Below, piece after piece: positions 1-64,000 of a stretch of DNA of 64,000 bases. Source of the stretch: an uncultured Chthoniobacter sp. (GTDB taxonomy: Bacteria > Verrucomicrobiota > Verrucomicrobiia > Chthoniobacterales > Terrimicrobiaceae); the NCBI GenBank assembly GCA_964600115.1, contig CAZRIL010000001.1:42810-106809 (forward strand), in the 5' to 3' direction. Positions within the stretch are counted from its first letter, which is position 1, and each line of letters begins with the position of its first letter. The position numbers were made by a program, and so were the translations under genes. Under the pieces are notes generated by a model that was given only the letters and a program-made list of their open reading frames with translations, searched no databases and was not told the origin of the DNA.

Positions 1-1239
1 CAGCAGGCCAAAGCCGTGGGCTTCCTTGGTTCGGCCCGGGCTGCCGCCGGCGTGCTGGCATTTTTGATCATCGGATCCCTCGAGCGGTTTGTCGGGTGGA
101 GGGCTGCCTTCGGCCTTCTCATCATTCATGCATTGGCGATTCTCATTCTGAGCTACAAGCTGAAACCTTCCCACGGACGCCCGGAGGTTAAAATCGACAT
201 CATCGGCGTCATTCTGGCAGCCAGCGGCATCATTATTCTCACGCTGGGCGTGAACAATATCCGGAACTGGGGAATCTTCCTTGCCGGACCGAATGCCCCG
301 TTCGAGCTTCTCGGGCTCTCGCCGGCACCGCTCATGTTCTGTGCCGGAGTGATTCTTATCTCGGCCTTTCTCGCATGGACCCGCAAACGCGAGGTGGACG
401 GCAGGACGCCGCTGTTTGCATTGCAGGTCATAGAGTCGCCGAAGGAGCGGGCCGCGGTGCTGGCCATGTTCACAATTGTCGCCATGGAAGCTGCGCTGAA
501 CTTCTCCGTGCCGCTCTACATCCAAATTGTTCAGGGCCGGAGCGCATTCGACACGGCGATCGCGATGATGCCATTCAACCTGTCCGTGTTCTTCACCGCC
601 TTTTTGGTGGTCAAGCTTTACGACCGGTTCTCGCCTAAACAGATCGCGAGGTATGGATTCCTTCTTGCAGCCGCCGGCGCCTACTGGCTCACATTTGTGG
701 TCACGAATAACTGGAGTTCGTTTCCGGTTCTGATCGGACTCGTCACGTTCGGTGTCGGCCAGGGTGCCCTGGTCACTTTGTTGTTCAACGTCCTTGTGAC
801 CTCCTCGCCCAAGGAGCTGGCGGCGGACGTGGGGTCCTTGCGCGGAACTGCCAACAACCTGGCGGCGTCCATGGGCACTGCCCTGATGGGCGCACTGGTT
901 GTCGGGATCCTGAGCGCCGGAGTGATGAAGGCGATTACAGCCAACCCGGTTCTCACCCCCGAGCTGACATCCCAACTCAATCTCGACAACATCAACTTCC
1001 TCAGCAACGAGCGCCTGGCCGAGCGCCTCAAACAGACAACCGCATCGCCCGGGCAGATCGAGCAAGGCCTCGCTGTGAACGAAGCAGCCCGCCTCCGCGC
1101 GTTGCAGGTGGCATTTTTTGTTCTCGGCTCGCTGGCGCTGCTGTCGATCTTCCCGTGCGGCCGCCTGCCTGACTATCGACCGGGAGAAATTCCGGAGGAG
1201 GATGAGCTCGCGCATTCGACGGACCCCAAACCCGCCTGA
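1..1239 (+). CDS. MFS transporter, C-terminal portion (5' end lies outside the window)
   Basis: The frame is open from base 1 into ORF 16..1239. The product is a series of hydrophobic helices (LLIIHALAILIL, IIGVILAASGIIILTLGV, FVLGSLALLSIF) separated by short charged loops, as in the second half of 14-TMS MFS proteins. Family assigned from this pattern only. Confidence 0.7.
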   Translation, partial: QQAKAVGFLGSARAAAGVLAFLIIGSLERFVGWRAAFGLLIIHALAILILSYKLKPSHGRPEVKIDIIGVILAASGIIILTLGVNNIRNWGIFLAGPNAPFELLGLSPAPLMFCAGVILISAFLAWTRKREVDGRTPLFALQVIESPKERAAVLAMFTIVAMEAALNFSVPLYIQIVQGRSAFDTAIAMMPFNLSVFFTAFLVVKLYDRFSPKQIARYGFLLAAAGAYWLTFVVTNNWSSFPVLIGLVTFGVGQGALVTLLFNVLVTSSPKELAADVGSLRGTANNLAASMGTALMGALVVGILSAGVMKAITANPVLTPELTSQLNLDNINFLSNERLAERLKQTTASPGQIEQGLAVNEAARLRALQVAFFVLGSLALLSIFPCGRLPDYRPGEIPEEDELAHSTDPKPA

Positions 1240-1247
1240 TAACCGCC

Positions 1248-2585
1248 ATGACGAGTTTACGGTATTTTGGAGCAGGTCTGGTTGCTGTGGCCGGTCTGAC
1301 GCTTTTGAGTTTCCGCACCGAAGCGGCGGACCCCGGTGGGAAAGAGTCCTCCACACCGGAAGCCACGCCCGTCCCGCACGCCGTGCCCACGATTCATCAG
1401 ATCGAATCCTCAAATCTGGACTCCGATCTGTCCCCCGGGGAATCCACGACAGTCACCCCGGCGGAACTCGATGAGATCTATGCGCCGCAAAGCGGGTATC
1501 TCGAATCCTTGGGCGTTCGCTCTCCGCTCCGATACCTCGTTGACCCTCTGGATGAGTTGTATAACAAGACCGGCCTGAGGATCGGCGTCGCGAACACCAT
1601 GCTTTTTCTGCAGCCGATGGGCGGGCAAAGCTCGCGCTACGGTGCAGCGGGCGACCTGGATCTCATGTCCTCATGGACGCTGATCGGCCGCGGCACCGAG
1701 GACACCGGACGCCTGGTCTTCACCGGGGAATACCGCTACCAGATCGGAGCCCAGCCGCCCTCGCTCGTGGGTGGTCAGGTCGGTACCCTAGTTGCGCCGA
1801 CCGGCACTTTCAATGACCGCGGATGGGTCGTCCGCGATGCCTATTGGATCCAGCGGCTTTTCGATGCCAAAGTCCGCATCCTTTTCGGGCGGGCCGACAT
1901 CTCGGACTACATGGGTTCCCATTGGCTGCAAAACGTGAATAATTCTTTCATCAACCGGAACTTTTCCGCAAATGCCGCGATCCCGTTTCCGGGGCACGGG
2001 CCGATGCTGGGAATCTCAATCCGGCCGACCGACCAGTTCTACCTGACCGCCGGCGCGATCAATGCCTACAGCGACTCGACGCTCCCGGAAATCAGTTCGG
2101 TATTTGAAGAGTGGGACTTTTTCACGATGGCGGAAGTCGGCTACACTCCGACATTCCAAAGCCTCGGAGCCGGCCGCTATGCCTTTGCGATGTGGCACAT
2201 GGACGCGCGCAGCCGGGACAACCTTCCTTCGGACTATGGCATGACCTTTATTGCCGACCAGAACCTCACAGAGAACCTTCAGGTTTTCGCACGGTATTCT
2301 TATGCGGATGGGACTCTCGTCAACATCAAGAACAGCGCCCAAGTGGGATTTGGTTATAGCGGGCTCTTCGGCCGGACCAACGATCTCACCGGTGCCGCCT
2401 TCGCGTTCACATTTCCCCAGCGGACCACCACCCGGAACGAAACCGTTCTCGAAGTCTTCCACCGTTTCCAAGTGGCCGAAAACAGCCAGTTTTCTGTCGG
2501 ATTTCAGGTGATTGCCACTCCCGGAAATGCCGTCGAGACTGAGGCGGCCGGAATGTTTTACATGAGGCTGCGGACCTCGTTCTGA
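1248..2585 (+). CDS. Outer-membrane beta-barrel porin (possibly OprB-like carbohydrate porin)
   Basis: Signal peptide MTSLRYFGAGLVAVAGLTLLSFRTEAA. The sequence is G/Y/F-rich with an alternating pattern and ends in ...YMRLRTSF with a terminal Phe, as in OM barrels. The OprB assignment is recollection only. Confidence 0.55.
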   Translation: MTSLRYFGAGLVAVAGLTLLSFRTEAADPGGKESSTPEATPVPHAVPTIHQIESSNLDSDLSPGESTTVTPAELDEIYAPQSGYLESLGVRSPLRYLVDPLDELYNKTGLRIGVANTMLFLQPMGGQSSRYGAAGDLDLMSSWTLIGRGTEDTGRLVFTGEYRYQIGAQPPSLVGGQVGTLVAPTGTFNDRGWVVRDAYWIQRLFDAKVRILFGRADISDYMGSHWLQNVNNSFINRNFSANAAIPFPGHGPMLGISIRPTDQFYLTAGAINAYSDSTLPEISSVFEEWDFFTMAEVGYTPTFQSLGAGRYAFAMWHMDARSRDNLPSDYGMTFIADQNLTENLQVFARYSYADGTLVNIKNSAQVGFGYSGLFGRTNDLTGAAFAFTFPQRTTTRNETVLEVFHRFQVAENSQFSVGFQVIATPGNAVETEAAGMFYMRLRTSF

Positions 2586-2648
2586 TGCGAATGCCCGTTG
2601 GCCGCCTTTCGATCCGCAAACAAAATTTTCTTTAACCCTTATTTTATT

Positions 2649-4202
2649 ATGGAAGCGACTCAGACAAACGATGGATTGATGAAGCGGGTTCTGGACCTTG
2701 TCGAGAAGGCCGGAAACAAGGTTCCGCATCCGGCGATGATCTTTTTGTCGCTCATGGTTGTCGTCATCCTGCTCTCGCATGTTATGCACCTCTTCGGCGC
2801 ATCGGTGACCCAGCAGGTGATCGATCCTGTGACTGACAAAATTCGAACGGACACGGTTGCGGCCCGCAGCCTTCTCACGACCGAGGGGATTCGGTTCATC
2901 TACGCATCGGTCATCCCGAACTTCATGGGATTCACTGCGGTGGGACTCATCATTGTGGCGATGGTCGGGGTTGGCGTGGCTGAGGCCTCCGGCCTGATCA
3001 AAGCACTCATCCGCAAGCTGGTGGCCGTTTCGCCCGGGTGGGCGATCGCCTACATCCTGGTTTTTGTGGGCATTGTATCCAGCATCGCCGCAGATGCCGG
3101 GTATCTCGTTCTGATCCCCCTGGCAGGTTCCGCGTTCCTGAGCGTCGGACGCCATCCGCTGGCAGGACTGGCAGCGGGCTTTGCCGCAGTCGCCGGGGCG
3201 TTCACGGTGAACATGCTCATCAAGCCGCTCGATGCCGTTCTTACCGAGTTCACAAACGACGCCATCCACCTGGTGAACCCCTCCCTCTCGATTGATCTGA
3301 CTGCGAACCTCTGGTTTTCAATCGCATCCGTCATCGTGCTGACAGTGGCGATCACGTTCATCACGGAGCGGGTGATTGAGCCGAGGTTGGGAAAATACGA
3401 GGCGGATAATGCTGGCGACCTGACTGCGACTCCTGACACCGCGGAGGCTGAAACGCTGGGTGACGAGTCCCGCGGGCTCAAGTTCGCAGGTGTCGGGCTG
3501 GTTGCCGTCCTTGTTCTTCTGGGATTTCTGACCATCGGTTCCGGGGCGGCGTTGCGCAATCCGGAGACCGGCGCATTGATCGGGAACTCGCCCTTCATGA
3601 ACGGGTTGATCGCGGTGATCATGGTGCTTTTTCTGGTCGCAGGTGCCGCCTACGGGTTCGGGGCCCGGACCATGAAGAACAGCACCGATGTCATCAAGGC
3701 GATGGAGAAGGCGATCTCAGGTCTCGGCAGCCTTATCCTGCTGCTCTTCATCCTCAGCCAGTTCATCGCCTACTTCAACTACAGCAACATCGGCACGATC
3801 CTGGCCGTGTCGATGGCCGACGTGCTGAAGTCCGCCAGCGTCCCGCCCCTGCTGCTGTTGCTCGGATTTATCCTGGTTGTCAGCCTCATCGATTTGCTGA
3901 TCTCAGGAGCGATCGCAAAGTGGGCGCTCTTCGCGCCCATCTTCGTGCCGCTGCTCGTCCAATTGGGCGTGGCTCCCGAGGCGGTGCTCGCGGCTTACCG
4001 GGTTGCGGATTCGCCGATCAACGTCATCACCCCGCTGAATGCCTATTTTGCCCTGATCGTCGTCTTCGCCCAGAAATACGACACGAAGGCCGGAGTCGGA
4101 ACGATCGTGGCCTTGATGATCCCTTATGTCATTGCGCTCTACGCCGTCTGGACAATCCTCTTCGTCGCATGGTTCCTGCTGGGGCTGCCATGGGGGTTGT
4201 GA
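2649..4202 (+). CDS. AbgT family transporter (p-aminobenzoyl-glutamate transporter-like)
   Basis: N-terminus MEATQTNDGLMKRVLDLVEKAGNKVPHPAMIFLSLMVVVILLSH followed by many TM helices is typical of AbgT/MtrF proteins. ATG at 2649 preferred over the TTG at 2598 used by the ORF track. Confidence 0.8.
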   Translation: MEATQTNDGLMKRVLDLVEKAGNKVPHPAMIFLSLMVVVILLSHVMHLFGASVTQQVIDPVTDKIRTDTVAARSLLTTEGIRFIYASVIPNFMGFTAVGLIIVAMVGVGVAEASGLIKALIRKLVAVSPGWAIAYILVFVGIVSSIAADAGYLVLIPLAGSAFLSVGRHPLAGLAAGFAAVAGAFTVNMLIKPLDAVLTEFTNDAIHLVNPSLSIDLTANLWFSIASVIVLTVAITFITERVIEPRLGKYEADNAGDLTATPDTAEAETLGDESRGLKFAGVGLVAVLVLLGFLTIGSGAALRNPETGALIGNSPFMNGLIAVIMVLFLVAGAAYGFGARTMKNSTDVIKAMEKAISGLGSLILLLFILSQFIAYFNYSNIGTILAVSMADVLKSASVPPLLLLLGFILVVSLIDLLISGAIAKWALFAPIFVPLLVQLGVAPEAVLAAYRVADSPINVITPLNAYFALIVVFAQKYDTKAGVGTIVALMIPYVIALYAVWTILFVAWFLLGLPWGL

Positions 4203-4241
4203 CTTCCGGCGGCTACCCTTGTCCTGCTGGCAGGCTCATTT

Positions 4242-5561
4242 ATGCTGACACCTGAATTCCCTCAACCCGATCAGCAGGTCATAAAGCCCACCAGGGACGC
4301 CACCGAGCTTCTGGAGTTTTTGTTCCGGCTTGGGCAGGGCTATATTGCCTGCGGAGAGCAGACTGCGAAGGTGGAACTCCTCCTTCGCCGCATCGCCGCA
4401 GCCTATGGGATGCGAAAGTCGCGGGTGGTCGCCTTTCCGACAGCGATTTTTATTTCGCTTCATGACAGCACCGGTGAGCGGGTGACTCTGGCCGACTGCC
4501 AGTCGCAAACTCTGCGCCTGGATCAAATGGCGGACATCTACGCATTGGGCGACGCCGCCCAGGGCGGCTTGCTGGAACTCAAGGACGGCTTGCAGCGCAT
4601 TGCCGCCATTCGACGCCAAAAGGCCCGCTTCGGAAGTGTGGGAGTCGTGGTGGGCCACTCTGTTCTGAGCGTGGGGTTGGCTATTGTCTTGATGCCGACA
4701 CCAGTCAACCTGGCAACCGCCGCTGTGCTGGGATTTGTGGTGGGGCTGATCAAACTTGCTAGCGCCGGACGCAGTGTCCTCTCCGTGCCGCTTCCAGTGG
4801 TGACATCAACCGCCGTCTCCTCCCTCGTTTTCCTGGCGATCCGCTATGGCCTCCCCATCGATCCGCTCCATGCCCTCATCCCTCCTCTGGTGACATTCCT
4901 GCCCGGGGGTATGTTGACCTTGGGAATGGTGGAGTTGGCGTATGGCGATATGGTCAGCGGAGCCAGTCGCCTGACCTCCGGTTTTGTTCAGCTTGTGCTG
5001 CTGGCATTTGGCTTGGGAATCGGTGCCGCGCTGACCGGGTATTTCCCAGAAGATCTCGTTTACTCGGCGGGCCTCTACGTGAATCTGCCGTGGGCACCCT
5101 GGGCCGGGGTCCTGGTTTTCGGCCTGGGCGTCTACTTTCACTTTTCCGGCCCTCGGAATTCTCTTCAGTGGTTGCTCCTGGTTTTGTTTCTTGCCTTCGC
5201 TGCGCAACGGTTGGCGGTAGGTCTCGTCGGCAGCGAGATCAGCGGCTTTTTTGGAACTCTTGTGGCGACGCCCGTCGCTTATCTCATCGAGATGAAATTC
5301 CGAGGTCCTCCTGCCGCTGTCACGTTTCTCCCGAGTTTCTGGCTGCTTGTGCCGGGATCGCTCGGGCTGTTGAGCGTGACCCGGATGATGAGCGACCGGG
5401 CGGCGGGTATAGACGGGTTGATAACCGTGATTTTTGTCATCGCCTCCGTGGCGCTGGGAACCCTCGTCGGCGCCTCGCTCTATCGATGGTTTACCGAAAG
5501 CTTCAGTGTTTGGGGGCTGCAAGTTGGCCGGGTTGCGACCTTTTTCCGAGGCGCAAAATAA
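4242..5561 (+). CDS. Threonine/serine exporter family protein (ThrE-like, fused DUF1212/DUF3815 type)
   Basis: Soluble-looking N-terminal segment ELLEFLFRLGQGYIACGEQTAKVELLLRRIAAAYGM followed by about 10 TM helices. This architecture matches ThrE/YjjP-YjjB-type proteins. Confidence 0.7.
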   Translation: MLTPEFPQPDQQVIKPTRDATELLEFLFRLGQGYIACGEQTAKVELLLRRIAAAYGMRKSRVVAFPTAIFISLHDSTGERVTLADCQSQTLRLDQMADIYALGDAAQGGLLELKDGLQRIAAIRRQKARFGSVGVVVGHSVLSVGLAIVLMPTPVNLATAAVLGFVVGLIKLASAGRSVLSVPLPVVTSTAVSSLVFLAIRYGLPIDPLHALIPPLVTFLPGGMLTLGMVELAYGDMVSGASRLTSGFVQLVLLAFGLGIGAALTGYFPEDLVYSAGLYVNLPWAPWAGVLVFGLGVYFHFSGPRNSLQWLLLVLFLAFAAQRLAVGLVGSEISGFFGTLVATPVAYLIEMKFRGPPAAVTFLPSFWLLVPGSLGLLSVTRMMSDRAAGIDGLITVIFVIASVALGTLVGASLYRWFTESFSVWGLQVGRVATFFRGAK

Positions 5562-5595
5562 CCCGCCGTCTTTTCGTCTCTTAAAAAAGCCGGGC

Positions 5596-6972
5596 TCAGA
5601 CCGCAGCCGCGAGTTCCGGCCAAAGGTGCGCCGCCATTTTCATCCCGGCCATGTATGCATCGAGCGAGAATTTCTCGTCGGGTGAATGTGCGTTGTCATC
5701 CGGAAGCGCGAGACCGAGCATGAGCGAATCAGCTTTCAGATATTTCTTGAATGCCGCGATAATCGGTATGCTCCCGCCGCCGCGGGCAAGGAGGCATTCC
5801 TGGCCGAACCCGAGTTTCGCTGCGCGCATGCAGGCCTGCGCGAGAGGTCCCGTGGGATCCACCATGTATGGTCCGCCGCCCTGACCCTCTGTGATGGTGA
5901 GTTTGACCGTCGGAGGGCAGATCGCCTTCAGATGCTTCTTCACGAGCGCGATGATTTTCTCCGGATCCTGGTCCGGAACGAGCCGCATCGTGATCTTCGC
6001 GCTCGCCCAGGAGGGGACGATCGTTTTTCCGCCCTCTCCCTGATACCCGCTGGTGAGGCCGTTGATTTCAAACGTGGGCCTCGCGGCGCGCTGTTCATCC
6101 GGGGTGTATCCGGCCTCACCGAAAAGCGCCGACACGCCAACGGATTTACGGAACTTCGCCTCGTTGAACGGCACTTTCGCCATTTGCTTCCGCTCATAGG
6201 CCGAGAGCTTCACCACGTCATCGTAAAAGCCGGGAATCGTGACGCCCCCGCGTTTGTTGCGAAGCGAACCGAGCATCTGACAGAGGACCATCGCCGGGTT
6301 GTCCACCGCACCGCCAAAGAGGCCGGAGTGCAGGTCGCGGTCCGGCCCGTCGAGCCGGATTTCGATTGGTGCCATTCCCCGGAGCGAGTAGCAGAGCGCG
6401 GGGTGCTTCATGCTCGGGATTTCGGTGTCCGAGACCACAAGAGCTTTACACGCGAGTTCCCTGGCATGCTTCGGGAGAAACCCGTAGAGCGCCTTGGAGC
6501 CGACCTCCTCCTCGCCCTCGATCAGGAAATTCACGTTGCAGGGCAGTTCGCTGCCGGTCTTCAGCCACGCTTCTACAGCGTTGATGTGGGCAAGGTGCTG
6601 CCCCTTATTGTCGCTGATGCCGCGGGCATAGACATTGCGTCCGACACGGCGCGGTTCGAACGGTGGCGATGTCCAGAGTTCGAGCGGTTCCGGCGGCTGC
6701 ACGTCGTAGTGGCCATAAACCAGAAACGTCGGCTTTTTCGGATCCGGTTTCGGCGTCCTCGCGATCACCACCGGGTAGCCGCTGGTCTTGCAGATTTCAG
6801 CCTTCAGGCCGGCCTTCCCGCACCGGTCGACGAGCCACTCCGCACAGAGCCGCATGTCACGGGCATGGTCCGACTGGGCGCTGATGCTGGGAATTCTTGT
6901 GTAGGCAAAGAGTTCGTCGATGAAGCGCTCTTCGTTGCTGGCAAGGTATTTGAGGACAGTCTCCGGGGTCAT
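5596..6972 (-). CDS. M20 family metallopeptidase (dipeptidase-like)
   Basis: M20 metal-binding motifs GHYDVQP, ISDNKG and EGEEEVGS. Start placed at MTPETVLKYL (ATG, minus strand, 6972). The ORF track extends to 7011. Confidence 0.85.
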   Translation of the reverse strand: MTPETVLKYLASNEERFIDELFAYTRIPSISAQSDHARDMRLCAEWLVDRCGKAGLKAEICKTSGYPVVIARTPKPDPKKPTFLVYGHYDVQPPEPLELWTSPPFEPRRVGRNVYARGISDNKGQHLAHINAVEAWLKTGSELPCNVNFLIEGEEEVGSKALYGFLPKHARELACKALVVSDTEIPSMKHPALCYSLRGMAPIEIRLDGPDRDLHSGLFGGAVDNPAMVLCQMLGSLRNKRGGVTIPGFYDDVVKLSAYERKQMAKVPFNEAKFRKSVGVSALFGEAGYTPDEQRAARPTFEINGLTSGYQGEGGKTIVPSWASAKITMRLVPDQDPEKIIALVKKHLKAICPPTVKLTITEGQGGGPYMVDPTGPLAQACMRAAKLGFGQECLLARGGGSIPIIAAFKKYLKADSLMLGLALPDDNAHSPDEKFSLDAYMAGMKMAAHLWPELAAAV

Positions 6973-7187
6973 ATTGTGAAAACTTATGAAACGACGTGCG
7001 CTTGCGGGCAATCCAATTGTTGTCGCCGCCAGAAAATAGGAGCGGTCCCCAAACCTCTTTCACGAGCAGGAGAGCGCCGGCTGGATAAATGGGACCCAAC
7101 TCTGGATTTTTGACTGCTCGCCCCCACTTTGACCACGCCAGTGCGCGTGTTCGAGTCCAACTTTCTATTGCATTCGGTCATAAAATC

Positions 7188-7199
7188 GTGAATATTCAC
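7188..7199. promoter_or_regulatory. Palindromic site GTGAATATTCAC
   Basis: Perfect 12-bp palindrome of the recurrent family G[GT]GAA[CT][GA]TTC[CA]C, in the 390-bp divergent region between the M20 peptidase and GH42 genes. Confidence 0.4.
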
Positions 7200-7403
7200 G
7201 GTCAGCCGTTCTCCTCCATAGTTAGAACCATGAAAACCATTCATTTCCACTGGGACTGATACTTTGAAGTTTACTTCGGCTTTGTTTTTTTTGTGACATT
7301 ATATTATGAGATGCCTCGGAGCCTGCCCCGGCGCATTTTCCGGCAGATCCCGGTCTGCTTCTGAGGGTTCGGATGTGTGCTCCTTGTGATCCATGATTGA
7401 ATT

Positions 7404-9455
7404 GTGAATCTCCACTATGAAAAATCCAACCGTCCCGTGATCATTCACGGTGGAGATTACAACCCCGACCAGTGGCTTGGGCAGCCGGAAGTCCTCGGCA
7501 AGGATTTCGATTTGATGAAAGCCGCTCACATCAACACGGTGACGGTTGGCGTGTTTGCGTGGGCAGCCTTGGAACCCGAGGAGGGGCGGTATGAATTTGC
7601 TTGGCTGGATGATGTCTTCGACCGCGCGGAGAGGCAAAATTTCCGGGTCATCCTGGCGACGCCCAGCGGAGGGAAGCCGAACTGGCTGGCGCTGAAATAT
7701 CCGGAGGTGCGGCGGGTAGGGACGGATGGCCTGCGTGAGCCCCAGCAGAGGCGGCACAATCACTGCCTGACGTCGCCCGTTTACCGGGGCAAGGTGCGGG
7801 AAATCAATTCCCGCCTTGCTCAGCGCTATGGAAAACGACCCTCGCTTTCACTGTGGCATGTCTCGAATGAATACCTCGGCTACTGCTACTGCGACCTCTG
7901 CATGGCGGCATTTCAAGGGTGGCTGCGGGAGCGCTACCGGACACTCGACAAGCTCAACGACGCCTACTGGTCACGGTTCTGGAGCCATACGTTCACCGGG
8001 TGGGACCAGATCCGCACGATTGACGACAGCGTCAATGCGCTGAGCCTCGACTGGAAGCGGTTCATGACGGAACAATGCGCCGGCTTTCTCCGGGCCGAGG
8101 CCGCCCCGCTCCGCGAGCACTCCCCGGGGATCCCGATCACGACGAATTTCCATCCGATCGACCACTACGATCTCATCCGCCTGGCGGAGGAGGTCGATGT
8201 GGTAAGCTGGGACAGCTATCCGGACTGGCACGCGAATCCGGACGGGGTGGACGAATCCGCCACCGCGCTTGAGACGGCTTTTCGATTGGACATGTGTCGC
8301 GGAATGAAAGCCGGGAAGCCCTTCCTCCTCATGGAATGCACGCCGAGCCAGATCAACTGGCGAGGGGTTTCTCCGCTCCGCCGTCCGGGCATGCTCCGCC
8401 TGAGCAGCCTGCAAGCTGTCGCGCATGGCTCTGATGCCGTCTGCTACTTTCAGATCCGCAAGGGCCGGGGCGGCTCGGAAAAATTCCACGGCGCGGTCAT
8501 CGACCACGCCGGGCAGGCCGGGACGAGGGTCTTCCGCGAGGTGGCGGCACTGGGGATAACACTGGAAAACCTGTCGGGAGTGATCGGGGCCCGGGTGCCC
8601 GCAAAGGTTGCTCTGGTTTTTGATTGGGAAAATTACTGGGCGCTCCGGGGGGCGGGCATGCCGCAAAATGCCCACAAGGAATATATCGAGACCTGCCTGT
8701 CCCATTACCGGCCGTTTTGGAAGCGCGGGATCGCGGTGGATATCATCCACGCCCGCGCCGGTCTTTCCGGATACAATCTGGTCCTGCTCCCGATGCTTTA
8801 TCTTGTGCCGGATGGAATGCCCGAACGGCTCTCCGCCTTTGTAAAAAATGGGGGGGCGGTCGTCGGAACCTACCAAACCGGTTATGTCAACGAGACAGAT
8901 CTCTGCTTTCAAGGAGGCGCACCGGGTCCGCTGAGCCGGGTTCTGGGAATCCGCGTCGAGGAATTCGATGCGCTCCCGGATTCTGCGAGGCGTCCCGTCA
9001 TCCCCCGGCCCGCTGCGGGCCACGGACTCAGCGGCGCTTACGAGGCCAGGCATTTCCTGGATATCGTCCATTGCGAAGGCGCGGAGACGCTTGCGGAATA
9101 TGGAGCGGATTTCTACGCAGGTGCTCCTGCCCTGACAGTCAATTCATTCGGTGACGGACGCGCGTATTACATTTCCTCCCGGAATGACGACCGGTTTCAG
9201 GACGATTTTATCGAGCACCTCTCGAGGGATCTCCAACTGCCTCGCGCAGTCTCCGACACCCTCCCGCCGGGAGTGACCGCGCATCTGCGCAAGAATGGCA
9301 GCGAACAATTTCTTTTTATTCTGAACTTCACCCATCACGACACGTCGGTTTCCCTTCCGGCCGGGTCGTGGTGCGATGCTGATACTGGCAAAGCAGCAGG
9401 CCCGGCTTCTCCTCTCGCCGCCCTTGGATCAAAGATTTTCCGGTCAACACTATGA
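7404..9455 (+). CDS. Beta-galactosidase, glycoside hydrolase family 42
   Basis: GGDYNPDQW near the N-terminus, acid/base region WHVSNEY and nucleophile region LLMECTPSQINW are the GH42 hallmarks. Start is either GTG 7404 or in-frame GTG 7437. Confidence 0.9.
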   Translation: MNLHYEKSNRPVIIHGGDYNPDQWLGQPEVLGKDFDLMKAAHINTVTVGVFAWAALEPEEGRYEFAWLDDVFDRAERQNFRVILATPSGGKPNWLALKYPEVRRVGTDGLREPQQRRHNHCLTSPVYRGKVREINSRLAQRYGKRPSLSLWHVSNEYLGYCYCDLCMAAFQGWLRERYRTLDKLNDAYWSRFWSHTFTGWDQIRTIDDSVNALSLDWKRFMTEQCAGFLRAEAAPLREHSPGIPITTNFHPIDHYDLIRLAEEVDVVSWDSYPDWHANPDGVDESATALETAFRLDMCRGMKAGKPFLLMECTPSQINWRGVSPLRRPGMLRLSSLQAVAHGSDAVCYFQIRKGRGGSEKFHGAVIDHAGQAGTRVFREVAALGITLENLSGVIGARVPAKVALVFDWENYWALRGAGMPQNAHKEYIETCLSHYRPFWKRGIAVDIIHARAGLSGYNLVLLPMLYLVPDGMPERLSAFVKNGGAVVGTYQTGYVNETDLCFQGGAPGPLSRVLGIRVEEFDALPDSARRPVIPRPAAGHGLSGAYEARHFLDIVHCEGAETLAEYGADFYAGAPALTVNSFGDGRAYYISSRNDDRFQDDFIEHLSRDLQLPRAVSDTLPPGVTAHLRKNGSEQFLFILNFTHHDTSVSLPAGSWCDADTGKAAGPASPLAALGSKIFRSTL

Positions 9456-10462
9456 CACCATTCATCCACCAAACAGATATCTTCCACCCCCATGGCGATC
9501 CGGATGACCACTGGGATCTTGCGACTGTGTATGCACTCGCCGCGCAGGAGCTGGTCGAATTGCGAGGCATCATGTTCGACTATCCGCCAGACCACAGGGC
9601 GGGGGATCCTGCGATGCTCGCCGCCGCGCAGCTCGGATGCCTGACCGGAATCACCGGGATTCCTTCCGCTGTCGGATCGATGTTCCCGATGCGCAATCGC
9701 GTGGACACGCAGGGTGACCGGGGCAAGGCAGCCGTTGCGGCCGCAGAGTGGCTGTGCCGCACACTCGAAGCCAGCGACGCCACCGTTGTTATCAATATTG
9801 TGGGCTCATGTACGGACGTGGCGATCGCGGGGCTGATGCGCCCGGATCTTTTTAAGGCGAAATGCAAGGCCATCTACCTGAATGCCGGTGCCGCGAACCC
9901 GGGAAAGGATGGCGAGCTGGAATACAACGTGCGGCTGAATCCGAGTTCCTACTCCGCGATCTTCGACCTTCCTTGTCCGGTATATTGGTGTCCGTGCTGG
10001 CACCAGACCGAGGTCCGCGAGGTCGGCATCAACGGGACGTGGTATTCGTTCGTGCAGGGGGAAATCCTCCACCGCATCGGCGGGCCGCTCTGCAACTATT
10101 TCCTCTACATGCTGAGCCGGTCGGCCGACCCGAAATACCTCCGCTATCTCACTGCGCCCGTTGAAGCAGCATTGCTTGAAGATTTTGGCGCGAAGGCCCG
10201 CAGCATGTGGAGCACGGCCGCGATCCTGCATGCCGCAGACATGGGGGTCGATGCGAAGCGAGGACTGCTCCCGGTCGGCCTCGTCACCGATCCGGTCTTC
10301 GAGTTTTTTCCGATAACAATCGCCTGCGCGGACGACGGGCAGACGACATGGCATCCGTCCGCCGGAGATTCCGGCCGCCACATCTTCCAAATCCGCCATC
10401 CCGAGTTGTATGCCGCATCGATGACGGCCGCGCTCGGCACACTGCTGAAAACAATAATGTGA
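9452..10462 (+). CDS. Hypothetical protein, nucleoside-hydrolase-like N-terminal motif
   Basis: ATGA start/stop overlap with the GH42 gene. The N-terminal GDPDDHWDL resembles the Asp cluster of inosine-uridine nucleoside hydrolase folds. Function not established. Confidence 0.5.
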   Translation: MTPFIHQTDIFHPHGDPDDHWDLATVYALAAQELVELRGIMFDYPPDHRAGDPAMLAAAQLGCLTGITGIPSAVGSMFPMRNRVDTQGDRGKAAVAAAEWLCRTLEASDATVVINIVGSCTDVAIAGLMRPDLFKAKCKAIYLNAGAANPGKDGELEYNVRLNPSSYSAIFDLPCPVYWCPCWHQTEVREVGINGTWYSFVQGEILHRIGGPLCNYFLYMLSRSADPKYLRYLTAPVEAALLEDFGAKARSMWSTAAILHAADMGVDAKRGLLPVGLVTDPVFEFFPITIACADDGQTTWHPSAGDSGRHIFQIRHPELYAASMTAALGTLLKTIM

Positions 10463-11430
10463 TCATTTGCCATTGTTCCAACGCCCGTGCTGGCAGTCGT
10501 CAAATTTCGAATCACTCCGGTTTCCTGAAAGGAGTCGGTTCGATTTGTTTCTCATTCCTCCTTTTCGGAGCCGCAGCCACGGCCGTGGATCCGGCGGGCT
10601 CCGGACTGCCGGATTTCAACCCCGGGGAATTCGGGACGCTTGCCTGCGGGGAGATCGTCAATAGCTTCAAGCTGGCCACCGACATCCCATACCGTGGCGC
10701 TAACGATGCCAAAGCTGACGCGTATGTCGCCGAGCGATGCAAGCTCGACATCTTTTATCCTACCCACCGCAAAAACGTGCCCGTGCTGATCTATTTTCAT
10801 GGCGGCGGGATGAGCGGGGGATCCAAGGACTCGAAGATGGAGCTCTACAAGCATCTCGGATGCGTGATCGTGACCCCGAACTACCGGCTCTCGCCACGCG
10901 CGAAATGCCCCTCCTACATCGAAGATGCCGCCGCCGCTACCGCATGGGTCAAAAAAAATATTTCAGACTACAACGGCGATCCCGGCAGGATTTTTGTCAG
11001 CGGGCATTCGGCCGGCGCCTATCTGGCGACCTGCCTGGCGACGATGCCGCAATTTCTTGAAAAGCAGGGGTGCCGGCCCGGAGATTTTGCAGCCTACATT
11101 TCCATCAGCGGGGAGATGGTCACCCACCGGGCGATCTGCGCCGAGCGCGGGCTGCCGAAAGGCCAGATCGTCATCGACGAATACGCCCCCATCAGTCACG
11201 TCTCGAAAGATGTACCGCCGCTGATCTTGCTGACGGGAGGCACAGGGCTCGATATCGATAGCCGCCCTGCGGATAACAAGCTCATGTGCGATGCGATGCG
11301 CGTCGCGGGCAACACGAACTGCCGGCACTACGAAGTTCCCGGCACCGATCATGGCAGCATCATGGATGCAGCCTACGCCTACCTGCTGCAGGTCATCCGT
11401 GAAAACCTTAAAAAACCGCCGACTCCGTGA
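10459..11430 (+). CDS. Alpha/beta hydrolase (carbohydrate esterase/lipase-like), secreted
   Basis: Oxyanion motif IYFHGGGMSGG and nucleophile elbow GHSAGAY. GTG 10459 gives a GTGA overlap with the upstream stop and a hydrophobic signal segment SICFSFLLFGAAATA. The longer track ORF from 10207 overlaps the upstream gene. Confidence 0.8.
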   Translation: MIICHCSNARAGSRQISNHSGFLKGVGSICFSFLLFGAAATAVDPAGSGLPDFNPGEFGTLACGEIVNSFKLATDIPYRGANDAKADAYVAERCKLDIFYPTHRKNVPVLIYFHGGGMSGGSKDSKMELYKHLGCVIVTPNYRLSPRAKCPSYIEDAAAATAWVKKNISDYNGDPGRIFVSGHSAGAYLATCLATMPQFLEKQGCRPGDFAAYISISGEMVTHRAICAERGLPKGQIVIDEYAPISHVSKDVPPLILLTGGTGLDIDSRPADNKLMCDAMRVAGNTNCRHYEVPGTDHGSIMDAAYAYLLQVIRENLKKPPTP

Positions 11431-11431
11431 C

Positions 11432-13666
11432 ATGATTCCGAACCGCCTTTGCCTGCTTCTTTCTTTGGCTCTGCCTGCGCTGGCGTGGGGCCAGGTGCCG
11501 TCACTCTTTGATTTCAACAAGCTCACCAAGGTCGAGACCGTCGATTGCGCGTCCGCCCCTGCGCCGGATTCCTTCCGTCAATATCCCGAAGGCGCGAGCA
11601 AGGTGGAATCGATCCTCGGCCGGAAGTGCCGCGTTCTTCCGAACGACAGCGACACGATGAAATACTTTGCCTACAAGATCGGCGGGGGCAAAGGATTGAA
11701 ACCCGGGGCCGCCTACCTGCTGGTCGTGGATTACCCGGAGGACAGCCCCCGCACCATGTTTGTGCTGAACCGCGGCAACGAGACCGGCCGCGGGTTGGCC
11801 ACGGGCAATGCCGTGGCAGACGGCGTCTTCGGCAAATACGTCAACAACAACCCCGAATCGATCTCCTACCCTCTCTCCGGCGCATGGCAGCGCTGGCAGC
11901 AGTTTTTTTATCTCCACGACCGCTTCCCGGAATTCGAGGCCCTTCGCGGAGACAAACCGAGACCGACCAAGCCGGAAGAAGGGTTCTGGGTCGTCATCGC
12001 GCAGACAAATCAGACTGACGCGACGGGCTCTGCGGGAGCCGCTGTGGCATCCATCAGCCTCTACGAGGTTCCTCATCCCGAGCAATACGACGTGAAGATC
12101 AACTACCCTCCGGACGGGCTGCCGAAGCGTTACCTGTTCTGCCGCGAGGAGATGGCGGACGGGGTGGTTTCGGTGCCGCACGGCCCCGACAACCCGCTCG
12201 TTCGCGGCGTCGACAGGCCGGTCGATTGGTTTGAATACAAGGCGCGCAACATGCAGTTCCTCGGCATGAACACCTTCACGACCGACCTGCTTGAGTTCGG
12301 CCACAACCAAGGCTGGGACGCGAAAGACAACAACTGGTATGTCCCGAACTCGCAACCGGAATTGTGGGGGAACGTTCTGGCGATGCTGAAAAAGTATCCG
12401 TCTCTTTTCGTGCTGCCCTATTACGAATATGGCGGTGGAACCGGGAAGGACGGGGAGGGGTACCTGCAAAAGCCGGTCATGCTGACCGGCGGCCAGAAAT
12501 ACACGCACCTCGATTTCATCAACAGGACCGCGCACATCGATATCCTGGATCCGGCAGCTTTGGAGGACGCAAAAATGCTTCTCGATGCGACTATCGTTCG
12601 CTTCAAGGGCGAAGCGAAATTTCTGGGCGCGTGGTTTCGTCCGCGTCCCGTGCAGATGCCCGTAAGTTTCCGTGATGAAAACCTCGCACTCTATCAGGCC
12701 GAGACCGGGATTTCCGTGACCCGGAAGGACCTGCAAGCAAACAAGGAAAGCCTTCAGAAGTATTACGTGTGGTGGTTCAAAAAGCGCGAGGCATTCGTGG
12801 CTGCGCTGGTCCACTATCTCCGGAGCAAGGGCCTGCCGGAAGCGCTGGTCCTGCTGACCTCGGACGGCAGCGAACCCGGAGTCCCCTTGCCGGGCAACGT
12901 TCTCGTTACGGATGATCCGACGACATGGGAGGGACGTATGAGCAACCTCCCCAAGAAGAAAGCTGTTGTTCCGATCGGGAGCGCGGTGAGCGATGATCTC
13001 CATTTCAAGGCGCTCACCACCCCGGTGCCCACATGGGGGGCCTTCGAGTGGCAGCACGCCTCGCCGTGGGCGGATCCGCAAAATTATCAGGGAAGCGATC
13101 GGGGCGCGCTGCTCACTTACACGTTCAACCGCCTTTACTCCGTCTCATCGCCGAAAGCGTTTGACGCATTCCGGACAGGTGACGGGCTGGCAATCGTCCG
13201 CCACCATTCGCTGAACGAAAATGTCATGGACGACAAAATCGGGTATTTCGCCTGCGATGCCGAGAACGCCGGTCCATTCTCCATGCTGGCAGAAGCCCGG
13301 GCCGTCGCCCACGGGGATCCCCGTTTTATCGGCTACCTGATCAGCAATACTCTCGCCCGCGGGTTTCCCGAATACGCGAGGGAATTCAACCGGGCATTTC
13401 TCGCCCTTCCCGCCCTTCCCGGCAAGGTTCTGGACAATGGCTCGTCCGACAGGGAAGTGGTTGTCCGCTCAATCGATGCCGGACAAAGCGGAACATACCT
13501 TGCGGTTGTCAACACCGGCCTTACCTCCAAGAAAGGCGTGAGCATCAACCTGCCGAAAGAGGGGGCCGTGATAAATGCCGCCCTCCAGGCCCCGCTGCAA
13601 CACCATGGCGGCAAGCTCACGCTGGACTTTTACCCGGGACAACTCTACGCGCTGCTGATCAAGTAA
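11432..13666 (+). CDS. Secreted hypothetical protein (744 aa), last gene of the GH42 operon
   Basis: ATG sits 1 nt after the upstream stop. Signal peptide MIPNRLCLLLSLALPALAWGQ. Normal amino-acid composition, unlike the Arg-rich antisense ORF 11501..13081. No family motif recognised. Confidence 0.7.
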   Translation: MIPNRLCLLLSLALPALAWGQVPSLFDFNKLTKVETVDCASAPAPDSFRQYPEGASKVESILGRKCRVLPNDSDTMKYFAYKIGGGKGLKPGAAYLLVVDYPEDSPRTMFVLNRGNETGRGLATGNAVADGVFGKYVNNNPESISYPLSGAWQRWQQFFYLHDRFPEFEALRGDKPRPTKPEEGFWVVIAQTNQTDATGSAGAAVASISLYEVPHPEQYDVKINYPPDGLPKRYLFCREEMADGVVSVPHGPDNPLVRGVDRPVDWFEYKARNMQFLGMNTFTTDLLEFGHNQGWDAKDNNWYVPNSQPELWGNVLAMLKKYPSLFVLPYYEYGGGTGKDGEGYLQKPVMLTGGQKYTHLDFINRTAHIDILDPAALEDAKMLLDATIVRFKGEAKFLGAWFRPRPVQMPVSFRDENLALYQAETGISVTRKDLQANKESLQKYYVWWFKKREAFVAALVHYLRSKGLPEALVLLTSDGSEPGVPLPGNVLVTDDPTTWEGRMSNLPKKKAVVPIGSAVSDDLHFKALTTPVPTWGAFEWQHASPWADPQNYQGSDRGALLTYTFNRLYSVSSPKAFDAFRTGDGLAIVRHHSLNENVMDDKIGYFACDAENAGPFSMLAEARAVAHGDPRFIGYLISNTLARGFPEYAREFNRAFLALPALPGKVLDNGSSDREVVVRSIDAGQSGTYLAVVNTGLTSKKGVSINLPKEGAVINAALQAPLQHHGGKLTLDFYPGQLYALLIK

Positions 13667-13725
13667 ATCGTTCCGCATGACTTCTCCGATGCGCGGACGG
13701 ATGAAGGATGGCATCAGCCAGCCGG

Positions 13726-14829
13726 TCAGATTTTTACCGGCGTCATGGGGAGGCCGGCGTGATCGAGCATGCGGAGAAAGACCGGCCAGGCGAGGTCGCC
13801 ATAGTAGCGGTGCCCGCCGGGGCCGATGACCATCGCGCAGTTCTTTAATGCACCCGCCTCCTTGTAGGTGGCCTGGAGTTCGCGAAAGGTGCGCCGCGCC
13901 GAATGGATGGGAAACAGATGATCCTCGCGCCCGTGGACAATGACCAGCGGCTTCGGGGCGATCAGGCCAGCGATGTCGGCCATGTCCGCGACATTCAGCA
14001 GACCGGGCACGAAGTTGCAACTGCAGTGACCCATCGCAAGGAACGAATCCCGGAAGCTGGAAAGGCAGCTCGACGGCATAGCGAAGCGGATCCGGGGCAG
14101 CAGCGCGGCAGCGAATAGCGAGACCATCCCGCCGGTCGAGTTGCCTGTCACCCCGATGCGCCGCGGGTCGGCGTCTCCCCGCTCCATCAGGTAGTCAATC
14201 GCCCGGTCCACGTCGAAAACGCGCTCGCCCATCAGCGTGCGCCCGAGGAAAAGCGCGTGCATGGCGGCATCCTGACATCCGTCTCCGGACGGAGTTTCCA
14301 TTGCGCGCTCGCTTCTCTCGCCGAACGAGCGCTGCTCGATGCACAGTGCGGAAATCCCTCTCTCCATGCACCCGATTGCTACATCGAGCCCGTCATGCAC
14401 CGGGGCCTCCCACGATTTTTCATCCTCGCTCGCGGCGATCAAGTGGTGCATCTTCCCCCGGTGCCCCTGCAGGCAAACCATAAAGGGACGCGGACCGCTG
14501 GCCTTACCCGGCAGGCAGACATACGCGGGCACATCGCAACGGAACTCGGAGGCGAAGACAATTTTCTCGATCGTGCCCAGCGGGTGGGGCTTTGACCAGA
14601 TCCGCCGCACGTTGAGCGGCACCCGATCTTGCGGGATCCCGCCGAGCAGCCCGGCGAGCTTCTTGCGCAGACGACGCTGCCAGGCGGTGACATCGCCGCC
14701 AGGATAGCTCATCGCCCGCATCGCCCCGCGATCGGCGATTGCCTGATGGTGCAACGACGGGCTGAACGAGAATTTCTGACCGGCGCGGCCGATACCATTT
14801 CCTGAACCTCCGCGTGCTCGCGACTTCAT
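13726..14829 (-). CDS. Alpha/beta hydrolase (acetyl-esterase / dienelactone-hydrolase-like)
   Basis: Nucleophile elbow VTGNSTGGM and a downstream HGREDHLFP region containing a catalytic-type His. True start may be an internal Met (MRAMSYPGG). Confidence 0.7.
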   Translation of the reverse strand: MKSRARGGSGNGIGRAGQKFSFSPSLHHQAIADRGAMRAMSYPGGDVTAWQRRLRKKLAGLLGGIPQDRVPLNVRRIWSKPHPLGTIEKIVFASEFRCDVPAYVCLPGKASGPRPFMVCLQGHRGKMHHLIAASEDEKSWEAPVHDGLDVAIGCMERGISALCIEQRSFGERSERAMETPSGDGCQDAAMHALFLGRTLMGERVFDVDRAIDYLMERGDADPRRIGVTGNSTGGMVSLFAAALLPRIRFAMPSSCLSSFRDSFLAMGHCSCNFVPGLLNVADMADIAGLIAPKPLVIVHGREDHLFPIHSARRTFRELQATYKEAGALKNCAMVIGPGGHRYYGDLAWPVFLRMLDHAGLPMTPVKI

Positions 14830-14883
14830 AAGCCGGACGCTATGCGGGGCTCCCGCGCTTGTAAAGGAACCAACAACAAAAAC

Positions 14884-14895
14884 GGGAACGTTCCC
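14884..14895. promoter_or_regulatory. Palindromic site GGGAACGTTCCC
   Basis: Perfect palindrome in the divergent region between the esterase (-) and CE4-like A (+) genes. Its centre is about 52 nt upstream of ATG 14942. Confidence 0.5.
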
Positions 14896-14941
14896 GAGAT
14901 TTTTCTTGTTGAGAGGCTGCGGCAGGTATTAGGACTCACGC

Positions 14942-16357
14942 ATGACATTGGGATCGCGCCTTCTTGCATTTCTTATGGTCGTGCCGTGTGCCGGCGCGGC
15001 AACGTGGACGCACACTTGGACCCCGGCGGCGAACGAGGAGGAGATGCGGGCGGGCGTGTGTCCGCTGAAATACGACAAGAAGTGGGCATACGCGATCGAG
15101 TTGGACGACGGCACCACCCCGACCGGAACTTTCGCGCCGGAGTTTTTCGCGGGGTTTCAATACACGGATGCCCCGCCCGGGGTGGGCAACGGCGTGCGGT
15201 TGCCCGTCGTCGGAAGCCTGGCACTCTTTCCCTACCGCGTCGGCGCGAACAATACGTTTGTGACCTTCGATCAGGTCCGGGAAATTTGCAAAAAGGGCTG
15301 GGCGGTTGCGAATCACAGCTACACTCACAAGGGCAAAACGTATGGCGACGTTCCGGAAATTCTGACGCCCGAGCAGATTAGCGAGGAACTTTTCTGGAGC
15401 CAGGCCGTGTTCGCCCATGAGCTCGGGCGTGCGCCGACGCATTTCGTCTATCCCAACGGCTACACCGCCTACGCGGATTCGCTTGCCGCGTTTGGCATGG
15501 TCTCCGGGTCGAGCGTTGGAGGGAAGGGCGGGATCAACCTTGGGAAAATGGGAGACAATTTTCTTTCCATCTCCCGCTGCTATCTCGATGAGGGGGCCTG
15601 GACGAACCCCTACCGGAAAGGTGACCCGATGGACGGCATCCCCGCGAACGGCCCTGCGGGAGGGGACTTGATCATCGACTTCACGCACAACATTTCTCCT
15701 GACCCGGACTCGGCCAACCAAAAACGCTGGAGGGAGCGGCTCACCACGCTGACGGCGCAATTCGGGGCCGGCGGGACGGATGAGTTCTGGAGCGCACCGA
15801 CCGGTGACGTCATCTCATACTGGCGCGCGGCAAAAGCCGCAACGGCGAGGCTGGAAAGGGGGAAACTTTCGGTCAGCGTGCCGGATGCCATGCCGGGAAC
15901 ACCCCTCACGATCCGGCTGGAGGGAGTTTCCGCCGAAGCGGATATTCCCGCGCCGGCCGGCGGTTCGATCTACCGCAAGGGCAACACTGTTTGGATCACG
16001 ACCCCCGTGATCGGGACTCCCGGCGCCCCTTCTCCGACCCCACCGGTGAAGCTTGTTTTCAAAGGCCCGCCCGCGCCCTCGATTCCTCTGGACCCGCCCC
16101 GGCACATCGCCGCGGTCCGAGTGAGGCAGCACGGGAATCCCACGCCTGACCGACAGCTCCACGTGAATTTCACCCGGCCCGACGGGTCGTCGGAAAAGTT
16201 TTCCTCGCAGACCCAGCCGGAAACTTTCGTTTCCGGCACTCATGTTTTCGCGTCTGTTCCAAACCGCGAGGCTCCCCTGGCAAAAAGCGTTGAGGTGACG
16301 GCCGATCCCTCGATCAAAGAAGTCGAAATCTGGGCGGCTGACGGAGCGAAACCGTAG
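14942..16357 (+). CDS. Polysaccharide deacetylase-like (CE4-type) secreted protein, paralog A
   Basis: Signal peptide MTLGSRLLAFLMVVPCAGAA. CE4-like motif 1 IELDDG and motif 2 NHSYTHK. Clear paralogy to 17574..19037. Confidence 0.75.
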   Translation: MTLGSRLLAFLMVVPCAGAATWTHTWTPAANEEEMRAGVCPLKYDKKWAYAIELDDGTTPTGTFAPEFFAGFQYTDAPPGVGNGVRLPVVGSLALFPYRVGANNTFVTFDQVREICKKGWAVANHSYTHKGKTYGDVPEILTPEQISEELFWSQAVFAHELGRAPTHFVYPNGYTAYADSLAAFGMVSGSSVGGKGGINLGKMGDNFLSISRCYLDEGAWTNPYRKGDPMDGIPANGPAGGDLIIDFTHNISPDPDSANQKRWRERLTTLTAQFGAGGTDEFWSAPTGDVISYWRAAKAATARLERGKLSVSVPDAMPGTPLTIRLEGVSAEADIPAPAGGSIYRKGNTVWITTPVIGTPGAPSPTPPVKLVFKGPPAPSIPLDPPRHIAAVRVRQHGNPTPDRQLHVNFTRPDGSSEKFSSQTQPETFVSGTHVFASVPNREAPLAKSVEVTADPSIKEVEIWAADGAKP

Positions 16358-16380
16358 AGAACAGGCGGTGGGACCGCAGC

Positions 16381-17412
16381 TTACTTTTTCGACGGGATTG
16401 CGTGGCGGCGGGCGATGCTGTCTCGAAGGATGAGCTCCGCAGGAATGGAGCGGACCTCCGTATTCCGGTCGAAATTCTCCCGCCGGAGCTCCAGCAGCTC
16501 GCAGATGGCTTGTGCCGTCTGGACACGGCTGGTCCGCACCGTAGTCAGGCTGGCGCGGACACCCTCCGCGATGTCGTCCACCCCGGCGACCGAAAGATCT
16601 TTTGGAATGGATCGCCCGGCAACACGCGCGGCGTGCATCACCCCACAGGCGATAATATCATCGGCGCAGAAAACGGCCGTGGGAGGATCGGGAAGCGCCG
16701 CCCATTTACGGAACGCGTGGATGCCGCCCTCCGCTCCATCTTCTCCGAAGTAGATCAGGGACTCGTCGGGCTTTTCGCCCTCCGCGGCCGCGTGCTTGGC
16801 GTAGGCCCGGAAGCGGCTTGTCTTCCGGCACCCCGGAAAGTTCTGGGCGGCATAGCCGATGCGGGTATGCCCGAGCGCACGGTAGTGCGTCATCACCCTG
16901 CTCACGCTCTCGAAAAGCTCGTAGCGGACAAAGTCAAATCCGGGGATGGGATTTCCGTGAAGAAAAACCATGGCGATGCCGCGGGACTTGAGCTGATCGA
17001 AGATCGTCGGGTTGTCGTGGTAGTGGGATTGGTCGAGGATCAGCCCGTCCACCTCGCCCGCCGTCCATTGCAGGATGAGCTCGGCTTCGCGGTTCTTGTC
17101 GTTGTTGGAAATCCCGATGAGGAGCGTGATGCCGATTTTTTCCGCCTCGTGATTGAGCGCCTCGACGAGCTCTGAGTAGTAGGGGTTGCGAAGATGCGGG
17201 ACAAGGATCGCCCAGCGGCTCGTCCGACCGAGCTTCATCATGCGGGCACCATTGTGCGGGAGATACCCGATCTCGCGGGCTGCCCGGAGGATCTTCTCCT
17301 TCGTCGCCGGCTTGATCCCCGCCTGGTTGTTGAAAGCGCGGGAAATCGTCCCGCGCGAAATTCCCGTGTAATCCACGAGGTCAAATATCGTCGGGCGCGC
17401 GGACTTTTTCAT
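16381..17412 (-). CDS. LacI family transcriptional regulator
   Basis: N-terminal HTH TIFDLVDYTGISRGTISRAFNNQAGIKPATKEKILRAAREIGYLPH followed by a periplasmic-binding-protein-like sugar-binding core. Start at MKKSARP (17412). Confidence 0.9.
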   Translation of the reverse strand: MKKSARPTIFDLVDYTGISRGTISRAFNNQAGIKPATKEKILRAAREIGYLPHNGARMMKLGRTSRWAILVPHLRNPYYSELVEALNHEAEKIGITLLIGISNNDKNREAELILQWTAGEVDGLILDQSHYHDNPTIFDQLKSRGIAMVFLHGNPIPGFDFVRYELFESVSRVMTHYRALGHTRIGYAAQNFPGCRKTSRFRAYAKHAAAEGEKPDESLIYFGEDGAEGGIHAFRKWAALPDPPTAVFCADDIIACGVMHAARVAGRSIPKDLSVAGVDDIAEGVRASLTTVRTSRVQTAQAICELLELRRENFDRNTEVRSIPAELILRDSIARRHAIPSKK

Positions 17413-17521
17413 TCCTGCCCCCTTAAACCACATCGCCTCCTCACCATCAAGCAAGTTGCGCGGAAAGCGGTTCCCGCCCGCCAGCGTCCCATGCCCGACA
17501 AAAGTTTGTGTTGATAATTTC

Positions 17522-17533
17522 GTGAACGTTCCC
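17522..17533. promoter_or_regulatory. Palindromic site GTGAACGTTCCC
   Basis: Lies in the divergent region between LacI (-) and CE4-like B (+), about 46 nt upstream of ATG 17574. Confidence 0.5.
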
Positions 17534-17573
17534 TTTTATGTTCTGGAACCTGAGTCGAACCCCACAAAATCGA

Positions 17574-19037
17574 ATGACAAAGCTATCGGAAAGGCTGGCA
17601 GTGGAGACATTGCGGATGGTCTGCCTTGCTGCGTTCCTGGCACCGTGCGGACTGCGGGCCGAATCGGCATGGCGCTGGGAATCTCCGGAGCTTGCAGCGG
17701 CCGCAGAGTCTGTGACGGTGGAGCCGGTAAAGTTCGGCAAGACATGGGCCTACGCGCTGGAGTTTGACGATGGAGGGACTTTCGCGCAGGACATTGCGGC
17801 GCCGATGCTGGAGAAGTTCAGCGCCACCGACGCCCCGGCGGGAGTTGCCGGGGGGCGGAAAACGCCCTTCGTCGCGTGCGTGGCCGTTTATCCATTTGTG
17901 CTCGATGGTGAGAACAACACATTCCTGACGTGGGAGCAAATCCGCGGGCTGCGCGACAAAGGCTGGGGCGTCTCGAACCACAGCTACTGGCACACCGGGA
18001 ACCATTGGGAACCGAAGGAGTTTCTCGACGAGGCTCAGATGCGCCGCGAGCTGTTCTGGAGCCAGACGGTTCTCGCCCACTTCCTCACCGGCGGAAAGGA
18101 GATCTGCCGCCGGTTCGTTTATCCGAGCGGAGATTACCATTACGGGCCGCTCCTCGCCGAATACGGGCTGAACACGACGCCCGTCGCAGTCAAAAACAGC
18201 AATTCCCTTACGGCCCCGGTCCCGCCCTTCGACGCTGCAAGCAAATACCATCTCACCAACCGCAACAACATGGATGCCGGCGCGTGGGACAAGCGGGGAG
18301 GAGACGATATGGATTCCTTTCCGCAGCCCCGCCCGGCACCGGGGGATTTCGTTTTGGACTTCACGCACGGGATGGGAAAACCGGGCGAGGCCAACGTCCT
18401 TCGCTGGGAGCGCCGCCTCGGAAGGATTGCCGCCGAATTCGGGGCAGACGGGGACGACAGCGTCTGGTGCGGCTCCGCCAGCGAAATCGTCGCGTATCAC
18501 GCCACGGCGACAACGGCCCGGGCCGGCAGCGACAAAGGCGGAATATTTGTCGAGGTCCCGAAGGGGGCGTTCGAGACTCCGCTGACTTTGAAAATCAAGC
18601 TGGCCCGCCCGCTGCAGACGATTCCATCTCCTCCTCCGGGATCGCTGCTCTATCGCCAGGGCGATGAAATCTGGCTCACCACTCCGCCGCTCGGCGACGA
18701 CGCGGCCCCGGGCTTCCTGCGCGCAAAACCTGTCCAGGCCGGCCCGTTCAAAGAAAAAGTCAGGTTCGAAAAGCCCGTGCGCCTCGCCGCCGTCCGCATC
18801 CTGCAAAAAGGCGACCCCGGAGCCGGCTTCGTGCCGGAGATCACCTGGGTGGCGAAGGATGGTTCGACCGGCAGGGTCCCGGTCGAAAATGTTCTGCGCT
18901 GGGTGCCGACAAAATCCCGATGGGGCAACTGGCTGCTCTTCCCGGTCATCCCCGACCAGCCGGCTCCGGAAATTGTCGAACTGAATATCAAACCCTCGCC
19001 AGCCTTCAAAGGCGTCGAGATCTGGGCGATAGAATAA
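17574..19037 (+). CDS. Polysaccharide deacetylase-like (CE4-type) secreted protein, paralog B
   Basis: Motifs LEFDDG and NHSYWHT, plus shared blocks with paralog A (W-AYA-E-DDG, ELFWSQ, FVYP-G). Signal-like LRMVCLAAFLAPCGLRA. Start ATG 17574 preferred over 17538. Confidence 0.75.
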   Translation: MTKLSERLAVETLRMVCLAAFLAPCGLRAESAWRWESPELAAAAESVTVEPVKFGKTWAYALEFDDGGTFAQDIAAPMLEKFSATDAPAGVAGGRKTPFVACVAVYPFVLDGENNTFLTWEQIRGLRDKGWGVSNHSYWHTGNHWEPKEFLDEAQMRRELFWSQTVLAHFLTGGKEICRRFVYPSGDYHYGPLLAEYGLNTTPVAVKNSNSLTAPVPPFDAASKYHLTNRNNMDAGAWDKRGGDDMDSFPQPRPAPGDFVLDFTHGMGKPGEANVLRWERRLGRIAAEFGADGDDSVWCGSASEIVAYHATATTARAGSDKGGIFVEVPKGAFETPLTLKIKLARPLQTIPSPPPGSLLYRQGDEIWLTTPPLGDDAAPGFLRAKPVQAGPFKEKVRFEKPVRLAAVRILQKGDPGAGFVPEITWVAKDGSTGRVPVENVLRWVPTKSRWGNWLLFPVIPDQPAPEIVELNIKPSPAFKGVEIWAIE

Positions 19038-19110
19038 ACCGAATCATATGAAAAACCACCGTCTCCAACACCCTCCTCATTGCGGGAGAACAACGAGTCG
19101 TGCGACACGA

Positions 19111-22100
19111 ATGTCGCATCTCCGAAGAATCCTCTCCACCCCGGCTCCTTTCGGAGCGTTGAACCTGCTGGCGGTAACGGCTCTGGTCATTGCCGGAACT
19201 GTGACCCCGGCCTTCTGCGCGGACGCACCGCCCGCATCCGAGCGCCTGCTCCACGCCATGGACTCGACCGGGGGTCTCGGCGCCGGCGGGTGGCGGCTCG
19301 ACAAAACCATCGTCGGGATGAGCCCTGCCGGAATCGAGCCCAAGCTCGGCTCTGGATCGGTGCGGTTCAGCGGCGTGGCAACGATCCCCGGCGCAAAAGG
19401 CGACTTTCATCTGGTCGACAAACTTCCGGAATTCGAGAAACTTTCGGTGTGGGTTTACCTTTCCGAAGACTCGAACGTCAGCGAGGTCGGGCTGCAGGTT
19501 TGGGATGCGAACGGAGAGGGGCTCACAGAGAAGTTTCCGGCCGACTGGCACGGATGGAAGCAAATCGAGCTCAACGCGGAAAGCCCGGGGATCATCCAAT
19601 CCTGGAAACAGCCCGAGCAGGATGGCAAGCTGGACCAGCCGATCCGGATGCTCAACCTCGCATGGTTTGCCAAGGACGCCGGGCCGACACACATCGACGT
19701 GGACGGGCTGACCGGGACGTTCAAGGCCTCCGGGGCTTCCGCTCCGCCCATCGAGCTCAAGATCGAGCTCCCTCAGTCTGCGCAAAGCAATCAGCCGCTG
19801 GGCGGCTCGATCATCGTGCACAACGCGACCGGCAAGCCCCAGCAAGTGACGGCCGATTATACGCTGATCTCGAATCCGCAGCTCACGGACGTCCTGGCCC
19901 CGGATGCCGTCCACGGCTTGGACATCGCGCGCGGTGCAAAGGTGTGGACTATCACGGGCGAGGGAGAAGAGCCGGACACGACGCTCACTGACGGGCTCGT
20001 CTTCACGAACAAGGAATTTCCGTGGGACAAGGGATACGGCGAGGTGTCGCAGCGCATCGATCTGGGGGCCGCGCACAAGATCACGAAACTCGCGATCTTT
20101 CCGACCGATGCTAACTGGCTTTGGAACGCCGAAGTCTCGGCCTCGCTCGACGGCAAAACCTATCAGGTTGTGCCCGGCCTGGAAAAACTCGACCTCAACA
20201 AAAAGTGGACCGGAATCGAGGCAATTCCGACCGCGCCGGTCGAGGCCCGGTTCCTTCGATTCCGCTATTTCAATGACGGCGAAGCTCCGAAGCGGATCAG
20301 CCTGCCAAACGAGATCCGGGTTTACGACGGCATGGATGCCGCAGACCGGGTGGCCCCGGAGCTGGGCGGTGTGGCGGCCAAAGGGAAGCTCTCGTTCGAG
20401 GTTCCGGCCGGCAGCTTTGCTGTCCAGCCCCTCAAGGAGATCGTGCTTCCCGGCGAGGGCGCATACCTCCTCCGCGTAGAGACAAAGGCAGGCGATTTCT
20501 CAGACATCGCGCAAGCCACGCTCATCTCGTCACCTGCCGCGAACAAACCCGTCGACGCCGCCACATCCCGGTTCGGGATCAATGCTGCCAGCTTGAACCT
20601 CACCGACGACTGGGGCCCCTACGGGTTCGGTTGGGTGCGTTTTGAAAACATGAAATGGTTGATGTTTTCGCCGGCACGCGGCGAGTTTCGTTTTGACGGG
20701 TCGGTTGCTCCGTGGATGGTCCGTTTCGACGAGATCATGAAGCGCTACAACGATTGCGGGATGAAGGTGCTCCCCTACCTGTTCATGGTCCCCGAATATT
20801 CCTCGTCGGCCGGCCCGGAGGTGGACAAAAAGAACAGCGCCGCACATCCGCCGAAAGACCCCGCCGACTACGCCGAGGCCGTTTTCCAGGTCGTCGCGCG
20901 CTACGGGTCGAACAAGGTGCCGGCCGACAAACTGAAGACGCCGGACAAGATCACCGGGCTGAACCAGCTCGGCGCTGTCGAGATCTGGAACGAGCCGAAC
21001 CTTAATCCGAACCCCAATGCCACCTACGGCGCATGGGCCGCTCCGCTCGACCAGTTCTGGCCGGTGTTCCGAGCCGGGTCCGAAGGGGCAAAAGCCGCCG
21101 ATCCCAAGACCCCTGTCACGAGCCCCGGCATGGCCGGGCTGACGCTCGAAGTCCTGGAACCGCTGCGCCAGTTCCATTACCCGGACGGCAAAACTCCGGT
21201 GGATTTTTTTGACATCCTGAATGTCCACTACTACAGCGGCCGACAGGCGCCGGAGATTGCAACGAGGGACGGCAATGTCGTGCGGCAGGGAAGCGAGCAG
21301 TCTTCCATCACCTACCCGGAGAATCTGCGCGAGCTGATCGAATGGCGCGACATGTATGCCCCCGGAAAACCGATCTGGCTGACCGAAACCGGCTACGACA
21401 GCGCGGGGCCTTTCGGCACGAACGAAAGATACCAGGCGGCAAGGATTCCGCGTGTGATGCTTCTCGCGCTGGCTGCGGGAGTGGATAAAGTGTTCCTCTA
21501 CCGCGAGTCGGGCTCGACCCCGTCGATGCACGCTGCGGCGGGGCTTGTCCGCGACGACTCCTCGAGAAAGCCTTCGTATTTCACGGTGGCCACAATGCTG
21601 CGCGAGCTCGCTGGCATGTCGCAGGGCGGGACGCCAAGGCTCTCCGATCCGGATCCGAACATCTGGCTCTACGCGTGGGAAACTCCGAAGGGAACTGTGC
21701 TCGTTGCATGGACCGTGGACGGCGAGGCCAAACTTAATCTGGGTTCCGGGGAATGCGAGGTGGTGGATTCTTTCGGCGGACGCAAGAAGCTAAAAGGCGA
21801 CTCGATCGCCGTAGGGGAGTATCCGGTTTACATTCACGGGGCCGCTGACTGGCCCGAGGTCCGCAAGCGTGCAGATGCCGCGAAGCAGGCCGCGGAAAAG
21901 CTGGCTGCCGACAAGAAGAAACTGGCATCGACGCGCACGCTGATTTTTGATTTCGGCTCGCCCGACCAGCTTGTCGGTCTTCTCCGCGGCTACGGGCCGC
22001 CCAGAGCTTTCACTCCGGTCACCGGAGATGACTCTTACTCCCCTTCGACTGGATACGGTTTCGAAAAGGTCCCTGTCGTCACAAACAACAAGAAATGGAT

Positions 22101-22398
22101 GAAGGATGCGCTCGAGCGCGATTCCTGCCGCGTGAGAAAAGACAGCCCGTTCATCTTCGACGCGCCGCCCGGGAAATACGCACTCACGCTTTCCGCCAGC
22201 GGGGTCGGGGGGCCGGGCACGCTCGCGATCGAGGGCGCGACCAAGGCTGACGGATCGCCGGTCCAATTTGAGTTCGACGACAAAACGCCAACGCAAACAG
22301 CGGAGATCATTGTCACGTCACCGCAACTGCGCCTGACCACGGACAAATACGCCGACGTGCGCTGGATGTCACTCGTCGAAATCTCCGGCAAACCGTAG
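19111..22398 (+). CDS. Large secreted multidomain glycoside hydrolase, clan GH-A (GH39/GH5-like catalytic core) with CBM-like and discoidin-like modules
   Basis: Signal peptide after MSHLRRIL. Acid/base motif VEIWNEPNL and nucleophile motif IWLTETGYDS. An F5/8-type-C-like stretch lies around ...EARFLRFRYFNDG. Family number not determined. Confidence 0.7.
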   Translation: MSHLRRILSTPAPFGALNLLAVTALVIAGTVTPAFCADAPPASERLLHAMDSTGGLGAGGWRLDKTIVGMSPAGIEPKLGSGSVRFSGVATIPGAKGDFHLVDKLPEFEKLSVWVYLSEDSNVSEVGLQVWDANGEGLTEKFPADWHGWKQIELNAESPGIIQSWKQPEQDGKLDQPIRMLNLAWFAKDAGPTHIDVDGLTGTFKASGASAPPIELKIELPQSAQSNQPLGGSIIVHNATGKPQQVTADYTLISNPQLTDVLAPDAVHGLDIARGAKVWTITGEGEEPDTTLTDGLVFTNKEFPWDKGYGEVSQRIDLGAAHKITKLAIFPTDANWLWNAEVSASLDGKTYQVVPGLEKLDLNKKWTGIEAIPTAPVEARFLRFRYFNDGEAPKRISLPNEIRVYDGMDAADRVAPELGGVAAKGKLSFEVPAGSFAVQPLKEIVLPGEGAYLLRVETKAGDFSDIAQATLISSPAANKPVDAATSRFGINAASLNLTDDWGPYGFGWVRFENMKWLMFSPARGEFRFDGSVAPWMVRFDEIMKRYNDCGMKVLPYLFMVPEYSSSAGPEVDKKNSAAHPPKDPADYAEAVFQVVARYGSNKVPADKLKTPDKITGLNQLGAVEIWNEPNLNPNPNATYGAWAAPLDQFWPVFRAGSEGAKAADPKTPVTSPGMAGLTLEVLEPLRQFHYPDGKTPVDFFDILNVHYYSGRQAPEIATRDGNVVRQGSEQSSITYPENLRELIEWRDMYAPGKPIWLTETGYDSAGPFGTNERYQAARIPRVMLLALAAGVDKVFLYRESGSTPSMHAAAGLVRDDSSRKPSYFTVATMLRELAGMSQGGTPRLSDPDPNIWLYAWETPKGTVLVAWTVDGEAKLNLGSGECEVVDSFGGRKKLKGDSIAVGEYPVYIHGAADWPEVRKRADAAKQAAEKLAADKKKLASTRTLIFDFGSPDQLVGLLRGYGPPRAFTPVTGDDSYSPSTGYGFEKVPVVTNNKKWMKDALERDSCRVRKDSPFIFDAPPGKYALTLSASGVGGPGTLAIEGATKADGSPVQFEFDDKTPTQTAEIIVTSPQLRLTTDKYADVRWMSLVEISGKP

Positions 22399-22495
22399 CC
22401 ACCCCATTGAAGGCCGCGATGCCGACCGGACAATATTGCAGGGATCTCATTGCGATTGCCGCTGACCGGGCGGAGTGCCGGGTTTGGGTCCTGCC

Positions 22496-24907
22496 ATGAA
22501 AACCACGATAAGCTATCTGCCCTTTGAGGGCAGCAACCCGGTCACCCACTGGGATCGCGGCAGCTGGCCGTGCCGATGGATCAGCCACCCGGACGCGCCG
22601 CAGCCGCCGATTGTCACGGCCTATAAGCGGGAGTTCAGCCAATCCGAAGACGCGGTGGCCCGCGTCCATGTCAGCGCTGACGAGCGCTACGAGCTGTTTC
22701 TCGACGGCAGGCGCATCGGGCGCGGGCCCGAAAGGGGAGCCCCTCACTGGTGGTATTTTGAAACGTATGACCTGACGCTCGACAAGGGCGAGCAGTCCCT
22801 CGTCGCCCGCGTTTGGTCGCTGGGCGGGGCGATGGCTCCCACCGCCCAGATGAGTGTGAGCCCGGGATTTCTTCTGGCTCCCGAAGGCGGGGAGTTCCTG
22901 AACATCCTCGGCACGGGCATCGCCTTCTGGGAAGTCATGCTGTTCGACGGATTTGCCTACACGCCGGGAATTTCAAGTTTTGGAGTCGGCTACAATGTGG
23001 ATATTGACGGCAGCCGTTTTCCATGGGGTTGGGAACGGGGAGATGGCCCCGGCTGGGTGCCTGCGAAGGCAGGAGAAACGGCCAAAAGCGGATACTGCGC
23101 CAACCTTTGCAAGGATTCCCACCTGCTGTATCCGGCCACCCTTCCGGCAATGCTCGACATTCCCCGCCACATCGGTGCTGTCCGCCATGCGCGCTATGTC
23201 ACGGGCCCTGAAACCAGGTCCCTTCAGGTACTTGGCGCCCAAAGCGACGGTGAAATCGCGGACCGTTGGCAAAGCCTTCTCGGGGGGCAGGCCCCGCTGG
23301 ACATTCCGCCCGGCACGAGCGTTCGGGTGATTGTTGATCTGGAGAACTATTACTGCGCCTACCCGCGAATCACCACCAGCGGGGGTAAGGGCTCGCTCGT
23401 CCGGCTGCATTGGGCCGAGGCACTTTTCAACGCCCCGGACGCAAAGAGCGATTACCGCAGGCACAGCGACAGCAAGGGCAACCGCAACGAGGTCGAGGGG
23501 AAATATTTCATCGGGGCCGGTGACATTTTCCGTCCTGATGGCGGACCCAAGCGGGAGTTTCAGCCGCTGTGGTGGATGTCGGGAAGATACTTGGAGATCT
23601 TTATCCAGACCAAGGATGACGCCCTGAGAATCGAAGGTCTGGTGTTTTTTGAAACCCGCTATCCGCTGGAGATGAGAAGCAGCTTCCAATTTGAAAAAGC
23701 GGAATTGTCGGACTGCCTTCCGATCATGGTCCGGGCGATGCAGATGTGTGCGCACGAGACCTATTTCGACTGCCCCTACTACGAGCAGCTGATGTATGTC
23801 GGAGACACGAGGCTTGAGGTGCTGAGCCACTACGCGATGCAGAACGACTCCCGCCTGCCCCGCAAGGCGGTCCATCTCTTTGATATCTCGCGTGTCCCGA
23901 AAGGGCTGACCCTGTGCCGCTATCCCAGCGACAACCTTTCGTTCATCCCCCCGTTTTCGCTTTGGTGGGTGGCCATGGTCCACGATCTCGCGCTGTGGCG
24001 CGGCGAAAGGGATCAGGTGCAAAGGACCATGCCTTCCTGTCGGTCGGTGCTGGATCTTTTTCTAGGACACATCAATGACGACGGGGTTCTGCAGGCTCCC
24101 GAAGGGTGGAATTTTATGGACTGGGTGCAGACCTGGTCGTGGGGATGCCCGCCCGATGGCGAGTGCAGCGTCAACAGCGTCCAGGGCTGGCAGCTCGCGC
24201 ATGTCCTCGAACTGGCCGCCCGTGTGGAGGATTGGCTTGGGGAGCCGGAATTGGCGGGACGCTGGCGGAAGCACGCGCGGGCACTCGCCGCAAATCTCAC
24301 GAAAGTATTCTGGGACGAGAAGCGCGGTCTGTTCGCCGACAACCCGTCGAAGACCCGGTGGTCCGAGCACGCCCAGTGCCTAGCCATCCTGAGCGGACAA
24401 CTTGATGCCCCGGTTGCCGGGCGCGTGATGGAGGCGATGACCGGGGCCGGCGATTTGGAGAAAACCACGATCTACTTCGCCCATTACTACTTTGAAGCCT
24501 GCTGCATGCTGGGCAGCGCAGACGCGATGATGGCCCGCCTCGGGCTCTGGTTCGATCTGGAAAAGCGCGGGTTCAAGACGACGTTCGAGAAGCCCGGGGA
24601 TTCGCGCTCCGACTGCCATGCGTGGGGCGCTCACCCGATCTACCACTACTACGCCTCGATCCTCGGAGTCCGTCCGGCGCGGATGGGGTTTGAGTCCGTC
24701 GGGATCCGCCCCATGCTCGGCCGGATGAAGTCCGCATCGGGAAAGCTTGTCCACCCGAAGGGTTTCATCGAGGTCAGCTACAAGCAGACGCCGGAAGCCT
24801 TGGAGGCATCCATCACACTGCCCGGCGGCCTTTCCGGCACTCTGGCCCATGGCGGCGCTGAGACCGCTCTCGTCCCCGGGCAAAACCGGCTAATCCTGCC
24901 AAGTTAG
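22496..24907 (+). CDS. Alpha-L-rhamnosidase-like six-hairpin glycosidase (GH78-type)
   Basis: ETYFDCPYYEQLMYVGDTR and HAWGAHPIYHYYASILGVRP resemble the GH78 (alpha/alpha)6 catalytic domain. No signal peptide seen. Confidence 0.6.
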   Translation: MKTTISYLPFEGSNPVTHWDRGSWPCRWISHPDAPQPPIVTAYKREFSQSEDAVARVHVSADERYELFLDGRRIGRGPERGAPHWWYFETYDLTLDKGEQSLVARVWSLGGAMAPTAQMSVSPGFLLAPEGGEFLNILGTGIAFWEVMLFDGFAYTPGISSFGVGYNVDIDGSRFPWGWERGDGPGWVPAKAGETAKSGYCANLCKDSHLLYPATLPAMLDIPRHIGAVRHARYVTGPETRSLQVLGAQSDGEIADRWQSLLGGQAPLDIPPGTSVRVIVDLENYYCAYPRITTSGGKGSLVRLHWAEALFNAPDAKSDYRRHSDSKGNRNEVEGKYFIGAGDIFRPDGGPKREFQPLWWMSGRYLEIFIQTKDDALRIEGLVFFETRYPLEMRSSFQFEKAELSDCLPIMVRAMQMCAHETYFDCPYYEQLMYVGDTRLEVLSHYAMQNDSRLPRKAVHLFDISRVPKGLTLCRYPSDNLSFIPPFSLWWVAMVHDLALWRGERDQVQRTMPSCRSVLDLFLGHINDDGVLQAPEGWNFMDWVQTWSWGCPPDGECSVNSVQGWQLAHVLELAARVEDWLGEPELAGRWRKHARALAANLTKVFWDEKRGLFADNPSKTRWSEHAQCLAILSGQLDAPVAGRVMEAMTGAGDLEKTTIYFAHYYFEACCMLGSADAMMARLGLWFDLEKRGFKTTFEKPGDSRSDCHAWGAHPIYHYYASILGVRPARMGFESVGIRPMLGRMKSASGKLVHPKGFIEVSYKQTPEALEASITLPGGLSGTLAHGGAETALVPGQNRLILPS

Positions 24908-24914
24908 GAATCCC

Positions 24915-25955
24915 GTGAACACGCTAACCGAGAAATTGGCACTTCATCGGGCTTTTGTCGCGGGCGGACTTCCACGCCCATTGTTGCGGCTGTTTCCACC
25001 ATCGGGCGAGCCTTCCCGCTTCCCGAACTGCGACAACGGCCTGAGCGTGGAAGACGTGGTCGCCAAATGCCGCCAGCTGGCGGCGCCCGCGGTTGACGAC
25101 GACTTCTTTCCGGTCGCAAGAGTGTATTTCGGCACCGCCATGATACCCGCGCTTGCAGGGGGGGATTTTTCCTGCGACGGGGAGACCACATGGGCCCACC
25201 CGATTGCCGGGTCTGCCGCCGACCTGAGGATCCCGCCCCTCGACGAGGATCTGCCGATCTGGCGTGACTACTTGAAGAAACTGCGGGCTCTCCGCGATGC
25301 CGCAGTCCCCGGCGTGATGCTCGGGCTCCCAGACTTGATCGGGCCGCTGGACATCGCGTCAGCATTGCTCGGCCCCGAGCAACTGGCGGTCGATATGATG
25401 CTCGAACCCGAGGCCGTGGCAGCGGTGCTGGCACAATGCGCGGAACTCTGGAAGCAGGTCTTCGATGTCCAGGTCAGGGAGCTGGGCCTCGTCGAAGGCG
25501 GCATGGTGACAGTTTTCTGCAACTTCATGCCCGGGCGCTCCGCGCTCTGGAGCGAAGATTTTTCCGCCCTCATCGGTCCGGAGACCTACAGGAAATTCGG
25601 CCTTGCGCTCGACGGGGTTCTGGCGGGCCACCTCGACTCGTCGATTATCCATGTCCACTCGGCGGCAGGCCGCTGCCTGCCGGACATCAAAAATATCAAC
25701 GGCCTGTCGGTCGTTGAGATCTCCAACGACCCGAGCGGTCCCCCGCTAACAAGCATTCTCGGATGGGCGGAGGAAATTCAAGCGGCGGGAAAATCCGTCA
25801 TGCTCAGCAACTGGGAGCATCCGCTGAGCGACGATGAGGTGGACGAAATTCTCAACAGGCTCGATCACCGCCGCCTGCTGGTGACCCTGCAATGCACAAG
25901 CGACAGCCAGGCCGCGGCTTATCGGCGGAAATTTATCAAACTGGAAAAATCATGA
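24915..25955 (+). CDS. Hypothetical protein, weakly uroporphyrinogen-decarboxylase (URO-D)-like
   Basis: GTG start 8 nt after the upstream stop, and ATGA overlap with the downstream gene. The central GPLDIASALLGPEQLAVDMMLEPEAV block resembles URO-D/MtaA family proteins. Weak call. Confidence 0.5.
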   Translation: MNTLTEKLALHRAFVAGGLPRPLLRLFPPSGEPSRFPNCDNGLSVEDVVAKCRQLAAPAVDDDFFPVARVYFGTAMIPALAGGDFSCDGETTWAHPIAGSAADLRIPPLDEDLPIWRDYLKKLRALRDAAVPGVMLGLPDLIGPLDIASALLGPEQLAVDMMLEPEAVAAVLAQCAELWKQVFDVQVRELGLVEGGMVTVFCNFMPGRSALWSEDFSALIGPETYRKFGLALDGVLAGHLDSSIIHVHSAAGRCLPDIKNINGLSVVEISNDPSGPPLTSILGWAEEIQAAGKSVMLSNWEHPLSDDEVDEILNRLDHRRLLVTLQCTSDSQAAAYRRKFIKLEKS

Positions 25956-28315
25956 AACGGATACCTGGAACAGTGGCACAAAAAGCGACAACTCATCCGG
26001 GCGAGTTATCGATCAGAAAGTTCGGACACTTCGACGACAAGGCTAACGAGTTTGTCATCACGACTCCCAAGACCCCCCGCCCGTGGGAAAACCGGCTCTG
26101 GAACGACCAGCTCAACATACAGATTTCGAACCACGGCACCGGGATCAGCTACAAACGCGACAACAAGGGGCGCTTCGTCATTTTCAACTACAAATGCCCG
26201 AACCGCTTCATCTATGTTTATGACCGGAAGGAGAAGGACCTCTGGTGCCCGAACTGGTTTCCGGTTGGCGGCAAGCTGGATTCCTACGAGGTGCGCCACG
26301 GGCTGAAATACACCACCTTCAAAGCGGAAAAACATGGCGTCGAAGTGACGTGGCGCGTAACCGTTCACCATTCGGACGCCGCGGAGCTGTGGAGGATCGA
26401 GGTGCGCAACAAGAGCGGAAAATCCAAGGATCTTCTCATCGTCCCCTTCTACCAGGTGGATCTCAGCCTGACCGACCCCTACTTCGGTCACGTGAACCGG
26501 CACGTCTCGTTTGTCTCGCCGAAAGCCAACTGCATCTACGTCAAGAACAGCGCGTTCGTGCGCAAGGCCGAGGATGATGCGCTCTGCTTTCATGCCGACC
26601 GGAAGTTCACAAAGTTCGAGATGAATATGGAGAGCTTCCTCAAAGGGTTCTCCTCACTGGCCGCCCCGGAAACCATCATCAAGGACAAATGGGCCAACTC
26701 GTTCATCGACGATGACGTCCAGCCCTGTCTCGCCGCCGGATTCGATCTCGGGCTCAAGAAGGGGAAAGCCGACACCATCAACATCGGGATCTTCACCGCG
26801 GACAACATCAAGCACGCGGAAAAGCTGGCAGCCGGCTACGACAGGGAGAACGCCTTCGACGCATCCATCGCCAAACATGCGGAGGACGCAGCGCGGATTC
26901 TGTCCATCAACAACATCAAAACAGCGGACCCATCATTCGACCGCTATGTGAATGTCTGGATCAAGCACCAGCTCTGGCACAACGCGGAGTGGAACCGCGG
27001 CTGGGGTCAGGGGTTCCGCGATGCCATGTCCGACTGCGATATGTTCCGCGCGTTCGATCCTGCTCGTGTCCGCAGTCGCATCCTGCAGGCGGCCGCGCAC
27101 ATCTATGCCGACGGCCACACTGTTCGCTCGTTTTTTCCGGCCGTCGAAAAGCCGTATTTCGACGGCGGCGTCTGGTTCCAGAACGCGGTCTGCCAATACA
27201 TCCGCGAGACCGGGGACATGTCGTTGCTCGACGAGCGGGCTCCTTATTTCAAGAGCGATGAGACCGGGACAATCCTCGGCCACCTGAAGCGGACTGTCGA
27301 GTTCCTCGACAAGCAGCGAGGGCCGGACAACATCTGCCGGATGGGGTTCGGCGACTGGAACGATGCGGTCGGAGGCATCGATCGCGAGGGCAAAGGCCAG
27401 TCGATCTGGATCACCATGGCCTACATCTTCGGGCTGCGGAATTCATCGCAACTGCTGCGCGCCCTGGGCGATCCCGACGCGGGAGTTTACGAAGAGCGCG
27501 CGGAGCAACTGACCGGCATCCTGAACAATAAGTTCTTCGAAGGTGACCGGTATATCCGCGCCGTCACCGATGCCGGTCGCCTCGTCGGCTCCAAGAAAAA
27601 CAAGGAAGGAAAAATGTGGATCGAGCCGCAGGGATGGTCGCTCTTTGCCGGCGTGGCCGATCACAAAAAGGCGGTGAAAATCGTGAAGGCGATGCGGAGG
27701 GAGCTCTATGTGCCGTATGGCGTGATGCTGCTCTCGCCGCCGTTCACCAAATACCAGGAGGACGTGGGACGGATCTCCAATGATATGCCGGGTATCGTCG
27801 AAAACGGCTCGAACTACGTACAAGGAATGCTGTTCTACACCTACGGTCTGACCCAGGCTGATATGCCGGACGAGTCATTCGACCTGCTCTGCCGGGTTCT
27901 GCCGACCAACCCCGCCAACCCGCCGGAGAAGTCCCGGATCGAGCCGTTCCAAATCACGAACTCGTTTCAGGGACCCGCATCGAAGCATCCCGGACGCGCG
28001 ATGTATGCCTGGCGGACCGGTTCGGCCGGCTGGTTCCTCAAAACCATATGGGACGGACTCGTAGGTATCGTCCCCGACTTTGATGGCGTCAGGATCAACG
28101 CCCGCATTCCGACAATGTTGGGAGACCGGATCGGGGTCACCCGGATGATTCGCGGCAGACAGGTGAGCTTCGAGATCGCCAGGCGCGGCCGCGAGAGCAA
28201 AAGCAGCGCCTTCACCCTGCGCATCAAAAACGGCGATAACATCCGCTATCAGGACATCGGCGACAACGCGCATATTCTCATCACGGTGCAGCCTCCATCC
28301 CGGAGTTCCGAATGA
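25952..28315 (+). CDS. GH94-like glycoside phosphorylase (cellobiose/chitobiose phosphorylase-type), copy 1
   Basis: N-terminus FGHFDDKANEFVITTPKTPRPWENRLWND and catalytic-region FGDWNDAVGG are typical of GH94-type (alpha/alpha)6 phosphorylases. No signal peptide. Confidence 0.75.
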   Translation: MKRIPGTVAQKATTHPGELSIRKFGHFDDKANEFVITTPKTPRPWENRLWNDQLNIQISNHGTGISYKRDNKGRFVIFNYKCPNRFIYVYDRKEKDLWCPNWFPVGGKLDSYEVRHGLKYTTFKAEKHGVEVTWRVTVHHSDAAELWRIEVRNKSGKSKDLLIVPFYQVDLSLTDPYFGHVNRHVSFVSPKANCIYVKNSAFVRKAEDDALCFHADRKFTKFEMNMESFLKGFSSLAAPETIIKDKWANSFIDDDVQPCLAAGFDLGLKKGKADTINIGIFTADNIKHAEKLAAGYDRENAFDASIAKHAEDAARILSINNIKTADPSFDRYVNVWIKHQLWHNAEWNRGWGQGFRDAMSDCDMFRAFDPARVRSRILQAAAHIYADGHTVRSFFPAVEKPYFDGGVWFQNAVCQYIRETGDMSLLDERAPYFKSDETGTILGHLKRTVEFLDKQRGPDNICRMGFGDWNDAVGGIDREGKGQSIWITMAYIFGLRNSSQLLRALGDPDAGVYEERAEQLTGILNNKFFEGDRYIRAVTDAGRLVGSKKNKEGKMWIEPQGWSLFAGVADHKKAVKIVKAMRRELYVPYGVMLLSPPFTKYQEDVGRISNDMPGIVENGSNYVQGMLFYTYGLTQADMPDESFDLLCRVLPTNPANPPEKSRIEPFQITNSFQGPASKHPGRAMYAWRTGSAGWFLKTIWDGLVGIVPDFDGVRINARIPTMLGDRIGVTRMIRGRQVSFEIARRGRESKSSAFTLRIKNGDNIRYQDIGDNAHILITVQPPSRSSE

Positions 28316-29594
28316 TCGGCTCGATGGAGTATTTGCCGGCGTCGGATTCGTCCAATGTTCTGCGGACATTACGGATCCGCAACCGGCGGACCCCGTCGGC
28401 ATAGAGCCAAGGGATTTGTCCTTTTTCCAGAGGAGGACATTCCGCTGGCTGGAGGTCAATCCATGTGCCGAGCAGCGGGCGGTTGCTTCCCCCGGACAGC
28501 CGCAGGCTCCAATCGTCGAGCGAAATATCCCGGATGTTTCCCTCCGCTCCCGCAATCACGATGCCCCCCTCCGTCGCTCCCCGGACATGTGAGACATCAA
28601 CGGCTTCGATTCTGCCCGAGCCGGCGGTCATGATGGCAAGCGGTTCGCCTTTGCCCCACCAGAAACCGGCGAACAGGCGCGTGTGCATGATGATGTTCGA
28701 TGCCCGGACGTTTTCGACCCATCCTCCATCTCCGGCGCAAACCAGAAGACCACGGTTGCCGTCGGATATCACAAGGTCGCTGCACACCACATTCCGCACC
28801 TTGCTTGCCAGGTGGCCGATGCGGACGGCCGCCGACCGGGAAACCATCGTGCACTGAGATATGACTATGTTCTCCGATGGCCGTTCCCACTCGGTGATGC
28901 CGCCCACCGCCACGCAATCATCCGCGCAATGGAAGACGCATCCAGTGATGAGAACATCGCGGCTCGCGCTCACATGGACCCCGTCGCAGTTGGGGACATT
29001 CAGATGGTTTTGCACCGTGATCCCGCGGACTTTGACATCGCGGCATGCGCTGAACGTCAGCGTCCAGCAGGGCGATTGCCGCAGTAGGAGATCCTCGACA
29101 ACCAGCCGATCGCAATTGTGGAAAAAGACCGGCTGTGTCGGCCGCGCCTTCGCAACGACAGTCATCTCCGCAATCTGTCTCGCGCTGTATTTCGGCAGGT
29201 TGCCCGCATCCTTGTCCCGAAGATCCGGCTGGTCCATCTCCATGAATGCCGGATGGTTGAAATCAATTTCTCCAGCACCACGCAGCCGGATGTTCCTCTG
29301 GCCGATCGCCCAGAGAAGCGAGCGGACATCGCCGAACTCGTTGTGAAAAAACGGGACGGGCGGGTAGTCGGCAAGATCCGGTGATCCACGAAGCACAGCG
29401 CCTCCCGAAAGTTCTATCGTCACATGCGAACGCAGTTCCACGCTGCCGATAAGGAACTCACCGGGAGGAATAGAAACAACCCCGCCGCCTTTGGCTGCGC
29501 AGAGGTCCACCGCCGCTTGCAGCGCTTTCGTCCAAAGAGAGCCGGCGCAATGCTGCTCAAAATCAGTCAGGGAATATCTCATATCAACCTTCAT
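28281..29594 (-). CDS. Glycoside hydrolase family 28 (polygalacturonase-like beta-helix)
   Basis: GGGVVSIPPGEFLIGSVEL, NCDGVHV and GCVFHCADDCVAV match GH28 motifs (NxDG, G-DD-C-A). The 3' end overlaps the convergent gene by 35 nt. Confidence 0.8.
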   Translation of the reverse strand: MKVDMRYSLTDFEQHCAGSLWTKALQAAVDLCAAKGGGVVSIPPGEFLIGSVELRSHVTIELSGGAVLRGSPDLADYPPVPFFHNEFGDVRSLLWAIGQRNIRLRGAGEIDFNHPAFMEMDQPDLRDKDAGNLPKYSARQIAEMTVVAKARPTQPVFFHNCDRLVVEDLLLRQSPCWTLTFSACRDVKVRGITVQNHLNVPNCDGVHVSASRDVLITGCVFHCADDCVAVGGITEWERPSENIVISQCTMVSRSAAVRIGHLASKVRNVVCSDLVISDGNRGLLVCAGDGGWVENVRASNIIMHTRLFAGFWWGKGEPLAIMTAGSGRIEAVDVSHVRGATEGGIVIAGAEGNIRDISLDDWSLRLSGGSNRPLLGTWIDLQPAECPPLEKGQIPWLYADGVRRLRIRNVRRTLDESDAGKYSIEPIIRNSGMEAAP

Positions 29595-29725
29595 AAATAC
29601 CCGCCCTTTCCGGCGCTGGCTAGAAGCACGTCACGTGCGTCCGCCCGCGCAATGGCGATCGCCTCGCCGATGCCTCTTGTGGATCCGGTGACGGGAGCGG
29701 ATTTTTGATTGGGTGAAAAACTCAT
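29591..29725 (-). pseudogene. 44-codon relic of a short-chain dehydrogenase/reductase N-terminus
   Basis: MSFSPNQKSAPVTGSTRGIGEAIAIA... carries the SDR TGxxxGIG Rossmann motif, then terminates after 44 codons. ATGA overlaps at both ends, with the iclR-family stop and with the GH28 start. Confidence 0.55.
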
Positions 29726-30480
29726 TTGGAATCCTTTCCTGACTCGGATTTGACGAGACGTCCCATGGCTCTGGCGCATTTTTTCAACTGCTTTTGAAGC
29801 ACGGGCTGCCGCGGTTCAGAGAACTCTTCCGGCCAGCCGACAATCGACAAAGCCACAGTTTGTTCCGCGGCCAAGGCAACAGGCGCCGACAGGGCCCAGA
29901 TCGAGGGGTGCACCACCCCGAAAGCCCGCGCCACTCCGCTTTGTGCGCTATCCCGGATTTGGTTTTCAACCTCTTCCCTGCAGTGCCGCTCCCAATAGTT
30001 CGCTGGCGCCGCCGACAGAATTCTGCGGGATTCCGATTCCGGCATATGCGCCATGAGAACGACTCCCGCCGAACCCGCTTCGAGCAGGTGGATACGCGCT
30101 CCGACCGGTGTGGAAATCAGGTTCATCCTTTTTGCTTCCGCACGCATCGCAGTTACCGCATAGCGGCCTTCCCTGAGAGAGATTTTTGCGGACAACCCCG
30201 TCTCCTCGGCCAACTGCTCCAGCAGGGGCCGCACCAGCAGCAGCTGCCGGTCAACATCGGAACAGGCGCGCACGATACGCGCCAGGCCGAACGCAACATG
30301 GTATTCCCCGCGATCTCCCTCCCGAATCCAATTGGCCTGCCCGAGCGTCCGCAGGATGCGGTAGCACGTGGCCGGGGGGATCTCCAATTGCGATGAGAGT
30401 TGCTTCGCCGTAAGGCCGCCGTTTGTCCCCAGCGCACCCACCACGGAAATCGCCTTTTGGAGAACGGGGATCGTTGTCAT
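29722..30480 (-). CDS. IclR family transcriptional regulator
   Basis: N-terminal winged HTH LTAKQLSSQLEIPPATCYRILRTLGQANWI followed by an IclR-type effector domain of about 170 aa. Confidence 0.85.
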   Translation of the reverse strand: MTTIPVLQKAISVVGALGTNGGLTAKQLSSQLEIPPATCYRILRTLGQANWIREGDRGEYHVAFGLARIVRACSDVDRQLLLVRPLLEQLAEETGLSAKISLREGRYAVTAMRAEAKRMNLISTPVGARIHLLEAGSAGVVLMAHMPESESRRILSAAPANYWERHCREEVENQIRDSAQSGVARAFGVVHPSIWALSAPVALAAEQTVALSIVGWPEEFSEPRQPVLQKQLKKCARAMGRLVKSESGKDSK

Positions 30481-30951
30481 GCCGTATGAGAATAATTATC
30501 ATAACAGATAAAAATAGTGTCAATAGAGATTTGACGGAGAGAACGAAAATTGGGAGATGTTTGTGGGGTGCCATGAAATTTGCTGATCTTAGCGTCCGAG
30601 CGGCGGCGATCCCGGTCACTTACCGGCTCCGCCGAAATGCAGGGGTGCATCCCGGCGGCATTCTGCGGACAATCCCCGAACTGATTTCCACCCGTGGGAT
30701 TGTTGGTCCCGGCGAGGTTGGCGGTGGAGACCGGCGCGCGGCTTTGACAAAACGGAAACCGCGGATTGTCGGGAGGGATCGGACACGTCTGGAATCCATC
30801 AAGCCCGCTTCCGTGGACCTCGACTTGGAAAAATCGACAACTACGAGCGCAAAGATGACAAGCGCGGCGGCTGCTGCACGCGATTTCACGAGGATGCCAA
30901 ACATACTGACCGGTATCCGATCGCGGGAGGAATTTAACCAGACATCGATCA

Positions 30952-32349
30952 ATGAGTAAAAAATCCACCGCATCCATAACGTCCGCCAACGCGATCAGGC
31001 TGCTCGAGAAATTCGAGAGATGCCCGCCTGTGATCGAGGAGCGCATTCGCCTGGGCATCGAGAACAACCGCAAGGGAACCGGACGCCTGCGGTTTCTCAA
31101 TTCCCGGGGCCGGCCGGTCGCAGGCGTCAAGTTCAGCCTCAGGCTGGTCCGGCATCAATTCCTTTTCGGGGCAAATGCCTTCATGCTCGGCGGGCTTCCG
31201 ACGGCCGGGCAGAACAATGCCTATGAGAAAGCGTTCACCGGGATATTCAACTCCGCGGTTGTTCCGTTTTATTGGTCGGGCACCGAGCCCGAGCCCGGGG
31301 AGTTGCGATTCGACGCGGGCAGCCGGCCGATCCACCGTCGTCCGCCGACCGACCTCCTGCTGGATTTTTGCAGCAGGAACGAGCTGGTGCCGAAAGCCCA
31401 CTGCCTTGTCTGGCATCAGTTTCTTCCGAAGTGGCTGCCGAAGGATCCCTCAAAAGTCATGGGGCTGCTTTGCAAGAGGATGGATGAGATCGCCGCCCGG
31501 TATGGCGACAAAATTGCGCTTTGGGATGTCGTGAATGAGCCCATGGAGAAATGCCTGTTCCCGGACCGGGACATCTTTCCGAAGGACTATGTTTTCAAAT
31601 CTTTCGAGCACGCACAAAAGGTTTTCCCGGAGACCTGCCGGCTAATTCTGAATGAGGCGACGACATTTTCCTGGAAGGAATTCCACCAGGAGACGAGCGG
31701 GTTCGATTTGCTCGCCCGCAACCTCCTTTTGCGCGGTGCGCGCCTTGGTGGGCTGGGGATGCAATACCATTGCTTCTTCTACGGGCCCGGCGGAATGTTC
31801 GCCCCCAACAGTTTTCTCCCCGGCTCGGACGCTTATCTCGCCCAGGGCCAGCACCTGCTGAACCCGGAGCATTTTCTGGATGTCCTCGACAGTTACGGTG
31901 CCATAAGGCTTCCGATCCAAATCTCGGAAATCACACTGCCCTCCTATGAGGATATTCCCGATGGCGAGCAACTCCAGGCCCGGCTTGCGGAGGAACTCTA
32001 CCGGGTCTGGTTCAGCCACGCCGCGGTCGATGGAATTTACTGGTGGAATCTGATGGACGGGACCGCGCATGGTGGCGAAACATCTTTGAAGTCCGGACTG
32101 CTCCGCGCGGATCAGAGCCTCAAGCCGGCCTATGCGGCACTTGAGAACCTGATCAAACGGGAGTGGACGACTGTCCTGGATGGAACGGCTGACGGCCCCA
32201 CCCTTTTCCGCGGATTCCACGGGGATTACGAACTCGAAGCCGAGGTGGAAGGCCGCGTGTCGAAGCACCGTTTCACCCTTGGTTCAGAGGGGGAAAAATT
32301 TGTGGACATCCCTCTGTTTACCGAAGCTTCCGGATACGAGGGGCTGTAA
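30952..32349 (+). CDS. Glycoside hydrolase family 10-like (endo-beta-1,4-xylanase fold), apparently cytoplasmic
   Basis: Acid/base motif LWDVVNEP and nucleophile-type motif IQISEITLPS. No obvious signal peptide. Confidence 0.7.
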   Translation: MSKKSTASITSANAIRLLEKFERCPPVIEERIRLGIENNRKGTGRLRFLNSRGRPVAGVKFSLRLVRHQFLFGANAFMLGGLPTAGQNNAYEKAFTGIFNSAVVPFYWSGTEPEPGELRFDAGSRPIHRRPPTDLLLDFCSRNELVPKAHCLVWHQFLPKWLPKDPSKVMGLLCKRMDEIAARYGDKIALWDVVNEPMEKCLFPDRDIFPKDYVFKSFEHAQKVFPETCRLILNEATTFSWKEFHQETSGFDLLARNLLLRGARLGGLGMQYHCFFYGPGGMFAPNSFLPGSDAYLAQGQHLLNPEHFLDVLDSYGAIRLPIQISEITLPSYEDIPDGEQLQARLAEELYRVWFSHAAVDGIYWWNLMDGTAHGGETSLKSGLLRADQSLKPAYAALENLIKREWTTVLDGTADGPTLFRGFHGDYELEAEVEGRVSKHRFTLGSEGEKFVDIPLFTEASGYEGL

Positions 32350-32367
32350 AAGTCCCCGCACCAGGGA

Positions 32368-33144
32368 TCAGCCACACATGGCCGCCCGGCAGCATCTGTA
32401 AGAGCGATCCAAAGCTGCAACGGGGTTGCCGCCGGGGAGGAACTCGTGCCCGATGACGCCGGCGTAGCCTGAGGCGGAGATCGCCCGGTAGATGGCGGGA
32501 TAGTTCATCTCCTGGGACTCGTCCGGTTCCCCGCGACCGGGGTTCCCTGCTGTGTGGTAGTGGGCGATATGCTTCGCGGATTGCCGGACCCGGCGGATGA
32601 TGTCGCCCTCCATGATCTGCATATGGTATAGGTCGCAGAGAATTTTTACGGCTGGCGACCCCACCTCCTCGCACACACGTGCCCCCCACGACAGATGGTC
32701 AAATTGGTAATCCGGGTGGTCCACTCTGCTGTTGAGCAGCTCCATGGCCAGCACGACGCCCGCCGCCTCGGCCCGGGGGGCGATGCGGGAAAGCGTCTTC
32801 GCACACTGGCGCAGGCCGGAGTCGTCGTCCAATCCCTCACGGTTGCCGGAAAAGCAAATGAGGATGGGAATTTCCCATTCGACCGCTTGATCGAGACGCC
32901 GCTCTAGTTCGTTGACGATACGGTCGGCATTTTCCGGGCGGTTCAAGCCGGCCCCGATGCTCTGGTGTCCGGCCACGGCAACGATCTTCAATCCATGGTC
33001 CTTGGCGAGAGGCCAGAGGGAATCGTTCAGTAGTTCCACCCCGTGATATCCGATCCGGGCGGCCTCTGTGAGCAACGGGGCATCCTCCACGCCACGGTTG
33101 GAAAAGCACCACCATGCAAACGACTGGAGAGGGGATTCATTCAT
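32368..33144 (-). CDS. Sugar phosphate isomerase/epimerase (xylose-isomerase-like TIM barrel, hydroxypyruvate-isomerase-type)
   Basis: 258-aa protein with ...IAHYHTAGNPGRGEPDESQEMNYPAIYRAI..., typical of Hyi-like TIM-barrel proteins. Its start lies 1 nt after the stop of the upstream gene on the minus strand. Confidence 0.7.
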   Translation of the reverse strand: MNESPLQSFAWWCFSNRGVEDAPLLTEAARIGYHGVELLNDSLWPLAKDHGLKIVAVAGHQSIGAGLNRPENADRIVNELERRLDQAVEWEIPILICFSGNREGLDDDSGLRQCAKTLSRIAPRAEAAGVVLAMELLNSRVDHPDYQFDHLSWGARVCEEVGSPAVKILCDLYHMQIMEGDIIRRVRQSAKHIAHYHTAGNPGRGEPDESQEMNYPAIYRAISASGYAGVIGHEFLPGGNPVAALDRSYRCCRAAMCG

Positions 33145-33145
33145 A

Positions 33146-36100
33146 TCACTCGATCAACTTCATTCTGCCCCAGCTCAGAGGGAGGGTGCGGACGCTGAGA
33201 TCTTTTCTCCTCGGCCAGAAGACCTCGCGAGGGTAGTCAGCCCCGCGCACGGACAGGTTGGCATTAACCCCGAATTCCCCGCCTGTGCGGGGCGGGTAGT
33301 TCTGGAACGCGGATGCGGGCAGGAGGAATTCCATGACGTAGCCGTCGGCGGTGCGGCGGGCCGCGCTTTTCGTGAGCGGGATATCGTAGCGGTTCTCCGG
33401 GATCTCTTTGTTTGCTTTCCACTGCCCGGCATAAACGCGGTTGCCTTTAAAGTCGGGAACGAACCAGAACTGATGGTCACCGGTTTCAAAGGCGTTGTTC
33501 TTCTTTGCCGGATCGGTTGAGAGAAAGAGCTCCAGAGCATCGCCTTCCCAGAATGTGCGGGGGTGTTTCGTGAGGCCCTGCGAATTTTTCACCTCCACAG
33601 CGCCGTAGAGCCCCTCGGGCGACCAGGCGAGCCAGAGCCGGGCGTCCGGGTTTCCGCGGCTCGATCCCAGCATCCAATCCGGCAGGTTCGAGTCCTTAGG
33701 CCAGCCGGTTAGCTTGCCGTCGATTTTGAGATTTTGCGCGCGCTTGAGCGGGAAGCGGTTCGGGATCACCGGTGCCTGCACGGAGACTCCCTTTGAGGAT
33801 TTGAAAACCGCCAGGGCGCTCTCCTCGCTTTTCCAATCGGCGCTCCACGTGAGGTCCATTGTGATCGTGCGGCGTTCCCCCGGTTTCAGCGCGGCGACAG
33901 CGAACTCGGTGACCGGTGCCTGCCAGGCGGAAGGAAGCTTCAGGGAAATCGTCCCCTCCTGGACCTGCGCGGAGCGGTTTTCGATTTGCACATCGACAGA
34001 GGCTTTGCCGGGCAGTCCCTCCAAAGGCGAAACATCCAGCGAAAACGGTCTCTGAACAACGAGGTCCAACGGCATGGTTTTCACGACATGGCCCGCCTCC
34101 TGAAAATCGACATGGGCCTGTGCACGGCCAAGATCCTGCCGGGCGGGAACAGTGAATTTTAAAACCAGATCCCGCGTTTCCCCCGGCGGGACCGAGTAGG
34201 TTGCTTCGCCCTGGGTTGTGGTCCAGCCGGCGGGTGGAACGATGGCGGCTTTGCCGTCAATCGTGCTTTCCCGGTTGTTACTGACCCTCGCAGCGACCTC
34301 CACGGTATCGTCCGTCGATGCGACGATCATGTGGTTCGACTCGATGCTGTAGGCGGTCTGCGCGTAGAGCGGATCGGTTTTTTTGAGCCCTGCGGCATAG
34401 AGGGGAAAGGATGTCAGGGGAGCCGACAGGCCCTCAACCTTGTTGCCGAGGTAGTCGGAGAGCACCTCCGCCTGGAAGGTGACCGGCGGCCCTTTGTCTC
34501 CGGTGATGGTCCACAAACCGGCGACCAGCTTTCCGTTGTTTTCAAAAACATATCCTGCGGTATTTGGCCCTGCATTGATGCTCCCCACATAGACCGGGTT
34601 GGGAAGGATGGACGAAAGTCCGGCCATCGCTGCGAACGACAGCTTGGGTTCATGCCGGTGGTTGATGAGCCCGCAGCCGTCGAAAAATGTCCCTGCCTTC
34701 GCCTCGTCCACGTCGAAATTGTAAAACCAGAACGCCTTGTCGGTGCCCGCCGCAAGCGCGAGGAGAAACCCGCGCTGCAGGTAAGCCGCCTGCTGGGCCG
34801 GCGTCACGACCGGACCGGCCAGCGTGTCCCAGCCAAACTCGGTCAACCAATGCTCGCGCTTCTTTCCGTCGGCAATGCCCGCGCGCTTGGCCGCGCGCAA
34901 GGTGTCGAAGAACGAGCCCGGACGGCGGCCCTCCGGCAACCGCTCTCCGCTGTTGAAATTGTCGGCGTTCGTCTCGGGAGGCTCCGTGCCGGTGTAATGG
35001 TGCGAGTTGACGACGCCGATTTGGTCGAAAGATCCGTTTTTCACCGCATCTTCCACAAAAACCGGATAGATCCCGGAGCGACCGTTCTCGACCGCCGTGA
35101 GCTGGCCGTCGCCGAGCAGCGAGACCAGCTCGCCGAATTTTTTGTGGTAGAGGTTGTAGTTCTTCCACCCTACGGCGCGTTCATCCATGGCGTGCCTCAA
35201 GTCGTATTCATTTCCCAGCTCCCAAAACCGGAGTTTCGGAAAGCTGACCAGGATGTCCGCCATATCGAGCACCCATTTCCTGTCCGGGCCCATCCGGACC
35301 ACTTTCCCGCCGGCCACGACCGGGGGTTCCACCGTGAACAGTACCGGGAGGCAGATGAGGCCGAGGCGCTCGTAATCCGCGAGGATGCCCGGGTAGTTCG
35401 GCCAGCCCTTGTAGCTCCGGTCCGCGCCCTTCGCTCGCCGCAGCCACTCGAGTTGGAACGCGTAATCCCGATACCAGTAGAAGCCCGCCTTTTTGAATGC
35501 CTCAAAGAGCCTGTCTCCTCCACCGTGGTAGTTGATCCCGTATGGCGAGGCCAGCTTCTGCGCCTCCGTCGGCTCCGGCAGGACGGGCACATTCGCCAGA
35601 GCGAGGCTCTTGTCCAGCGTGGACTTGTCGGCCCATTCCAGATGGGCGGAGACTTTGTAAATCCCGTAGCGCGCGGCCTTGATCGGGTATGTCCGGCTCA
35701 GCGGCGCCTCGACATGGACCGCCTCGTCCCACGCCTGCACCTCGGCACCGTTCTGGTCGGTCACGCGAAAACTGGCTTTGCCATCCAGCGCACCCGGCTT
35801 CCAATTGACGATCTGCATCGTGCATGAGACCGGATTCCCGGCGAATATATTCGCCTGCTCGCCAGTGGAAAGGCTCACGTTAAGTAGCGGCGTGGCGGGT
35901 GCCGCCTTCAGCGCCTTGGCGGCGTCGAGCGGCGAGGGCTCCGGCTTCCAGGAGCGAAGCAATCCGGTGGCGGGATCCACATCGGACAGGTCGGTTTCCG
36001 CCTCGATTCCCCCCACGAAATAGTCCGCAGCCACCGGGTCGGTTTTGAACGAGAAATTATGCGAGGCGATCCCCGAAATTCCCACCGGCCGCACCCAGTC

Positions 36101-36586
36101 CCCGGGCACGTCAAATGTCACCGTCTGCCACTCCGGTTTCGAATCCAGCTTCAGGTCCCATGCCAGATCCTTGCCGTCCGCCTTGACCCTTCCCCAGCCG
36201 TCCGAAAAGACAACCTTCAGGGGAATCCGGCTGTCCGGCCGCTTGACCCGCATGGTGATCCGTTTTGCGTTCCCGGGGATATAAAGGGGCTTCGGCGGTT
36301 CCGCCGTAAAATGCTCGAATCCCTGGCCTCCGAATGCGATGTGGACTTTCATGCTCCCGCCAACCGGCATGTCCGGCGCCCGCTCGGGAACAAGCGCGAT
36401 GCTCCCAGGAGCCATGCTGTAGCGCGACGGACTCCAAACGGTACCGGTAAAATCCTCCAGGATTTTCCGCGCGTCCGACGGCTCCGCGCCGCGAACGGGA
36501 CCTGTTCCGACCATTGCCAAAGAAATGAGAAATGCCGACACGGCACGCGGCAAAGATAAGAAAGAAACGGGAGAGATGGAGTTCAT
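33146..36586 (-). CDS. Large secreted multidomain glycoside hydrolase, clan GH-A core with C-terminal CBM9-like module
   Basis: Signal peptide from MNSISPVSFLSLPRAVSAFLISLAMVG. Acid/base motif RFWELGNEYDL and nucleophile motif HWLTEFGWDT. The C-terminal WLAWSPEGLYGAVEV...FWEGDALELFLS resembles CBM9/DOMON-type modules. The track ORF start at 36652 would place the palindromic site inside the CDS. Confidence 0.7.
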   Translation of the reverse strand: MNSISPVSFLSLPRAVSAFLISLAMVGTGPVRGAEPSDARKILEDFTGTVWSPSRYSMAPGSIALVPERAPDMPVGGSMKVHIAFGGQGFEHFTAEPPKPLYIPGNAKRITMRVKRPDSRIPLKVVFSDGWGRVKADGKDLAWDLKLDSKPEWQTVTFDVPGDWVRPVGISGIASHNFSFKTDPVAADYFVGGIEAETDLSDVDPATGLLRSWKPEPSPLDAAKALKAAPATPLLNVSLSTGEQANIFAGNPVSCTMQIVNWKPGALDGKASFRVTDQNGAEVQAWDEAVHVEAPLSRTYPIKAARYGIYKVSAHLEWADKSTLDKSLALANVPVLPEPTEAQKLASPYGINYHGGGDRLFEAFKKAGFYWYRDYAFQLEWLRRAKGADRSYKGWPNYPGILADYERLGLICLPVLFTVEPPVVAGGKVVRMGPDRKWVLDMADILVSFPKLRFWELGNEYDLRHAMDERAVGWKNYNLYHKKFGELVSLLGDGQLTAVENGRSGIYPVFVEDAVKNGSFDQIGVVNSHHYTGTEPPETNADNFNSGERLPEGRRPGSFFDTLRAAKRAGIADGKKREHWLTEFGWDTLAGPVVTPAQQAAYLQRGFLLALAAGTDKAFWFYNFDVDEAKAGTFFDGCGLINHRHEPKLSFAAMAGLSSILPNPVYVGSINAGPNTAGYVFENNGKLVAGLWTITGDKGPPVTFQAEVLSDYLGNKVEGLSAPLTSFPLYAAGLKKTDPLYAQTAYSIESNHMIVASTDDTVEVAARVSNNRESTIDGKAAIVPPAGWTTTQGEATYSVPPGETRDLVLKFTVPARQDLGRAQAHVDFQEAGHVVKTMPLDLVVQRPFSLDVSPLEGLPGKASVDVQIENRSAQVQEGTISLKLPSAWQAPVTEFAVAALKPGERRTITMDLTWSADWKSEESALAVFKSSKGVSVQAPVIPNRFPLKRAQNLKIDGKLTGWPKDSNLPDWMLGSSRGNPDARLWLAWSPEGLYGAVEVKNSQGLTKHPRTFWEGDALELFLSTDPAKKNNAFETGDHQFWFVPDFKGNRVYAGQWKANKEIPENRYDIPLTKSAARRTADGYVMEFLLPASAFQNYPPRTGGEFGVNANLSVRGADYPREVFWPRRKDLSVRTLPLSWGRMKLIE

Positions 36587-36601
36587 GGGAGCAAAGTGAA
36601 T

Positions 36602-36613
36602 GGGAACATTCCC
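36602..36613. promoter_or_regulatory. Palindromic site GGGAACATTCCC (preceded by an extra GTGAAT half-site)
   Basis: About 21 nt upstream of the minus-strand start at 36586 of the giant GH-A gene. Confidence 0.5.
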
Positions 36614-36730
36614 GCTTTTTGGGCTCCCGTCAAGCACGGGCGAACAGGACACTTCTGCATGAAGCAGGAGACATGGTGGACAGCATTGCCGCCTTTCAGC
36701 GATCCTCCAGGGGAGGGATCTTCTGAATCC

Positions 36731-36742
36731 GTGAATGTTCCC
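36731..36742. promoter_or_regulatory. Palindromic site GTGAATGTTCCC
   Basis: About 53 nt upstream of ATG 36790 of GH94-like copy 2. It is the second site in the same divergent region. Confidence 0.5.
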
Positions 36743-36789
36743 GCCGCTATTGACGAACGGGTGTTCATCGGATGAAATGGCCGGGACGC

Positions 36790-39129
36790 ATGAAAACGAC
36801 CTACGGACACTTCACGGGAGATGGGGCGGAGTTCACGATCACTGATCCCAGGACGCCCCGGGCGTTCGACAATTTTTTGTGGAATGACGCGATATTTTCC
36901 AACGTCCAGCAGACGGGGGTCGGGTATTGCGATTACCAGGTGGGTGGCAGCGAGGGCGTTCAGCTTTTTACCGGGGTGGGGCGCATCTGCGACTTCGATG
37001 TCTTCGGGCGCGACCACCTGATGAGCCGGCTGATCTACGTGCGTGACAATGAAACGGGCGAGTTTTGGAACATCAACTGGGAGCCGGTGCGGAGGGCCTA
37101 CGAAAGCTACGCCTGCACCCATGGACCCGGGCATACGACGATCCGCACGAGAGTAGGCGGGATCGAGGCGGAATTCCGGATTTTCATCCCCTTAGGAAAC
37201 GATCCGGTCGAGTTGTGGAGCATCCGGCTGAATAACGCTTCCGGACGCGACCGCTCGCTGTCGGCATTCGCTTACTGCCAGTTCCAGTTCAAATACAAGT
37301 GGGGGTTCGACAGCTACGGGGATATGATTTTCCGCGGCGTCTGGTTGAACCGCGCACTGAACGCAGTCATCGCTTCGAAGCATCCGTTTCGCAAGCCCCA
37401 CAGCCATCTCATCGGTTTCATGACAGCCGACCGGGAGATCACGGCGTTCGACGGCAGCCGCGACGCATTCGTCGGCACCTACAACAGCCTTGCCGACCCG
37501 CAGGCCGTCGTCAGCGGGCGCTGCACCAACACGCCGGGCTCGTCCGAGGCGACGATCGGTGCCGCGCAGTTCGATTTCGAACTGCCGGCCGGCGGAGCGG
37601 AGGAATTTTCTCTGATCGTTGGCGCGACCGATGAGGAGTCGAAGATTGGCGTGCTGAGAGACCGCTACCTCGGGAACGTCGAGGCCTGCTTCCTGGCTCT
37701 GCTCCAGGAAAAAAGGGCGCTGGAGAACCTGAACCGCGTTTCCACGCCGGACAAACATTTTGACCGCATGGTGAACATCTGGACGAAGCAGGGCGCGCTT
37801 TATGGCGCCACTTGGTGCCGCTGGGGCTGGAACGGCTACCGCGATATCGTCCAGCATGGCCTCGGAGTCGCCGCGATCCGGCCTGACCGCACGCGGGAGA
37901 TCCTGCTCGACGCCATCCGGTATCAATACCAGTCCGGAGTGGCCATGCGCGGTTGGAATCCGGTGGATGAAAAAGCCTACTCGGACAGCGCGCTCTGGCT
38001 GGTGTTCACGCTGGTGGCCTACCTGAAAGAAACCGGAGACATGGCGCTGCTGGATGAGCAGGTTCCCTTCTACGATGGGGAAGCGGCATCCGTGCTGGGT
38101 CACGTCGAACGTGCGCTCGACTTTTTGGAAAACAACAAAGGCTCGCACGGGCTCTGCCTGATCAAGTTTGGCGACTGGAACGATTCGCTTACCGGTGTCG
38201 GCAAGGAGGGCCGCGGAGAAAGCGTCTGGCTCAGCCAGGCCTGCTGCGAAGGGCTTCGCCAGATGGCGGATCTGATGCGGCACCTGGGTTGTTCGGATAA
38301 GGAAAACGAATACACGGCTCGCCGCGGGCAGTTGCTGGAAGCGATCAACACTCAAGCCTGGGACGGCGATTGGTATACCCGGTGCTTCGACGACAACGGG
38401 AAGCCGCTCGGCTCGCACCAAAACGAATTTGCGCGGATTTTCATGGAGACCCAGAGCTGGGGGCTGATCTCCGGGGCGGCCGATGAGAGCAGGGCCGGGC
38501 GCCTGATTGCAGCCTGCGATAAAATCCTCGATACTCCGGTGGGCTATCTGCTGTTGGCCCCCTCATTCAAACGCGAGGATCCCGCCATCGGCCGGATCAG
38601 CACCCTCGAGCCCGGCATCTGCGAGAACGGGACCGTTTATTCCCACCTGAACATCTGGATGATTCTCGGGTTGCTGCGATACGGGATGGGAGACAAAGCC
38701 TATGAGGTTTTCAAAAAGATCACGCCGGGCTACATCGAGGGCGACAAGTCACTCAAGGATCGCTGCCCGCCTTACATGTATGCCAACTGCTATTTCGGGC
38801 CCGAACACCGGAATAACAGTTTCCAGATGGAGTTCACGTGGATCACCGGCTCTGTCGCCTGGTTCAACACCGTTCCCGTGCAGGAAATGCTGGGGGTGAG
38901 ACCTGACTTTGACGGTCTGATCATTCAGCCATGCCTCCCTTCGGCATGGGAATACTGTGAGGTTGACCGGACTTTCCGGGGCGTCACCTACCATATCCAA
39001 ATTCACAATCCCGGCCGCCGGAATAGCGGCAAGGTGTCGCTCTCGCTGGATGGAGCTCCTATCGAGGGAAGCAAACTTCCGCTCTCCGAGCCGGGGTCAC
39101 GACACGAAGTCGTCGCAAAAATTTCCTGA
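36790..39129 (+). CDS. GH94-like glycoside phosphorylase, copy 2
   Basis: YGHFTGDGAEFTITDPRTPRAFDNFLWND and FGDWNDSLTG. Paralogous to 25952..28315. Confidence 0.75.
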   Translation: MKTTYGHFTGDGAEFTITDPRTPRAFDNFLWNDAIFSNVQQTGVGYCDYQVGGSEGVQLFTGVGRICDFDVFGRDHLMSRLIYVRDNETGEFWNINWEPVRRAYESYACTHGPGHTTIRTRVGGIEAEFRIFIPLGNDPVELWSIRLNNASGRDRSLSAFAYCQFQFKYKWGFDSYGDMIFRGVWLNRALNAVIASKHPFRKPHSHLIGFMTADREITAFDGSRDAFVGTYNSLADPQAVVSGRCTNTPGSSEATIGAAQFDFELPAGGAEEFSLIVGATDEESKIGVLRDRYLGNVEACFLALLQEKRALENLNRVSTPDKHFDRMVNIWTKQGALYGATWCRWGWNGYRDIVQHGLGVAAIRPDRTREILLDAIRYQYQSGVAMRGWNPVDEKAYSDSALWLVFTLVAYLKETGDMALLDEQVPFYDGEAASVLGHVERALDFLENNKGSHGLCLIKFGDWNDSLTGVGKEGRGESVWLSQACCEGLRQMADLMRHLGCSDKENEYTARRGQLLEAINTQAWDGDWYTRCFDDNGKPLGSHQNEFARIFMETQSWGLISGAADESRAGRLIAACDKILDTPVGYLLLAPSFKREDPAIGRISTLEPGICENGTVYSHLNIWMILGLLRYGMGDKAYEVFKKITPGYIEGDKSLKDRCPPYMYANCYFGPEHRNNSFQMEFTWITGSVAWFNTVPVQEMLGVRPDFDGLIIQPCLPSAWEYCEVDRTFRGVTYHIQIHNPGRRNSGKVSLSLDGAPIEGSKLPLSEPGSRHEVVAKIS

Positions 39130-39170
39130 TTTTATCACAGGTTCCAAAGCCCTGCTCCCGCGGTCGCCAG

Positions 39171-40499
39171 TCAGGTTGTCTGCAGTTGGTAGCAGCGCAA
39201 CTCGCCCGCCGGTGGCCATGCCTCGCGGGGCTCGTCGCGGTTTTCTCCGAGGGTTTCCCAGCGCAGCACATATTCCAGCGAGTCGGTGCCATCCTGCATG
39301 CGGGCCGGAAGGACCCGCGCCTGCATTCCGGGGTAGTCCGAAACCACGTGTGTGATATCCGGCAACAGCATCTTCTTCGGCTTCAGGGTTTGCCGGACGG
39401 CAAGTGTATCCGGGTCGATGAGCCAGGCTCCGGATCCTTCCCGTATGTGCTGGAAAGCGATTCGCAAAGATCCATCCGCCTCCAGGGTTGCAGGCTCCAG
39501 GAGGATTTCGTTTCCGTTGGGGATGGATCCAAAGCCGCTTAACTCCCAGCGGTAACTCCAGTTGCTCACCTGCCGGATTTTCCAGCCTCCGTTTTCAAAG
39601 CGGGCGCAATACGCCTGCGTCATGCCGGCCTCGTCGAATTTTGTGTAGCTGATGATCGGGCGGAGCGCCGCGTCAAACCCGACCCGCTGGCGCGCGTTGA
39701 GGAGGCCGCCATCCGTGGGAATCGGATCCACCACGGCCGGGCATCCGAAGACAGCCGGCACATCGAGCGCCTGGCCGGCCGCATTTTCCCAATGCAGCAG
39801 GTCCGGGCTGCTCATGTAGCAAAGATCGTGGTTTGTCGCGACATCCGGAGTATCCCGCCAACAATAGACCATGTGGAAGCGCCTGTCCGGTCCGAGGATC
39901 GGCCTGACCGCGTAAGGGCTCATGCGGCCCAACCCGTCGAGCAGCGGCCGGTCGAGCAGTCGCCGCCATGTGCGGCTTTCATCGTCGTAGATATTGTAGT
40001 AGTCCGCGCCGTTGCCGGATATTCCGGTACGGTAGCGGAAGACAAGCCTTCCATCCGGCCGCAGCAGGAACACCGGATACGTGCAGGCGGATTCCAGTTC
40101 GCCGGTCATCCGGTTGATGCGCTCGAAGCTCGAAATATCATGGGGAAGCCGTGTCCGGAAATAGACCAGTGGGTGGTTGTGCATGTTACCCGATAGGTGC
40201 AAAAAGCCGCCGGAATCCATGGCTAGAACCAGGCTGTTGTGGGAGTCCCAGCCCAGCTCGGTAGTACTTTCCTCGGCTCCTTTTGGTCTGTGGGCCGGTC
40301 GCATCGCCCCTTGCGGCCGGGCCAGCGACCACCCGGCATCCCCCGCTCCCCGCGCGGCCACCGTCATCCGGCGCTCCCCGTCGTAGAAGGCCGCATATTG
40401 CCGCTCCCCGCAGTGAAGAAAGGCAAACCCCACCGGGTGACCGGCCCAAACATCGGATACCGGCGTGGATGAGACAATCGTTCGATCTTGATATGGCAT
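39171..40499 (-). CDS. BNR-4 repeat-like protein (putative polysaccharide-active beta-propeller)
   Basis: N-terminal VWAGHPVGFAFLHCGERQYAAFYDGERRMTVAARG resembles BNR_4 (PF15892) proteins as I recall them. Start at MPYQDRT (40499). Confidence 0.55.
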   Translation of the reverse strand: MPYQDRTIVSSTPVSDVWAGHPVGFAFLHCGERQYAAFYDGERRMTVAARGAGDAGWSLARPQGAMRPAHRPKGAEESTTELGWDSHNSLVLAMDSGGFLHLSGNMHNHPLVYFRTRLPHDISSFERINRMTGELESACTYPVFLLRPDGRLVFRYRTGISGNGADYYNIYDDESRTWRRLLDRPLLDGLGRMSPYAVRPILGPDRRFHMVYCWRDTPDVATNHDLCYMSSPDLLHWENAAGQALDVPAVFGCPAVVDPIPTDGGLLNARQRVGFDAALRPIISYTKFDEAGMTQAYCARFENGGWKIRQVSNWSYRWELSGFGSIPNGNEILLEPATLEADGSLRIAFQHIREGSGAWLIDPDTLAVRQTLKPKKMLLPDITHVVSDYPGMQARVLPARMQDGTDSLEYVLRWETLGENRDEPREAWPPAGELRCYQLQTT

Positions 40500-40585
40500 G
40501 GTCTGAAAGACTGGGATGGCGTTAGCATCCAGGACAGCGGATTTCCATTCGACACCATCGAAGACAGGAAATCCAGAAAAGTTTC

Positions 40586-40597
40586 GTGAACATTCAC
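40586..40597. promoter_or_regulatory. Palindromic site GTGAACATTCAC
   Basis: Lies in the divergent region between the BNR-4-like (-) and MFS (+) genes. Confidence 0.45.
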
Positions 40598-40752
40598 GGG
40601 ATGGGGGTTGACTGTCCGCGCGCGGCATCGTAGTTATTGCGGTGTCCGGTCCCCGCCATTCTCAGCAACGTGGAAAACATCTCCTCTGACATGCCGCATT
40701 TTCCGCGATTCCGTCCCGGAGCCTCAGGGTTTGATGGCAGGCGCAAAAAACA

Positions 40753-42276
40753 GTGTTTGGCTGTGGCCGACCGGGGGGCTGTGTGGTGACGGGGGACGCC
40801 CATATTAAAGATCCCGCCCGCCTGCACGTCGGCACGCTGCGCTACACAATGGCCGGCCTGCTGTGGGTCTTCGTGTGGCTGCTGTGGGGAGATTTTTGCT
40901 TCACGGTGATGGAATACGTGAACGGCCAGATCGTGCCGTTGCGGCTCCGGGAACTGCAGGCTCCGGACTGGGTGCTGCCGGTCATCCTGACGACCGTTCC
41001 CAGCATTATCAGCTTCACTCTCAACCCCGTCATCTCAACCATCAGCGACAGGCATCGCGGGCCGCGGGGCCGACGGATTCCGTTCCTGCTGTTCTCGACC
41101 CCCTTCATTTCCGCGACGCTGGTGCTGATGGCGTTTTCTCCGGAAATCTCCGCATGGCTGCACCGGTGGGTGGGTCCTCTGGGCGGATGGGGGGTTGTGG
41201 GCATTTCGATCTTCACCGTGGGCCTGTTGATGGCGAGCTTCAAGGTGTTCGACACGTTCGTGAACACGACGTTCTGGTATCTTTTCAACGATGTCGTGCC
41301 ACAGGCGTTCATGGCCCGCTTCATGGGGATGTTCCGGGTTGTGGCCAGCCTCGCGGCGATGCTCTTCAGCTACTTTTTCTACGAGCACGCGCTCACCCAC
41401 ATGCGCAGGATCTACCTCGGGGCGGCGGGCATTTATTTGGTGGGGTTTACGATGATGTGCCTGTTCGTCAAGGAAGGCGAATACCCGCCGCCGCCACCCA
41501 GCCCCGGCGCCTCGCTCGGCATCTGGAGGCGCATGCTGGCCGCGATGAAGGAATATGTCCGCCAGTGCCTCTCCCACCGGCTGTATATCTATTACTTCCT
41601 GATGGGCATGTTCATGGTCGTGGCCAATGCAATCGCCCTGTTCGGAGTCTTCCTGAACCTCTCGCTCGGCATCACTTTGAAACAGCTCGCGATGATCAAT
41701 ACCGCCATCCAGTTTGTGATGCTCATGCTGAACTATCCAGCCGGGGCGCTGGCCGACCGCTTTCACCCGATCCGGATCATGTTGTGCATGATGGGCTGCC
41801 TGCTGCTGGTTGTGCCGCTCAACTTTGTCTGGATGTTCGGCAGCTTCCCTGCCGACCGTTTTTTCCAGGTCAACCTTCTGGGTTACCCGGCGGTCCTGCC
41901 GGTCAACCTGACGATCCTGATATCGCTCATGGCGCTGGATTTGCCGATCACCCTGCTCCTCGGCGCGGTGGGGATGCCGTTGATGATGCGCCTGCTGCCC
42001 AGGGAGGAGTTCGGGCAGTTCTGCTCGTTCAACGCCCTTGTCAGCGCCGTCATGAATATCCTGGCCTCCCTGTCCGTCGCCTGGTTCATGACCGGGATGC
42101 GGACGCTCCTGCCGGACGCGGTCTGGGGAAAAGACTTTTGCTACCGCATGATCCCCGCCTGGCGGCTCCCGTTTCTGGCTCTTGCGACGCTTTTCCTCTG
42201 CCTGCTCTACCGGGAGTGGAAGCGCCATGGTGGCGAGAAAAACTACTCTCCCCCCGAGCCGCCTGCTGCCGGCTGA
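40753..42276 (+). CDS. MFS transporter (oligosaccharide/glycoside importer-like)
   Basis: 12 hydrophobic helices, with SDRHRGPRGRRIPFLL after TM2 (an MFS loop 2-3-type motif). GTG start is uncertain (40753 or 40783/40786). The out-of-frame ORF 40863..42320 is a high-GC shadow. Confidence 0.8.
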   Translation: MFGCGRPGGCVVTGDAHIKDPARLHVGTLRYTMAGLLWVFVWLLWGDFCFTVMEYVNGQIVPLRLRELQAPDWVLPVILTTVPSIISFTLNPVISTISDRHRGPRGRRIPFLLFSTPFISATLVLMAFSPEISAWLHRWVGPLGGWGVVGISIFTVGLLMASFKVFDTFVNTTFWYLFNDVVPQAFMARFMGMFRVVASLAAMLFSYFFYEHALTHMRRIYLGAAGIYLVGFTMMCLFVKEGEYPPPPPSPGASLGIWRRMLAAMKEYVRQCLSHRLYIYYFLMGMFMVVANAIALFGVFLNLSLGITLKQLAMINTAIQFVMLMLNYPAGALADRFHPIRIMLCMMGCLLLVVPLNFVWMFGSFPADRFFQVNLLGYPAVLPVNLTILISLMALDLPITLLLGAVGMPLMMRLLPREEFGQFCSFNALVSAVMNILASLSVAWFMTGMRTLLPDAVWGKDFCYRMIPAWRLPFLALATLFLCLLYREWKRHGGEKNYSPPEPPAAG

Positions 42277-42388
42277 CAGCCGGAATCACTATGTTAACCC
42301 GCCGCAAAAATCACCGCTAGTCGAGGAGGCGACTTGACAAAACTCTTTTCAATGGGGTCGCTCACGTCAGCATATCCAATTCTGTAAA

Positions 42389-45300
42389 ATGCTATCTACA
42401 AGAGGCTTCTGGTCTGCGACCTGCGGAGGAATCCGGATGGTTCACAGGCGGCGGGGGATGGCGCTTGTCATTGTCCTGGCATCCTTGGTTTTGCTGTCGA
42501 TCCTGGTTGTCAGCATCCTGACGTCGGCCCGGCAGGAAGTGACTTCCTCCAATTCCTACGGGGCTGGCAGCGATGCCAAACTGCTGGCCGACCTTCCCTT
42601 AAATCTCGTTACCGCACAGATTGCGAAGGCGACCTCGAACCCCGACCAGGCGTGGATTTCCCAACCCGGGCTCCTGCGCACATTCTCGCCGGATGGCCAG
42701 CAGAAGGCCTTCAAGCTGTATTCCTCTTACAAAATGGAGGAGTCCGGAACCTATGATCCTGGCAGTGCGGCGGCACTCTCGGCCGACGTTCCCGACAAGT
42801 GGTTTGAAAAGCCGGACGAGTTCGTGGATTTGAACCGGCCCATCCAGTTCGGAAACCGCAAGATCTACCCGATCGCGGACCCGAATGCTTACGATGCGTC
42901 CAAGCCCTCTGACTCGCTCGTGCAGGGGTTTTCCTACGATGTGCCGGCTGCCATCAACCCGCCTGCAGGGAACGCCACAACCAACCTGCTTCCGATGCCG
43001 GTGCGGTGGATTTACGTGACGGCGGACGGCGAGTTCGTCGGTGTGGACGACGCCAGACGCCGGGAGGCGGTTGCCCGGGTGGCCTTCTGGACCGACGACG
43101 AAAGTTGCAAGGTCAACCTCAACACGGCTTGCGGCGGAGTTTTCTACGACACGCCCTGCACGAACACCTTGGAAGACCACATGCTGGGCCGCACCCAGCC
43201 GATCGCGCAGGAGTACCAGCGGTGGCCCGGGCATCCGGCCACGACCAGCCTCGCACCCGTGCTCAAGCCCTTGCGCGATATCGCCGATCCGGTCGCGCGC
43301 TCCCGGATTGCGGCCGGGCTCACACCGAGAATCGCCTGGGGGGGATCTTCGGGAGGAACAAAATACGCCTGGCTCACGCGCGAGCTTGGCTCGACGGATA
43401 TGGACCGCCTTTACGCCACGCCGGACGAGCTCTCATTCGGCAAAGGCCTCGATGCCGCCGGCCTGCGGGTCTCGAACACCGTGAACGGCATTGATCTGGA
43501 GAGCGGCGGCCAGAAGCTCGATGAGCTCCGCTTTTTCCTGACCACACAAAGCCGTTCGCCCGAACTGACCTTGTTCAATCGGCCGCGCATCAGCCTCTGG
43601 CCGTTCAACGAGGAGATGGTGCAGACCACTGTGGACGGACGCCTCACTCCCGAAGACCGGCTCATCCGCTTCGCGTCGGAACTTGGCGGCGTGAAGGCCG
43701 ACGGAACGCTCGATTACACGAAGCGCAAGCGGTTCTACTTCCAGCGCAAGAGCGCGTGGGATCCGGCGGCAGACTGGCGGGATATCCCGTCCAACCGCGC
43801 GATTTTCCGCTACCTCCAGGACATGACCGCGCGCTCGCTGCCCTCGGCAAAATCCGACCGCGCCGGAACTGAGACCCTCCGGTCCAAATACGGTCAGGCC
43901 AACCGGGACTCCATTCTCGCCTGCATGTGGGACTATTTGAGAAGCGGGGTGAACACGGTCAACCAGGCCTATGTGCCGGTCGGGTTCCTGCCCTATTCAT
44001 TTCCTCAGGGATACGACACCACAATCTCGGGGTTCAATGACGTGGCGCCCCTCGTCATTTCCGACCTCGGGACAAAAGGCATGGGCCGCCATCCCGTGCT
44101 CACCGAGGTGATTTTCCAGTTTGTCAACATGGGGGATGATTTTGAAAAGGATGCCTCCGGCACGGCGATCGACCAGCGCGATAACAACAACCCCGCCAAC
44201 CTCACGCCCGATGGGATGCCGGACTATGTCATCCGCAGGGTCCGCATGGTTGTCCTGTTGAATTTTCAGATGCCTGTAACCAGCCTGTATGGCAGCCTGC
44301 CGCGGCTTCAGGTGAAGATAACCGGCTCCACACCGTTCAACTTTGTGACGGATAATGCCTCGCTCTCCCCGGTTCCCAGCCCTCTCATGAACCCCGGACT
44401 ATCCCAGCCGATCAATGTCCGGAATGTGGCCGGCGGTATCCCGTCATGGACGACCACGCTGGCGCCTGCAGGCATCGGGTTTCCCGCCCCGGCGTCGGAC
44501 GGAGCTTTTCGCAACACCAACTACGTCGGCTCGTTTTTTAACGGCAGGAGCTCCTACGATACCCGGGGGGGAATTTTGGGGCCCGGCTTCGGAATGTATG
44601 CCGTGATCGAGAACAAGATGAAATCGAGCAACAGTTCCACCGACCCGGAAAACGTCCACCGCCTCAAGGTTCTTTCCAACCGGGCCTCAACGCTGGAGGC
44701 CGCCGACCTGGCTTGGCGGAATTCATCCGCCTCATCGTGGGCGGCGCGCGAGGACGTCTATTACCCCTTCGTCAGCGACGTGATCGAATTTCGCCTTCCG
44801 CAGAAGGGCCGGACATTCACTCCTCCCAGCCTTCTGCCAAATCCGCTTCCGTCTCCCAATCTGGCAGACCCGGTGAACTCCTATACCACGGGCATGGTCG
44901 GCGGCACGATCACCCCCGCCGGGAAGGATTACTTCGAAGCGTTCCTCTCCGGAGGCACTCTCGATGTGGCGGTTTATCCGGGCCTGCAGGATTCGGCCAC
45001 AGCCCTCTCTCCCATCGGTTCGAATTGGCAGGCTCAAACCGGCACGAATTATTTGATGAAGACCACGATCAACGTGGGCAGTGCCGTCATCCCGCTCCCG
45101 CGGCCGGGGCCTGACCTGGTCAATGCTTCGAGGGGAACCAGCATCCCGAACCCTCCGAGCCCACCCACATTTTTGGCGATGGGCAACTATTACGAGCGGA
45201 CGAAGCTGGTCTACGTCGACAACCTGCTCCAAGTCCCATCCAAGATCACAACGAGCGCGACCCCGGTCGTCACGACGCAGATGGACGTCTTCCGCTCCTA

Positions 45301-46783
45301 CCTGCTGCAGGGCGGGGCTCCTGTGAATGGCGACTTGCGCCTCGCGGCGCTGCGCTCCGAGATTCCCTCGTCCTGGTGGCAGCCGCATCCGCTTTTTTCT
45401 ACACGAGGGGTTTTTCACGGAACCAGCTTCCTGCCTGGCCAGCAGCAGCAAGCCACTCCGATTGATGCAGCGAGCGGTGAAAAGGCGGATCTCTGCACGG
45501 TTGACGGCGACACCGCCACGACGAACCCGTTCACGGCCCGCAGCAAAGGGGGCAGGCTGCACAGCGGGATCTCGATCTACAATACCGGAGCTTATCGCGC
45601 GACCTCGCCGGCGGCCAAATCCTCCTCCCGGAACGGATCGGCGGCAGTCGGGGATTTTACTCTGGGCTTCGGGAATATCTCTGCGGGCGCGGTGGTGGCC
45701 GGTCCGGATCTGGGAGGAGTTTCCTGGGAACAAAACGTGGCAAGCTCTTTGACGACCACCGGCCCATATTTTTCCGGAGAGTTCAGCCGGGCCGGATCGA
45801 ACGATACCGCCACTGTTACCGGCGGAGCGTCGGGCAAAAATCTGACGGGCATCATGTATTCCCCCTTCAAGCAGGTGCCCTCGCCGGTCATCTTCGGCAG
45901 CATCCCCTCACGCGCGGGGGACCCGGCACCAGGATCATGGGAGACGCTGCTTTTCTGCCCGAACCCGGCGGGCGGAAAGAACACCCATCGCGGCTGGACT
46001 CAGGCTCCCCGCGACCATTACCTGCTCGACCTGTTCTACATGCCGGTCGTCGAGCCCTACGCGATCACGGAAAACTTCGCGACGGCCGGCAAGGTGAACC
46101 TCAACTACCAGATTGCGCCGTTCACCTACATCAAGCGCAAGACCGCACTCTACGCGCTCATGGATAGCATGACGGCAAACTCCACATTCAGCCTTGCCCC
46201 CAACTACACAGGGAACGCTGCAGGGTCGGCGATTGTTGCGGTGCCCGATACCGAAGCTTCCAACACCGCCTATCGCACGGTTTCCAACGGCGTGAAATTG
46301 TCCCAGGCCGGGGCGGCCTCCTACCGGAAATTCGTGGATGCCGAAAATACGCTGAAAGCGTTCGACACGCGGTTTGACACGCAGAACGACCCGTTTGTAT
46401 CACCTTCGGAAATCTGCGAGATGTTCTTGAGTCCGGTCGGAGCGGCTGCCGCGGAGGCCTTCTGGGCCGACAAGACGCTGACCGGAGACGATAAACGGGA
46501 GATGCCTTACAATCACCTTTACCCCCGCGTCACCACCCGGTCCAACACGTTCCGGGTCCATTTCTGGGTGCAGGCCCTGAACTCCCGCCTCGGTCGCGAA
46601 AATCCGATCGTCACCGGCGAATACCGGGGCTCCACAATTATTGAAAGATACCTCGACCCCAATATCACGGAATATGGCACCGGTTTCGGCGATGGGAATT
46701 CGTTCGATGTGAATGCGGCCTTTCCTCCCCTGAACGACCGCTACCGTTTCCGCCAGCTCGAGCACCAACAATTTGCTCCATGA
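42389..46783 (+). CDS. Verru_Chthon cassette protein A-like giant protein (GspK/PilX-like N-terminal segment)
   Basis: 1464-aa ORF. The N-terminus RRGMALVIVLASLVLLSILVVSILTSARQE is a pseudopilin-like hydrophobic helix lacking Glu5. The rest has no motif I recognise. Size and context match my recollection of TIGR02600. Alternative starts at 42437 and 42458. Confidence 0.7.
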   Translation: MLSTRGFWSATCGGIRMVHRRRGMALVIVLASLVLLSILVVSILTSARQEVTSSNSYGAGSDAKLLADLPLNLVTAQIAKATSNPDQAWISQPGLLRTFSPDGQQKAFKLYSSYKMEESGTYDPGSAAALSADVPDKWFEKPDEFVDLNRPIQFGNRKIYPIADPNAYDASKPSDSLVQGFSYDVPAAINPPAGNATTNLLPMPVRWIYVTADGEFVGVDDARRREAVARVAFWTDDESCKVNLNTACGGVFYDTPCTNTLEDHMLGRTQPIAQEYQRWPGHPATTSLAPVLKPLRDIADPVARSRIAAGLTPRIAWGGSSGGTKYAWLTRELGSTDMDRLYATPDELSFGKGLDAAGLRVSNTVNGIDLESGGQKLDELRFFLTTQSRSPELTLFNRPRISLWPFNEEMVQTTVDGRLTPEDRLIRFASELGGVKADGTLDYTKRKRFYFQRKSAWDPAADWRDIPSNRAIFRYLQDMTARSLPSAKSDRAGTETLRSKYGQANRDSILACMWDYLRSGVNTVNQAYVPVGFLPYSFPQGYDTTISGFNDVAPLVISDLGTKGMGRHPVLTEVIFQFVNMGDDFEKDASGTAIDQRDNNNPANLTPDGMPDYVIRRVRMVVLLNFQMPVTSLYGSLPRLQVKITGSTPFNFVTDNASLSPVPSPLMNPGLSQPINVRNVAGGIPSWTTTLAPAGIGFPAPASDGAFRNTNYVGSFFNGRSSYDTRGGILGPGFGMYAVIENKMKSSNSSTDPENVHRLKVLSNRASTLEAADLAWRNSSASSWAAREDVYYPFVSDVIEFRLPQKGRTFTPPSLLPNPLPSPNLADPVNSYTTGMVGGTITPAGKDYFEAFLSGGTLDVAVYPGLQDSATALSPIGSNWQAQTGTNYLMKTTINVGSAVIPLPRPGPDLVNASRGTSIPNPPSPPTFLAMGNYYERTKLVYVDNLLQVPSKITTSATPVVTTQMDVFRSYLLQGGAPVNGDLRLAALRSEIPSSWWQPHPLFSTRGVFHGTSFLPGQQQQATPIDAASGEKADLCTVDGDTATTNPFTARSKGGRLHSGISIYNTGAYRATSPAAKSSSRNGSAAVGDFTLGFGNISAGAVVAGPDLGGVSWEQNVASSLTTTGPYFSGEFSRAGSNDTATVTGGASGKNLTGIMYSPFKQVPSPVIFGSIPSRAGDPAPGSWETLLFCPNPAGGKNTHRGWTQAPRDHYLLDLFYMPVVEPYAITENFATAGKVNLNYQIAPFTYIKRKTALYALMDSMTANSTFSLAPNYTGNAAGSAIVAVPDTEASNTAYRTVSNGVKLSQAGAASYRKFVDAENTLKAFDTRFDTQNDPFVSPSEICEMFLSPVGAAAAEAFWADKTLTGDDKREMPYNHLYPRVTTRSNTFRVHFWVQALNSRLGRENPIVTGEYRGSTIIERYLDPNITEYGTGFGDGNSFDVNAAFPPLNDRYRFRQLEHQQFAP

Positions 46784-46790
46784 CAAGCCG

Positions 46791-46862
46791 TTCATGCGAC
46801 AGGAAAACCAGCGCGATAGCGCTTCGCAGTTTGGGGAAGTCGAATGCTTGGCCCAGGGAGGG
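46791..46862 (+). repeat. 72-nt intergenic element, copy 1
   Basis: ttcatgcgacaggaaaaccagcgcgatagcgcttcgcagtttggggaagtcgaatgcttggcccagggaggg. It starts 7 nt after the stop of gene A, is 61/72 identical to copy 2 by hand alignment, and is followed by the hairpin GGCAAC-N16-GTTGCC (46861..46888). Confidence 0.65.
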
Positions 46863-46961
46863 CAACCGGAGCGAAGCGAAGCGTTGCCGCATCCCCTCAC
46901 GGATGGCGAAACCACCCCACCCGAAAATCTTGCGTCTTTCTGCATATCTGAGACTGTTTAT

Positions 46962-46973
46962 GGGAACGTTCCC
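46962..46973. promoter_or_regulatory. Palindromic site GGGAACGTTCCC inside the pilin-like cassette
   Basis: Perfect palindrome about 22 nt upstream of ATG 46990 (gene B), in the 206-bp spacer after gene A. Confidence 0.5.
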
Positions 46974-46989
46974 GTGCAGTCCTCCCGAT

Positions 46990-47454
46990 ATGAATTCCCC
47001 ACGCCTCCATTTTGGATCCCGCCGGGCGGCTTCATGGGCCGGGGCGGGTGGCTTCACCCTCGTGGAAGTGCTGCTGGCGCTCGGGATCGTGTCGTTTGCC
47101 TTCATGGCCCTGTGCGGCATGCTGCCTGTGGGGCTGCAGACCTACCGCGACGCGATGGATGCGACCTGCCGGGCGAATATTGTCCGGGTGATCAGCGCCG
47201 AGCTTACGCAGGCACCGTATGCCGGGATTGATGCCTGGATGGGACAGGAACGGTTTTTTAGCGACCAGGGATTGGAGGTGGCGTCAGCGGACGAGGCCCG
47301 GTTTCGAGTGAAATATGAGAACGTCCTTCCGGGCACCTCACTGTTTGGTGCGACAAACTCCTCACTGAAGCCTGTCACGATAAATATATCCTCGATACAG
47401 GACGGCAAATCCATGTCGCGCGTCACCGTGTTCATCGCAGACAATGGCTCCTGA
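46990..47454 (+). CDS. Verru_Chthon cassette protein B-like, prepilin-type N-terminal cleavage/methylation domain
   Basis: MNSPRLHFGSRRAASWAGAGG|FTLVEVLLALGIVSFAFMAL is a class III signal-peptide-like sequence with Glu at +5. 154 aa. Confidence 0.75.
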   Translation: MNSPRLHFGSRRAASWAGAGGFTLVEVLLALGIVSFAFMALCGMLPVGLQTYRDAMDATCRANIVRVISAELTQAPYAGIDAWMGQERFFSDQGLEVASADEARFRVKYENVLPGTSLFGATNSSLKPVTINISSIQDGKSMSRVTVFIADNGS

Positions 47455-47575
47455 TCTTTCTGGCGGCCCGGGCATGCCGCGCGACGCCGGTCTGCGAGGC
47501 AGCGCAAATCATGGAGCGATGCCGCCCGCGGCGTCCGCCCTGCCGCGGCAATGGCGCCGAAGGCGATGCCGGTCC

Positions 47576-48708
47576 ATGCGTCCCGCGTTTACTATTTTGG
47601 AGCTGCTCGTTGCCATGGCCGTGATGGCGCTGATCATGGTCGTGATCGGCGGGATGTTCTCTGCCGTTTCAAAATCCTGGAAGTCGGGTTCCGGGCGCGC
47701 GGCGTCGTTCGCGGCAGCGCGGGCGGCCTTTGAGTCGATGAGCCGAAACCTTTCGCAGGCGACGCTGGCCACCTACCTGAGCTACGCCGACAGCTCGGGA
47801 AACCCGGTGCCGCTCATCAACCCCTCGTTCAAGCCCGCCAGCGGAAGCGTCTCCCGAACGAGCGTTCCCACGCAATACCTCCGGATGTCGGAGCTGCATT
47901 TCATCACGGACAGGGCGGCCAAATTGTTCGCGGACGCAGGAATCTCCGGCCTCGTCACGACCGGTCAGGCTGTTTTTTTTCAGGCGCCGACGAGCTTTGT
48001 TCAGGCACAGGACAACCGCCCGAAGGCCAGCCTCCTGAACGTTCTGGGCTATTACATCGAATTCGGAACCGACGACGCATTCAAGCCTGGCGCGGTGAAC
48101 TCTCTGGTGGCATCGCGTCAGCGCTACCGGCTCATGGAGGTCGCCCAGCCGGCCGAGCGGAACGGCATTTACGAAAGCACCTGCGAGCTGGATGCGCAGG
48201 GGCTTGCAAAATATGCCTCCGACCTCAGGTGGCTTGCCAGGTTGATTCTTGTCACTCCGACGGAATCCACGCCGCTGGAAAAGCAGCCGCTGGCGGAAAA
48301 CGTCATCACGATGGCGTTTCTGCCGCGTCTCTCGCCAATCCAATCGGCCGATCCCGCCGGGCTGACCAAGGATTTTTCCTATGACAGCCGCGCGTGGGAG
48401 GTCACCGGATCGAGTGGCGACCCGCGCCTCCGGAACCAGCTTCCTCCGCTCATCGAGCTGGTCATCGTCGCGATCGATGAACCCTCAGCGCAAAAGCTCT
48501 CAGCGCTTTATGGCGGGGCTGGCGGATCGTCGCCGCCCTTTGCGGATCCCGCCGTTCGTGCCAAGGTGGATCTGGACGCCCTTTTCAAGGATCCCACAAG
48601 GCTGGAAGCGGACATCAAGACTCTCGAAGACGGAATGAACATGCTGCAGGTGAACTACCGGGTCTTCCGGACAACTGTCGCGATGCATGGCGCAAAATGG
48701 ACCGAACG

Positions 48709-48712
<4 letters not shown>
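47576..48712 (+). CDS. Verru_Chthon cassette protein C-like, prepilin-type N-terminal domain
   Basis: MRPAFTILELLVAMAVMALIMVVIGG. Start uncertain, with in-frame ATGs at 47444 and 47519. About 378 aa. Confidence 0.7.
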
Positions 48713-49380
<668 letters not shown>

Positions 49381-49387
49381 GAGGCGT

Positions 49388-49981
49388 TTATTCCCCGGCC
49401 ACGGACAGCCCGGCAACCCCGACTTCAGACGGGCTCTGGTCCTTGGCGAACCAGACGATGGAAATTCTGGTTGCAGGCTGGTCCAGGACGCTATCAAAAC
49501 CGGACTTTTCCACCGGGAGCATCGGCACGATTTCCTCGCGGGTTCCCTCGAGCCACTTCCAGCCCGTGAAGTCGGCCGGAAACGTCATCAGGAAATACTC
49601 TCCGCCGGTTTCCTGGATCTGAAACCCGATCCGCTGGATCGTCGTGTCCGGCGAGATATAAAACCATCCCCCGAGCATCTTGAAATCCGGTGCCAGCTTC
49701 GTCGCGACTGTGCAGTCGCCTTTGCCTCCTCCCGACAGCGCCACACTCCGGAACTTGATCCCGTAGTCAACACCCGCCGGCAATCCGGCGGTCTCGAATT
49801 CGTTCACAGTGACGGATTCCATGCGATACCCGGACGGCTTGACTCCAGCCGACTTCTCCAGCGTCCCGAATGGTTGTGCTGACAGCTTCGCCATCTGGCT
49901 GTCTGACGGGGGAGACTGGGCGCCGGCATGGAGGGACAGGAAAACAAACAGGGCCAGGAATATCAGGGTTGGGTTGCGCAT
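49388..49981 (-). CDS. Small secreted CBM-like protein, homologous to the N-terminal module of the 19111..22398 glycosidase
   Basis: Signal peptide MRNPTLIFLALFVFLSLHAGAQ. The block IGFQIQETGGEYFLMTFPADFTGWKWLE...DQPATRISIVWFAKDQSP aligns with VGLQVWDANGEGLTEKFPADWHGWKQIE...DQPIRMLNLAWFAKDAGP. Confidence 0.75.
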   Translation of the reverse strand: MRNPTLIFLALFVFLSLHAGAQSPPSDSQMAKLSAQPFGTLEKSAGVKPSGYRMESVTVNEFETAGLPAGVDYGIKFRSVALSGGGKGDCTVATKLAPDFKMLGGWFYISPDTTIQRIGFQIQETGGEYFLMTFPADFTGWKWLEGTREEIVPMLPVEKSGFDSVLDQPATRISIVWFAKDQSPSEVGVAGLSVAGE

Positions 49982-50021
49982 AGGAGGAATCTGTCACTCT
50001 GGTTCGGGCGGGAGCAATCAG

Positions 50022-50798
50022 TCAAAAGTTGAACATACCTGAGGATACGTAATTGGTCGAATTGACGATTTGCGTCTCGTTGTGGCCATCAAAATACACA
50101 ATGAAACGCTTTGCCCTGTAGCTGCGTGGATTCGATGAAGAGTATTTTCTGCCATCCGACCAGGTGTTCCATGCGTTGGTGCCGGAGCTGTCCATCCGGC
50201 GGGAGAACATGAGCGCGGTTTTTGAGAGGTTGGAGATCTGGCTGAGGCGGTTGAACCCTGCATGCGTGACCCCGTTCGTATCGACGTAGGTGCTGTGCGC
50301 GTTGTAATTGAAATACCAGCCGGCCGTCCGGTTTCGAGGCGGCCCGCCCGGCCAGGCCAACGGATCCGGATAGTAGAGGTTCTCTTCTCCGCCACCTTGC
50401 GTTCTCGAGCCGTTGAGTTCCGCGAAAGCGTCCCACCAGACAGGGTTGGCAAAGCGCTTGTTCCCTGTTTCCTCCAGATCAAGATAGGGAGCGATCGCGG
50501 TTTGGATCGACCACATGGTGGCCCCGTCGGACGTATTGGTATTTGTCTGGCCGACCAATGGAACGGTGCCGGTATCTGCCATGTGTAGCAGATAAGCGGC
50601 CCCAATGTTCCGCATCCGGCTTACGGTTTTTGTCCCAAGCGCCTGATTCCGGACCCCCGCCAGGGCCGGGACGGTTATCACCACAAGAATCGCGATGATC
50701 GCGATCACGACCAGTAGCTCAACGAGGGTAAAGGCCCCGAGCCGCCTGGCGCGTCGCGCTCGCGCTATACGGATCAACAATACTGAGGAGTTCGTCAT
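50022..50798 (-). CDS. Prepilin-type N-terminal cleavage/methylation domain protein (orphan pilin-like, DUF1559/HX9DG-like C-terminus)
   Basis: MTNSSVLLIRIARARRARRLGAFTLVELLVVIAIIAILVVI. The C-terminal ...RFIVYFDGHNE resembles the DG(H/S) end motif of pilin-like solute-capture proteins. Start at 50798 rather than the track start 50927. Confidence 0.8.
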   Translation of the reverse strand: MTNSSVLLIRIARARRARRLGAFTLVELLVVIAIIAILVVITVPALAGVRNQALGTKTVSRMRNIGAAYLLHMADTGTVPLVGQTNTNTSDGATMWSIQTAIAPYLDLEETGNKRFANPVWWDAFAELNGSRTQGGGEENLYYPDPLAWPGGPPRNRTAGWYFNYNAHSTYVDTNGVTHAGFNRLSQISNLSKTALMFSRRMDSSGTNAWNTWSDGRKYSSSNPRSYRAKRFIVYFDGHNETQIVNSTNYVSSGMFNF

Positions 50799-50816
50799 CT
50801 GCTGTCCATGGGAAGC

Positions 50817-50828
50817 GGGAATGTTCCC
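50817..50828. promoter_or_regulatory. Palindromic site GGGAATGTTCCC
   Basis: About 24 nt upstream of the minus-strand start at 50798 of the orphan pilin-like gene. Confidence 0.5.
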
Positions 50829-51010
50829 ATTCAACAGGGGCGGTGTCAATCCAAAACCCTTGCCCCCGCACATCCGGGCTGCCGGGGAACTCCAGGAGGT
50901 TCTGCATTTCTGTCTGCCAAACCGCAATCTTCGATCTTAAATCCGGAACCCTTGCCGCCTAAATATCCTTCACTCAATCTTCAAGCGCCGTCACACTGAT
51001 CGAAAAATAC

Positions 51011-51022
51011 GTGAATGTTCAC
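51011..51022. promoter_or_regulatory. Palindromic site GTGAATGTTCAC
   Basis: About 38 nt upstream of ATG 51055 (URO-D family gene). It is the second site in the divergent region 50799..51054. Confidence 0.5.
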
Positions 51023-51054
51023 GTTATTCTTGAGGTATCCGCAACGATTCGTGT

Positions 51055-52089
51055 ATGGTCATGAGCCAGCCTGTTGTCTTTCGACCGAATCCGCCAGCGT
51101 GCAAAACGACGATGAAAACACCAAAGGAAAATGTGCGGAGCGTGCTTTCAGGGGAAATGCCTGAGCGGACGCCCTATCGCATTAGCGTCGGCCCCGATAT
51201 CGCGCAGCGCCTGCGGGCAACCTACGGCGAGGACTACCACGCACGGCTTCTCGACGACGACATGCGCCACCGTTCGTTCTGGGTGCGCTGGCCTCTCGTC
51301 AAATACGTGAAGCACGGGGAGGTGACATGGATCGACGGCGTGCTCATCAACGACTGGAGCGACCTTGACAGCTATCCATTTCCCACCGGCCGCGAGGCCG
51401 AATGGTTTGTCGATCTCGACAGCCACATTGCGCTCCACGGCGAACGCTACGGTGTGGCGGTGATGTTCCCTTCGATCTTCCACGCCTGCATGGACACCTT
51501 CCGCGGGTCGGAGAATTTTCTGATGGATGTCTATGACGAGCCGGACCGCGTGCGGCGCATGCAGGAATCCATCATCGGAACGCTCGAAAACATGGTGGAT
51601 GAGATCTGCCGGCGCGAGATCGACCTCCTCATCGTCGGCGACGATGTTTCGACCGAGAACGCGCTCATGGTGTCGCCCGGGTTTCTGAATGAGCACGTCT
51701 TCAAATACAACCGCCGCCTCGTGGAGATCGCGCACAGGCGCGGGAAGAAAGTTTTTTTTCACACGGACGGGGTCCTGCCGGATGAGCTTGTGGAGATGGT
51801 AATCGACTGCGGCTTCGACGGGATGCACCCGCTCCAGTTCTCGTGCAACGACCTCCAAGCCTTCGCGGCAAAATACCGCAACCGCCTTCTCTTCTACGGC
51901 GGGCTCGACAACACCCAGGGCATCCCGAACAAAGGCATTCCCTGGATCGAGAGCCATGTGCGCCAGCTCCACGAGTGGTTCGGGGAGCGCATCATCCTCT
52001 CGTCGAGCGACCTCATGGGCGGAACCCCGGATGAAAACATTCTCGCCCTCCCGCGCATCATCAAAGAAATCTGCCGGTTCGGTTCGTAA
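51055..52089 (+). CDS. Uroporphyrinogen decarboxylase (URO-D) family protein
   Basis: ...FRGSENFLMDVYDEPDRV... and FFHTDGVLPDELVEMVIDCGFDGMHPLQ are typical of URO-D/MtaA-like TIM barrels. Start 51055, 51061 or 51112. Confidence 0.7.
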   Translation: MVMSQPVVFRPNPPACKTTMKTPKENVRSVLSGEMPERTPYRISVGPDIAQRLRATYGEDYHARLLDDDMRHRSFWVRWPLVKYVKHGEVTWIDGVLINDWSDLDSYPFPTGREAEWFVDLDSHIALHGERYGVAVMFPSIFHACMDTFRGSENFLMDVYDEPDRVRRMQESIIGTLENMVDEICRREIDLLIVGDDVSTENALMVSPGFLNEHVFKYNRRLVEIAHRRGKKVFFHTDGVLPDELVEMVIDCGFDGMHPLQFSCNDLQAFAAKYRNRLLFYGGLDNTQGIPNKGIPWIESHVRQLHEWFGERIILSSSDLMGGTPDENILALPRIIKEICRFGS

Positions 52090-52283
52090 ATCCGGTCGTC
52101 ACTGCAGAAACGGCATTCAGGAATGGGAACCACCAACGGCCGCTCAAGTCCACGGACGCAAGAGAGAATCGGGTTTGCAAACCGGCTTCCACCCACCTGG
52201 GAAGAGTTGCAACCGCTCTCCGTTAGTGCCTTTCAATGCATTTTAGTGGTTCCCCATCGTTTTCTGGGGAATCATTTTTCACC

Positions 52284-53492
52284 ATGAAAACTGCTTCCCG
52301 GCAGACTCTCCTTGTTCCTGAGTTTTTTGAAAATTTCCGCCGGCGCGCCCGGGAAGGGGAGTTGTCGAACCATGCGGGGATGCGGCAATTGCTGGCGCAT
52401 GCAGAGTTCGCACTGGCGGCCGGGCCGTTCTCCGTTACTGACAAGAAGCACCTGCCGCCCTCGGGCGACAAGCGGGACTATTTCAGCCTCAGCATCTATT
52501 TCTGGCCGAACCCGGAGACTCCCGACGGACTGCCGTATGTGCCGAGGGACGGGCAGCCGAACCCTGAGATCTCAGACTACGACCGTCCGCGGTTTGAGGA
52601 GTTCTGCCGGAATGTGGACGTCCTCGCGCTTGCCTACGCCGCGACGGGTGACGAGAGATTTGCGTCCAAGGCTGCCGCCCTGCTGCGCGCCTGGTTCGTG
52701 GACGAGAAACTGCGCATGAACCCGAATATGCTCTTCGCGCAATTCATCCCGGGCGACAATGTCGTCCTGCCGTGGAAGGAATATCCGGCACGCTTCGTCC
52801 CCGGAACGGACGGCAGAAAGGGCGTCTATGTCTCCTTCGGCGGGACGATCGAAGACCTCAACCTCATCCCGCTCACGGATTCGATCGCTCTGCTGGAACC
52901 TTCGCCCCACTGGTCCGGCAGGGATCAGGCTGCCGTGGTGAAATGGTATGCCGATTACGCGGAGTGGCTGCTCACCCACCAGCACGGGCTGGACGAGGCC
53001 GCCTGCAGAAACAATCACGGTTCCTGGTATTGGGCGGGTATCGTCTGCTTTTTGAACTTCTCGGGCCAGCGGGACCGCGCGGGAGAACTTGCGGCGAAAG
53101 TTCTCCCGGAACGCCTAAAACTTCAGATCGAACCCGACGGATCCCAGCCGGAGGAACTCGTGCGCGCAATATCCATGAACTACACGTCGTTCGCTCTCTG
53201 CTCGTTCACGAATTTTGCGATCTCCGCCAAAAAATGCGGCTTCGATGCCTGGAATTTCGAGTCGGACGACGGCAGGTCAATCCGACGCGCCATGGATTGG
53301 CTCGCTCCTTACCTCACCGGAGAAAAGGAGTGGAGGTGGAAGCAGATCAGCCCGTTCGACCCGGAAATCCTCGTCGGCCAACTCGCCGCCTCCTCGTCCG
53401 CATATTCGGACCCCGCCTACCTCGAAATCATCCCCCGGCTCCCGGGGCTCCGGGAGGATTCCGTCATGCACCTCATATACTCTGCCGGATGA
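52284..53492 (+). CDS. Alginate-lyase-domain (PF05426-like) polysaccharide lyase family protein
   Basis: KRDYFSLSIYFWPNPETPDGLPYVPRDGQPNPE matches the conserved N-terminal block of alginate_lyase-domain proteins as I recall it. No signal peptide seen. Confidence 0.6.
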   Translation: MKTASRQTLLVPEFFENFRRRAREGELSNHAGMRQLLAHAEFALAAGPFSVTDKKHLPPSGDKRDYFSLSIYFWPNPETPDGLPYVPRDGQPNPEISDYDRPRFEEFCRNVDVLALAYAATGDERFASKAAALLRAWFVDEKLRMNPNMLFAQFIPGDNVVLPWKEYPARFVPGTDGRKGVYVSFGGTIEDLNLIPLTDSIALLEPSPHWSGRDQAAVVKWYADYAEWLLTHQHGLDEAACRNNHGSWYWAGIVCFLNFSGQRDRAGELAAKVLPERLKLQIEPDGSQPEELVRAISMNYTSFALCSFTNFAISAKKCGFDAWNFESDDGRSIRRAMDWLAPYLTGEKEWRWKQISPFDPEILVGQLAASSSAYSDPAYLEIIPRLPGLREDSVMHLIYSAG

Positions 53493-53494
53493 AT

Positions 53495-53566
53495 TTCGTG
53501 CGTCAGAAAATCCAACGCGATACCGCTTCGGAGTTTGAGGCAGTCGAATGTTTGGCCCAGGGACGG
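53495..53566 (+). repeat. 72-nt intergenic element, copy 2
   Basis: ttcgtgcgtcagaaaatccaacgcgataccgcttcggagtttgaggcagtcgaatgtttggcccagggacgg. It starts 2 nt after the stop of the alginate-lyase-like gene, in the same orientation as copy 1. Confidence 0.65.
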
Positions 53567-53569
53567 TGC

Positions 53570-53596
53570 CCCGGGCGGCGAGGACAGCCGCCCGGG
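53570..53596 (+). other. GC-rich stem-loop (10-bp perfect stem, 7-nt loop)
   Basis: CCCGGGCGGC-gaggaca-GCCGCCCGGG lies immediately 3' of repeat copy 2. No U-run follows, so it is not a canonical intrinsic terminator. Confidence 0.5.
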
Positions 53597-53938
53597 AGAT
53601 CATTCGCAAGTTGACCCGCAGGGGGAGAAGGGCGGGAGCGAACGACCGAACTGATACCGCAGCGAAACGAGTCGTTGTCGCACCTCCGAAGAGTCCCCGG
53701 CGGGGTTCATTCTTCTCCACCACAAACCAGTTGCCCGGCAAGTCCCATCACTGCCGCAAAATGGACTCCGCTTCGTGAACATGCCCGAATATACCCAATT
53801 GGCTGAAAGACAGTGAAATAGCACGGTTTAACCCGATTTTATCAACAAATTCCGAACTGCAGCAGCGCCCCTGACACATTCCGAGGTGGATTACGATTGT
53901 GTGGCCTTCAGATTTCAGTTGACTTTGTTCCGCAGATC

Positions 53939-53950
53939 GTGAAGATTCAC
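53939..53950. promoter_or_regulatory. Near-palindromic site GTGAAGATTCAC (one mismatch to the family pattern)
   Basis: About 32 nt upstream of ATG 53976 (PEP-CTERM protein). A second degenerate copy, GTGAACATGCCC, lies at 53775..53786. Confidence 0.4.
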
Positions 53951-53975
53951 GAAAACTTTTCTCCCCCTAAAATCC

Positions 53976-55967
53976 ATGAAAATCCGAATCCCCATATTCC
54001 CAGCGATTTCCGTACTCCTCTGCCTCGGTTCCCACGCGTTTGCGCAGACAACATGGAGCGGTCCGCTTTCCGGCACGCAATCGTGGAATCTGAACAGCAA
54101 CTGGACCCCCGCCACTTTTCCAAATGCGGCCGGAGCCGTGGTCAATCTCAACCAGGATATTGCGGCGGCTTTGACGGTCAACTTGAACCAGAACATCACG
54201 GTCGGCACGCTGAATTTTGGTGATCTGGTCGGCACCCATGCGATGATCATTGCGACCGGGACAGGAACAAATACGCTGACTTTCGATTCCGGCGTCCTGG
54301 GTGGCACAGCAAACCTCAACACGCTGGGGTCAAACGCAACCACTCAAACCATCAGCGCCGGAATTGCGGTCGCATCAGGCAGTAGTCTGCGTGTGAACGG
54401 AGGGACACAAGTCTTAACGACTTCCGGCACATTCAACGCCGGCTCAAGCAGCGTCAACGTCAATAATGGAACCGTTAGCACCAGCACATGGAGCGTGAAT
54501 GGTGACTTGCAGGGGAATGGCACTATTACGGCCAGTGGTCTCGGTGGAATATCCATCAACAGCACCCAAAAAAGCTTTACGGGAACCGTCATTGCGAACC
54601 AGGGGAGAACTGGAGTCAGCAACGCTGGAAGCATCACACTCAACAATTCCGGATCGCTCGCGAATGCGGCTGAGTTTGTCATTAATGGGTATCTTACTGG
54701 TGGAACCACGCAAAATGGCGGCTCGGTTAGTTCAGGAGACAACGCCTCCCAAGCGGTGAATCCCGGTCAGCGTTTGACCCGCAACCGAATCACGCTTAAC
54801 GGCGGTTCGCTGACTGTGAACGGTCAGGCGCTGACGGGCCTCCCCACTGATTTGATTTCAGACACGGTCGCCAATATGAATTTCAACAGCGGCTATTCGC
54901 TGATCACAGTCTCCGCAAACGCAACTACCGCAGGAACCCGTCTGATAGTCACCACTCTGGAGAGAGCCCAGGGTGCATCTGGTTATGTGAGAAGCAGCAC
55001 ATTAGGCGGGACTGCCAGGTTGACTGTTGGCAACCCTAACAGTTTTTTGGTCGGCGGTGGCGGGGCTGAAGGCACCACGACGATGAGCATCATTCCGTGG
55101 CTCGGGGGTATTAACAACAATGCTAATGGTGCAAATCCGGTTGGCTTTTCGACATATGGCGCAAATGGAATAAGGGCTCTGGATACAACAACCGAATATG
55201 CAGTAAGTATCACAGCTGGCGCGACGGCCAATGTGAACCTTGGCTCGGTGGCGGTGCTAGCAGGCGACACCACCGTTAACTCCTTGCGTTTAACCAGCGG
55301 CAGCGTCGGCAATCTGGGAACGGGGCGCAAACTGACGATTGCCAGTGGTGGACTGTTCTTTAGTGCCAGCGGTGCTGGAGTGGGTGGCGCCGGTAATGCT
55401 ACAGCCGGGACAGTGGATTTCGGCGCCGCTGAGGGTGTCGTCTGGGCTGTTGCAACCAATTCCAACAGCATCGGATCGGTGATCTCCGGCTCGGGAGGGT
55501 TGACCAAGAGCGGCACTGGCACGCTGACACTGACCGGTGCGAATACCTACACCGGAGCCACGTATGTCAGCTCCGGGACGCTGATCGTCGGCAATGGCAC
55601 CAACAACTCCAATCTTGGGACGACCGGGGATGTCTTCGTCGCGGCCGGATCGCTTCTGGATCTGCGCAACAACAATGCGATCTCGGATACCGGCAGATTG
55701 ACGCTCACCATTGCCGGCCTGTTCAATGGCAAGATCGCTTTGGCAACCGGCGTCAACGAAACTGTTGGCTCGCTCTTCTTTGGTGACCAGGCGCAGGCGG
55801 TCGGAACGTGGGGAGCCACGGGAAGCGGAGCGACAAATATCAGTGACACCTACTTTTCCGGCGCGGGCGTCCTGAGCGTCTCTGCAATTCCGGAGCCCGC
55901 CACCTGGCTGCTGCTGGCTGCGAGCGGCACGTTCTTCATGGTCATGCGGCGCCGGCAGCGGGATTAG
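53976..55967 (+). CDS. Autotransporter-associated beta-strand repeat protein with PEP-CTERM sorting signal
   Basis: Signal peptide MKIRIPIFPAISVLLCLGSHAFAQ. Repeats of the type GGLTKSGTGTLTLTGANTYTGATYVSSGTLIVGNG. C-terminus IPEPATWLLLAASGTFFMVMRRRQRD shows the PEP motif, a TM helix and an Arg cluster. Confidence 0.85.
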   Translation: MKIRIPIFPAISVLLCLGSHAFAQTTWSGPLSGTQSWNLNSNWTPATFPNAAGAVVNLNQDIAAALTVNLNQNITVGTLNFGDLVGTHAMIIATGTGTNTLTFDSGVLGGTANLNTLGSNATTQTISAGIAVASGSSLRVNGGTQVLTTSGTFNAGSSSVNVNNGTVSTSTWSVNGDLQGNGTITASGLGGISINSTQKSFTGTVIANQGRTGVSNAGSITLNNSGSLANAAEFVINGYLTGGTTQNGGSVSSGDNASQAVNPGQRLTRNRITLNGGSLTVNGQALTGLPTDLISDTVANMNFNSGYSLITVSANATTAGTRLIVTTLERAQGASGYVRSSTLGGTARLTVGNPNSFLVGGGGAEGTTTMSIIPWLGGINNNANGANPVGFSTYGANGIRALDTTTEYAVSITAGATANVNLGSVAVLAGDTTVNSLRLTSGSVGNLGTGRKLTIASGGLFFSASGAGVGGAGNATAGTVDFGAAEGVVWAVATNSNSIGSVISGSGGLTKSGTGTLTLTGANTYTGATYVSSGTLIVGNGTNNSNLGTTGDVFVAAGSLLDLRNNNAISDTGRLTLTIAGLFNGKIALATGVNETVGSLFFGDQAQAVGTWGATGSGATNISDTYFSGAGVLSVSAIPEPATWLLLAASGTFFMVMRRRQRD

Positions 55968-56138
55968 TCCGAAAATCCGGTTTCAGAATTCTTCGGAGGT
56001 TCGCAATTTCGTGAGCCTGCAATCCCGCCCCCCCTCGCCAGCAAGACAGCGCCTTCGCTTGCACAGAAGCCTCTACTGGTTCCCGTATCCGCAGGACACC
56101 ATGATGAAGCGTAAGGCGACTCCTGTCGCACTTGCCAC

Positions 56139-57122
56139 CTATTCTTGCAGGGCCGCGTCGAACCTCTTTGCCGCATTTGCGTAGCCCGGATACCTTTCCG
56201 CGCCCGTGCCCGAGGGTTTGAAGCGCCAGTGCTTGTAGGACCAGAGCCAGCACTCGGGGGCCTCACGGATTCCTTCCTCAAGAACATCCCAGCATTGCTG
56301 CGCAATTTCGGCCGGGGTGGCATCGGCCGGGTATTCCAGCGGTTCGTGATAAATCATACGATAGGTTCCATCCGGCTGGGGACGGCATTCCGCCGGGACA
56401 ACTTTTGCACCGGTGTGGAGCGCGAGCGCGGCATGCATCTGGGTTACGCAGGTTTTCAGGCCGGAGAATTCATCGATGATGACGCTCGCCTCATCGGGAT
56501 CGAGGTTCAGATCGATCACGGCGCAAAAGTATCCGCCGTTTTTGAGGTGCCTGAGCATTCTGGCGATCGCGCGTTCCTGCGGAATGACCGCATGGCCGGT
56601 GCTCCCGCGAAGCCGGTCGAAATACCTGCCGAGCAGCGGATTTTTCAGCTTCTGGGCCACGATGATTCCCGGGCCGTTGAAGAACCGCATGTTCTGCCCG
56701 AGCCACTCGAAATTTGAAAAATGTGTGGTGACGTAAATCGCCGGTGCAGGCGAGGCGTCCCGGACCAGGCCCTCCGTCCGGAAGATTTTTCCAGCGGTTT
56801 CCTCGGTCAGGTTCGGGGACCAGAAGAGCTCGAACATCGTCCTTGCGAAACTTCTGTATCCGGCCTCCGAGATTTGCCTTTTTCTGGGGACGTCAATGGC
56901 ATCACCAAAAGCCGCATCGAGGTTTTGCATGGAGACCTGCCTGCCGCGTGGATCCAGATAGTAGGCGATCGAACCTATGGGAGTCGAGAACGAGACCAGC
57001 CACCGGTAGGGCAGGCAGCGAAGAACCCGTCCAACGAACGCCAGTCCTGCATACTCGAGCCATTGCCGGATCGTCACGCCGGCTGCCGCCTCATGCTGTC
57101 CGGCCTTCTTTGAAAAGACCAT
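56139..57122 (-). CDS. Lysophospholipid/lipid A biosynthesis acyltransferase (LpxL/HtrB family)
   Basis: Length about 327 aa, an N-terminal membrane-associated segment, and an HX4D/E-type motif THFSNFEW. Confidence 0.7.
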   Translation of the reverse strand: MVFSKKAGQHEAAAGVTIRQWLEYAGLAFVGRVLRCLPYRWLVSFSTPIGSIAYYLDPRGRQVSMQNLDAAFGDAIDVPRKRQISEAGYRSFARTMFELFWSPNLTEETAGKIFRTEGLVRDASPAPAIYVTTHFSNFEWLGQNMRFFNGPGIIVAQKLKNPLLGRYFDRLRGSTGHAVIPQERAIARMLRHLKNGGYFCAVIDLNLDPDEASVIIDEFSGLKTCVTQMHAALALHTGAKVVPAECRPQPDGTYRMIYHEPLEYPADATPAEIAQQCWDVLEEGIREAPECWLWSYKHWRFKPSGTGAERYPGYANAAKRFDAALQE

Positions 57123-57198
57123 CCCTCACATTCGGCGGAAATCCCCGTTTCGCAATCCCAATCCGGTTTGCTCTGCGCGGAGCTGGCGCTGAATCAGC

Positions 57199-57708
57199 CT
57201 ACTTCAACACGATCATTTCGGAGTCGATTCCAATGATTGTCTGCACCCAGCGGCGGACATAGCCGGGCTGAAAAACGGGAATGTAATTCGGATAGCTCAC
57301 GTAAGTTTGATTTTTGCCGCACTTCTTCCCACCGGAATTCACTGCGACGACCGGGCCCGGCACGGCGACCCAGTCCGTGCGGGGTGGGACCTCGGTGAAA
57401 TTCACCTGCTCCTTGGAATCCGCTTTTTTGAGAATGACCGCATCCGCGCCGTTTGCCCGGGCATTATAGATCATGCTCTCCCTCATGAATTTCCATCCCA
57501 GATCGGAGCGGAATGAAAGGCGTCCGATGACCTTGTATGGGCGGTCCGGTGATTTGCCGAGAATCGGGATGACGGTCTCTTTTGATTTCGGCGGATAGAC
57601 GTCCGTAGTGACCGGAAAGTAGAACTGGGACGTCGAGGAAACCGATGCGCATCCGGAAATCCCTGCCAGAATACAAAGGAGCAGGAGATTTGAATAAATC
57701 CGTTTCAT
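57199..57708 (-). CDS. Lipoprotein, unknown function
   Basis: MKRIYSNLLLLCILAGISGC has a lipobox (ISG|C). 169 aa. The track ORF extends upstream to 57822. Confidence 0.65.
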   Translation of the reverse strand: MKRIYSNLLLLCILAGISGCASVSSTSQFYFPVTTDVYPPKSKETVIPILGKSPDRPYKVIGRLSFRSDLGWKFMRESMIYNARANGADAVILKKADSKEQVNFTEVPPRTDWVAVPGPVVAVNSGGKKCGKNQTYVSYPNYIPVFQPGYVRRWVQTIIGIDSEMIVLK

Positions 57709-57733
57709 GAGCGTTATTATGCATACAATACCT

Positions 57734-58078
57734 ATGAAACTCAAATCCGCACTCATCGGGACCGCCGCTCTGATGACTTTCGCCACCGGCGCGCAGGCCG
57801 GGCCATCCATCAGTCTGTCCATCGGTACTGGTGGCGGTTGCTACCAGCGACCGGCGTTTTGTCCGCCGCGGCCAGTTTGCCGAGCTCCGGTTTATCCCGC
57901 CTATTGCGCTCCGGTCGTTTACTACAATCAGGCACCCGTCTTCTACGGAAACACGACACGCTTCAGCACGGTTTCCGGTTTCGTGAATGGCGGCCAGGGT
58001 GTCATTCAGGTCTCCAGGCCGGTATTGCCGGTGCAGCCGGTGACCGTCTATCAGGGAACCCCCTTCCGCTGGCGTTGA
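57734..58078 (+). CDS. Small secreted Pro/Cys-rich protein
   Basis: Signal peptide MKLKSALIGTAALMTFATGAQA. The mature part has four Cys and repeated P-V-Y motifs. Divergent from the lipoprotein gene. Coding status moderately supported. Confidence 0.5.
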   Translation: MKLKSALIGTAALMTFATGAQAGPSISLSIGTGGGCYQRPAFCPPRPVCRAPVYPAYCAPVVYYNQAPVFYGNTTRFSTVSGFVNGGQGVIQVSRPVLPVQPVTVYQGTPFRWR

Positions 58079-58128
58079 TTTCCCTCCCCGGCTTGTGGTG
58101 CCGGAGGCTTTCCTCCGCACCACAGGCC

Positions 58129-58920
58129 CTACTCTCCGCGGAAGACAGGTTTCCGCTTCTCCTGGAACGACCGGATTCCTTCCAGGTAGTCCTTGCTGTC
58201 GTAAACTTCCCGGCGGATCGATTGGATGAGTTCGAAGGTTTCTGCGGACAAAGGCAGGCCGCTGGAGAGAAGCCGGAACTGGCGCTTGAAGGAGCGGATC
58301 GCCAGAGGGGAGTTCCTGCAGATCCGGCCCGCCATAGTGGCGGTGAATTCCTCCACCTCGGCCGCGGGCTTGAGGTGATTTAAAATTCCGAGTTGAAAGC
58401 TGTCGTGCGCGTTGATCGGCTCGGCGGTGAAAAACATTTCCTTGGCCTTGTTGATGCCGAGGATGTTGATGAAGTGGATCAGACCCGACGGATTGTAGGG
58501 GATTCCGATTTTCGCCGGCGTCATGGCGAAACTGGCCGTATCATCCCCGATGAGAATGTCGCAGGAGAAAGCCAAATCGCAGGCGCCGCCCCAGACGCTG
58601 CCCTGAACAAGTGCGATGACCGCCCCGGGAAATTCCTGCAATCGTCTCAGGAGACACTCCAACGGCCCCCCATAGGGAAGGGGGTCGCGTCCCGGCTTGG
58701 GAAGTTCATTCACATCGTGCCCTGCCGACCAGACTTTCGAGCCTTTTTCCGCCCGCAGAATCACCACTGTCGCCGAGTGTTTTTCGAACTCATCAAGCGC
58801 GGAAAGAATTCGCGAAATCATTTCCCCGCTCAGGCAATTGCGCTTCGCCGGATTTTGAAGCGTGATGGTTCCGATTCCGGCTGAATATTCCGAGGAGATC
58901 AAGGCCATGAAGGGATTCAA
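58129..58920 (-). CDS. scpB: Enoyl-CoA hydratase superfamily protein, methylmalonyl-CoA decarboxylase (ScpB/YgfG)-like
   Basis: Long collinear similarity to E. coli YgfG as I remember it: SKVWSAGHDVNELP..GRDPL.Y, GSVWGGA, FAMTPAKIGIPYN, REVYDS-DY-EG..F-EKRKP-F. Confidence 0.7.
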   Translation of the reverse strand: MNPFMALISSEYSAGIGTITLQNPAKRNCLSGEMISRILSALDEFEKHSATVVILRAEKGSKVWSAGHDVNELPKPGRDPLPYGGPLECLLRRLQEFPGAVIALVQGSVWGGACDLAFSCDILIGDDTASFAMTPAKIGIPYNPSGLIHFINILGINKAKEMFFTAEPINAHDSFQLGILNHLKPAAEVEEFTATMAGRICRNSPLAIRSFKRQFRLLSSGLPLSAETFELIQSIRREVYDSKDYLEGIRSFQEKRKPVFRGE

Positions 58921-58982
58921 TCACGATGTGGAGGAATTCTGAAAGAATTTCTCAAGCTCACCGCGATTGCCTCGACAGGAAG

Positions 58983-60863
58983 TCAGGCTCCGATGCGCCG
59001 GCGTGCTTTCTTCTCCTCGATTTCCTTCTCCGGCTGCCGGAGATCTGCCGCAGCGATCTTCGCGCGGACTTCGGAGAAATGCGGGCCTTCCGGCTGGGAC
59101 GGGATCTTGTCCTCGAAGGCTGCCAGCGGTTCGAATGAGAAGAGGCGCACCTCGGGATCTCCCCATGTTTCCTCGGCAACAAACCGCAGGGCGGCCGCTT
59201 CGATTTCGAGCGGCACGCAGACGAGCCGCTGATAATTATCTGTTTTCCGATAAACCGTTTTCCACTGGCCCGAGCTGTCCTTGGCATCCAGCCGGAATGC
59301 CTTGACCAGCGACTGCGGAACCGCGCTGCGTCCGCTCCGGTGAGGGTAGGTGCATGGCATCCGCTTGTGCAGTTCGAGGTTGCTGTCAAAGACGAACCGG
59401 GCCCCGGCAAGGCGAGCGGGAGCCTTCCATCTGAATTCGACGCTGCTGCCAACCGGCCCGTTCCAGTGATGGACTTCATTCTCACGGTCGCGGTCCATGC
59501 CATCGAGCAGGACCGGAGCGCCCCCGGTTCCAGCGGTGAGGGTTGCCTGTCGTGCCAGGCCGGAGACCGGGCGGGTGAAGCCAGGCAACCAGCAGTCGTC
59601 GCCCAGGAGCGTCTCCTGCAATTCCTTCAAGCGGTCTCCGGAGCTGAGGCTGCGCGGTTCGCAGCCGTGGCGGGTGCACAAGGCCGCTGCGGTGCCCGCC
59701 GCCTGGCCGAGGATTGCGCATGTTCCCATCACACGGGTGGATGAAAGTGCCGCGTGCGTCACCGAGATATTCCGGCCTGCGAAGAGAAGGTTTTCGATAT
59801 TGCGCGAATAGAGGCTGCGATACGGAATCCCATATGGAGAGGGCGCCGCATGGTAAATCGTGGGTTCGCCCGGATAATAGAGTCCGGCCGGATGATGGTC
59901 GTCCATCGACCAGCCCCCGTAGGCGATGAGATCCGCGAAGCCGCCTCCATCGCGGACATCGTTCTGGGTCAGGATGTGGTCTCCGAGATAGCGCCGGTTC
60001 TCGCGTTTCCCGGGCAGCGACCCCATCCATTCCAGCTCCCAGTTTTCCGCATCCGCCTTCTTCGAGGCATGATTTTTGATGTAGTCCCAGACCCCGTAGC
60101 CGACCCTCATCAACTCATCGCGGATGGCCTCGGCATCGCGGATCGTGTTCTGGAGCCCGCCGATTTCCAACCACCAGAAATTGTGGGCGTTTACGCCATG
60201 GATCCGGTGCGGAAGGTCCGCTTCGCTGGTGAATTTATACGCCCATCGGGGAGCCACAAACGGCTGCGATTCCTCCGTCCGGCGAACCTGAATGAGCAGC
60301 GAGTTGCCCATCGTCTTCTCGTCGGCCGTTTCGGGCTGGATGTCCTCGTCGAACTCCGCGCGCGCTTCGCGGCCCGAGCGGAAGTCCGCTCCGGTGACCG
60401 GCGCGAGCACGCTGTCCCCCGAACAGTCGATGAAGTGCCGGGCCCGGATCGTGTGCCAGGTCTGGCTCGTCAGCTGCCAGGCGCGGATCGAAGCGATCCG
60501 GTTCCCGTCCATTTCCGCATCCGTGCAGGTGCAGTTGATGAACGGCGTCAGGCCGGGTTGGAAGAAGACCTTGGCGTAAAGGACGCTGTCCCAGATCGAG
60601 TAATTTCCCGACGGATTGAGGAATTGGTTCTCCAGCTGAATCTCCTCCAGGATTCCCGTTTCTTTGTTGTGCTTGCCGTGAGCCCCGCAAATCCACATGC
60701 GGATCTCGGAGGAGGCGTTACCGCCAAAAACCGGGCGGTCATGGACGAGTGCGGTCTTTGCACCATTTCGCGCGGCGGCAATCGCGGCGCACATGCCGGC
60801 CATGCCTCCGCCGACGACGCAGATGTCGAACTCGTGATCCATGGCATTCAGATTGTTTTTCAT
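58983..60863 (-). CDS. FAD-dependent oxidoreductase (PF12831-like)
   Basis: Dinucleotide-binding motif FDICVVGGGMAGMCAAIAAARNGAKTALVHDRPVFGGNASSE. Start at MKNNLNAM (60863). Confidence 0.75.
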   Translation of the reverse strand: MKNNLNAMDHEFDICVVGGGMAGMCAAIAAARNGAKTALVHDRPVFGGNASSEIRMWICGAHGKHNKETGILEEIQLENQFLNPSGNYSIWDSVLYAKVFFQPGLTPFINCTCTDAEMDGNRIASIRAWQLTSQTWHTIRARHFIDCSGDSVLAPVTGADFRSGREARAEFDEDIQPETADEKTMGNSLLIQVRRTEESQPFVAPRWAYKFTSEADLPHRIHGVNAHNFWWLEIGGLQNTIRDAEAIRDELMRVGYGVWDYIKNHASKKADAENWELEWMGSLPGKRENRRYLGDHILTQNDVRDGGGFADLIAYGGWSMDDHHPAGLYYPGEPTIYHAAPSPYGIPYRSLYSRNIENLLFAGRNISVTHAALSSTRVMGTCAILGQAAGTAAALCTRHGCEPRSLSSGDRLKELQETLLGDDCWLPGFTRPVSGLARQATLTAGTGGAPVLLDGMDRDRENEVHHWNGPVGSSVEFRWKAPARLAGARFVFDSNLELHKRMPCTYPHRSGRSAVPQSLVKAFRLDAKDSSGQWKTVYRKTDNYQRLVCVPLEIEAAALRFVAEETWGDPEVRLFSFEPLAAFEDKIPSQPEGPHFSEVRAKIAAADLRQPEKEIEEKKARRRIGA

Positions 60864-60927
60864 AAGTGAATCAGCACGGGCGGAATTTCCGCGTGCAGAA
60901 CGGCGATTCAACCATCCGGCGCCGCAC

Positions 60928-61944
60928 TCAGGCAAGCCGTGAACCGGAGGGATTCCATATTCCGGCAATATCACGGATCAGGCCGGGCCCGCTGTAGATG
61001 AATCCGGTGTAGATCTGGACGAGCGATGCTCCGGCCTCGAGTTTTTCGCGTGCGGCGTCCGCGCTCATGACGCCACCTGAGGCGATGATCGGCAGCGGGG
61101 TGTGCTTGCGCAAAATCCGCAGCACTTCGGTGGACCGGGAGCGGAGCGGTGACCCGCTGAGCCCGCCGGTCTGGTCGCGTTCGGGGGGCACCGACGTGTG
61201 ATCGAGCGTCGTGTTCGTTGCGATCAGGCCATCGAGCTTCTCGGCTTCGGCGAGTCCGGCTATTTCCTTGATCGCCTCATCGGTGAGGTCCGGCGCAATT
61301 TTTACGAGGAGCGGTTTCGAGGCATCGATTGCCTTGAGTTCGCGGATGATTGCGGTGAGCGATCCGGTATCCTGAAGCTGCCGGAGCCCCGGGGTGTTCG
61401 GCGAGCTGACGTTTATGACAAAATAGTCCCCGAACGGCAGGAGTGTGCGGAAGCTTGACGCGTAGTCGGCAGGCGCATTCTCGAGCGGGGTGACCTTGGA
61501 TTTTCCGATGTTCATGCCGATCGGAATCCGCGGCCAGCGACCAGAGGACTTGAGCGACGAAAGGGTGCGGGCGACGGCCTCCGCGCCAGGGTTGTTGAAG
61601 CCCATGCGGTTGATGAGGGCCTGGTGCGCGGGAAACCGGAAGCATCTTGGCTTGTCGTTTCCGGGCTGTGCGCGGGCGGTCACGGTTCCCGCCTCGACGA
61701 ATCCGAATCCGAGCGCCTCCCAGGCGCCGAGAGCCTCCGCGTTTTTATCCATCCCGGCGGCCAGCCCGACCGGATTGGGGAAAGTGATTCCGAAGAGCCG
61801 GACCGGATTGTTTGCCGGCGGGCCGAACATCGCTCTGAGGACCGGCGCGGGCGTGAGCTTGAGCCCGGTGAGCGCGAGGTGGTGGGCGGATTCCGGCTCA
61901 AATCGAAACAGGCAGGGGCGGAGGATGTCGGAGTAGAGGTTCAA
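60928..61944 (-). CDS. pyrD: Dihydroorotate dehydrogenase (quinone), class 2
   Basis: Motifs GFVEAGTVT, NRMGFNNPG, MNIGKSK, NVSSPNTPGLR, VKIAPDL, ATNTT, GGLSG and IASGGV. TTG start 61944 is preceded by GGGAGG and overlaps the shc stop (TTGA). Confidence 0.9.
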   Translation of the reverse strand: MNLYSDILRPCLFRFEPESAHHLALTGLKLTPAPVLRAMFGPPANNPVRLFGITFPNPVGLAAGMDKNAEALGAWEALGFGFVEAGTVTARAQPGNDKPRCFRFPAHQALINRMGFNNPGAEAVARTLSSLKSSGRWPRIPIGMNIGKSKVTPLENAPADYASSFRTLLPFGDYFVINVSSPNTPGLRQLQDTGSLTAIIRELKAIDASKPLLVKIAPDLTDEAIKEIAGLAEAEKLDGLIATNTTLDHTSVPPERDQTGGLSGSPLRSRSTEVLRILRKHTPLPIIASGGVMSADAAREKLEAGASLVQIYTGFIYSGPGLIRDIAGIWNPSGSRLA

Positions 61945-63884
61945 ATCGCACCTCCCATTCTGGCATAGGTGGCGAGCGCAAGAAGCGGAAAGTGGTTCCG
62001 ATACATGTCGTATTTCAGGTAGAAAACACAGGGAAACCCGGTGCCTGTCGTGTAATCCTCGGTCCAGGAACCATCCGCATTCTGGGTTGTAACCAGCCAT
62101 TCGATTCCGCTCCGGATGGATTCCCTTGCCGCATCCCCGCAGGCGCAGAGGCCCATCAGCGCCCATGCCGTCTGGCTCGCAGTGCTTGGACCGCGGCCCT
62201 TGAGCGCAGGGATGTTGTAGCTTTCGCAGGTCTCCCCCCATCCGCCGTCCTCATTCTGGCAGCTTTCGAGCCAGTCGCGTCCGCGGCGGATCCATGGTTC
62301 CTCCATGTTGGTGCCGATGGCGGCAAGCCCGCGGAGCGCCTGCCAGGTGCCGTAGATATAGTTTACTCCCCAGCGTCCATACCACGAACCGTCGGGCTCC
62401 TGCGTCCTCCGGAGCATCGCGAGCGCGTTCCGGATTTCCGGCGTGCGCGGGTCATACCCGATGGCCCCCAGAAGCTCCAGCACGCGGGCCGTGAGGTCGC
62501 TGCACGTGGGATCGAGGATGGCGTTGTGATCGGCAAATGGCACGTGCTCGAGCCATGAGGCTGTCACGTCCTTATCAAACGCCGCCCAACCTCCATCGCG
62601 GCACTGGAATGCCAGCAACCACTTCAGGGCGCGGTCGAAGAGCGCTTTGCGGTCAAAGTCGTTTTCAGGCTCCGTCTGCAGCAGTGCCATCAGAACCATC
62701 ATGGTGTCGTCCGTATCCGGATAGAATTTGTTGTCGTGCTCGAACGCCCATCCGCTTGGCTCCACATCAGGCATGCGCACAGACCAGTCGCCGCGGAACC
62801 GGACTTCGCGCTGCTCGAGCCATTTTGCCGCGCGCAGGAGGGCCGGATGCCCGCTGCCGATGCCGGATTCGCCAAGCGCGATGGTTGTAATTGCGGTATC
62901 CCAGACCGGTGAGAGGCACGGCTGGATGCGGAAGTCCTCCGGATCCTCGACAAAAAGTCCGGTGAGATCATCCCAGGCCTTCTTCATGAGTGGATGGTCG
63001 TTCGCGTAGCCGAGCACCCGCAGGGCCATCATCGCGTTCAGCATGGCTGGAAAAATCGCGGAGAGGCCTTCGCTGCCCTCTCCCATGCGCCTGGTCATCC
63101 AGGCCTCCGCCTTTTTCAGCGCCCGGCTTCTGAGCGGATGGAAGGGAAACCGGTTGTAAAGTTTGAGTGCGGAATCCCACCGGAGGAAAAAATTCCGCCA
63201 TGCCCAGAAGCGGGGATCCTTCTTGAGTGAGAGGTCCGCATTTTCAAGGCCGGCAGGGTAGAGTTCGTGGAGATGAAGGGCCGGGGGGAGCGTGCGGACC
63301 GGCTTGAAATGGTTGAGGATTGCCAGCGGGGCGATAATCGTCCGGCTCCAGGACGACATTTCGTAGATGTTAAAGAAGAACCAGTTCGGCAGCAGGAAAA
63401 TTTCCGGAGGCACCGTCGGAACATATTCCCACGGGAACTGGCCGAGCAGGGCGAGGTAGAGCCGGCCATACGTGTTCATCTGGGGGATTCCCCCGAGACG
63501 CAGAATATTCGCCCTGGCCTCGCGCATCCAGATGGCGTTCGGCGAATCCCCGGCAAGCTTCAGCGCAAAGTAGGCTTTGACCGATGCGTTGATCTCGGAT
63601 GGTCCTCCGATGAAGATGTTCCAACCTCCGTCTTCCATTTGGCGCTTGCGGATGTGGTTGGCACACTTGCGCTGGAGTTCCGCATCCATGCGGCCGCTCC
63701 AATGCATGAAGATCACGGTATCGCAGCACAGCGTCGCATCCACGAGAAGCTCCCCCTCCCAATGACCGTCCGGATTCTGGAGCGAAAGCAGGTGGGTCTG
63801 CGATTTGTGGATCGACCGGGAAACCCCGTCAGCCGCCGGTTCCCTTTGTTCAAAGGGGATCAGGTTTTCTGCGGCACCACTCAT
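61941..63884 (-). CDS. shc: Squalene-hopene cyclase
   Basis: Catalytic DxDD motif (PDTDDTMMV) and multiple QW repeats (QNPDGHWEGE, QMEDGGWN, FQCRDGGWAAF, QEPDGSWYGRWG, QNEDGGWGE, QNADGSWTE). Confidence 0.95.
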   Translation of the reverse strand: MSGAAENLIPFEQREPAADGVSRSIHKSQTHLLSLQNPDGHWEGELLVDATLCCDTVIFMHWSGRMDAELQRKCANHIRKRQMEDGGWNIFIGGPSEINASVKAYFALKLAGDSPNAIWMREARANILRLGGIPQMNTYGRLYLALLGQFPWEYVPTVPPEIFLLPNWFFFNIYEMSSWSRTIIAPLAILNHFKPVRTLPPALHLHELYPAGLENADLSLKKDPRFWAWRNFFLRWDSALKLYNRFPFHPLRSRALKKAEAWMTRRMGEGSEGLSAIFPAMLNAMMALRVLGYANDHPLMKKAWDDLTGLFVEDPEDFRIQPCLSPVWDTAITTIALGESGIGSGHPALLRAAKWLEQREVRFRGDWSVRMPDVEPSGWAFEHDNKFYPDTDDTMMVLMALLQTEPENDFDRKALFDRALKWLLAFQCRDGGWAAFDKDVTASWLEHVPFADHNAILDPTCSDLTARVLELLGAIGYDPRTPEIRNALAMLRRTQEPDGSWYGRWGVNYIYGTWQALRGLAAIGTNMEEPWIRRGRDWLESCQNEDGGWGETCESYNIPALKGRGPSTASQTAWALMGLCACGDAARESIRSGIEWLVTTQNADGSWTEDYTTGTGFPCVFYLKYDMYRNHFPLLALATYARMGGAI

Positions 63885-63887
63885 CGT

Positions 63888-64000
63888 CTAGAGCAGGATT
63901 TCGGCAGCCTGCTGGACGTCCTTGTCACCGCGTCCGGAGAGGTTTGCAATGAGGAGTGTTTCCCTGGGCAGGGAGGGCGCAATTTTGATGACATGAGCGA
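63888..64000 (-). CDS. trpB: Tryptophan synthase beta chain, C-terminal end (gene continues outside the window)
   Basis: The minus-strand frame reads ...[22 protein letters not shown] then TAG at 63890..63888. LSGRGDKDV is the conserved TrpB C-terminal motif. Confidence 0.7.

Follow-up and report, generated by a model that had tools for sequence, protein, structure and literature searches.

A 14-bp palindrome as the probable operator of a LacI-family repressor in a verrucomicrobial glycan-degradation and pseudopilin-like gene cluster

Introduction

LacI-family proteins typically recognize even palindromes with a central CG and contact about seven base pairs in each half-site (PMC4052901); Verrucomicrobia are not mentioned in that survey of the family (Ravcheev et al. 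2014, PMC4052901). Among the closest described systems are the cellobiose repressors CebR and CelR, LacI-family proteins of Actinobacteria that bind the 14-bp box TGGGAGCGCTCCCA in EMSA experiments, with CebR binding relieved by cellobiose (PMC4358012). In these systems one repressor acts at scattered glycoside-hydrolase, transporter and regulator promoters, with 10-30 sites per genome (PMC4358012). A variant predicted in Acidothermus, TGGGAACGTTCCCA, of the form TGGGA(A/T)CG(A/T)TCCCA, holds exactly the sequence GGGAACGTTCCC (PMC3377646). Here we analyse a recurrent palindrome in a 64,000-nucleotide stretch of verrucomicrobial DNA (the window) and compare it with these systems.

Results

A recurrent palindrome confined to intergenic DNA

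The 12-letter palindrome is confirmed as real. The exact pattern GKGAAYRTTCMC occurs nine times in the window, at 7188, 14884, 17522, 36602, 36731, 40586, 46962, 50817 and 51011, exactly where the original prediction had placed it. Dinucleotide shuffles of the window give an expectation of 0.06, and none of 100 shuffles reached nine. With up to one mismatch allowed, 12 matches are found against 1.9 expected. All nine exact sites were also correctly described as intergenic: on a curated gene map they fall within the 4,026 nt (6.3%) of intergenic DNA (p ~1.5e-11). Seven of them are shared among the seven divergent intergenic regions, of which six carry a site and one, the IclR/GH10 region, does not, and the element is absent from the housekeeping promoters in the window flanks.

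Two of the near matches proposed earlier, at 53775 and 53939, stand with one mismatch each, whereas the third, at 7404 (GTGAATCTCCAC), has two mismatches, lies on a possible GH42 start codon at chance level and is not credible. A further one-mismatch match at 7437 (GTGATCATTCAC), absent from the original list and within conserved N-terminal coding sequence of GH42, is most likely a coincidence. For most sites, 15, 16, 18, 25, 29, 32, 40 or 46/54 nt separate the end of the site from the likeliest start codon, which agrees with the predicted placement of site centres 21-53 nt upstream of starts; for the sites at 40586, 53775 and 7188 the gaps are 86-237 nt.

Conservation extends over an even palindrome of 14 bp, C-GKGAAY/RTTCMC-G, with a YR centre and the 12-mer as its core. 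A position matrix from 38 sites is symmetric, with conserved positions spanning exactly 14 bp; the outer G and C each reach 2.0 bits, and the C/G flanks are conserved too. This span is consistent with contacts to about seven base pairs per LacI-family half-site. G and T are equally frequent at position 2, and the centre dinucleotide is TG in 13 of the 38 sites, CG in 10, CA in 7 and TA in 2. Beyond the palindrome and a single flanking base at either end the copies have no sequence in common, so the palindrome is not a dispersed repeat element.

Candidate operator sites along the cluster

The GH42 operon starts 204-237 nt downstream of the first exact site (GTGAATATTCAC, 7188-7199), which is itself preceded by a weak -35-like TTGCAT (7168-7173) at 14 nt. 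The next (GGGAACGTTCCC, 14884-14895), also exact, sits in a 112-nt divergent region, 46 nt from the start of the CE4-like A gene (14942, plus strand) and 54 nt from that of an esterase gene (14829, minus strand). The candidate binder is encoded at 16381-17412 on the minus strand, a full-length LacI-family regulator of 343 aa with the recognition helix S-R-G-T-I-S-R and the hinge G-A-R-M-M-K-L; R-G also occupies the first two recognition-helix positions in the LacI-family structure 5ysz, which we take to be Thermobifida CelR. Besides this protein, the search of the window for DNA-binding proteins returned a single IclR-family gene (29722-30480). The promoter of the CE4-like B gene (17511-17539, plus strand) carries its exact site in the spacer: TTGATA (17511-17516) is followed after 5 nt by GTGAACGTTCCC (17522-17533) and then by TTTTAT (17534-17539). 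This site is 40 nt from the ATG at 17575 and 109 nt from the LacI start, which is on the opposite strand.

The operon of a giant CBM9 protein has a class I promoter-operator with -35 phasing (36602-36633, minus strand), in which TTGACG (36628-36633) precedes the exact site GGGAATGTTCCC (36602-36613) by 14 nt, with a further 15 nt to the ATG at 36586. On the plus strand, the exact site GTGAATGTTCCC (36731-36742) has a GH94-like gene start (36772) 29 nt downstream. In the BNR_4/MFS divergent region, 86 nt separate the exact site GTGAACATTCAC (40586-40597) from the BNR_4 ATG (~40499, minus strand), and the MFS GTG (40753) is 155 nt away. A second exact copy of GGGAACGTTCCC (46962-46973, plus strand) heads a B-C-D pseudopilin-like operon (46990-49380), 16 nt before the ATG at 46990 of Verru_Chthon cassette protein B.

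A prepilin-type gene (50022-50798) also has a class I promoter-operator (50817-50849, minus strand), with the -35 box TTGACA (50844-50849), 15 nt, the exact site GGGAACATTCCC (50817-50828) and 18 nt to the ATG at 50798. The exact site GTGAATGTTCAC (51011-51022, plus strand), with a partial -35 box (GTCACA) 15 nt upstream, lies 32 nt upstream of an operon that contains a URO-D/MtaA-like gene (51055) and an alginate-lyase-like gene. Two one-mismatch sites precede the PATR/PEP-CTERM gene. The weaker, GTGAACATGCCC (53775-53786), is 189 nt upstream and may be an auxiliary site; the other belongs to a class I promoter-operator with -35 phasing (53919-53950, plus strand), in which TTGACT (53919-53924), 14 nt, GTGAAGATTCAC (53939-53950) and 25 nt lead to the ATG at 53976.

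Phasing with -35 boxes

The presence of a phased TTGACA-type -35 box upstream of the palindromes is a new finding of this analysis. For 11 of the 38 sites, a hexamer that agrees with TTGACA at 5 or more of its 6 positions is found 14-15 nt upstream, against a background of 1.3%, and no other -35 offset is enriched among these sites. At this distance the palindrome centre AAYRTT falls at the position of the -10 hexamer, an assignment made from spacing alone, with about two thirds of the sites having no good -35 box at that phase. The suggestion of an unusual promoter element thus holds in part: in about a third of the sites the palindrome takes the -10 place relative to TTGACA. The CE4-like B promoters of the window and of the related locus L005 instead have the palindrome in the spacer and a separate -10 after it. 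In LacI divergent regions in which a -35 box gives direction, the sites face the neighbouring gene and not the LacI gene, so autoregulation of the LacI gene is uncertain.

Conservation in related loci

The closest named relatives are Terrimicrobiaceae, and not the Opitutae named in the original prediction. Thirteen loci with LacI orthologues (54-90% identity, mostly non-syntenic) hold 29 exact sites in 292 kb, and 513 kb of unrelated control metagenome DNA added no exact site. Because these loci were mostly retrieved by anchoring on the LacI gene, the co-occurrence of gene and motif is partly circular. A site with 0-2 mismatches is found in the upstream region of the LacI gene in the window and in L001, L002, L005, L007, L010, L011, L012, L057/L095 and L094.

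Sites recur at orthologous promoters despite different gene order. They are kept upstream of cassette B (L001, L007, L010, L013 and L057/L095) and GH94b (L007, L001, L002 and L012), 14 nt upstream of a prepilin-type orthologue (L034) and at the promoter of the L005 orthologue of the 14829 esterase (at 11298 and 11400). The CE4-like B promoter of L005 repeats the layout of the window (TTGAAA, 5 nt, site, TTTCAT), and the PATR/PEP-CTERM orthologue of L010 is preceded by TTGACA, 14 nt, GTGAACATTCAC, 22 nt and ATG. This conservation, which covers the pseudopilin cassette and PEP-CTERM genes, supports the proposed regulon-wide link between glycan and pilin-like genes. In L009 the motif occurs only at the operon adjoining the LacI gene, and three AraC-linked sugar divergons of that locus lack it. 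In L004 no site was found within 21 kb, including upstream of the orthologous esterase, GH42 and PATR genes; its LacI orthologue is 82% identical, with an identical recognition helix. A composite-pattern search of metagenomes returned three real contigs, two of which carry a LacI orthologue.

Assignment of the palindrome

We conclude that the LacI-family repressor encoded at 16381-17412 probably has the palindrome as its operator and would block RNA polymerase at the -10 position. The protein is paired with the motif by co-localization and family typology, and the LacI/GalR-type operator of the original prediction is supported by the even palindrome, its YR (often CG) centre, the adjacent full-length LacI gene, and the conservation of the motif with orthologues of that gene and at orthologous target promoters.

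The palindrome could instead serve another dimeric regulator, either the IclR-family protein or one encoded elsewhere, with the LacI gene present in glycan clusters by chance. The LacI-anchored retrieval of most related loci and the site-free L004 locus fit this idea, as does the resemblance of GGAAC/GTTCC to IclR half-site boxes (GRAAC in TGRAACA-N1-2-TGTTYCA; PMC8222616). However, IclR-family boxes are 3-4 bp apart and those of the palindrome abut, no other regulator gene is recurrent in the related loci, the motif of L009 is confined to the operon beside the LacI gene and missing from the AraC-linked divergons, and two of the three motif-anchored contigs have the LacI orthologue. The IclR-family protein, which had been put forward as a possible binder, is itself an unlikely one, as its own divergent region is the one without a site and its orthologue is absent from every site-bearing related locus. 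Overall, a different regulator is unlikely.

We regard as quite improbable that the element is primarily a promoter core, a palindromic -10 (AAYRTT with G-rich shoulders) that has no dedicated repressor and is read directly by RNA polymerase or an alternative sigma factor. The fixed phasing from TTGACA, the A at -11 and T at -7, and start codons just 6-32 nt downstream would all suit such a core. Directional reading by a sigma factor nevertheless leaves unexplained the symmetric conservation of both halves, including the outer G/C and flanking C/G, and the sites without a phased -35 box, the spacer position at CE4-like B and the bare housekeeping promoters likewise speak against it. Separately, the geometry is unfit for an ECF-type promoter with GGAAC at -35, because the start codons are too close.

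It is barely credible that the copies act as RNA or DNA hairpins (weak intrinsic terminators, attenuators or REP-like elements): a consensus scan flagged those at 36601, 40585, 51009 and 53937 as stems of 5-6 bp that precede a T-run, and symmetric G/G or T/T at positions 2 and 11 is mildly commoner than expected (26 against 19), but most exact window sites lie in divergent regions, where transcripts do not end, the halves of 12 of the 38 sites, one with GTG and the other with CCC, cannot pair (predicted folding energy ~0), symmetric sites reach at most -3 to -8 kcal/mol, Rfam gave no match, and the copies do not share flanks as REP or MITE elements do.

Discussion

The assignment to the LacI-family repressor suggests a mechanism, the steps of which we infer from knowledge of the family. 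Each monomer of a repressor dimer would bind one half-site, G[G/T]GAA[C/T], through its helix-turn-helix, and the hinge helices would touch the flexible central YR step. At many targets a TTGACA-type -35 box would precede the operator by 14-15 nt and the AAYRTT centre would serve as the -10 hexamer, with A at -11 and T at -7, and at CE4-like B the operator would occupy the -35/-10 spacer instead; in either position, a bound repressor would be expected to shut out RNA polymerase. A sugar or oligosaccharide freed from the target glycan may act as inducer, binding the periplasmic-binding-protein-like domain and releasing the repressor. About ten transcription units (~27 genes, 7.2-56 kb) would then be derepressed together. 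Their predicted products comprise GH42, esterases, and CE4-like, GH39-like, rhamnosidase-like, GH94-like, BNR_4, alginate-lyase-like and MtaA-like proteins, together with an MFS transporter, the Verru_Chthon pseudopilin cassette and a PEP-CTERM protein. If this is correct, a single repressor toggles 47 kb of clustered glycan-degradation and pseudopilin genes in a Verrucomicrobium from soil or fresh water, a regulon of a tidy but conventional kind.

One parallel is with CebR/CelR, which share a 14-bp even palindrome without a spacer, a GGGAxC-type half-site and the proposed action of one LacI-family repressor at many promoters. The phylum is different, however, and so is the box: position -2 has A in place of G, G and T are equally common at position 2, the centre is YR and not a fixed CG, and C/G takes the place of the outer T/A. 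The targets are not cellulases and include pseudopilin-like and PEP-CTERM genes. The window protein and 5ysz share the recognition helix R-G-T-[VI]-S-R, but the match (E ~1e-28) is no closer than that to CcpA or PurR; the window protein is thus a distant relative within the family and not an orthologue.

The ideal symmetric lac operator is AATTGTGAGC followed by GCTCACAATT. It resembles the palindrome in being even with a pyrimidine-purine centre and in its half-site register (GTGAGC in lac, GTGAAC here). The window protein keeps the Arg equivalent to LacI R22 (S-R-G-T-I-S-R) and has a hinge region, and the proposed repression through core promoter occupancy is also LacI-like. It differs in its recognition residues, with R-G where LacI has Y17-Q18, and in its hinge, in which Met replaces the Leu 'lever' of LacI and PurR. 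The protein lacks the C-terminal tetramerization extension of LacI, so a dimer without looping is expected, and about ten operators replace that of a single operon.

IclR-family operators (GKTYCRYW3-4RYGRAMC; TGRAACAN1-2TGTTYCA) have a similar half-site box, GRAAC/GTTYC, and an IclR-family gene lies in the cluster, but here there is no gap between the boxes and no site beside that gene.

The regulon also resembles the RegPrecise-type LacI regulons (Ravcheev et al. 2014, PMC4052901), which are local and sugar-catabolic with a palindromic motif, sites upstream of the regulator's own gene, multiple sites in divergent regions and most sites no more than 140 bp from a start codon. With about ten operons and ~27 genes it reaches the numerical threshold for a 'global' regulon, yet these genes form one cluster. 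At 12-14 bp its core falls short of the 16-22 nt typical of LacI-family motifs, with a degenerate YR centre in place of a strict CG (PMC4052901). What sets it apart from the RegPrecise-type regulons is an operator phase-locked to the -35 box, the centre of which appears to double as the -10.

Recurrence of a palindrome in a glycan-utilization cluster

The original prediction described nine exact copies of the 12-bp palindrome GKGAAYRTTCMC, all of them intergenic. Each of the nine is present in the window, compared with a mean of 0.06 in dinucleotide-preserving shuffles, none of 100 of which reached nine, and the recurrence of the motif is a genuine observation. Allowing one mismatch raises the count to 12, against 1.9 expected. 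By a gene map built from open reading frames, codon-position GC and Pfam matches, the nine exact sites do all fall within the 4,026 intergenic nt (6.3%) of the window (p ~1.5e-11). Seven of them lie in six divergent intergenic regions, out of seven such regions in the window. Among the near matches that had also been proposed, those at 53775 and 53939 have one mismatch each and both lie upstream of the PEP-CTERM gene; the one at 7404, with two mismatches, is not credible. A further match with one mismatch at 7437-7448 (GTGATCATTCAC) encodes V-I-I-H-G-G-D of the conserved GH42 N terminus, and the equivalent codons in two related loci (L004 and L005) form a 2-mismatch match. It is probably a coincidence of coding sequence and not a site.

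The copies have only the palindrome and a single base at either end of it in common. Chance or compositional artefact is ruled out by the shuffles and the intergenic restriction. A dispersed repeat or mobile element is excluded because no repeat family covers the sites and their flanks are not shared, and a known RNA family because an Rfam search of the window found none.

The region from 7.2 to 56 kb forms one large glycan-utilization cluster. It encodes GH42, GH39-like, rhamnosidase-like, two GH94-like, GH28 and GH10 proteins, two esterases (one glucuronoyl-esterase-like) and two CE4-like proteins, together with a giant CBM9 protein, a BNR_4 protein, an MFS transporter, an alginate-lyase-like protein, two URO-D/MtaA-like proteins, a PATR/PEP-CTERM protein and prepilin-type genes. 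Genes 46990-47454 and 47444-48712 match the NCBIfam models for Verru_Chthon cassette proteins B and C above cut-off, the pilin-like gene 50022-50798 matches the cassette D model at a score below cut-off, and in Pfam the pilin-like gene 48697-49380 matches only the N_methyl motif. Cassette protein A is probably the 1464-aa product of 42389-46783. Housekeeping-type genes occupy the flanks (0-7 kb and 56-64 kb), where no site is present.

The two URO-D proteins (24915-25955 and 51055-52089) are MtaA-CmuA-like, of the methyltransferase fold, and both are encoded in motif-bearing operons. An orthologue adjoins the LacI-family gene in L004. The pair may act on methylated sugars.

Co-occurrence of the motif with a LacI-family regulator

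The window contains only two regulator genes, one of the LacI family (16381-17412, 343 aa) and one of the IclR family (29722-30480); a search for DNA-binding domains that would reveal hidden regulators among the unannotated proteins of 346, 197, 207, 791 and 1464 aa gave no matches. The LacI-family gene lies within the cluster. Its product has Pfam LacI, Peripla_BP_1 and Peripla_BP_3 domains, matches LacI-family members of the PDB over its full length, and also matches the NCBIfam RbsR, CytR and PurR models full-length, in each case below the equivalog cut-off. On the sequence evidence, the 12-mer is probably the operator of a local LacI-family repressor, with this protein as the candidate binder.

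The IclR-family protein, which had been put forward as another possible binder, was rejected as unlikely: its own divergent region lacks a site, no IclR orthologue occurs in the site-bearing loci, and the motif does not match the IclR architecture of boxes 3-4 bp apart. GH28, the IclR gene and GH10 form a sub-cluster (28281-32349) whose 471-nt divergent region (30481-30951) yielded neither the 12-mer nor a clear palindrome, and which is presumably a separate unit under the IclR protein. A site with one mismatch is present at the GH28 orthologue of a related locus (L012).

Orthologues of the LacI-family protein form a group that extends from 99% to ~42% identity, after which identity falls to 33%, and within which the recognition helix S-R-G-T-I-S-R and the hinge G-A-R-M-M-K-L are almost invariant. 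A search of genome contigs with the protein found two relatives only, both Terrimicrobiaceae MAGs. The relatives had been presumed to belong to Opitutae, but the closest named ones are such MAGs, of the class Terrimicrobiia of Verrucomicrobiota, and the source is therefore not from Opitutae. Orthologue loci were retrieved at 87, 82, 81, 79, 79, 79, 76, 64, 58, 58, 55 and 54% identity.

The motif co-occurs with the LacI orthologues. At least one site is present in 12 of 13 orthologue loci (as a centre variant only in L094), despite largely different gene neighbourhoods, the exception being L004. Orthologue loci totalling 292 kb contain 29 exact sites, compared with no extra exact site in 513 kb of unrelated DNA that came from a motif-anchored metagenome scan with the pattern TTGACA-N13-C-GKGAAYRTTCMC. 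Around 75 of the 79 matches in that scan were chance singletons, with a GC of 0.33-0.72 and without any homologue of a window protein; three contigs were real, with at least two exact sites and homologues of window proteins, and two of these three carry a LacI orthologue. Individual loci can be rich in sites, with five exact copies in the 21 kb of L010, six in L095 (from the same organism as L057) and two to five with at most one mismatch in each of L011, L012, L005 and L007. Besides the window, nine loci have a site upstream of the LacI-family gene itself, the L094 copy being the centre variant GTGAAGTTTCCC. In most loci, sites near the LacI start are 97-222 nt upstream of it, and the -35 box, where present, faces the divergent gene.

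Phylogenetic footprinting, suggested as a check alongside the original prediction, showed that sites are kept at orthologous promoters even though gene order differs. The order of the cassette genes varies among genomes, but the site remains upstream of cassette B, in all six genomes examined. Upstream sites are also retained at GH94b, CE4-like B, the esterase, PATR/PEP-CTERM and prepilin-type genes. In another related locus (L009), three AraC-linked sugar divergons lack the motif, which occurs only at the operon adjoining the LacI gene, a pattern that argues against a general sugar-gene promoter motif.

The same 12-mer could instead be bound by a different regulator. The LacI gene served as the anchor by which most of the loci were retrieved, and the L004 orthologue (10001-11035) is 82% identical to the window protein, with an identical recognition helix, yet no palindrome occurs anywhere in the 21 kb of that locus, not even upstream of its orthologues of the esterase, the GH42 operon and the PATR gene, whose counterparts in the window bear sites. 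No second regulator gene is found repeatedly among the loci, and we consider this explanation improbable. Covariation of regulator and motif through paralogues was uninformative in both available cases: P0061, a variant with R to I in the recognition helix, shares its locus (L013) with the orthologue P0022, and the single site there is that of the cassette B promoter; P0060 lies in a non-sugar context that has no site.

Position of the motif within predicted promoters

In 11 of 38 oriented sites, the 12-mer is preceded, at a distance of exactly 14 or 15 nt, by a match of at least 5/6 to TTGACA. The background for the same best-of-four -35 test is 1.3%, and each of the other offsets from 0 to 40 is represented by at most two sites. 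The resulting spacer of 17-18 nt places the predicted -10 hexamer on palindrome positions 4-9, AAYRTT, which provides both critical -10 bases, A at -11 and T at -7. By sequence, 11 of 38 sites show the layout of a sigma-70-type promoter, TTGAC[AGT], 14-15 nt, GKG and AAYRTT, in which positions 2 and 6 of the predicted -10 hexamer are A and T and the spacer is 17 +/- 1 bp; the remainder lack a phased -35 box. In the window these predicted class I promoters are found at 36602 (minus strand; TTGACG, 14 nt, site, 15 nt, ATG), 50817 (minus strand; TTGACA, 15 nt, site, 18 nt, ATG) and 53939 (plus strand; TTGACT, 14 nt, site, 25 nt, ATG). A different layout is seen at the CE4-like B promoter, with TTGATA 5 nt upstream of the site and TTTTAT directly 3' to it, such that the operator fills the spacer, and the orthologous promoter in L005 is laid out in the same way. 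In either arrangement a bound protein would be expected to occlude RNA polymerase.

Phasing of this kind could be read as the mark of a pure promoter element. We regard that reading as distinctly unlikely, because it leaves unexplained both the mirror-symmetric conservation of the motif and the sites that lie in a spacer or have no phased -35 box. The related idea of a bidirectional promoter core, with AAYRTT serving as the -10 on both strands, was dropped as unsupported because none of the sites is flanked by good -35 boxes on either strand at once.

Predicted leaders are ~10-28 nt long. The cassette B ATG lies just 6 nt past the site in L010 (7377) and L057 (10914), which suggests that these two mRNAs are nearly leaderless. 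No GGAGG-like Shine-Dalgarno sequence is present between palindrome and ATG at 36587-36601, 46974-46989 and 53951-53975 of the window, at 17141-17162 of L010 or at ~2058-2074 of L013. The same leaders are pyrimidine-rich, with CTCCC or CCTCC immediately upstream of the ATG.

Symmetry of the motif

Pooling the window with nine related loci gave 38 sites with at most one mismatch, from which a matrix was derived. Conservation extends over a 14-bp even palindrome, C-G-K-G-A-A-Y/R-T-T-C-M-C-G (positions -1 to 13), and the matrix is symmetric. Across the 38 sites the 12-mer always begins with G and ends with C, G and T are equally frequent at position 2, and the centre is TG (13), CG (10), CA (7) or TA (2) in 32. 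The half-sites vary largely independently (TT 14, GG 12, GT 12), and in one third of sites a GTG half is combined with a CCC half, so that no hairpin is possible and the predicted energy is ~0. Largely independent half-sites, with a third of the sites unable to fold, fit a dimeric protein and not an RNA structure. That the motif acts as a hairpin or terminator is very improbable: a scan flags a few copies as a weak stem with a T-run, but the location of sites in divergent regions, the non-pairing third, the lack of common flanks and the lack of an Rfam match all speak against an intrinsic terminator or REP-like hairpin.

Other intergenic elements recur in this set of loci. One, found outside the window, is a ~20-bp hairpin, GGTGGACA-GGAA-TGTCCACC, followed by CTCCGG, with copies in L005 (8274, 11058, 14331 and 17888) and L004 (18587 and 19730, and variants in 14993-15185). 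Both arms change together in the variants (GGTGCGACATTCTTGTCGCAC). The hairpin occupies promoter-proximal gaps and is present in L004, the sole LacI-orthologue locus without the 12-mer; it could be REP-like, terminator-like or a further operator. Another element, of ~85-120 nt, is found at 46791-46875 and 53495-53580 of the window and at 1507-1629 of L034, the copies being 81-85% identical. Every copy begins right after a stop codon, upstream of a motif-bearing promoter. The copies have several synonymous differences and no match in Rfam, and may represent a small peptide, (M/V)RQENQRDSASQFGEVECLAQG..., or an RNA.

Proposed mechanism

In the mechanism that we favour, repression by the LacI-family protein, a repressor dimer would sit on the 14-bp palindrome. 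The operator would span ~-15 to -4 at class I promoters, covering the -10 hexamer, and would span the spacer at CE4-like B. A saccharide effector would free the repressor, leading to joint derepression of about ten transcription units (~27 genes). The helix-turn-helix contacts, a hinge located at the central YR step and sugar-induced allosteric release are proposed by analogy with LacI, PurR and CcpA and with a survey of the family (PMC4052901). Such a mechanism is a conventional repressor-on-promoter design. Its mildly unusual features are the operator centre that would double as the -10 at a fixed phase, and the co-control of pseudopilin-cassette and PEP-CTERM genes with glycan enzymes.

More tentatively, and with the balance slightly against it, AAYRTT may be the actual -10 and the same 14 bp the operator, in a dual-function module, 'TTGACA, 14 nt, operator', that has spread to many operons and been kept across divergent Verrucomicrobia, placing the Verru_Chthon cassette and PEP-CTERM genes under the sugar signal of the glycan enzymes. 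If so, the cassettes would belong to a polysaccharide capture or secretion apparatus, and many transcripts would have very short leaders without a Shine-Dalgarno sequence, some being nearly leaderless.

To our knowledge, transcriptional control in free-living Verrucomicrobia is almost unstudied, and our literature searches on LacI operators, promoter architecture and the Verru_Chthon cassette in this phylum turned up nothing. The putative regulon provides a concrete operator sequence, a candidate repressor and about ten transcription units that would be co-regulated. It also gives a first sequence-level view of predicted promoters in the lineage, with TTGACA as the -35 box, a spacer rich in A/T and short leaders rich in pyrimidines. 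Because they would be tied to sugar-responsive glycan degradation, the uncharacterized Verru_Chthon cassette and PEP-CTERM proteins gain a functional lead.

Comparison with known LacI-family systems

A survey of the LacI family found even palindromes, a central CG in 1173 of 1303 regulators, ~seven base pairs contacted per half-site, autoregulation in 72% and most sites 30-140 bp upstream of starts (PMC4052901). The motif has the LacI/GalR operator shape of abutting inverted half-sites, even length, a CG or YR centre and ~7 bp per half, although its core falls short of the usual 16-22 nt and its centre is degenerate. Its register matches that of the symmetric lac operator, GTGAGC/GCTCAC.

Among known elements, the nearest parallel is the CebR/CelR box of Actinobacteria, TGGGAGCGCTCCCA, which is present at 10-30 promoters per genome and is bound in EMSA by LacI-family cellobiose repressors that cellobiose frees (PMC4358012). 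The predicted Acidothermus variant, TGGGA(A/T)CG(A/T)TCCCA (PMC3377646), includes the exact GGGAACGTTCCC of the window motif. No cellobiose ABC transporter or cellulase gene was found in the cluster. The LacI-family structure 5ysz, which we take to be Thermobifida CelR, has R-G at two recognition-helix specificity positions, as does the window protein. The latter is about equally distant from its closest PDB relatives (E 1e-30 to 1e-25), with 5ysz no nearer than CcpA or PurR. Judged by sequence it is not a CebR/CelR orthologue, and only the operator core and the R-G residues are common to the two. Since the protein is no nearer to 5ysz and has different targets, the system would work in the manner of a CebR box while standing outside the CebR regulon.

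Follow-up and report, generated by a model that had tools for sequence, protein, structure and literature searches.

REP/REPIN-RAYT systems are mostly known from Proteobacteria, where the hairpin loops are short, and REP families are normally species-specific. Y1 (RAYT-type) transposases handle REP-type elements as single-stranded DNA, and a Y1 gene flanked by REP doublets is the arrangement that defines the REP-associated Y1 transposases. A REP has been defined as an imperfect palindrome with a stem of 5–13 bp and a loop of 2–20 nt (PMC3733652, Table 1), and GTAG-tagged REPs have been reported in the verrucomicrobium Opitutus terrae (PMC3733652). REPs also serve as insertion targets of insertion sequences such as IS1397 (PMC1525189), and in Pseudomonas putida ssr9 of ISPpu9 (IS110 family), a selfish non-coding sRNA module, inserts into REPs with the transposase acting in trans (PMC12288879).

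The locus examined here is a 64,000-nt stretch of DNA from an uncultured Chthoniobacter sp. (the window), which contains two copies of an element that lies after stop codons. Both copies are probably REP/REPIN-type repeats with a loop expanded by a conserved module of about 81 nt (module A) and, in copy 2, by a further module (module B) nested in A. Like the REPs and REPINs of Escherichia coli and Pseudomonas, they combine an imperfect GC-rich palindrome of 8 bp with a short tag that is unpaired, are extragenic after stop codons, form inverted doublets and tandem clusters, are present or absent at orthologous sites, and belong to a family whose doublets flank a Y1 transposase gene, though in the closest relative (L072) and not in the window. 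They depart from these systems in that the window loops hold a conserved structured insert of 81 or 81+81 nt and not 2–20 nt, the insert is conserved across genomes with differing REP stems, and the tag of the window family is GGAG/CTCC and not the GTAG (or CGTC) of classical REPs. Resemblance to the BIMEs of enterobacteria and the BOX elements of Streptococcus pneumoniae lies in the construction as mosaics of a few short modules in variable number and order, with internal modules repeated in tandem and with motifs, themselves not palindromic, that lie within palindromes or between them, but there is no sequence relationship, and the modules here lie inside hairpin loops and inside each other and not only between palindromes. 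By analogy, the closest precedent appears to be above all ssr9 of ISPpu9, together with the REP-targeting insertion sequences. There too a short non-coding module without a transposase of its own is found at a fixed point inside REPs, either joined to its partner modules or apart from them, and has been regarded as a selfish passenger. However, no IS110-type or other transposase adjoins A or B, and neither terminal A/B boxes nor a shared core dinucleotide can be defined for the modules described here. What is new is a Verrucomicrobiota REP family that carries covarying, combinable loop modules of about 80 nt that are absent from Rfam.

Structure of the two copies and of an empty hairpin

The first-pass annotation had reported that 46791-46862 and 53495-53566 are 61/72 identical and follow stop codons, and a recount gave the same identity and placed the starts of both copies 3–8 nt past the stop codons of ORFs 42389-46783 and 52236-53492. 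The former encodes Verru_Chthon cassette protein A (TIGR02600, 764 bits) and the latter an alginate lyase (PF05426); these are chromosomal genes of 1464 and 418 aa in conserved synteny. A repeat finder extended the similarity to 83 nt at 81 %, and an nhmmer profile of the pair found the two copies as the sole matches in the window (E ~1e-24; next best E = 0.33). The 72-nt block is non-coding, as had been argued from the first, because the 11 differences are spread 4/4/3 across the codon positions, 8–10 codons are non-synonymous in each plus-strand frame, and indels of 1–5 nt between fixed anchors separate the family members. The idea that it encodes a conserved small peptide, for example M/V-RQ..QRD.AS.F..VECLAQG, draws on one frame that is open in both copies with an ATG or GTG start, but in this frame 3 codon differences are synonymous and 8 non-synonymous, with no preference for a codon position, and indels of 1–5 nt break the frame across the family; the idea deserves virtually no credence and is taken to be ruled out by the substitution pattern and the indels.

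The 72-nt similarity is module A common to both copies and nothing more. The similarity that was noted is there, but the elements that contain it are longer, at 46794-46898 and 53498-53696, the second with a degenerate partner hairpin at 53702-53721. Module A is a discrete unit of about 81 nt that starts with AAAACC, ends with AGC (...GCGAAGC), and reads AAAACC, hairpin P2 (AGCGC-GNNA-GCGCT), TCGTG and a variable linker, GGG.., GTCGAATGTTTGG, hairpin P3' (GCCC-AGGGA-GGGC) and AACCGNAGCGAAGCGRAGC. Module B, of about 81–94 nt, is inserted in A after GGGCAAC and is made up of CCAGGCGGC..GCCGC, TCGGGAGA, a hairpin, CCCGCAGGGCGAGA, a hairpin with a GGGA loop, and GAGTCAAC. The features in the window are as follows.

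46794..46801, plus strand: copy 1, 5' arm of the REP-like hairpin, ATGCGACA; 7/8 pairs with 46885-46892
46804..46884, plus strand: copy 1, module A (AAAACC...GCGAAGCGT); covariance-model match of 98.8 bits, homologous to about 40 distinct units
46810-46823, plus strand: copy 1, hairpin P2 (AGCGC-GATA-GCGCT), within module A
46839-46851, plus strand: copy 1, invariant core GTCGAATGCTTGG, within module A
46850-46863, plus strand: copy 1, hairpin P3' (GGCCC-AGGGA-GGGC), which covaries
46885..46898, plus strand: copy 1, 3' arm of the REP-like hairpin, TGCCGCAT, which pairs with the 5' arm, and unpaired tail CCCCTC
53498..53505, plus strand: copy 2, 5' arm of the REP-like hairpin, GTGCGTCA; 7/8 pairs with 53676-53683, orthologous to GTGCGACA in L072
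53507..53570, plus strand: copy 2, 5' part of module A; covariance-model match of 63.6 bits, and alignment
53571..53651, plus strand: module B nested in copy 2, matched by the B profile (nhmmer E = 2.4e-13)
53652..53675, plus strand: copy 2, 3' tail of module A past the B insert, TGATACCGCAGCGAAACGAGTCGT; 84 % to L072 6257-6324
53676..53696, plus strand: copy 2, 3' arm of the REP-like hairpin, TGTCGCAC, and tail/linker CTCCGAAGAGTCC, the tail compared with other REPs
53702..53721, plus strand: degenerate second REP of the doublet (GGGGTTCA-TTCT-TCTCCACC), from alignment to L072
19100..19132, plus strand: empty hairpin of the same REP family (GTGCGACA-CGAA-TGTCGCAT and tail CTCCGAAGAATCC); 4-nt loop, no module

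A REP-type palindrome of 8 bp, tailed by CTCC, thus surrounds each copy, which in substance bears out the suggestion that the element is REP-like, and the same palindrome is also found empty, in inverted doublets and, in the closest relative, on either side of a Y1 gene. The stems are 8 bp with 7/8 paired, the loops are about 83 nt (copy 1) and about 170 nt (copy 2), and the outer pair differs between the copies on both sides, that of copy 1 having changed from G-C to A-T relative to the family consensus GTGCGACA/TGTCGCAC. The closing stem was established via the same hairpins found empty; compared with shuffles its duplex energy is weak (z no better than about -2). In module A of copy 2, P2 is degenerate (AACGC-GATA-CCGCT) and P3' is altered (GGCCC..GG-U-GCC), while the core GTCGAATGTTTGG is kept. 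The nested module B comprises, in order, stem 1 (CCCGGGCGGC/GCCGCCCGGG), CGGGAGA, the second hairpin, CCCGCAGGGGGAGA and a third hairpin region ending in CGAAC. Homology to copy 1 resumes past B, with 53652-53696 matching 46866-46898, and the A tail TGATACCGCAGCGAAACGAGTCGT also aligns to the long-form consensus TGATACCGGAGCG. The copy 2 tail shares 12 of 13 bases with the tail of the empty hairpin (19120-19132) and with the REP doublets of L066, L072 and L073. Copy 2 is followed by CTCCGAAGAGTCCCCGG and by the degenerate second hairpin at 53702-53721, the counterpart of which in L072 is GGTGGATA-TTCC-TGTCCACC, giving the inverted doublet that characterizes a REPIN. The empty hairpin at 19100-19132 falls in the 5' end of ORF 19048-22398 as listed; a signal-peptide-like stretch follows the hairpin, and hence the true start of this gene is probably downstream of it.

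Two hairpins had been described behind the 72-nt blocks and both are present, GGCAAC-N16-GTTGCC at 46861-46888 and CCCGGGCGGC-N7-GCCGCCCGGG at 53570-53596. They are not equivalent, as the second is stem 1 of the inserted module B, and the claim that hairpin position is conserved while sequence is not does not hold. The compensatory pairing that had been proposed between CTTCG(C/G) and (G/C)CGAAG fares no better, since in copy 2 the CCGAAG block is located in the REP tail CTCCGAAG, also present on the empty hairpin at 19120. This pairing and its variant GCGCUUCG/CGRAGCG were rejected on these grounds and because there are uncompensated changes, CCTCG in L018 and CTCCG in L060, and the tail is absent in L017 and L061. 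An alternative helix, GGGACCAA/UUGGCCC around a GUCGAAUGU loop, was also discarded, being only loosely compatible and not recovered by RNAalifold. A scan for intrinsic terminators found no plus-strand site after copy 1, and after copy 2 it flagged 53691-53708, which is the linker of the REP doublet; on the minus strand P2 followed by GGTTTT was flagged as terminator-like, with only 5 pairs and 4 T.

Distribution, arrangement and covariation of modules A and B

A species-level scan (one genome per species) with the pattern GTCGAATGNTTGGCCCAGG returned 16 loci, about the chance expectation for 18 fixed bases. The full element is present in four of these, in the Verrucomicrobiota MAGs L003, L006, L007 and L008 (nhmmer E 1e-9 to 1e-13), and the other 12 match the 19-nt core only. 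The same pattern found 46 loci in metagenome contigs. The full element is present at approximately 30 of these, and several hold two to four copies; loci L018–L062 stem from lake metagenomes. A covariance model built from 20 units gave 48 matches, 42 distinct. Profile, pattern and covariance-model scans therefore place about 40 distinct A units beyond the window, in four Verrucomicrobiota MAGs and about 30 metagenome contigs, and the pair seen in the first pass is part of a larger family. The invariance of the core is partly imposed by the 19-nt search pattern, but of the five units found independently of it (two in L066, one in L072, L047 1461-1545 and a remnant in L073) the A copies in L066 and L072 retain most of the core. 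Viral contigs contained no match to the core, and a phage origin was rejected on this basis. A full-text literature search with the core sequence found no paper.

Module A occurs singly, in tandem, with B nested in it, and in the reverse nesting. Head-to-tail arrays of A with a period of 73–88 nt are found in L038, L062, L024, L057 and L006, and in L038, L062, L024 and L006 the arrayed units lie outside any hairpin. B is nested in A in copy 2 of the window and in L007, L024, L030, L037, L050 and L057; reverse nesting is represented by A inside B in L057 and by B inside the GTCGAAT segment of A in L030, and B is found alone twice each in L017 and L047. Short repeats accompany some of the clusters. 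In L024 the module cluster is preceded by (GGAAAGY)x5 at 3196-3255 and followed by (GAAGTCA)x4 at 3560-3600, both microsatellite-like, and heptamers of the GCGGAAA type precede units in L006 and L056. On the minus strand of L030, at 4016-4060 and about 1 kb from an A/B cluster, there is a match to the Acido-Lenti-1 RNA (RF01687) of 34.4 bits, under the gathering score of 37.

The hairpins that enclose the modules belong to several families, and module A has been found in at least four unrelated REP stem families. The window family has CTCC (GGAG in the opposite strand) as its conserved tail in place of GTAG, and its empty form with a 4-nt loop is found at 19100 in the window and in L066, L060, L067, L072 and L073. 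Inverted doublets with a second hairpin GGTGGACA-GGAA-TGTCCACC are present in L066, L072 and L073. Hairpins of this family number 3 in the 64 kb of the window, 13 in 11.6 kb in L073 and 4 in 16 kb in L066. In L066 empty hairpins are adjacent to filled ones, with two pattern-free A units, one per hairpin type, next to them. In other MAGs, A or B occupies the loop of a GGACGCC..GGCGTCC-CTACC or GGCGGG..CCCGCC-CTACC palindrome; the complement of this palindrome starts GGTAGGG and so carries the GTAG tag of classical REPs, and the palindrome is abundant in empty form. The orientation of A is constant, with the hairpin tail always on its 3' side. Tandem arrays with a period of 124–125 nt in L026 (~550-680), L036 (~1780-1900) and L047 (~5240-5500; all reverse-strand counting) consist of GTAG-tagged REP hairpins (GGACGCC..GGCGTCC-CTACC) and conserved linkers and are BIME-like.

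Using RNAalifold on 20 pattern-selected A units, only P2 and P3' were predicted and no covariation was seen. Covariation was then assessed on a model-based alignment that included the pattern-free copies. Here P3' has two compensatory pairs, C-G to U-A in 4 sequences and C-G to G-C in 5, with 95.5 % of cells paired, the observed covariation score was reached by none of 500 shuffles, and P2 showed no covariation. Module B has compensatory changes in 7 of 16 predicted pairs across 12 copies, affecting three helices. Given this covariation in one A hairpin and three B hairpins, one folded strand of A and of B is under constraint, and RNA and single-stranded DNA are alike compatible with it. In the strand test A is balanced, with 6 G.U-type against 5 A.C-type cells, and for B on the plus strand the count of 5 G.U against 2 C.A cells is only suggestive.

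Orthologous sites, the Y1 transposase and neighbouring genes

Copy 1 lies in the gap between genes A and B of the Verru_Chthon cassette A-B-C-D, which is complete at 42389-49380 in the window (TIGR02600, 02598, 02599, 02596), encodes a large GspK-like protein and three prepilin-type pseudopilins, and keeps its synteny in L063, L066, L067, L072 and L073. This gap is 176 nt in the window and 76–78 nt, without the element, in the orthologous cassettes of L063 (72 % identity) and L066 (77 %, for cassette protein A); in L067 (70 %) it contains an empty hairpin in the other orientation and in L073 it contains 3.5 REP doublets. At the copy 2 site, L072 (MAG GCA_037146855.1; 88 % orthologue) has the same hairpin with A but without B, and either B was inserted in the window lineage or it was lost in the L072 relative. 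In L073 (84 %) this site retains only an internally deleted A followed by doublet arrays. When filled and empty sites were compared no target-site duplication was found; a MITE, whose terminal repeats the hairpin arms might supply as inverted repeats of 8 bp, was discounted since there is no direct duplication.

The copy 2-site hairpin of L072 is followed by its partner hairpin, by a gene for a 193-aa Y1_Tnp protein (6366-6947; 26.8 bits against a cut-off of 23, with an HVH motif) and by a second, empty doublet. The Y1 gene in this closest relative is therefore flanked by REP doublets on both sides, and the left doublet is orthologous to copy 2. No Y1 transposase homologue was found in the window by tblastn, and either the window lineage lost this gene or it never had it. 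More Y1_Tnp genes were found in L029 and L071. Those at L071 5960-6620 and L029 2020-2790 are RAYT-like, encode 150–151 aa and are flanked by other, inverted palindromes (CCCAGGGT..ACCCTGGG; GGCATGGGCATCCTGCCCATGCC with TGGGGTTTGGCCATTTTC), and hence at least three REP/RAYT systems coexist in this bacterial group.

The genes that flank the element are unrelated. They include purC and an ACP gene, ilvD and a UDP-glucose dehydrogenase gene, ABC transporter genes, an MFS gene, and genes for a GDSL lipase, PEP-CTERM proteins and an IS4 transposase. The element has the same orientation as both neighbours at the two window sites and in L056 and L027, and is opposite to both in L006, L007 and twice in L066. 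A cis-regulatory role tied to the neighbours is thus excluded by the mixed orientation and the unrelated flanking genes, together with absence from orthologous A-B gaps, and the link to the downstream genes made in the first-pass annotation falls with the copies of the cassette that lack copy 1. In annotation, similarity after the cassette A and alginate lyase genes should not be equated with shared regulation of pseudopilin or PEP-CTERM genes.

A separate motif, the palindrome TCGTGAA-N2-TTCACGA, has 14 matches in the window with up to 3 mismatches, against 2.7 expected, and is probably the palindromic site that had been placed ahead of both downstream genes. It is exact at 53937-53952, but upstream of gene B there is only the looser GGGAACGTTCCC. 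The sites include 7186-7201, 40584-40599, 51009-51024 and 53937-53952, and the best copies are 20–170 nt upstream of ORF starts. The motif looks like the operator of a dimeric regulator.

Interpretation of the modules

The location after stop codons, the patchy presence, the decay and the link to a Y1 gene all follow from REP biology (PMC3733652, PMC2817692, PMC3337134). If the copies are REP/REPIN-type repeats, the composite would spread or decay like other REPINs, with a RAYT acting on the folded strand, and A and B may be nested non-autonomous passengers that enter hairpin loops. The similarity among A and among B units would then be kept by their own recognition, for which particular unpaired sequences and hairpins would be needed. 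Their place after stop codons would reflect where REPs are tolerated and not regulation, and the host would be affected, if at all, only incidentally, for instance through a stable 3' hairpin on an mRNA.

REP biology does not account for modules A and B themselves. A is a discrete unit, found in the at least four stem families and in hairpin-free arrays, with near-invariant unpaired segments and a covarying helix, and its core is near-invariant across genomes with unrelated REP stems, though REP families are normally species-specific, which points to a constraint on A beyond REP biology. Also at odds with a simple REP reading are the tandem arrays without a hairpin, window loops (~83 and ~170 nt) far above the 2–20 nt described for REPs, and a window without a Y1 gene and with only three family hairpins in its 64 kb. 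Neither a target-site duplication nor a defined insertion mechanism for A or B was found, and the GNRA-like tetraloops and long conserved junction strands are equally compatible with RNA. It is possible, if somewhat doubtful, that A and B represent an undescribed class of small structured Verrucomicrobiota elements, either a loop-inserting non-autonomous mobile element or a structured RNA closed by a REP stem and spread by REP/RAYT; in the latter version the RNA would be a ribozyme-like or protein-binding fold with the REP stem as closing helix. Either version would explain the near-invariant core despite the unrelated REP stems.

A further alternative, that A acts as a functional structured RNA, alone or with B, be it a small RNA, a 3'-UTR stabilizer or a self-cleaving or ligand-binding fold, seems unlikely. 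The hairpin arms would then be a closing stem P1 of a three-way junction P1/P2/P3' with long conserved junction strands, and such a fold agrees with the covariation in P3' and the three B helices, with P2 loops that are mostly GNNA and B loops of GGGA, and with the contrast between conserved junction sequences, GUCGAAUGUUUGG among them, and variable loops and linkers. The excess of G.U over C.A cells in B on the plus strand (5 against 2), the G.U-only changes in the tail hairpin of L027 and L039, and the terminator-like score of minus-strand P2 with GGTTTT are in keeping with it. However, the A strand test is balanced (6 against 5), P2 never covaries, the element has either orientation to the flanking genes and is absent from orthologous operons, and the tandem units leave no room for promoters. 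The broken P2 of copy 2 and the internally deleted L073 remnant also indicate that local copies decay, and Rfam has no matching family; Rfam 15 gave no window matches at gathering thresholds, and at E <= 10 there was nothing relevant around copy 1 or in 8 element-rich loci, and none in the REP region of L066. Of the structured RNA that the first-pass annotation had thought possible, what stands is the covariation of the GCCC/GGGC helix of A and of the three B helices, and what tells against it is the strand test of A and the mixed orientation to genes.

A protein-binding site in double-stranded DNA is very unlikely. For a sigma-54-like promoter, TGGCCC-N5-GGGCA resembles the -24/-12 elements, with GG and GC dinucleotides at the right spacing, and AGCGC-N4-GCGCT could be an operator or enhancer palindrome, its stem sequence being invariant and its 4-nt spacer free as for a dimer site; that some BIMEs carry an IHF motif offers a parallel for reading A as a nucleoid-protein site. 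But several copies lack the presumed -12 GC (GGACAA; GGTGCC in copy 2), and the GCCC/GGGC arms show compensatory changes, which are incompatible with a fixed protein site. In L006, L007, L017 and L066 the element is directed away from its next gene or runs counter to it, and a tandem spacing of about 80 nt is odd for promoters, and on these four counts a sigma-54 or ECF promoter was rejected. Finally, the modules could be unusual attC-like recombination sites of integrons and the arrays cassette arrays without a nearby integrase. A unit does abut the stop codon of an integron integrase gene in L017 and L061 (TIGR02249, 399 bits), where the 3' end of the integrase gene and the unit are tandemly duplicated, small toxin-antitoxin-like ORFs lie between element clusters in L030 (by eye), and units come after stop codons. 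Yet inspection revealed neither RYYYAAC...GTTRRRY outer boxes nor a long imperfect palindrome, and the arms lack complementarity; the GTT/AAC of P3' is of opposite polarity, the duplication junction is a 5-nt microhomology and not a site-specific crossover, an integrase adjoins one of about 30 independent loci, and in the window the genes ahead of the copies are chromosomal, encode 1464 and 418 aa and lie in conserved synteny. We regard attC-like sites as extremely improbable.

Returning to REP/REPIN-type repeats with loop inserts, if the modules are passengers they would add a second tier of parasitism to a transposase system that has been domesticated, comparable to ssr9 of ISPpu9; if they are RNAs, they would form a new RNA class for which an alignment is already in hand.

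Two regions with unusual surroundings are recorded here. At L017 11500-13351 and L061 1-1668 a module A unit abuts the intI stop codon in convergent orientation, and a segment made up of the last ~140 nt of intI and A is tandemly duplicated over 205–221 nt with a TTTGC microhomology joint; in L017 the pseudo-copy is split by an insertion of module B. The intI stop is followed by 11 nt whose reverse complement is found 140 nt upstream, as the H-L-L-E codons; the 11-nt sequence and these codons differ between L017 and L061 in a correlated way. At L030 ~1700-2600, small ORFs for a MazF/PemK-type toxin-like and a Phd/YefM-type antitoxin-like protein, recognized by eye, are located between A/B clusters.
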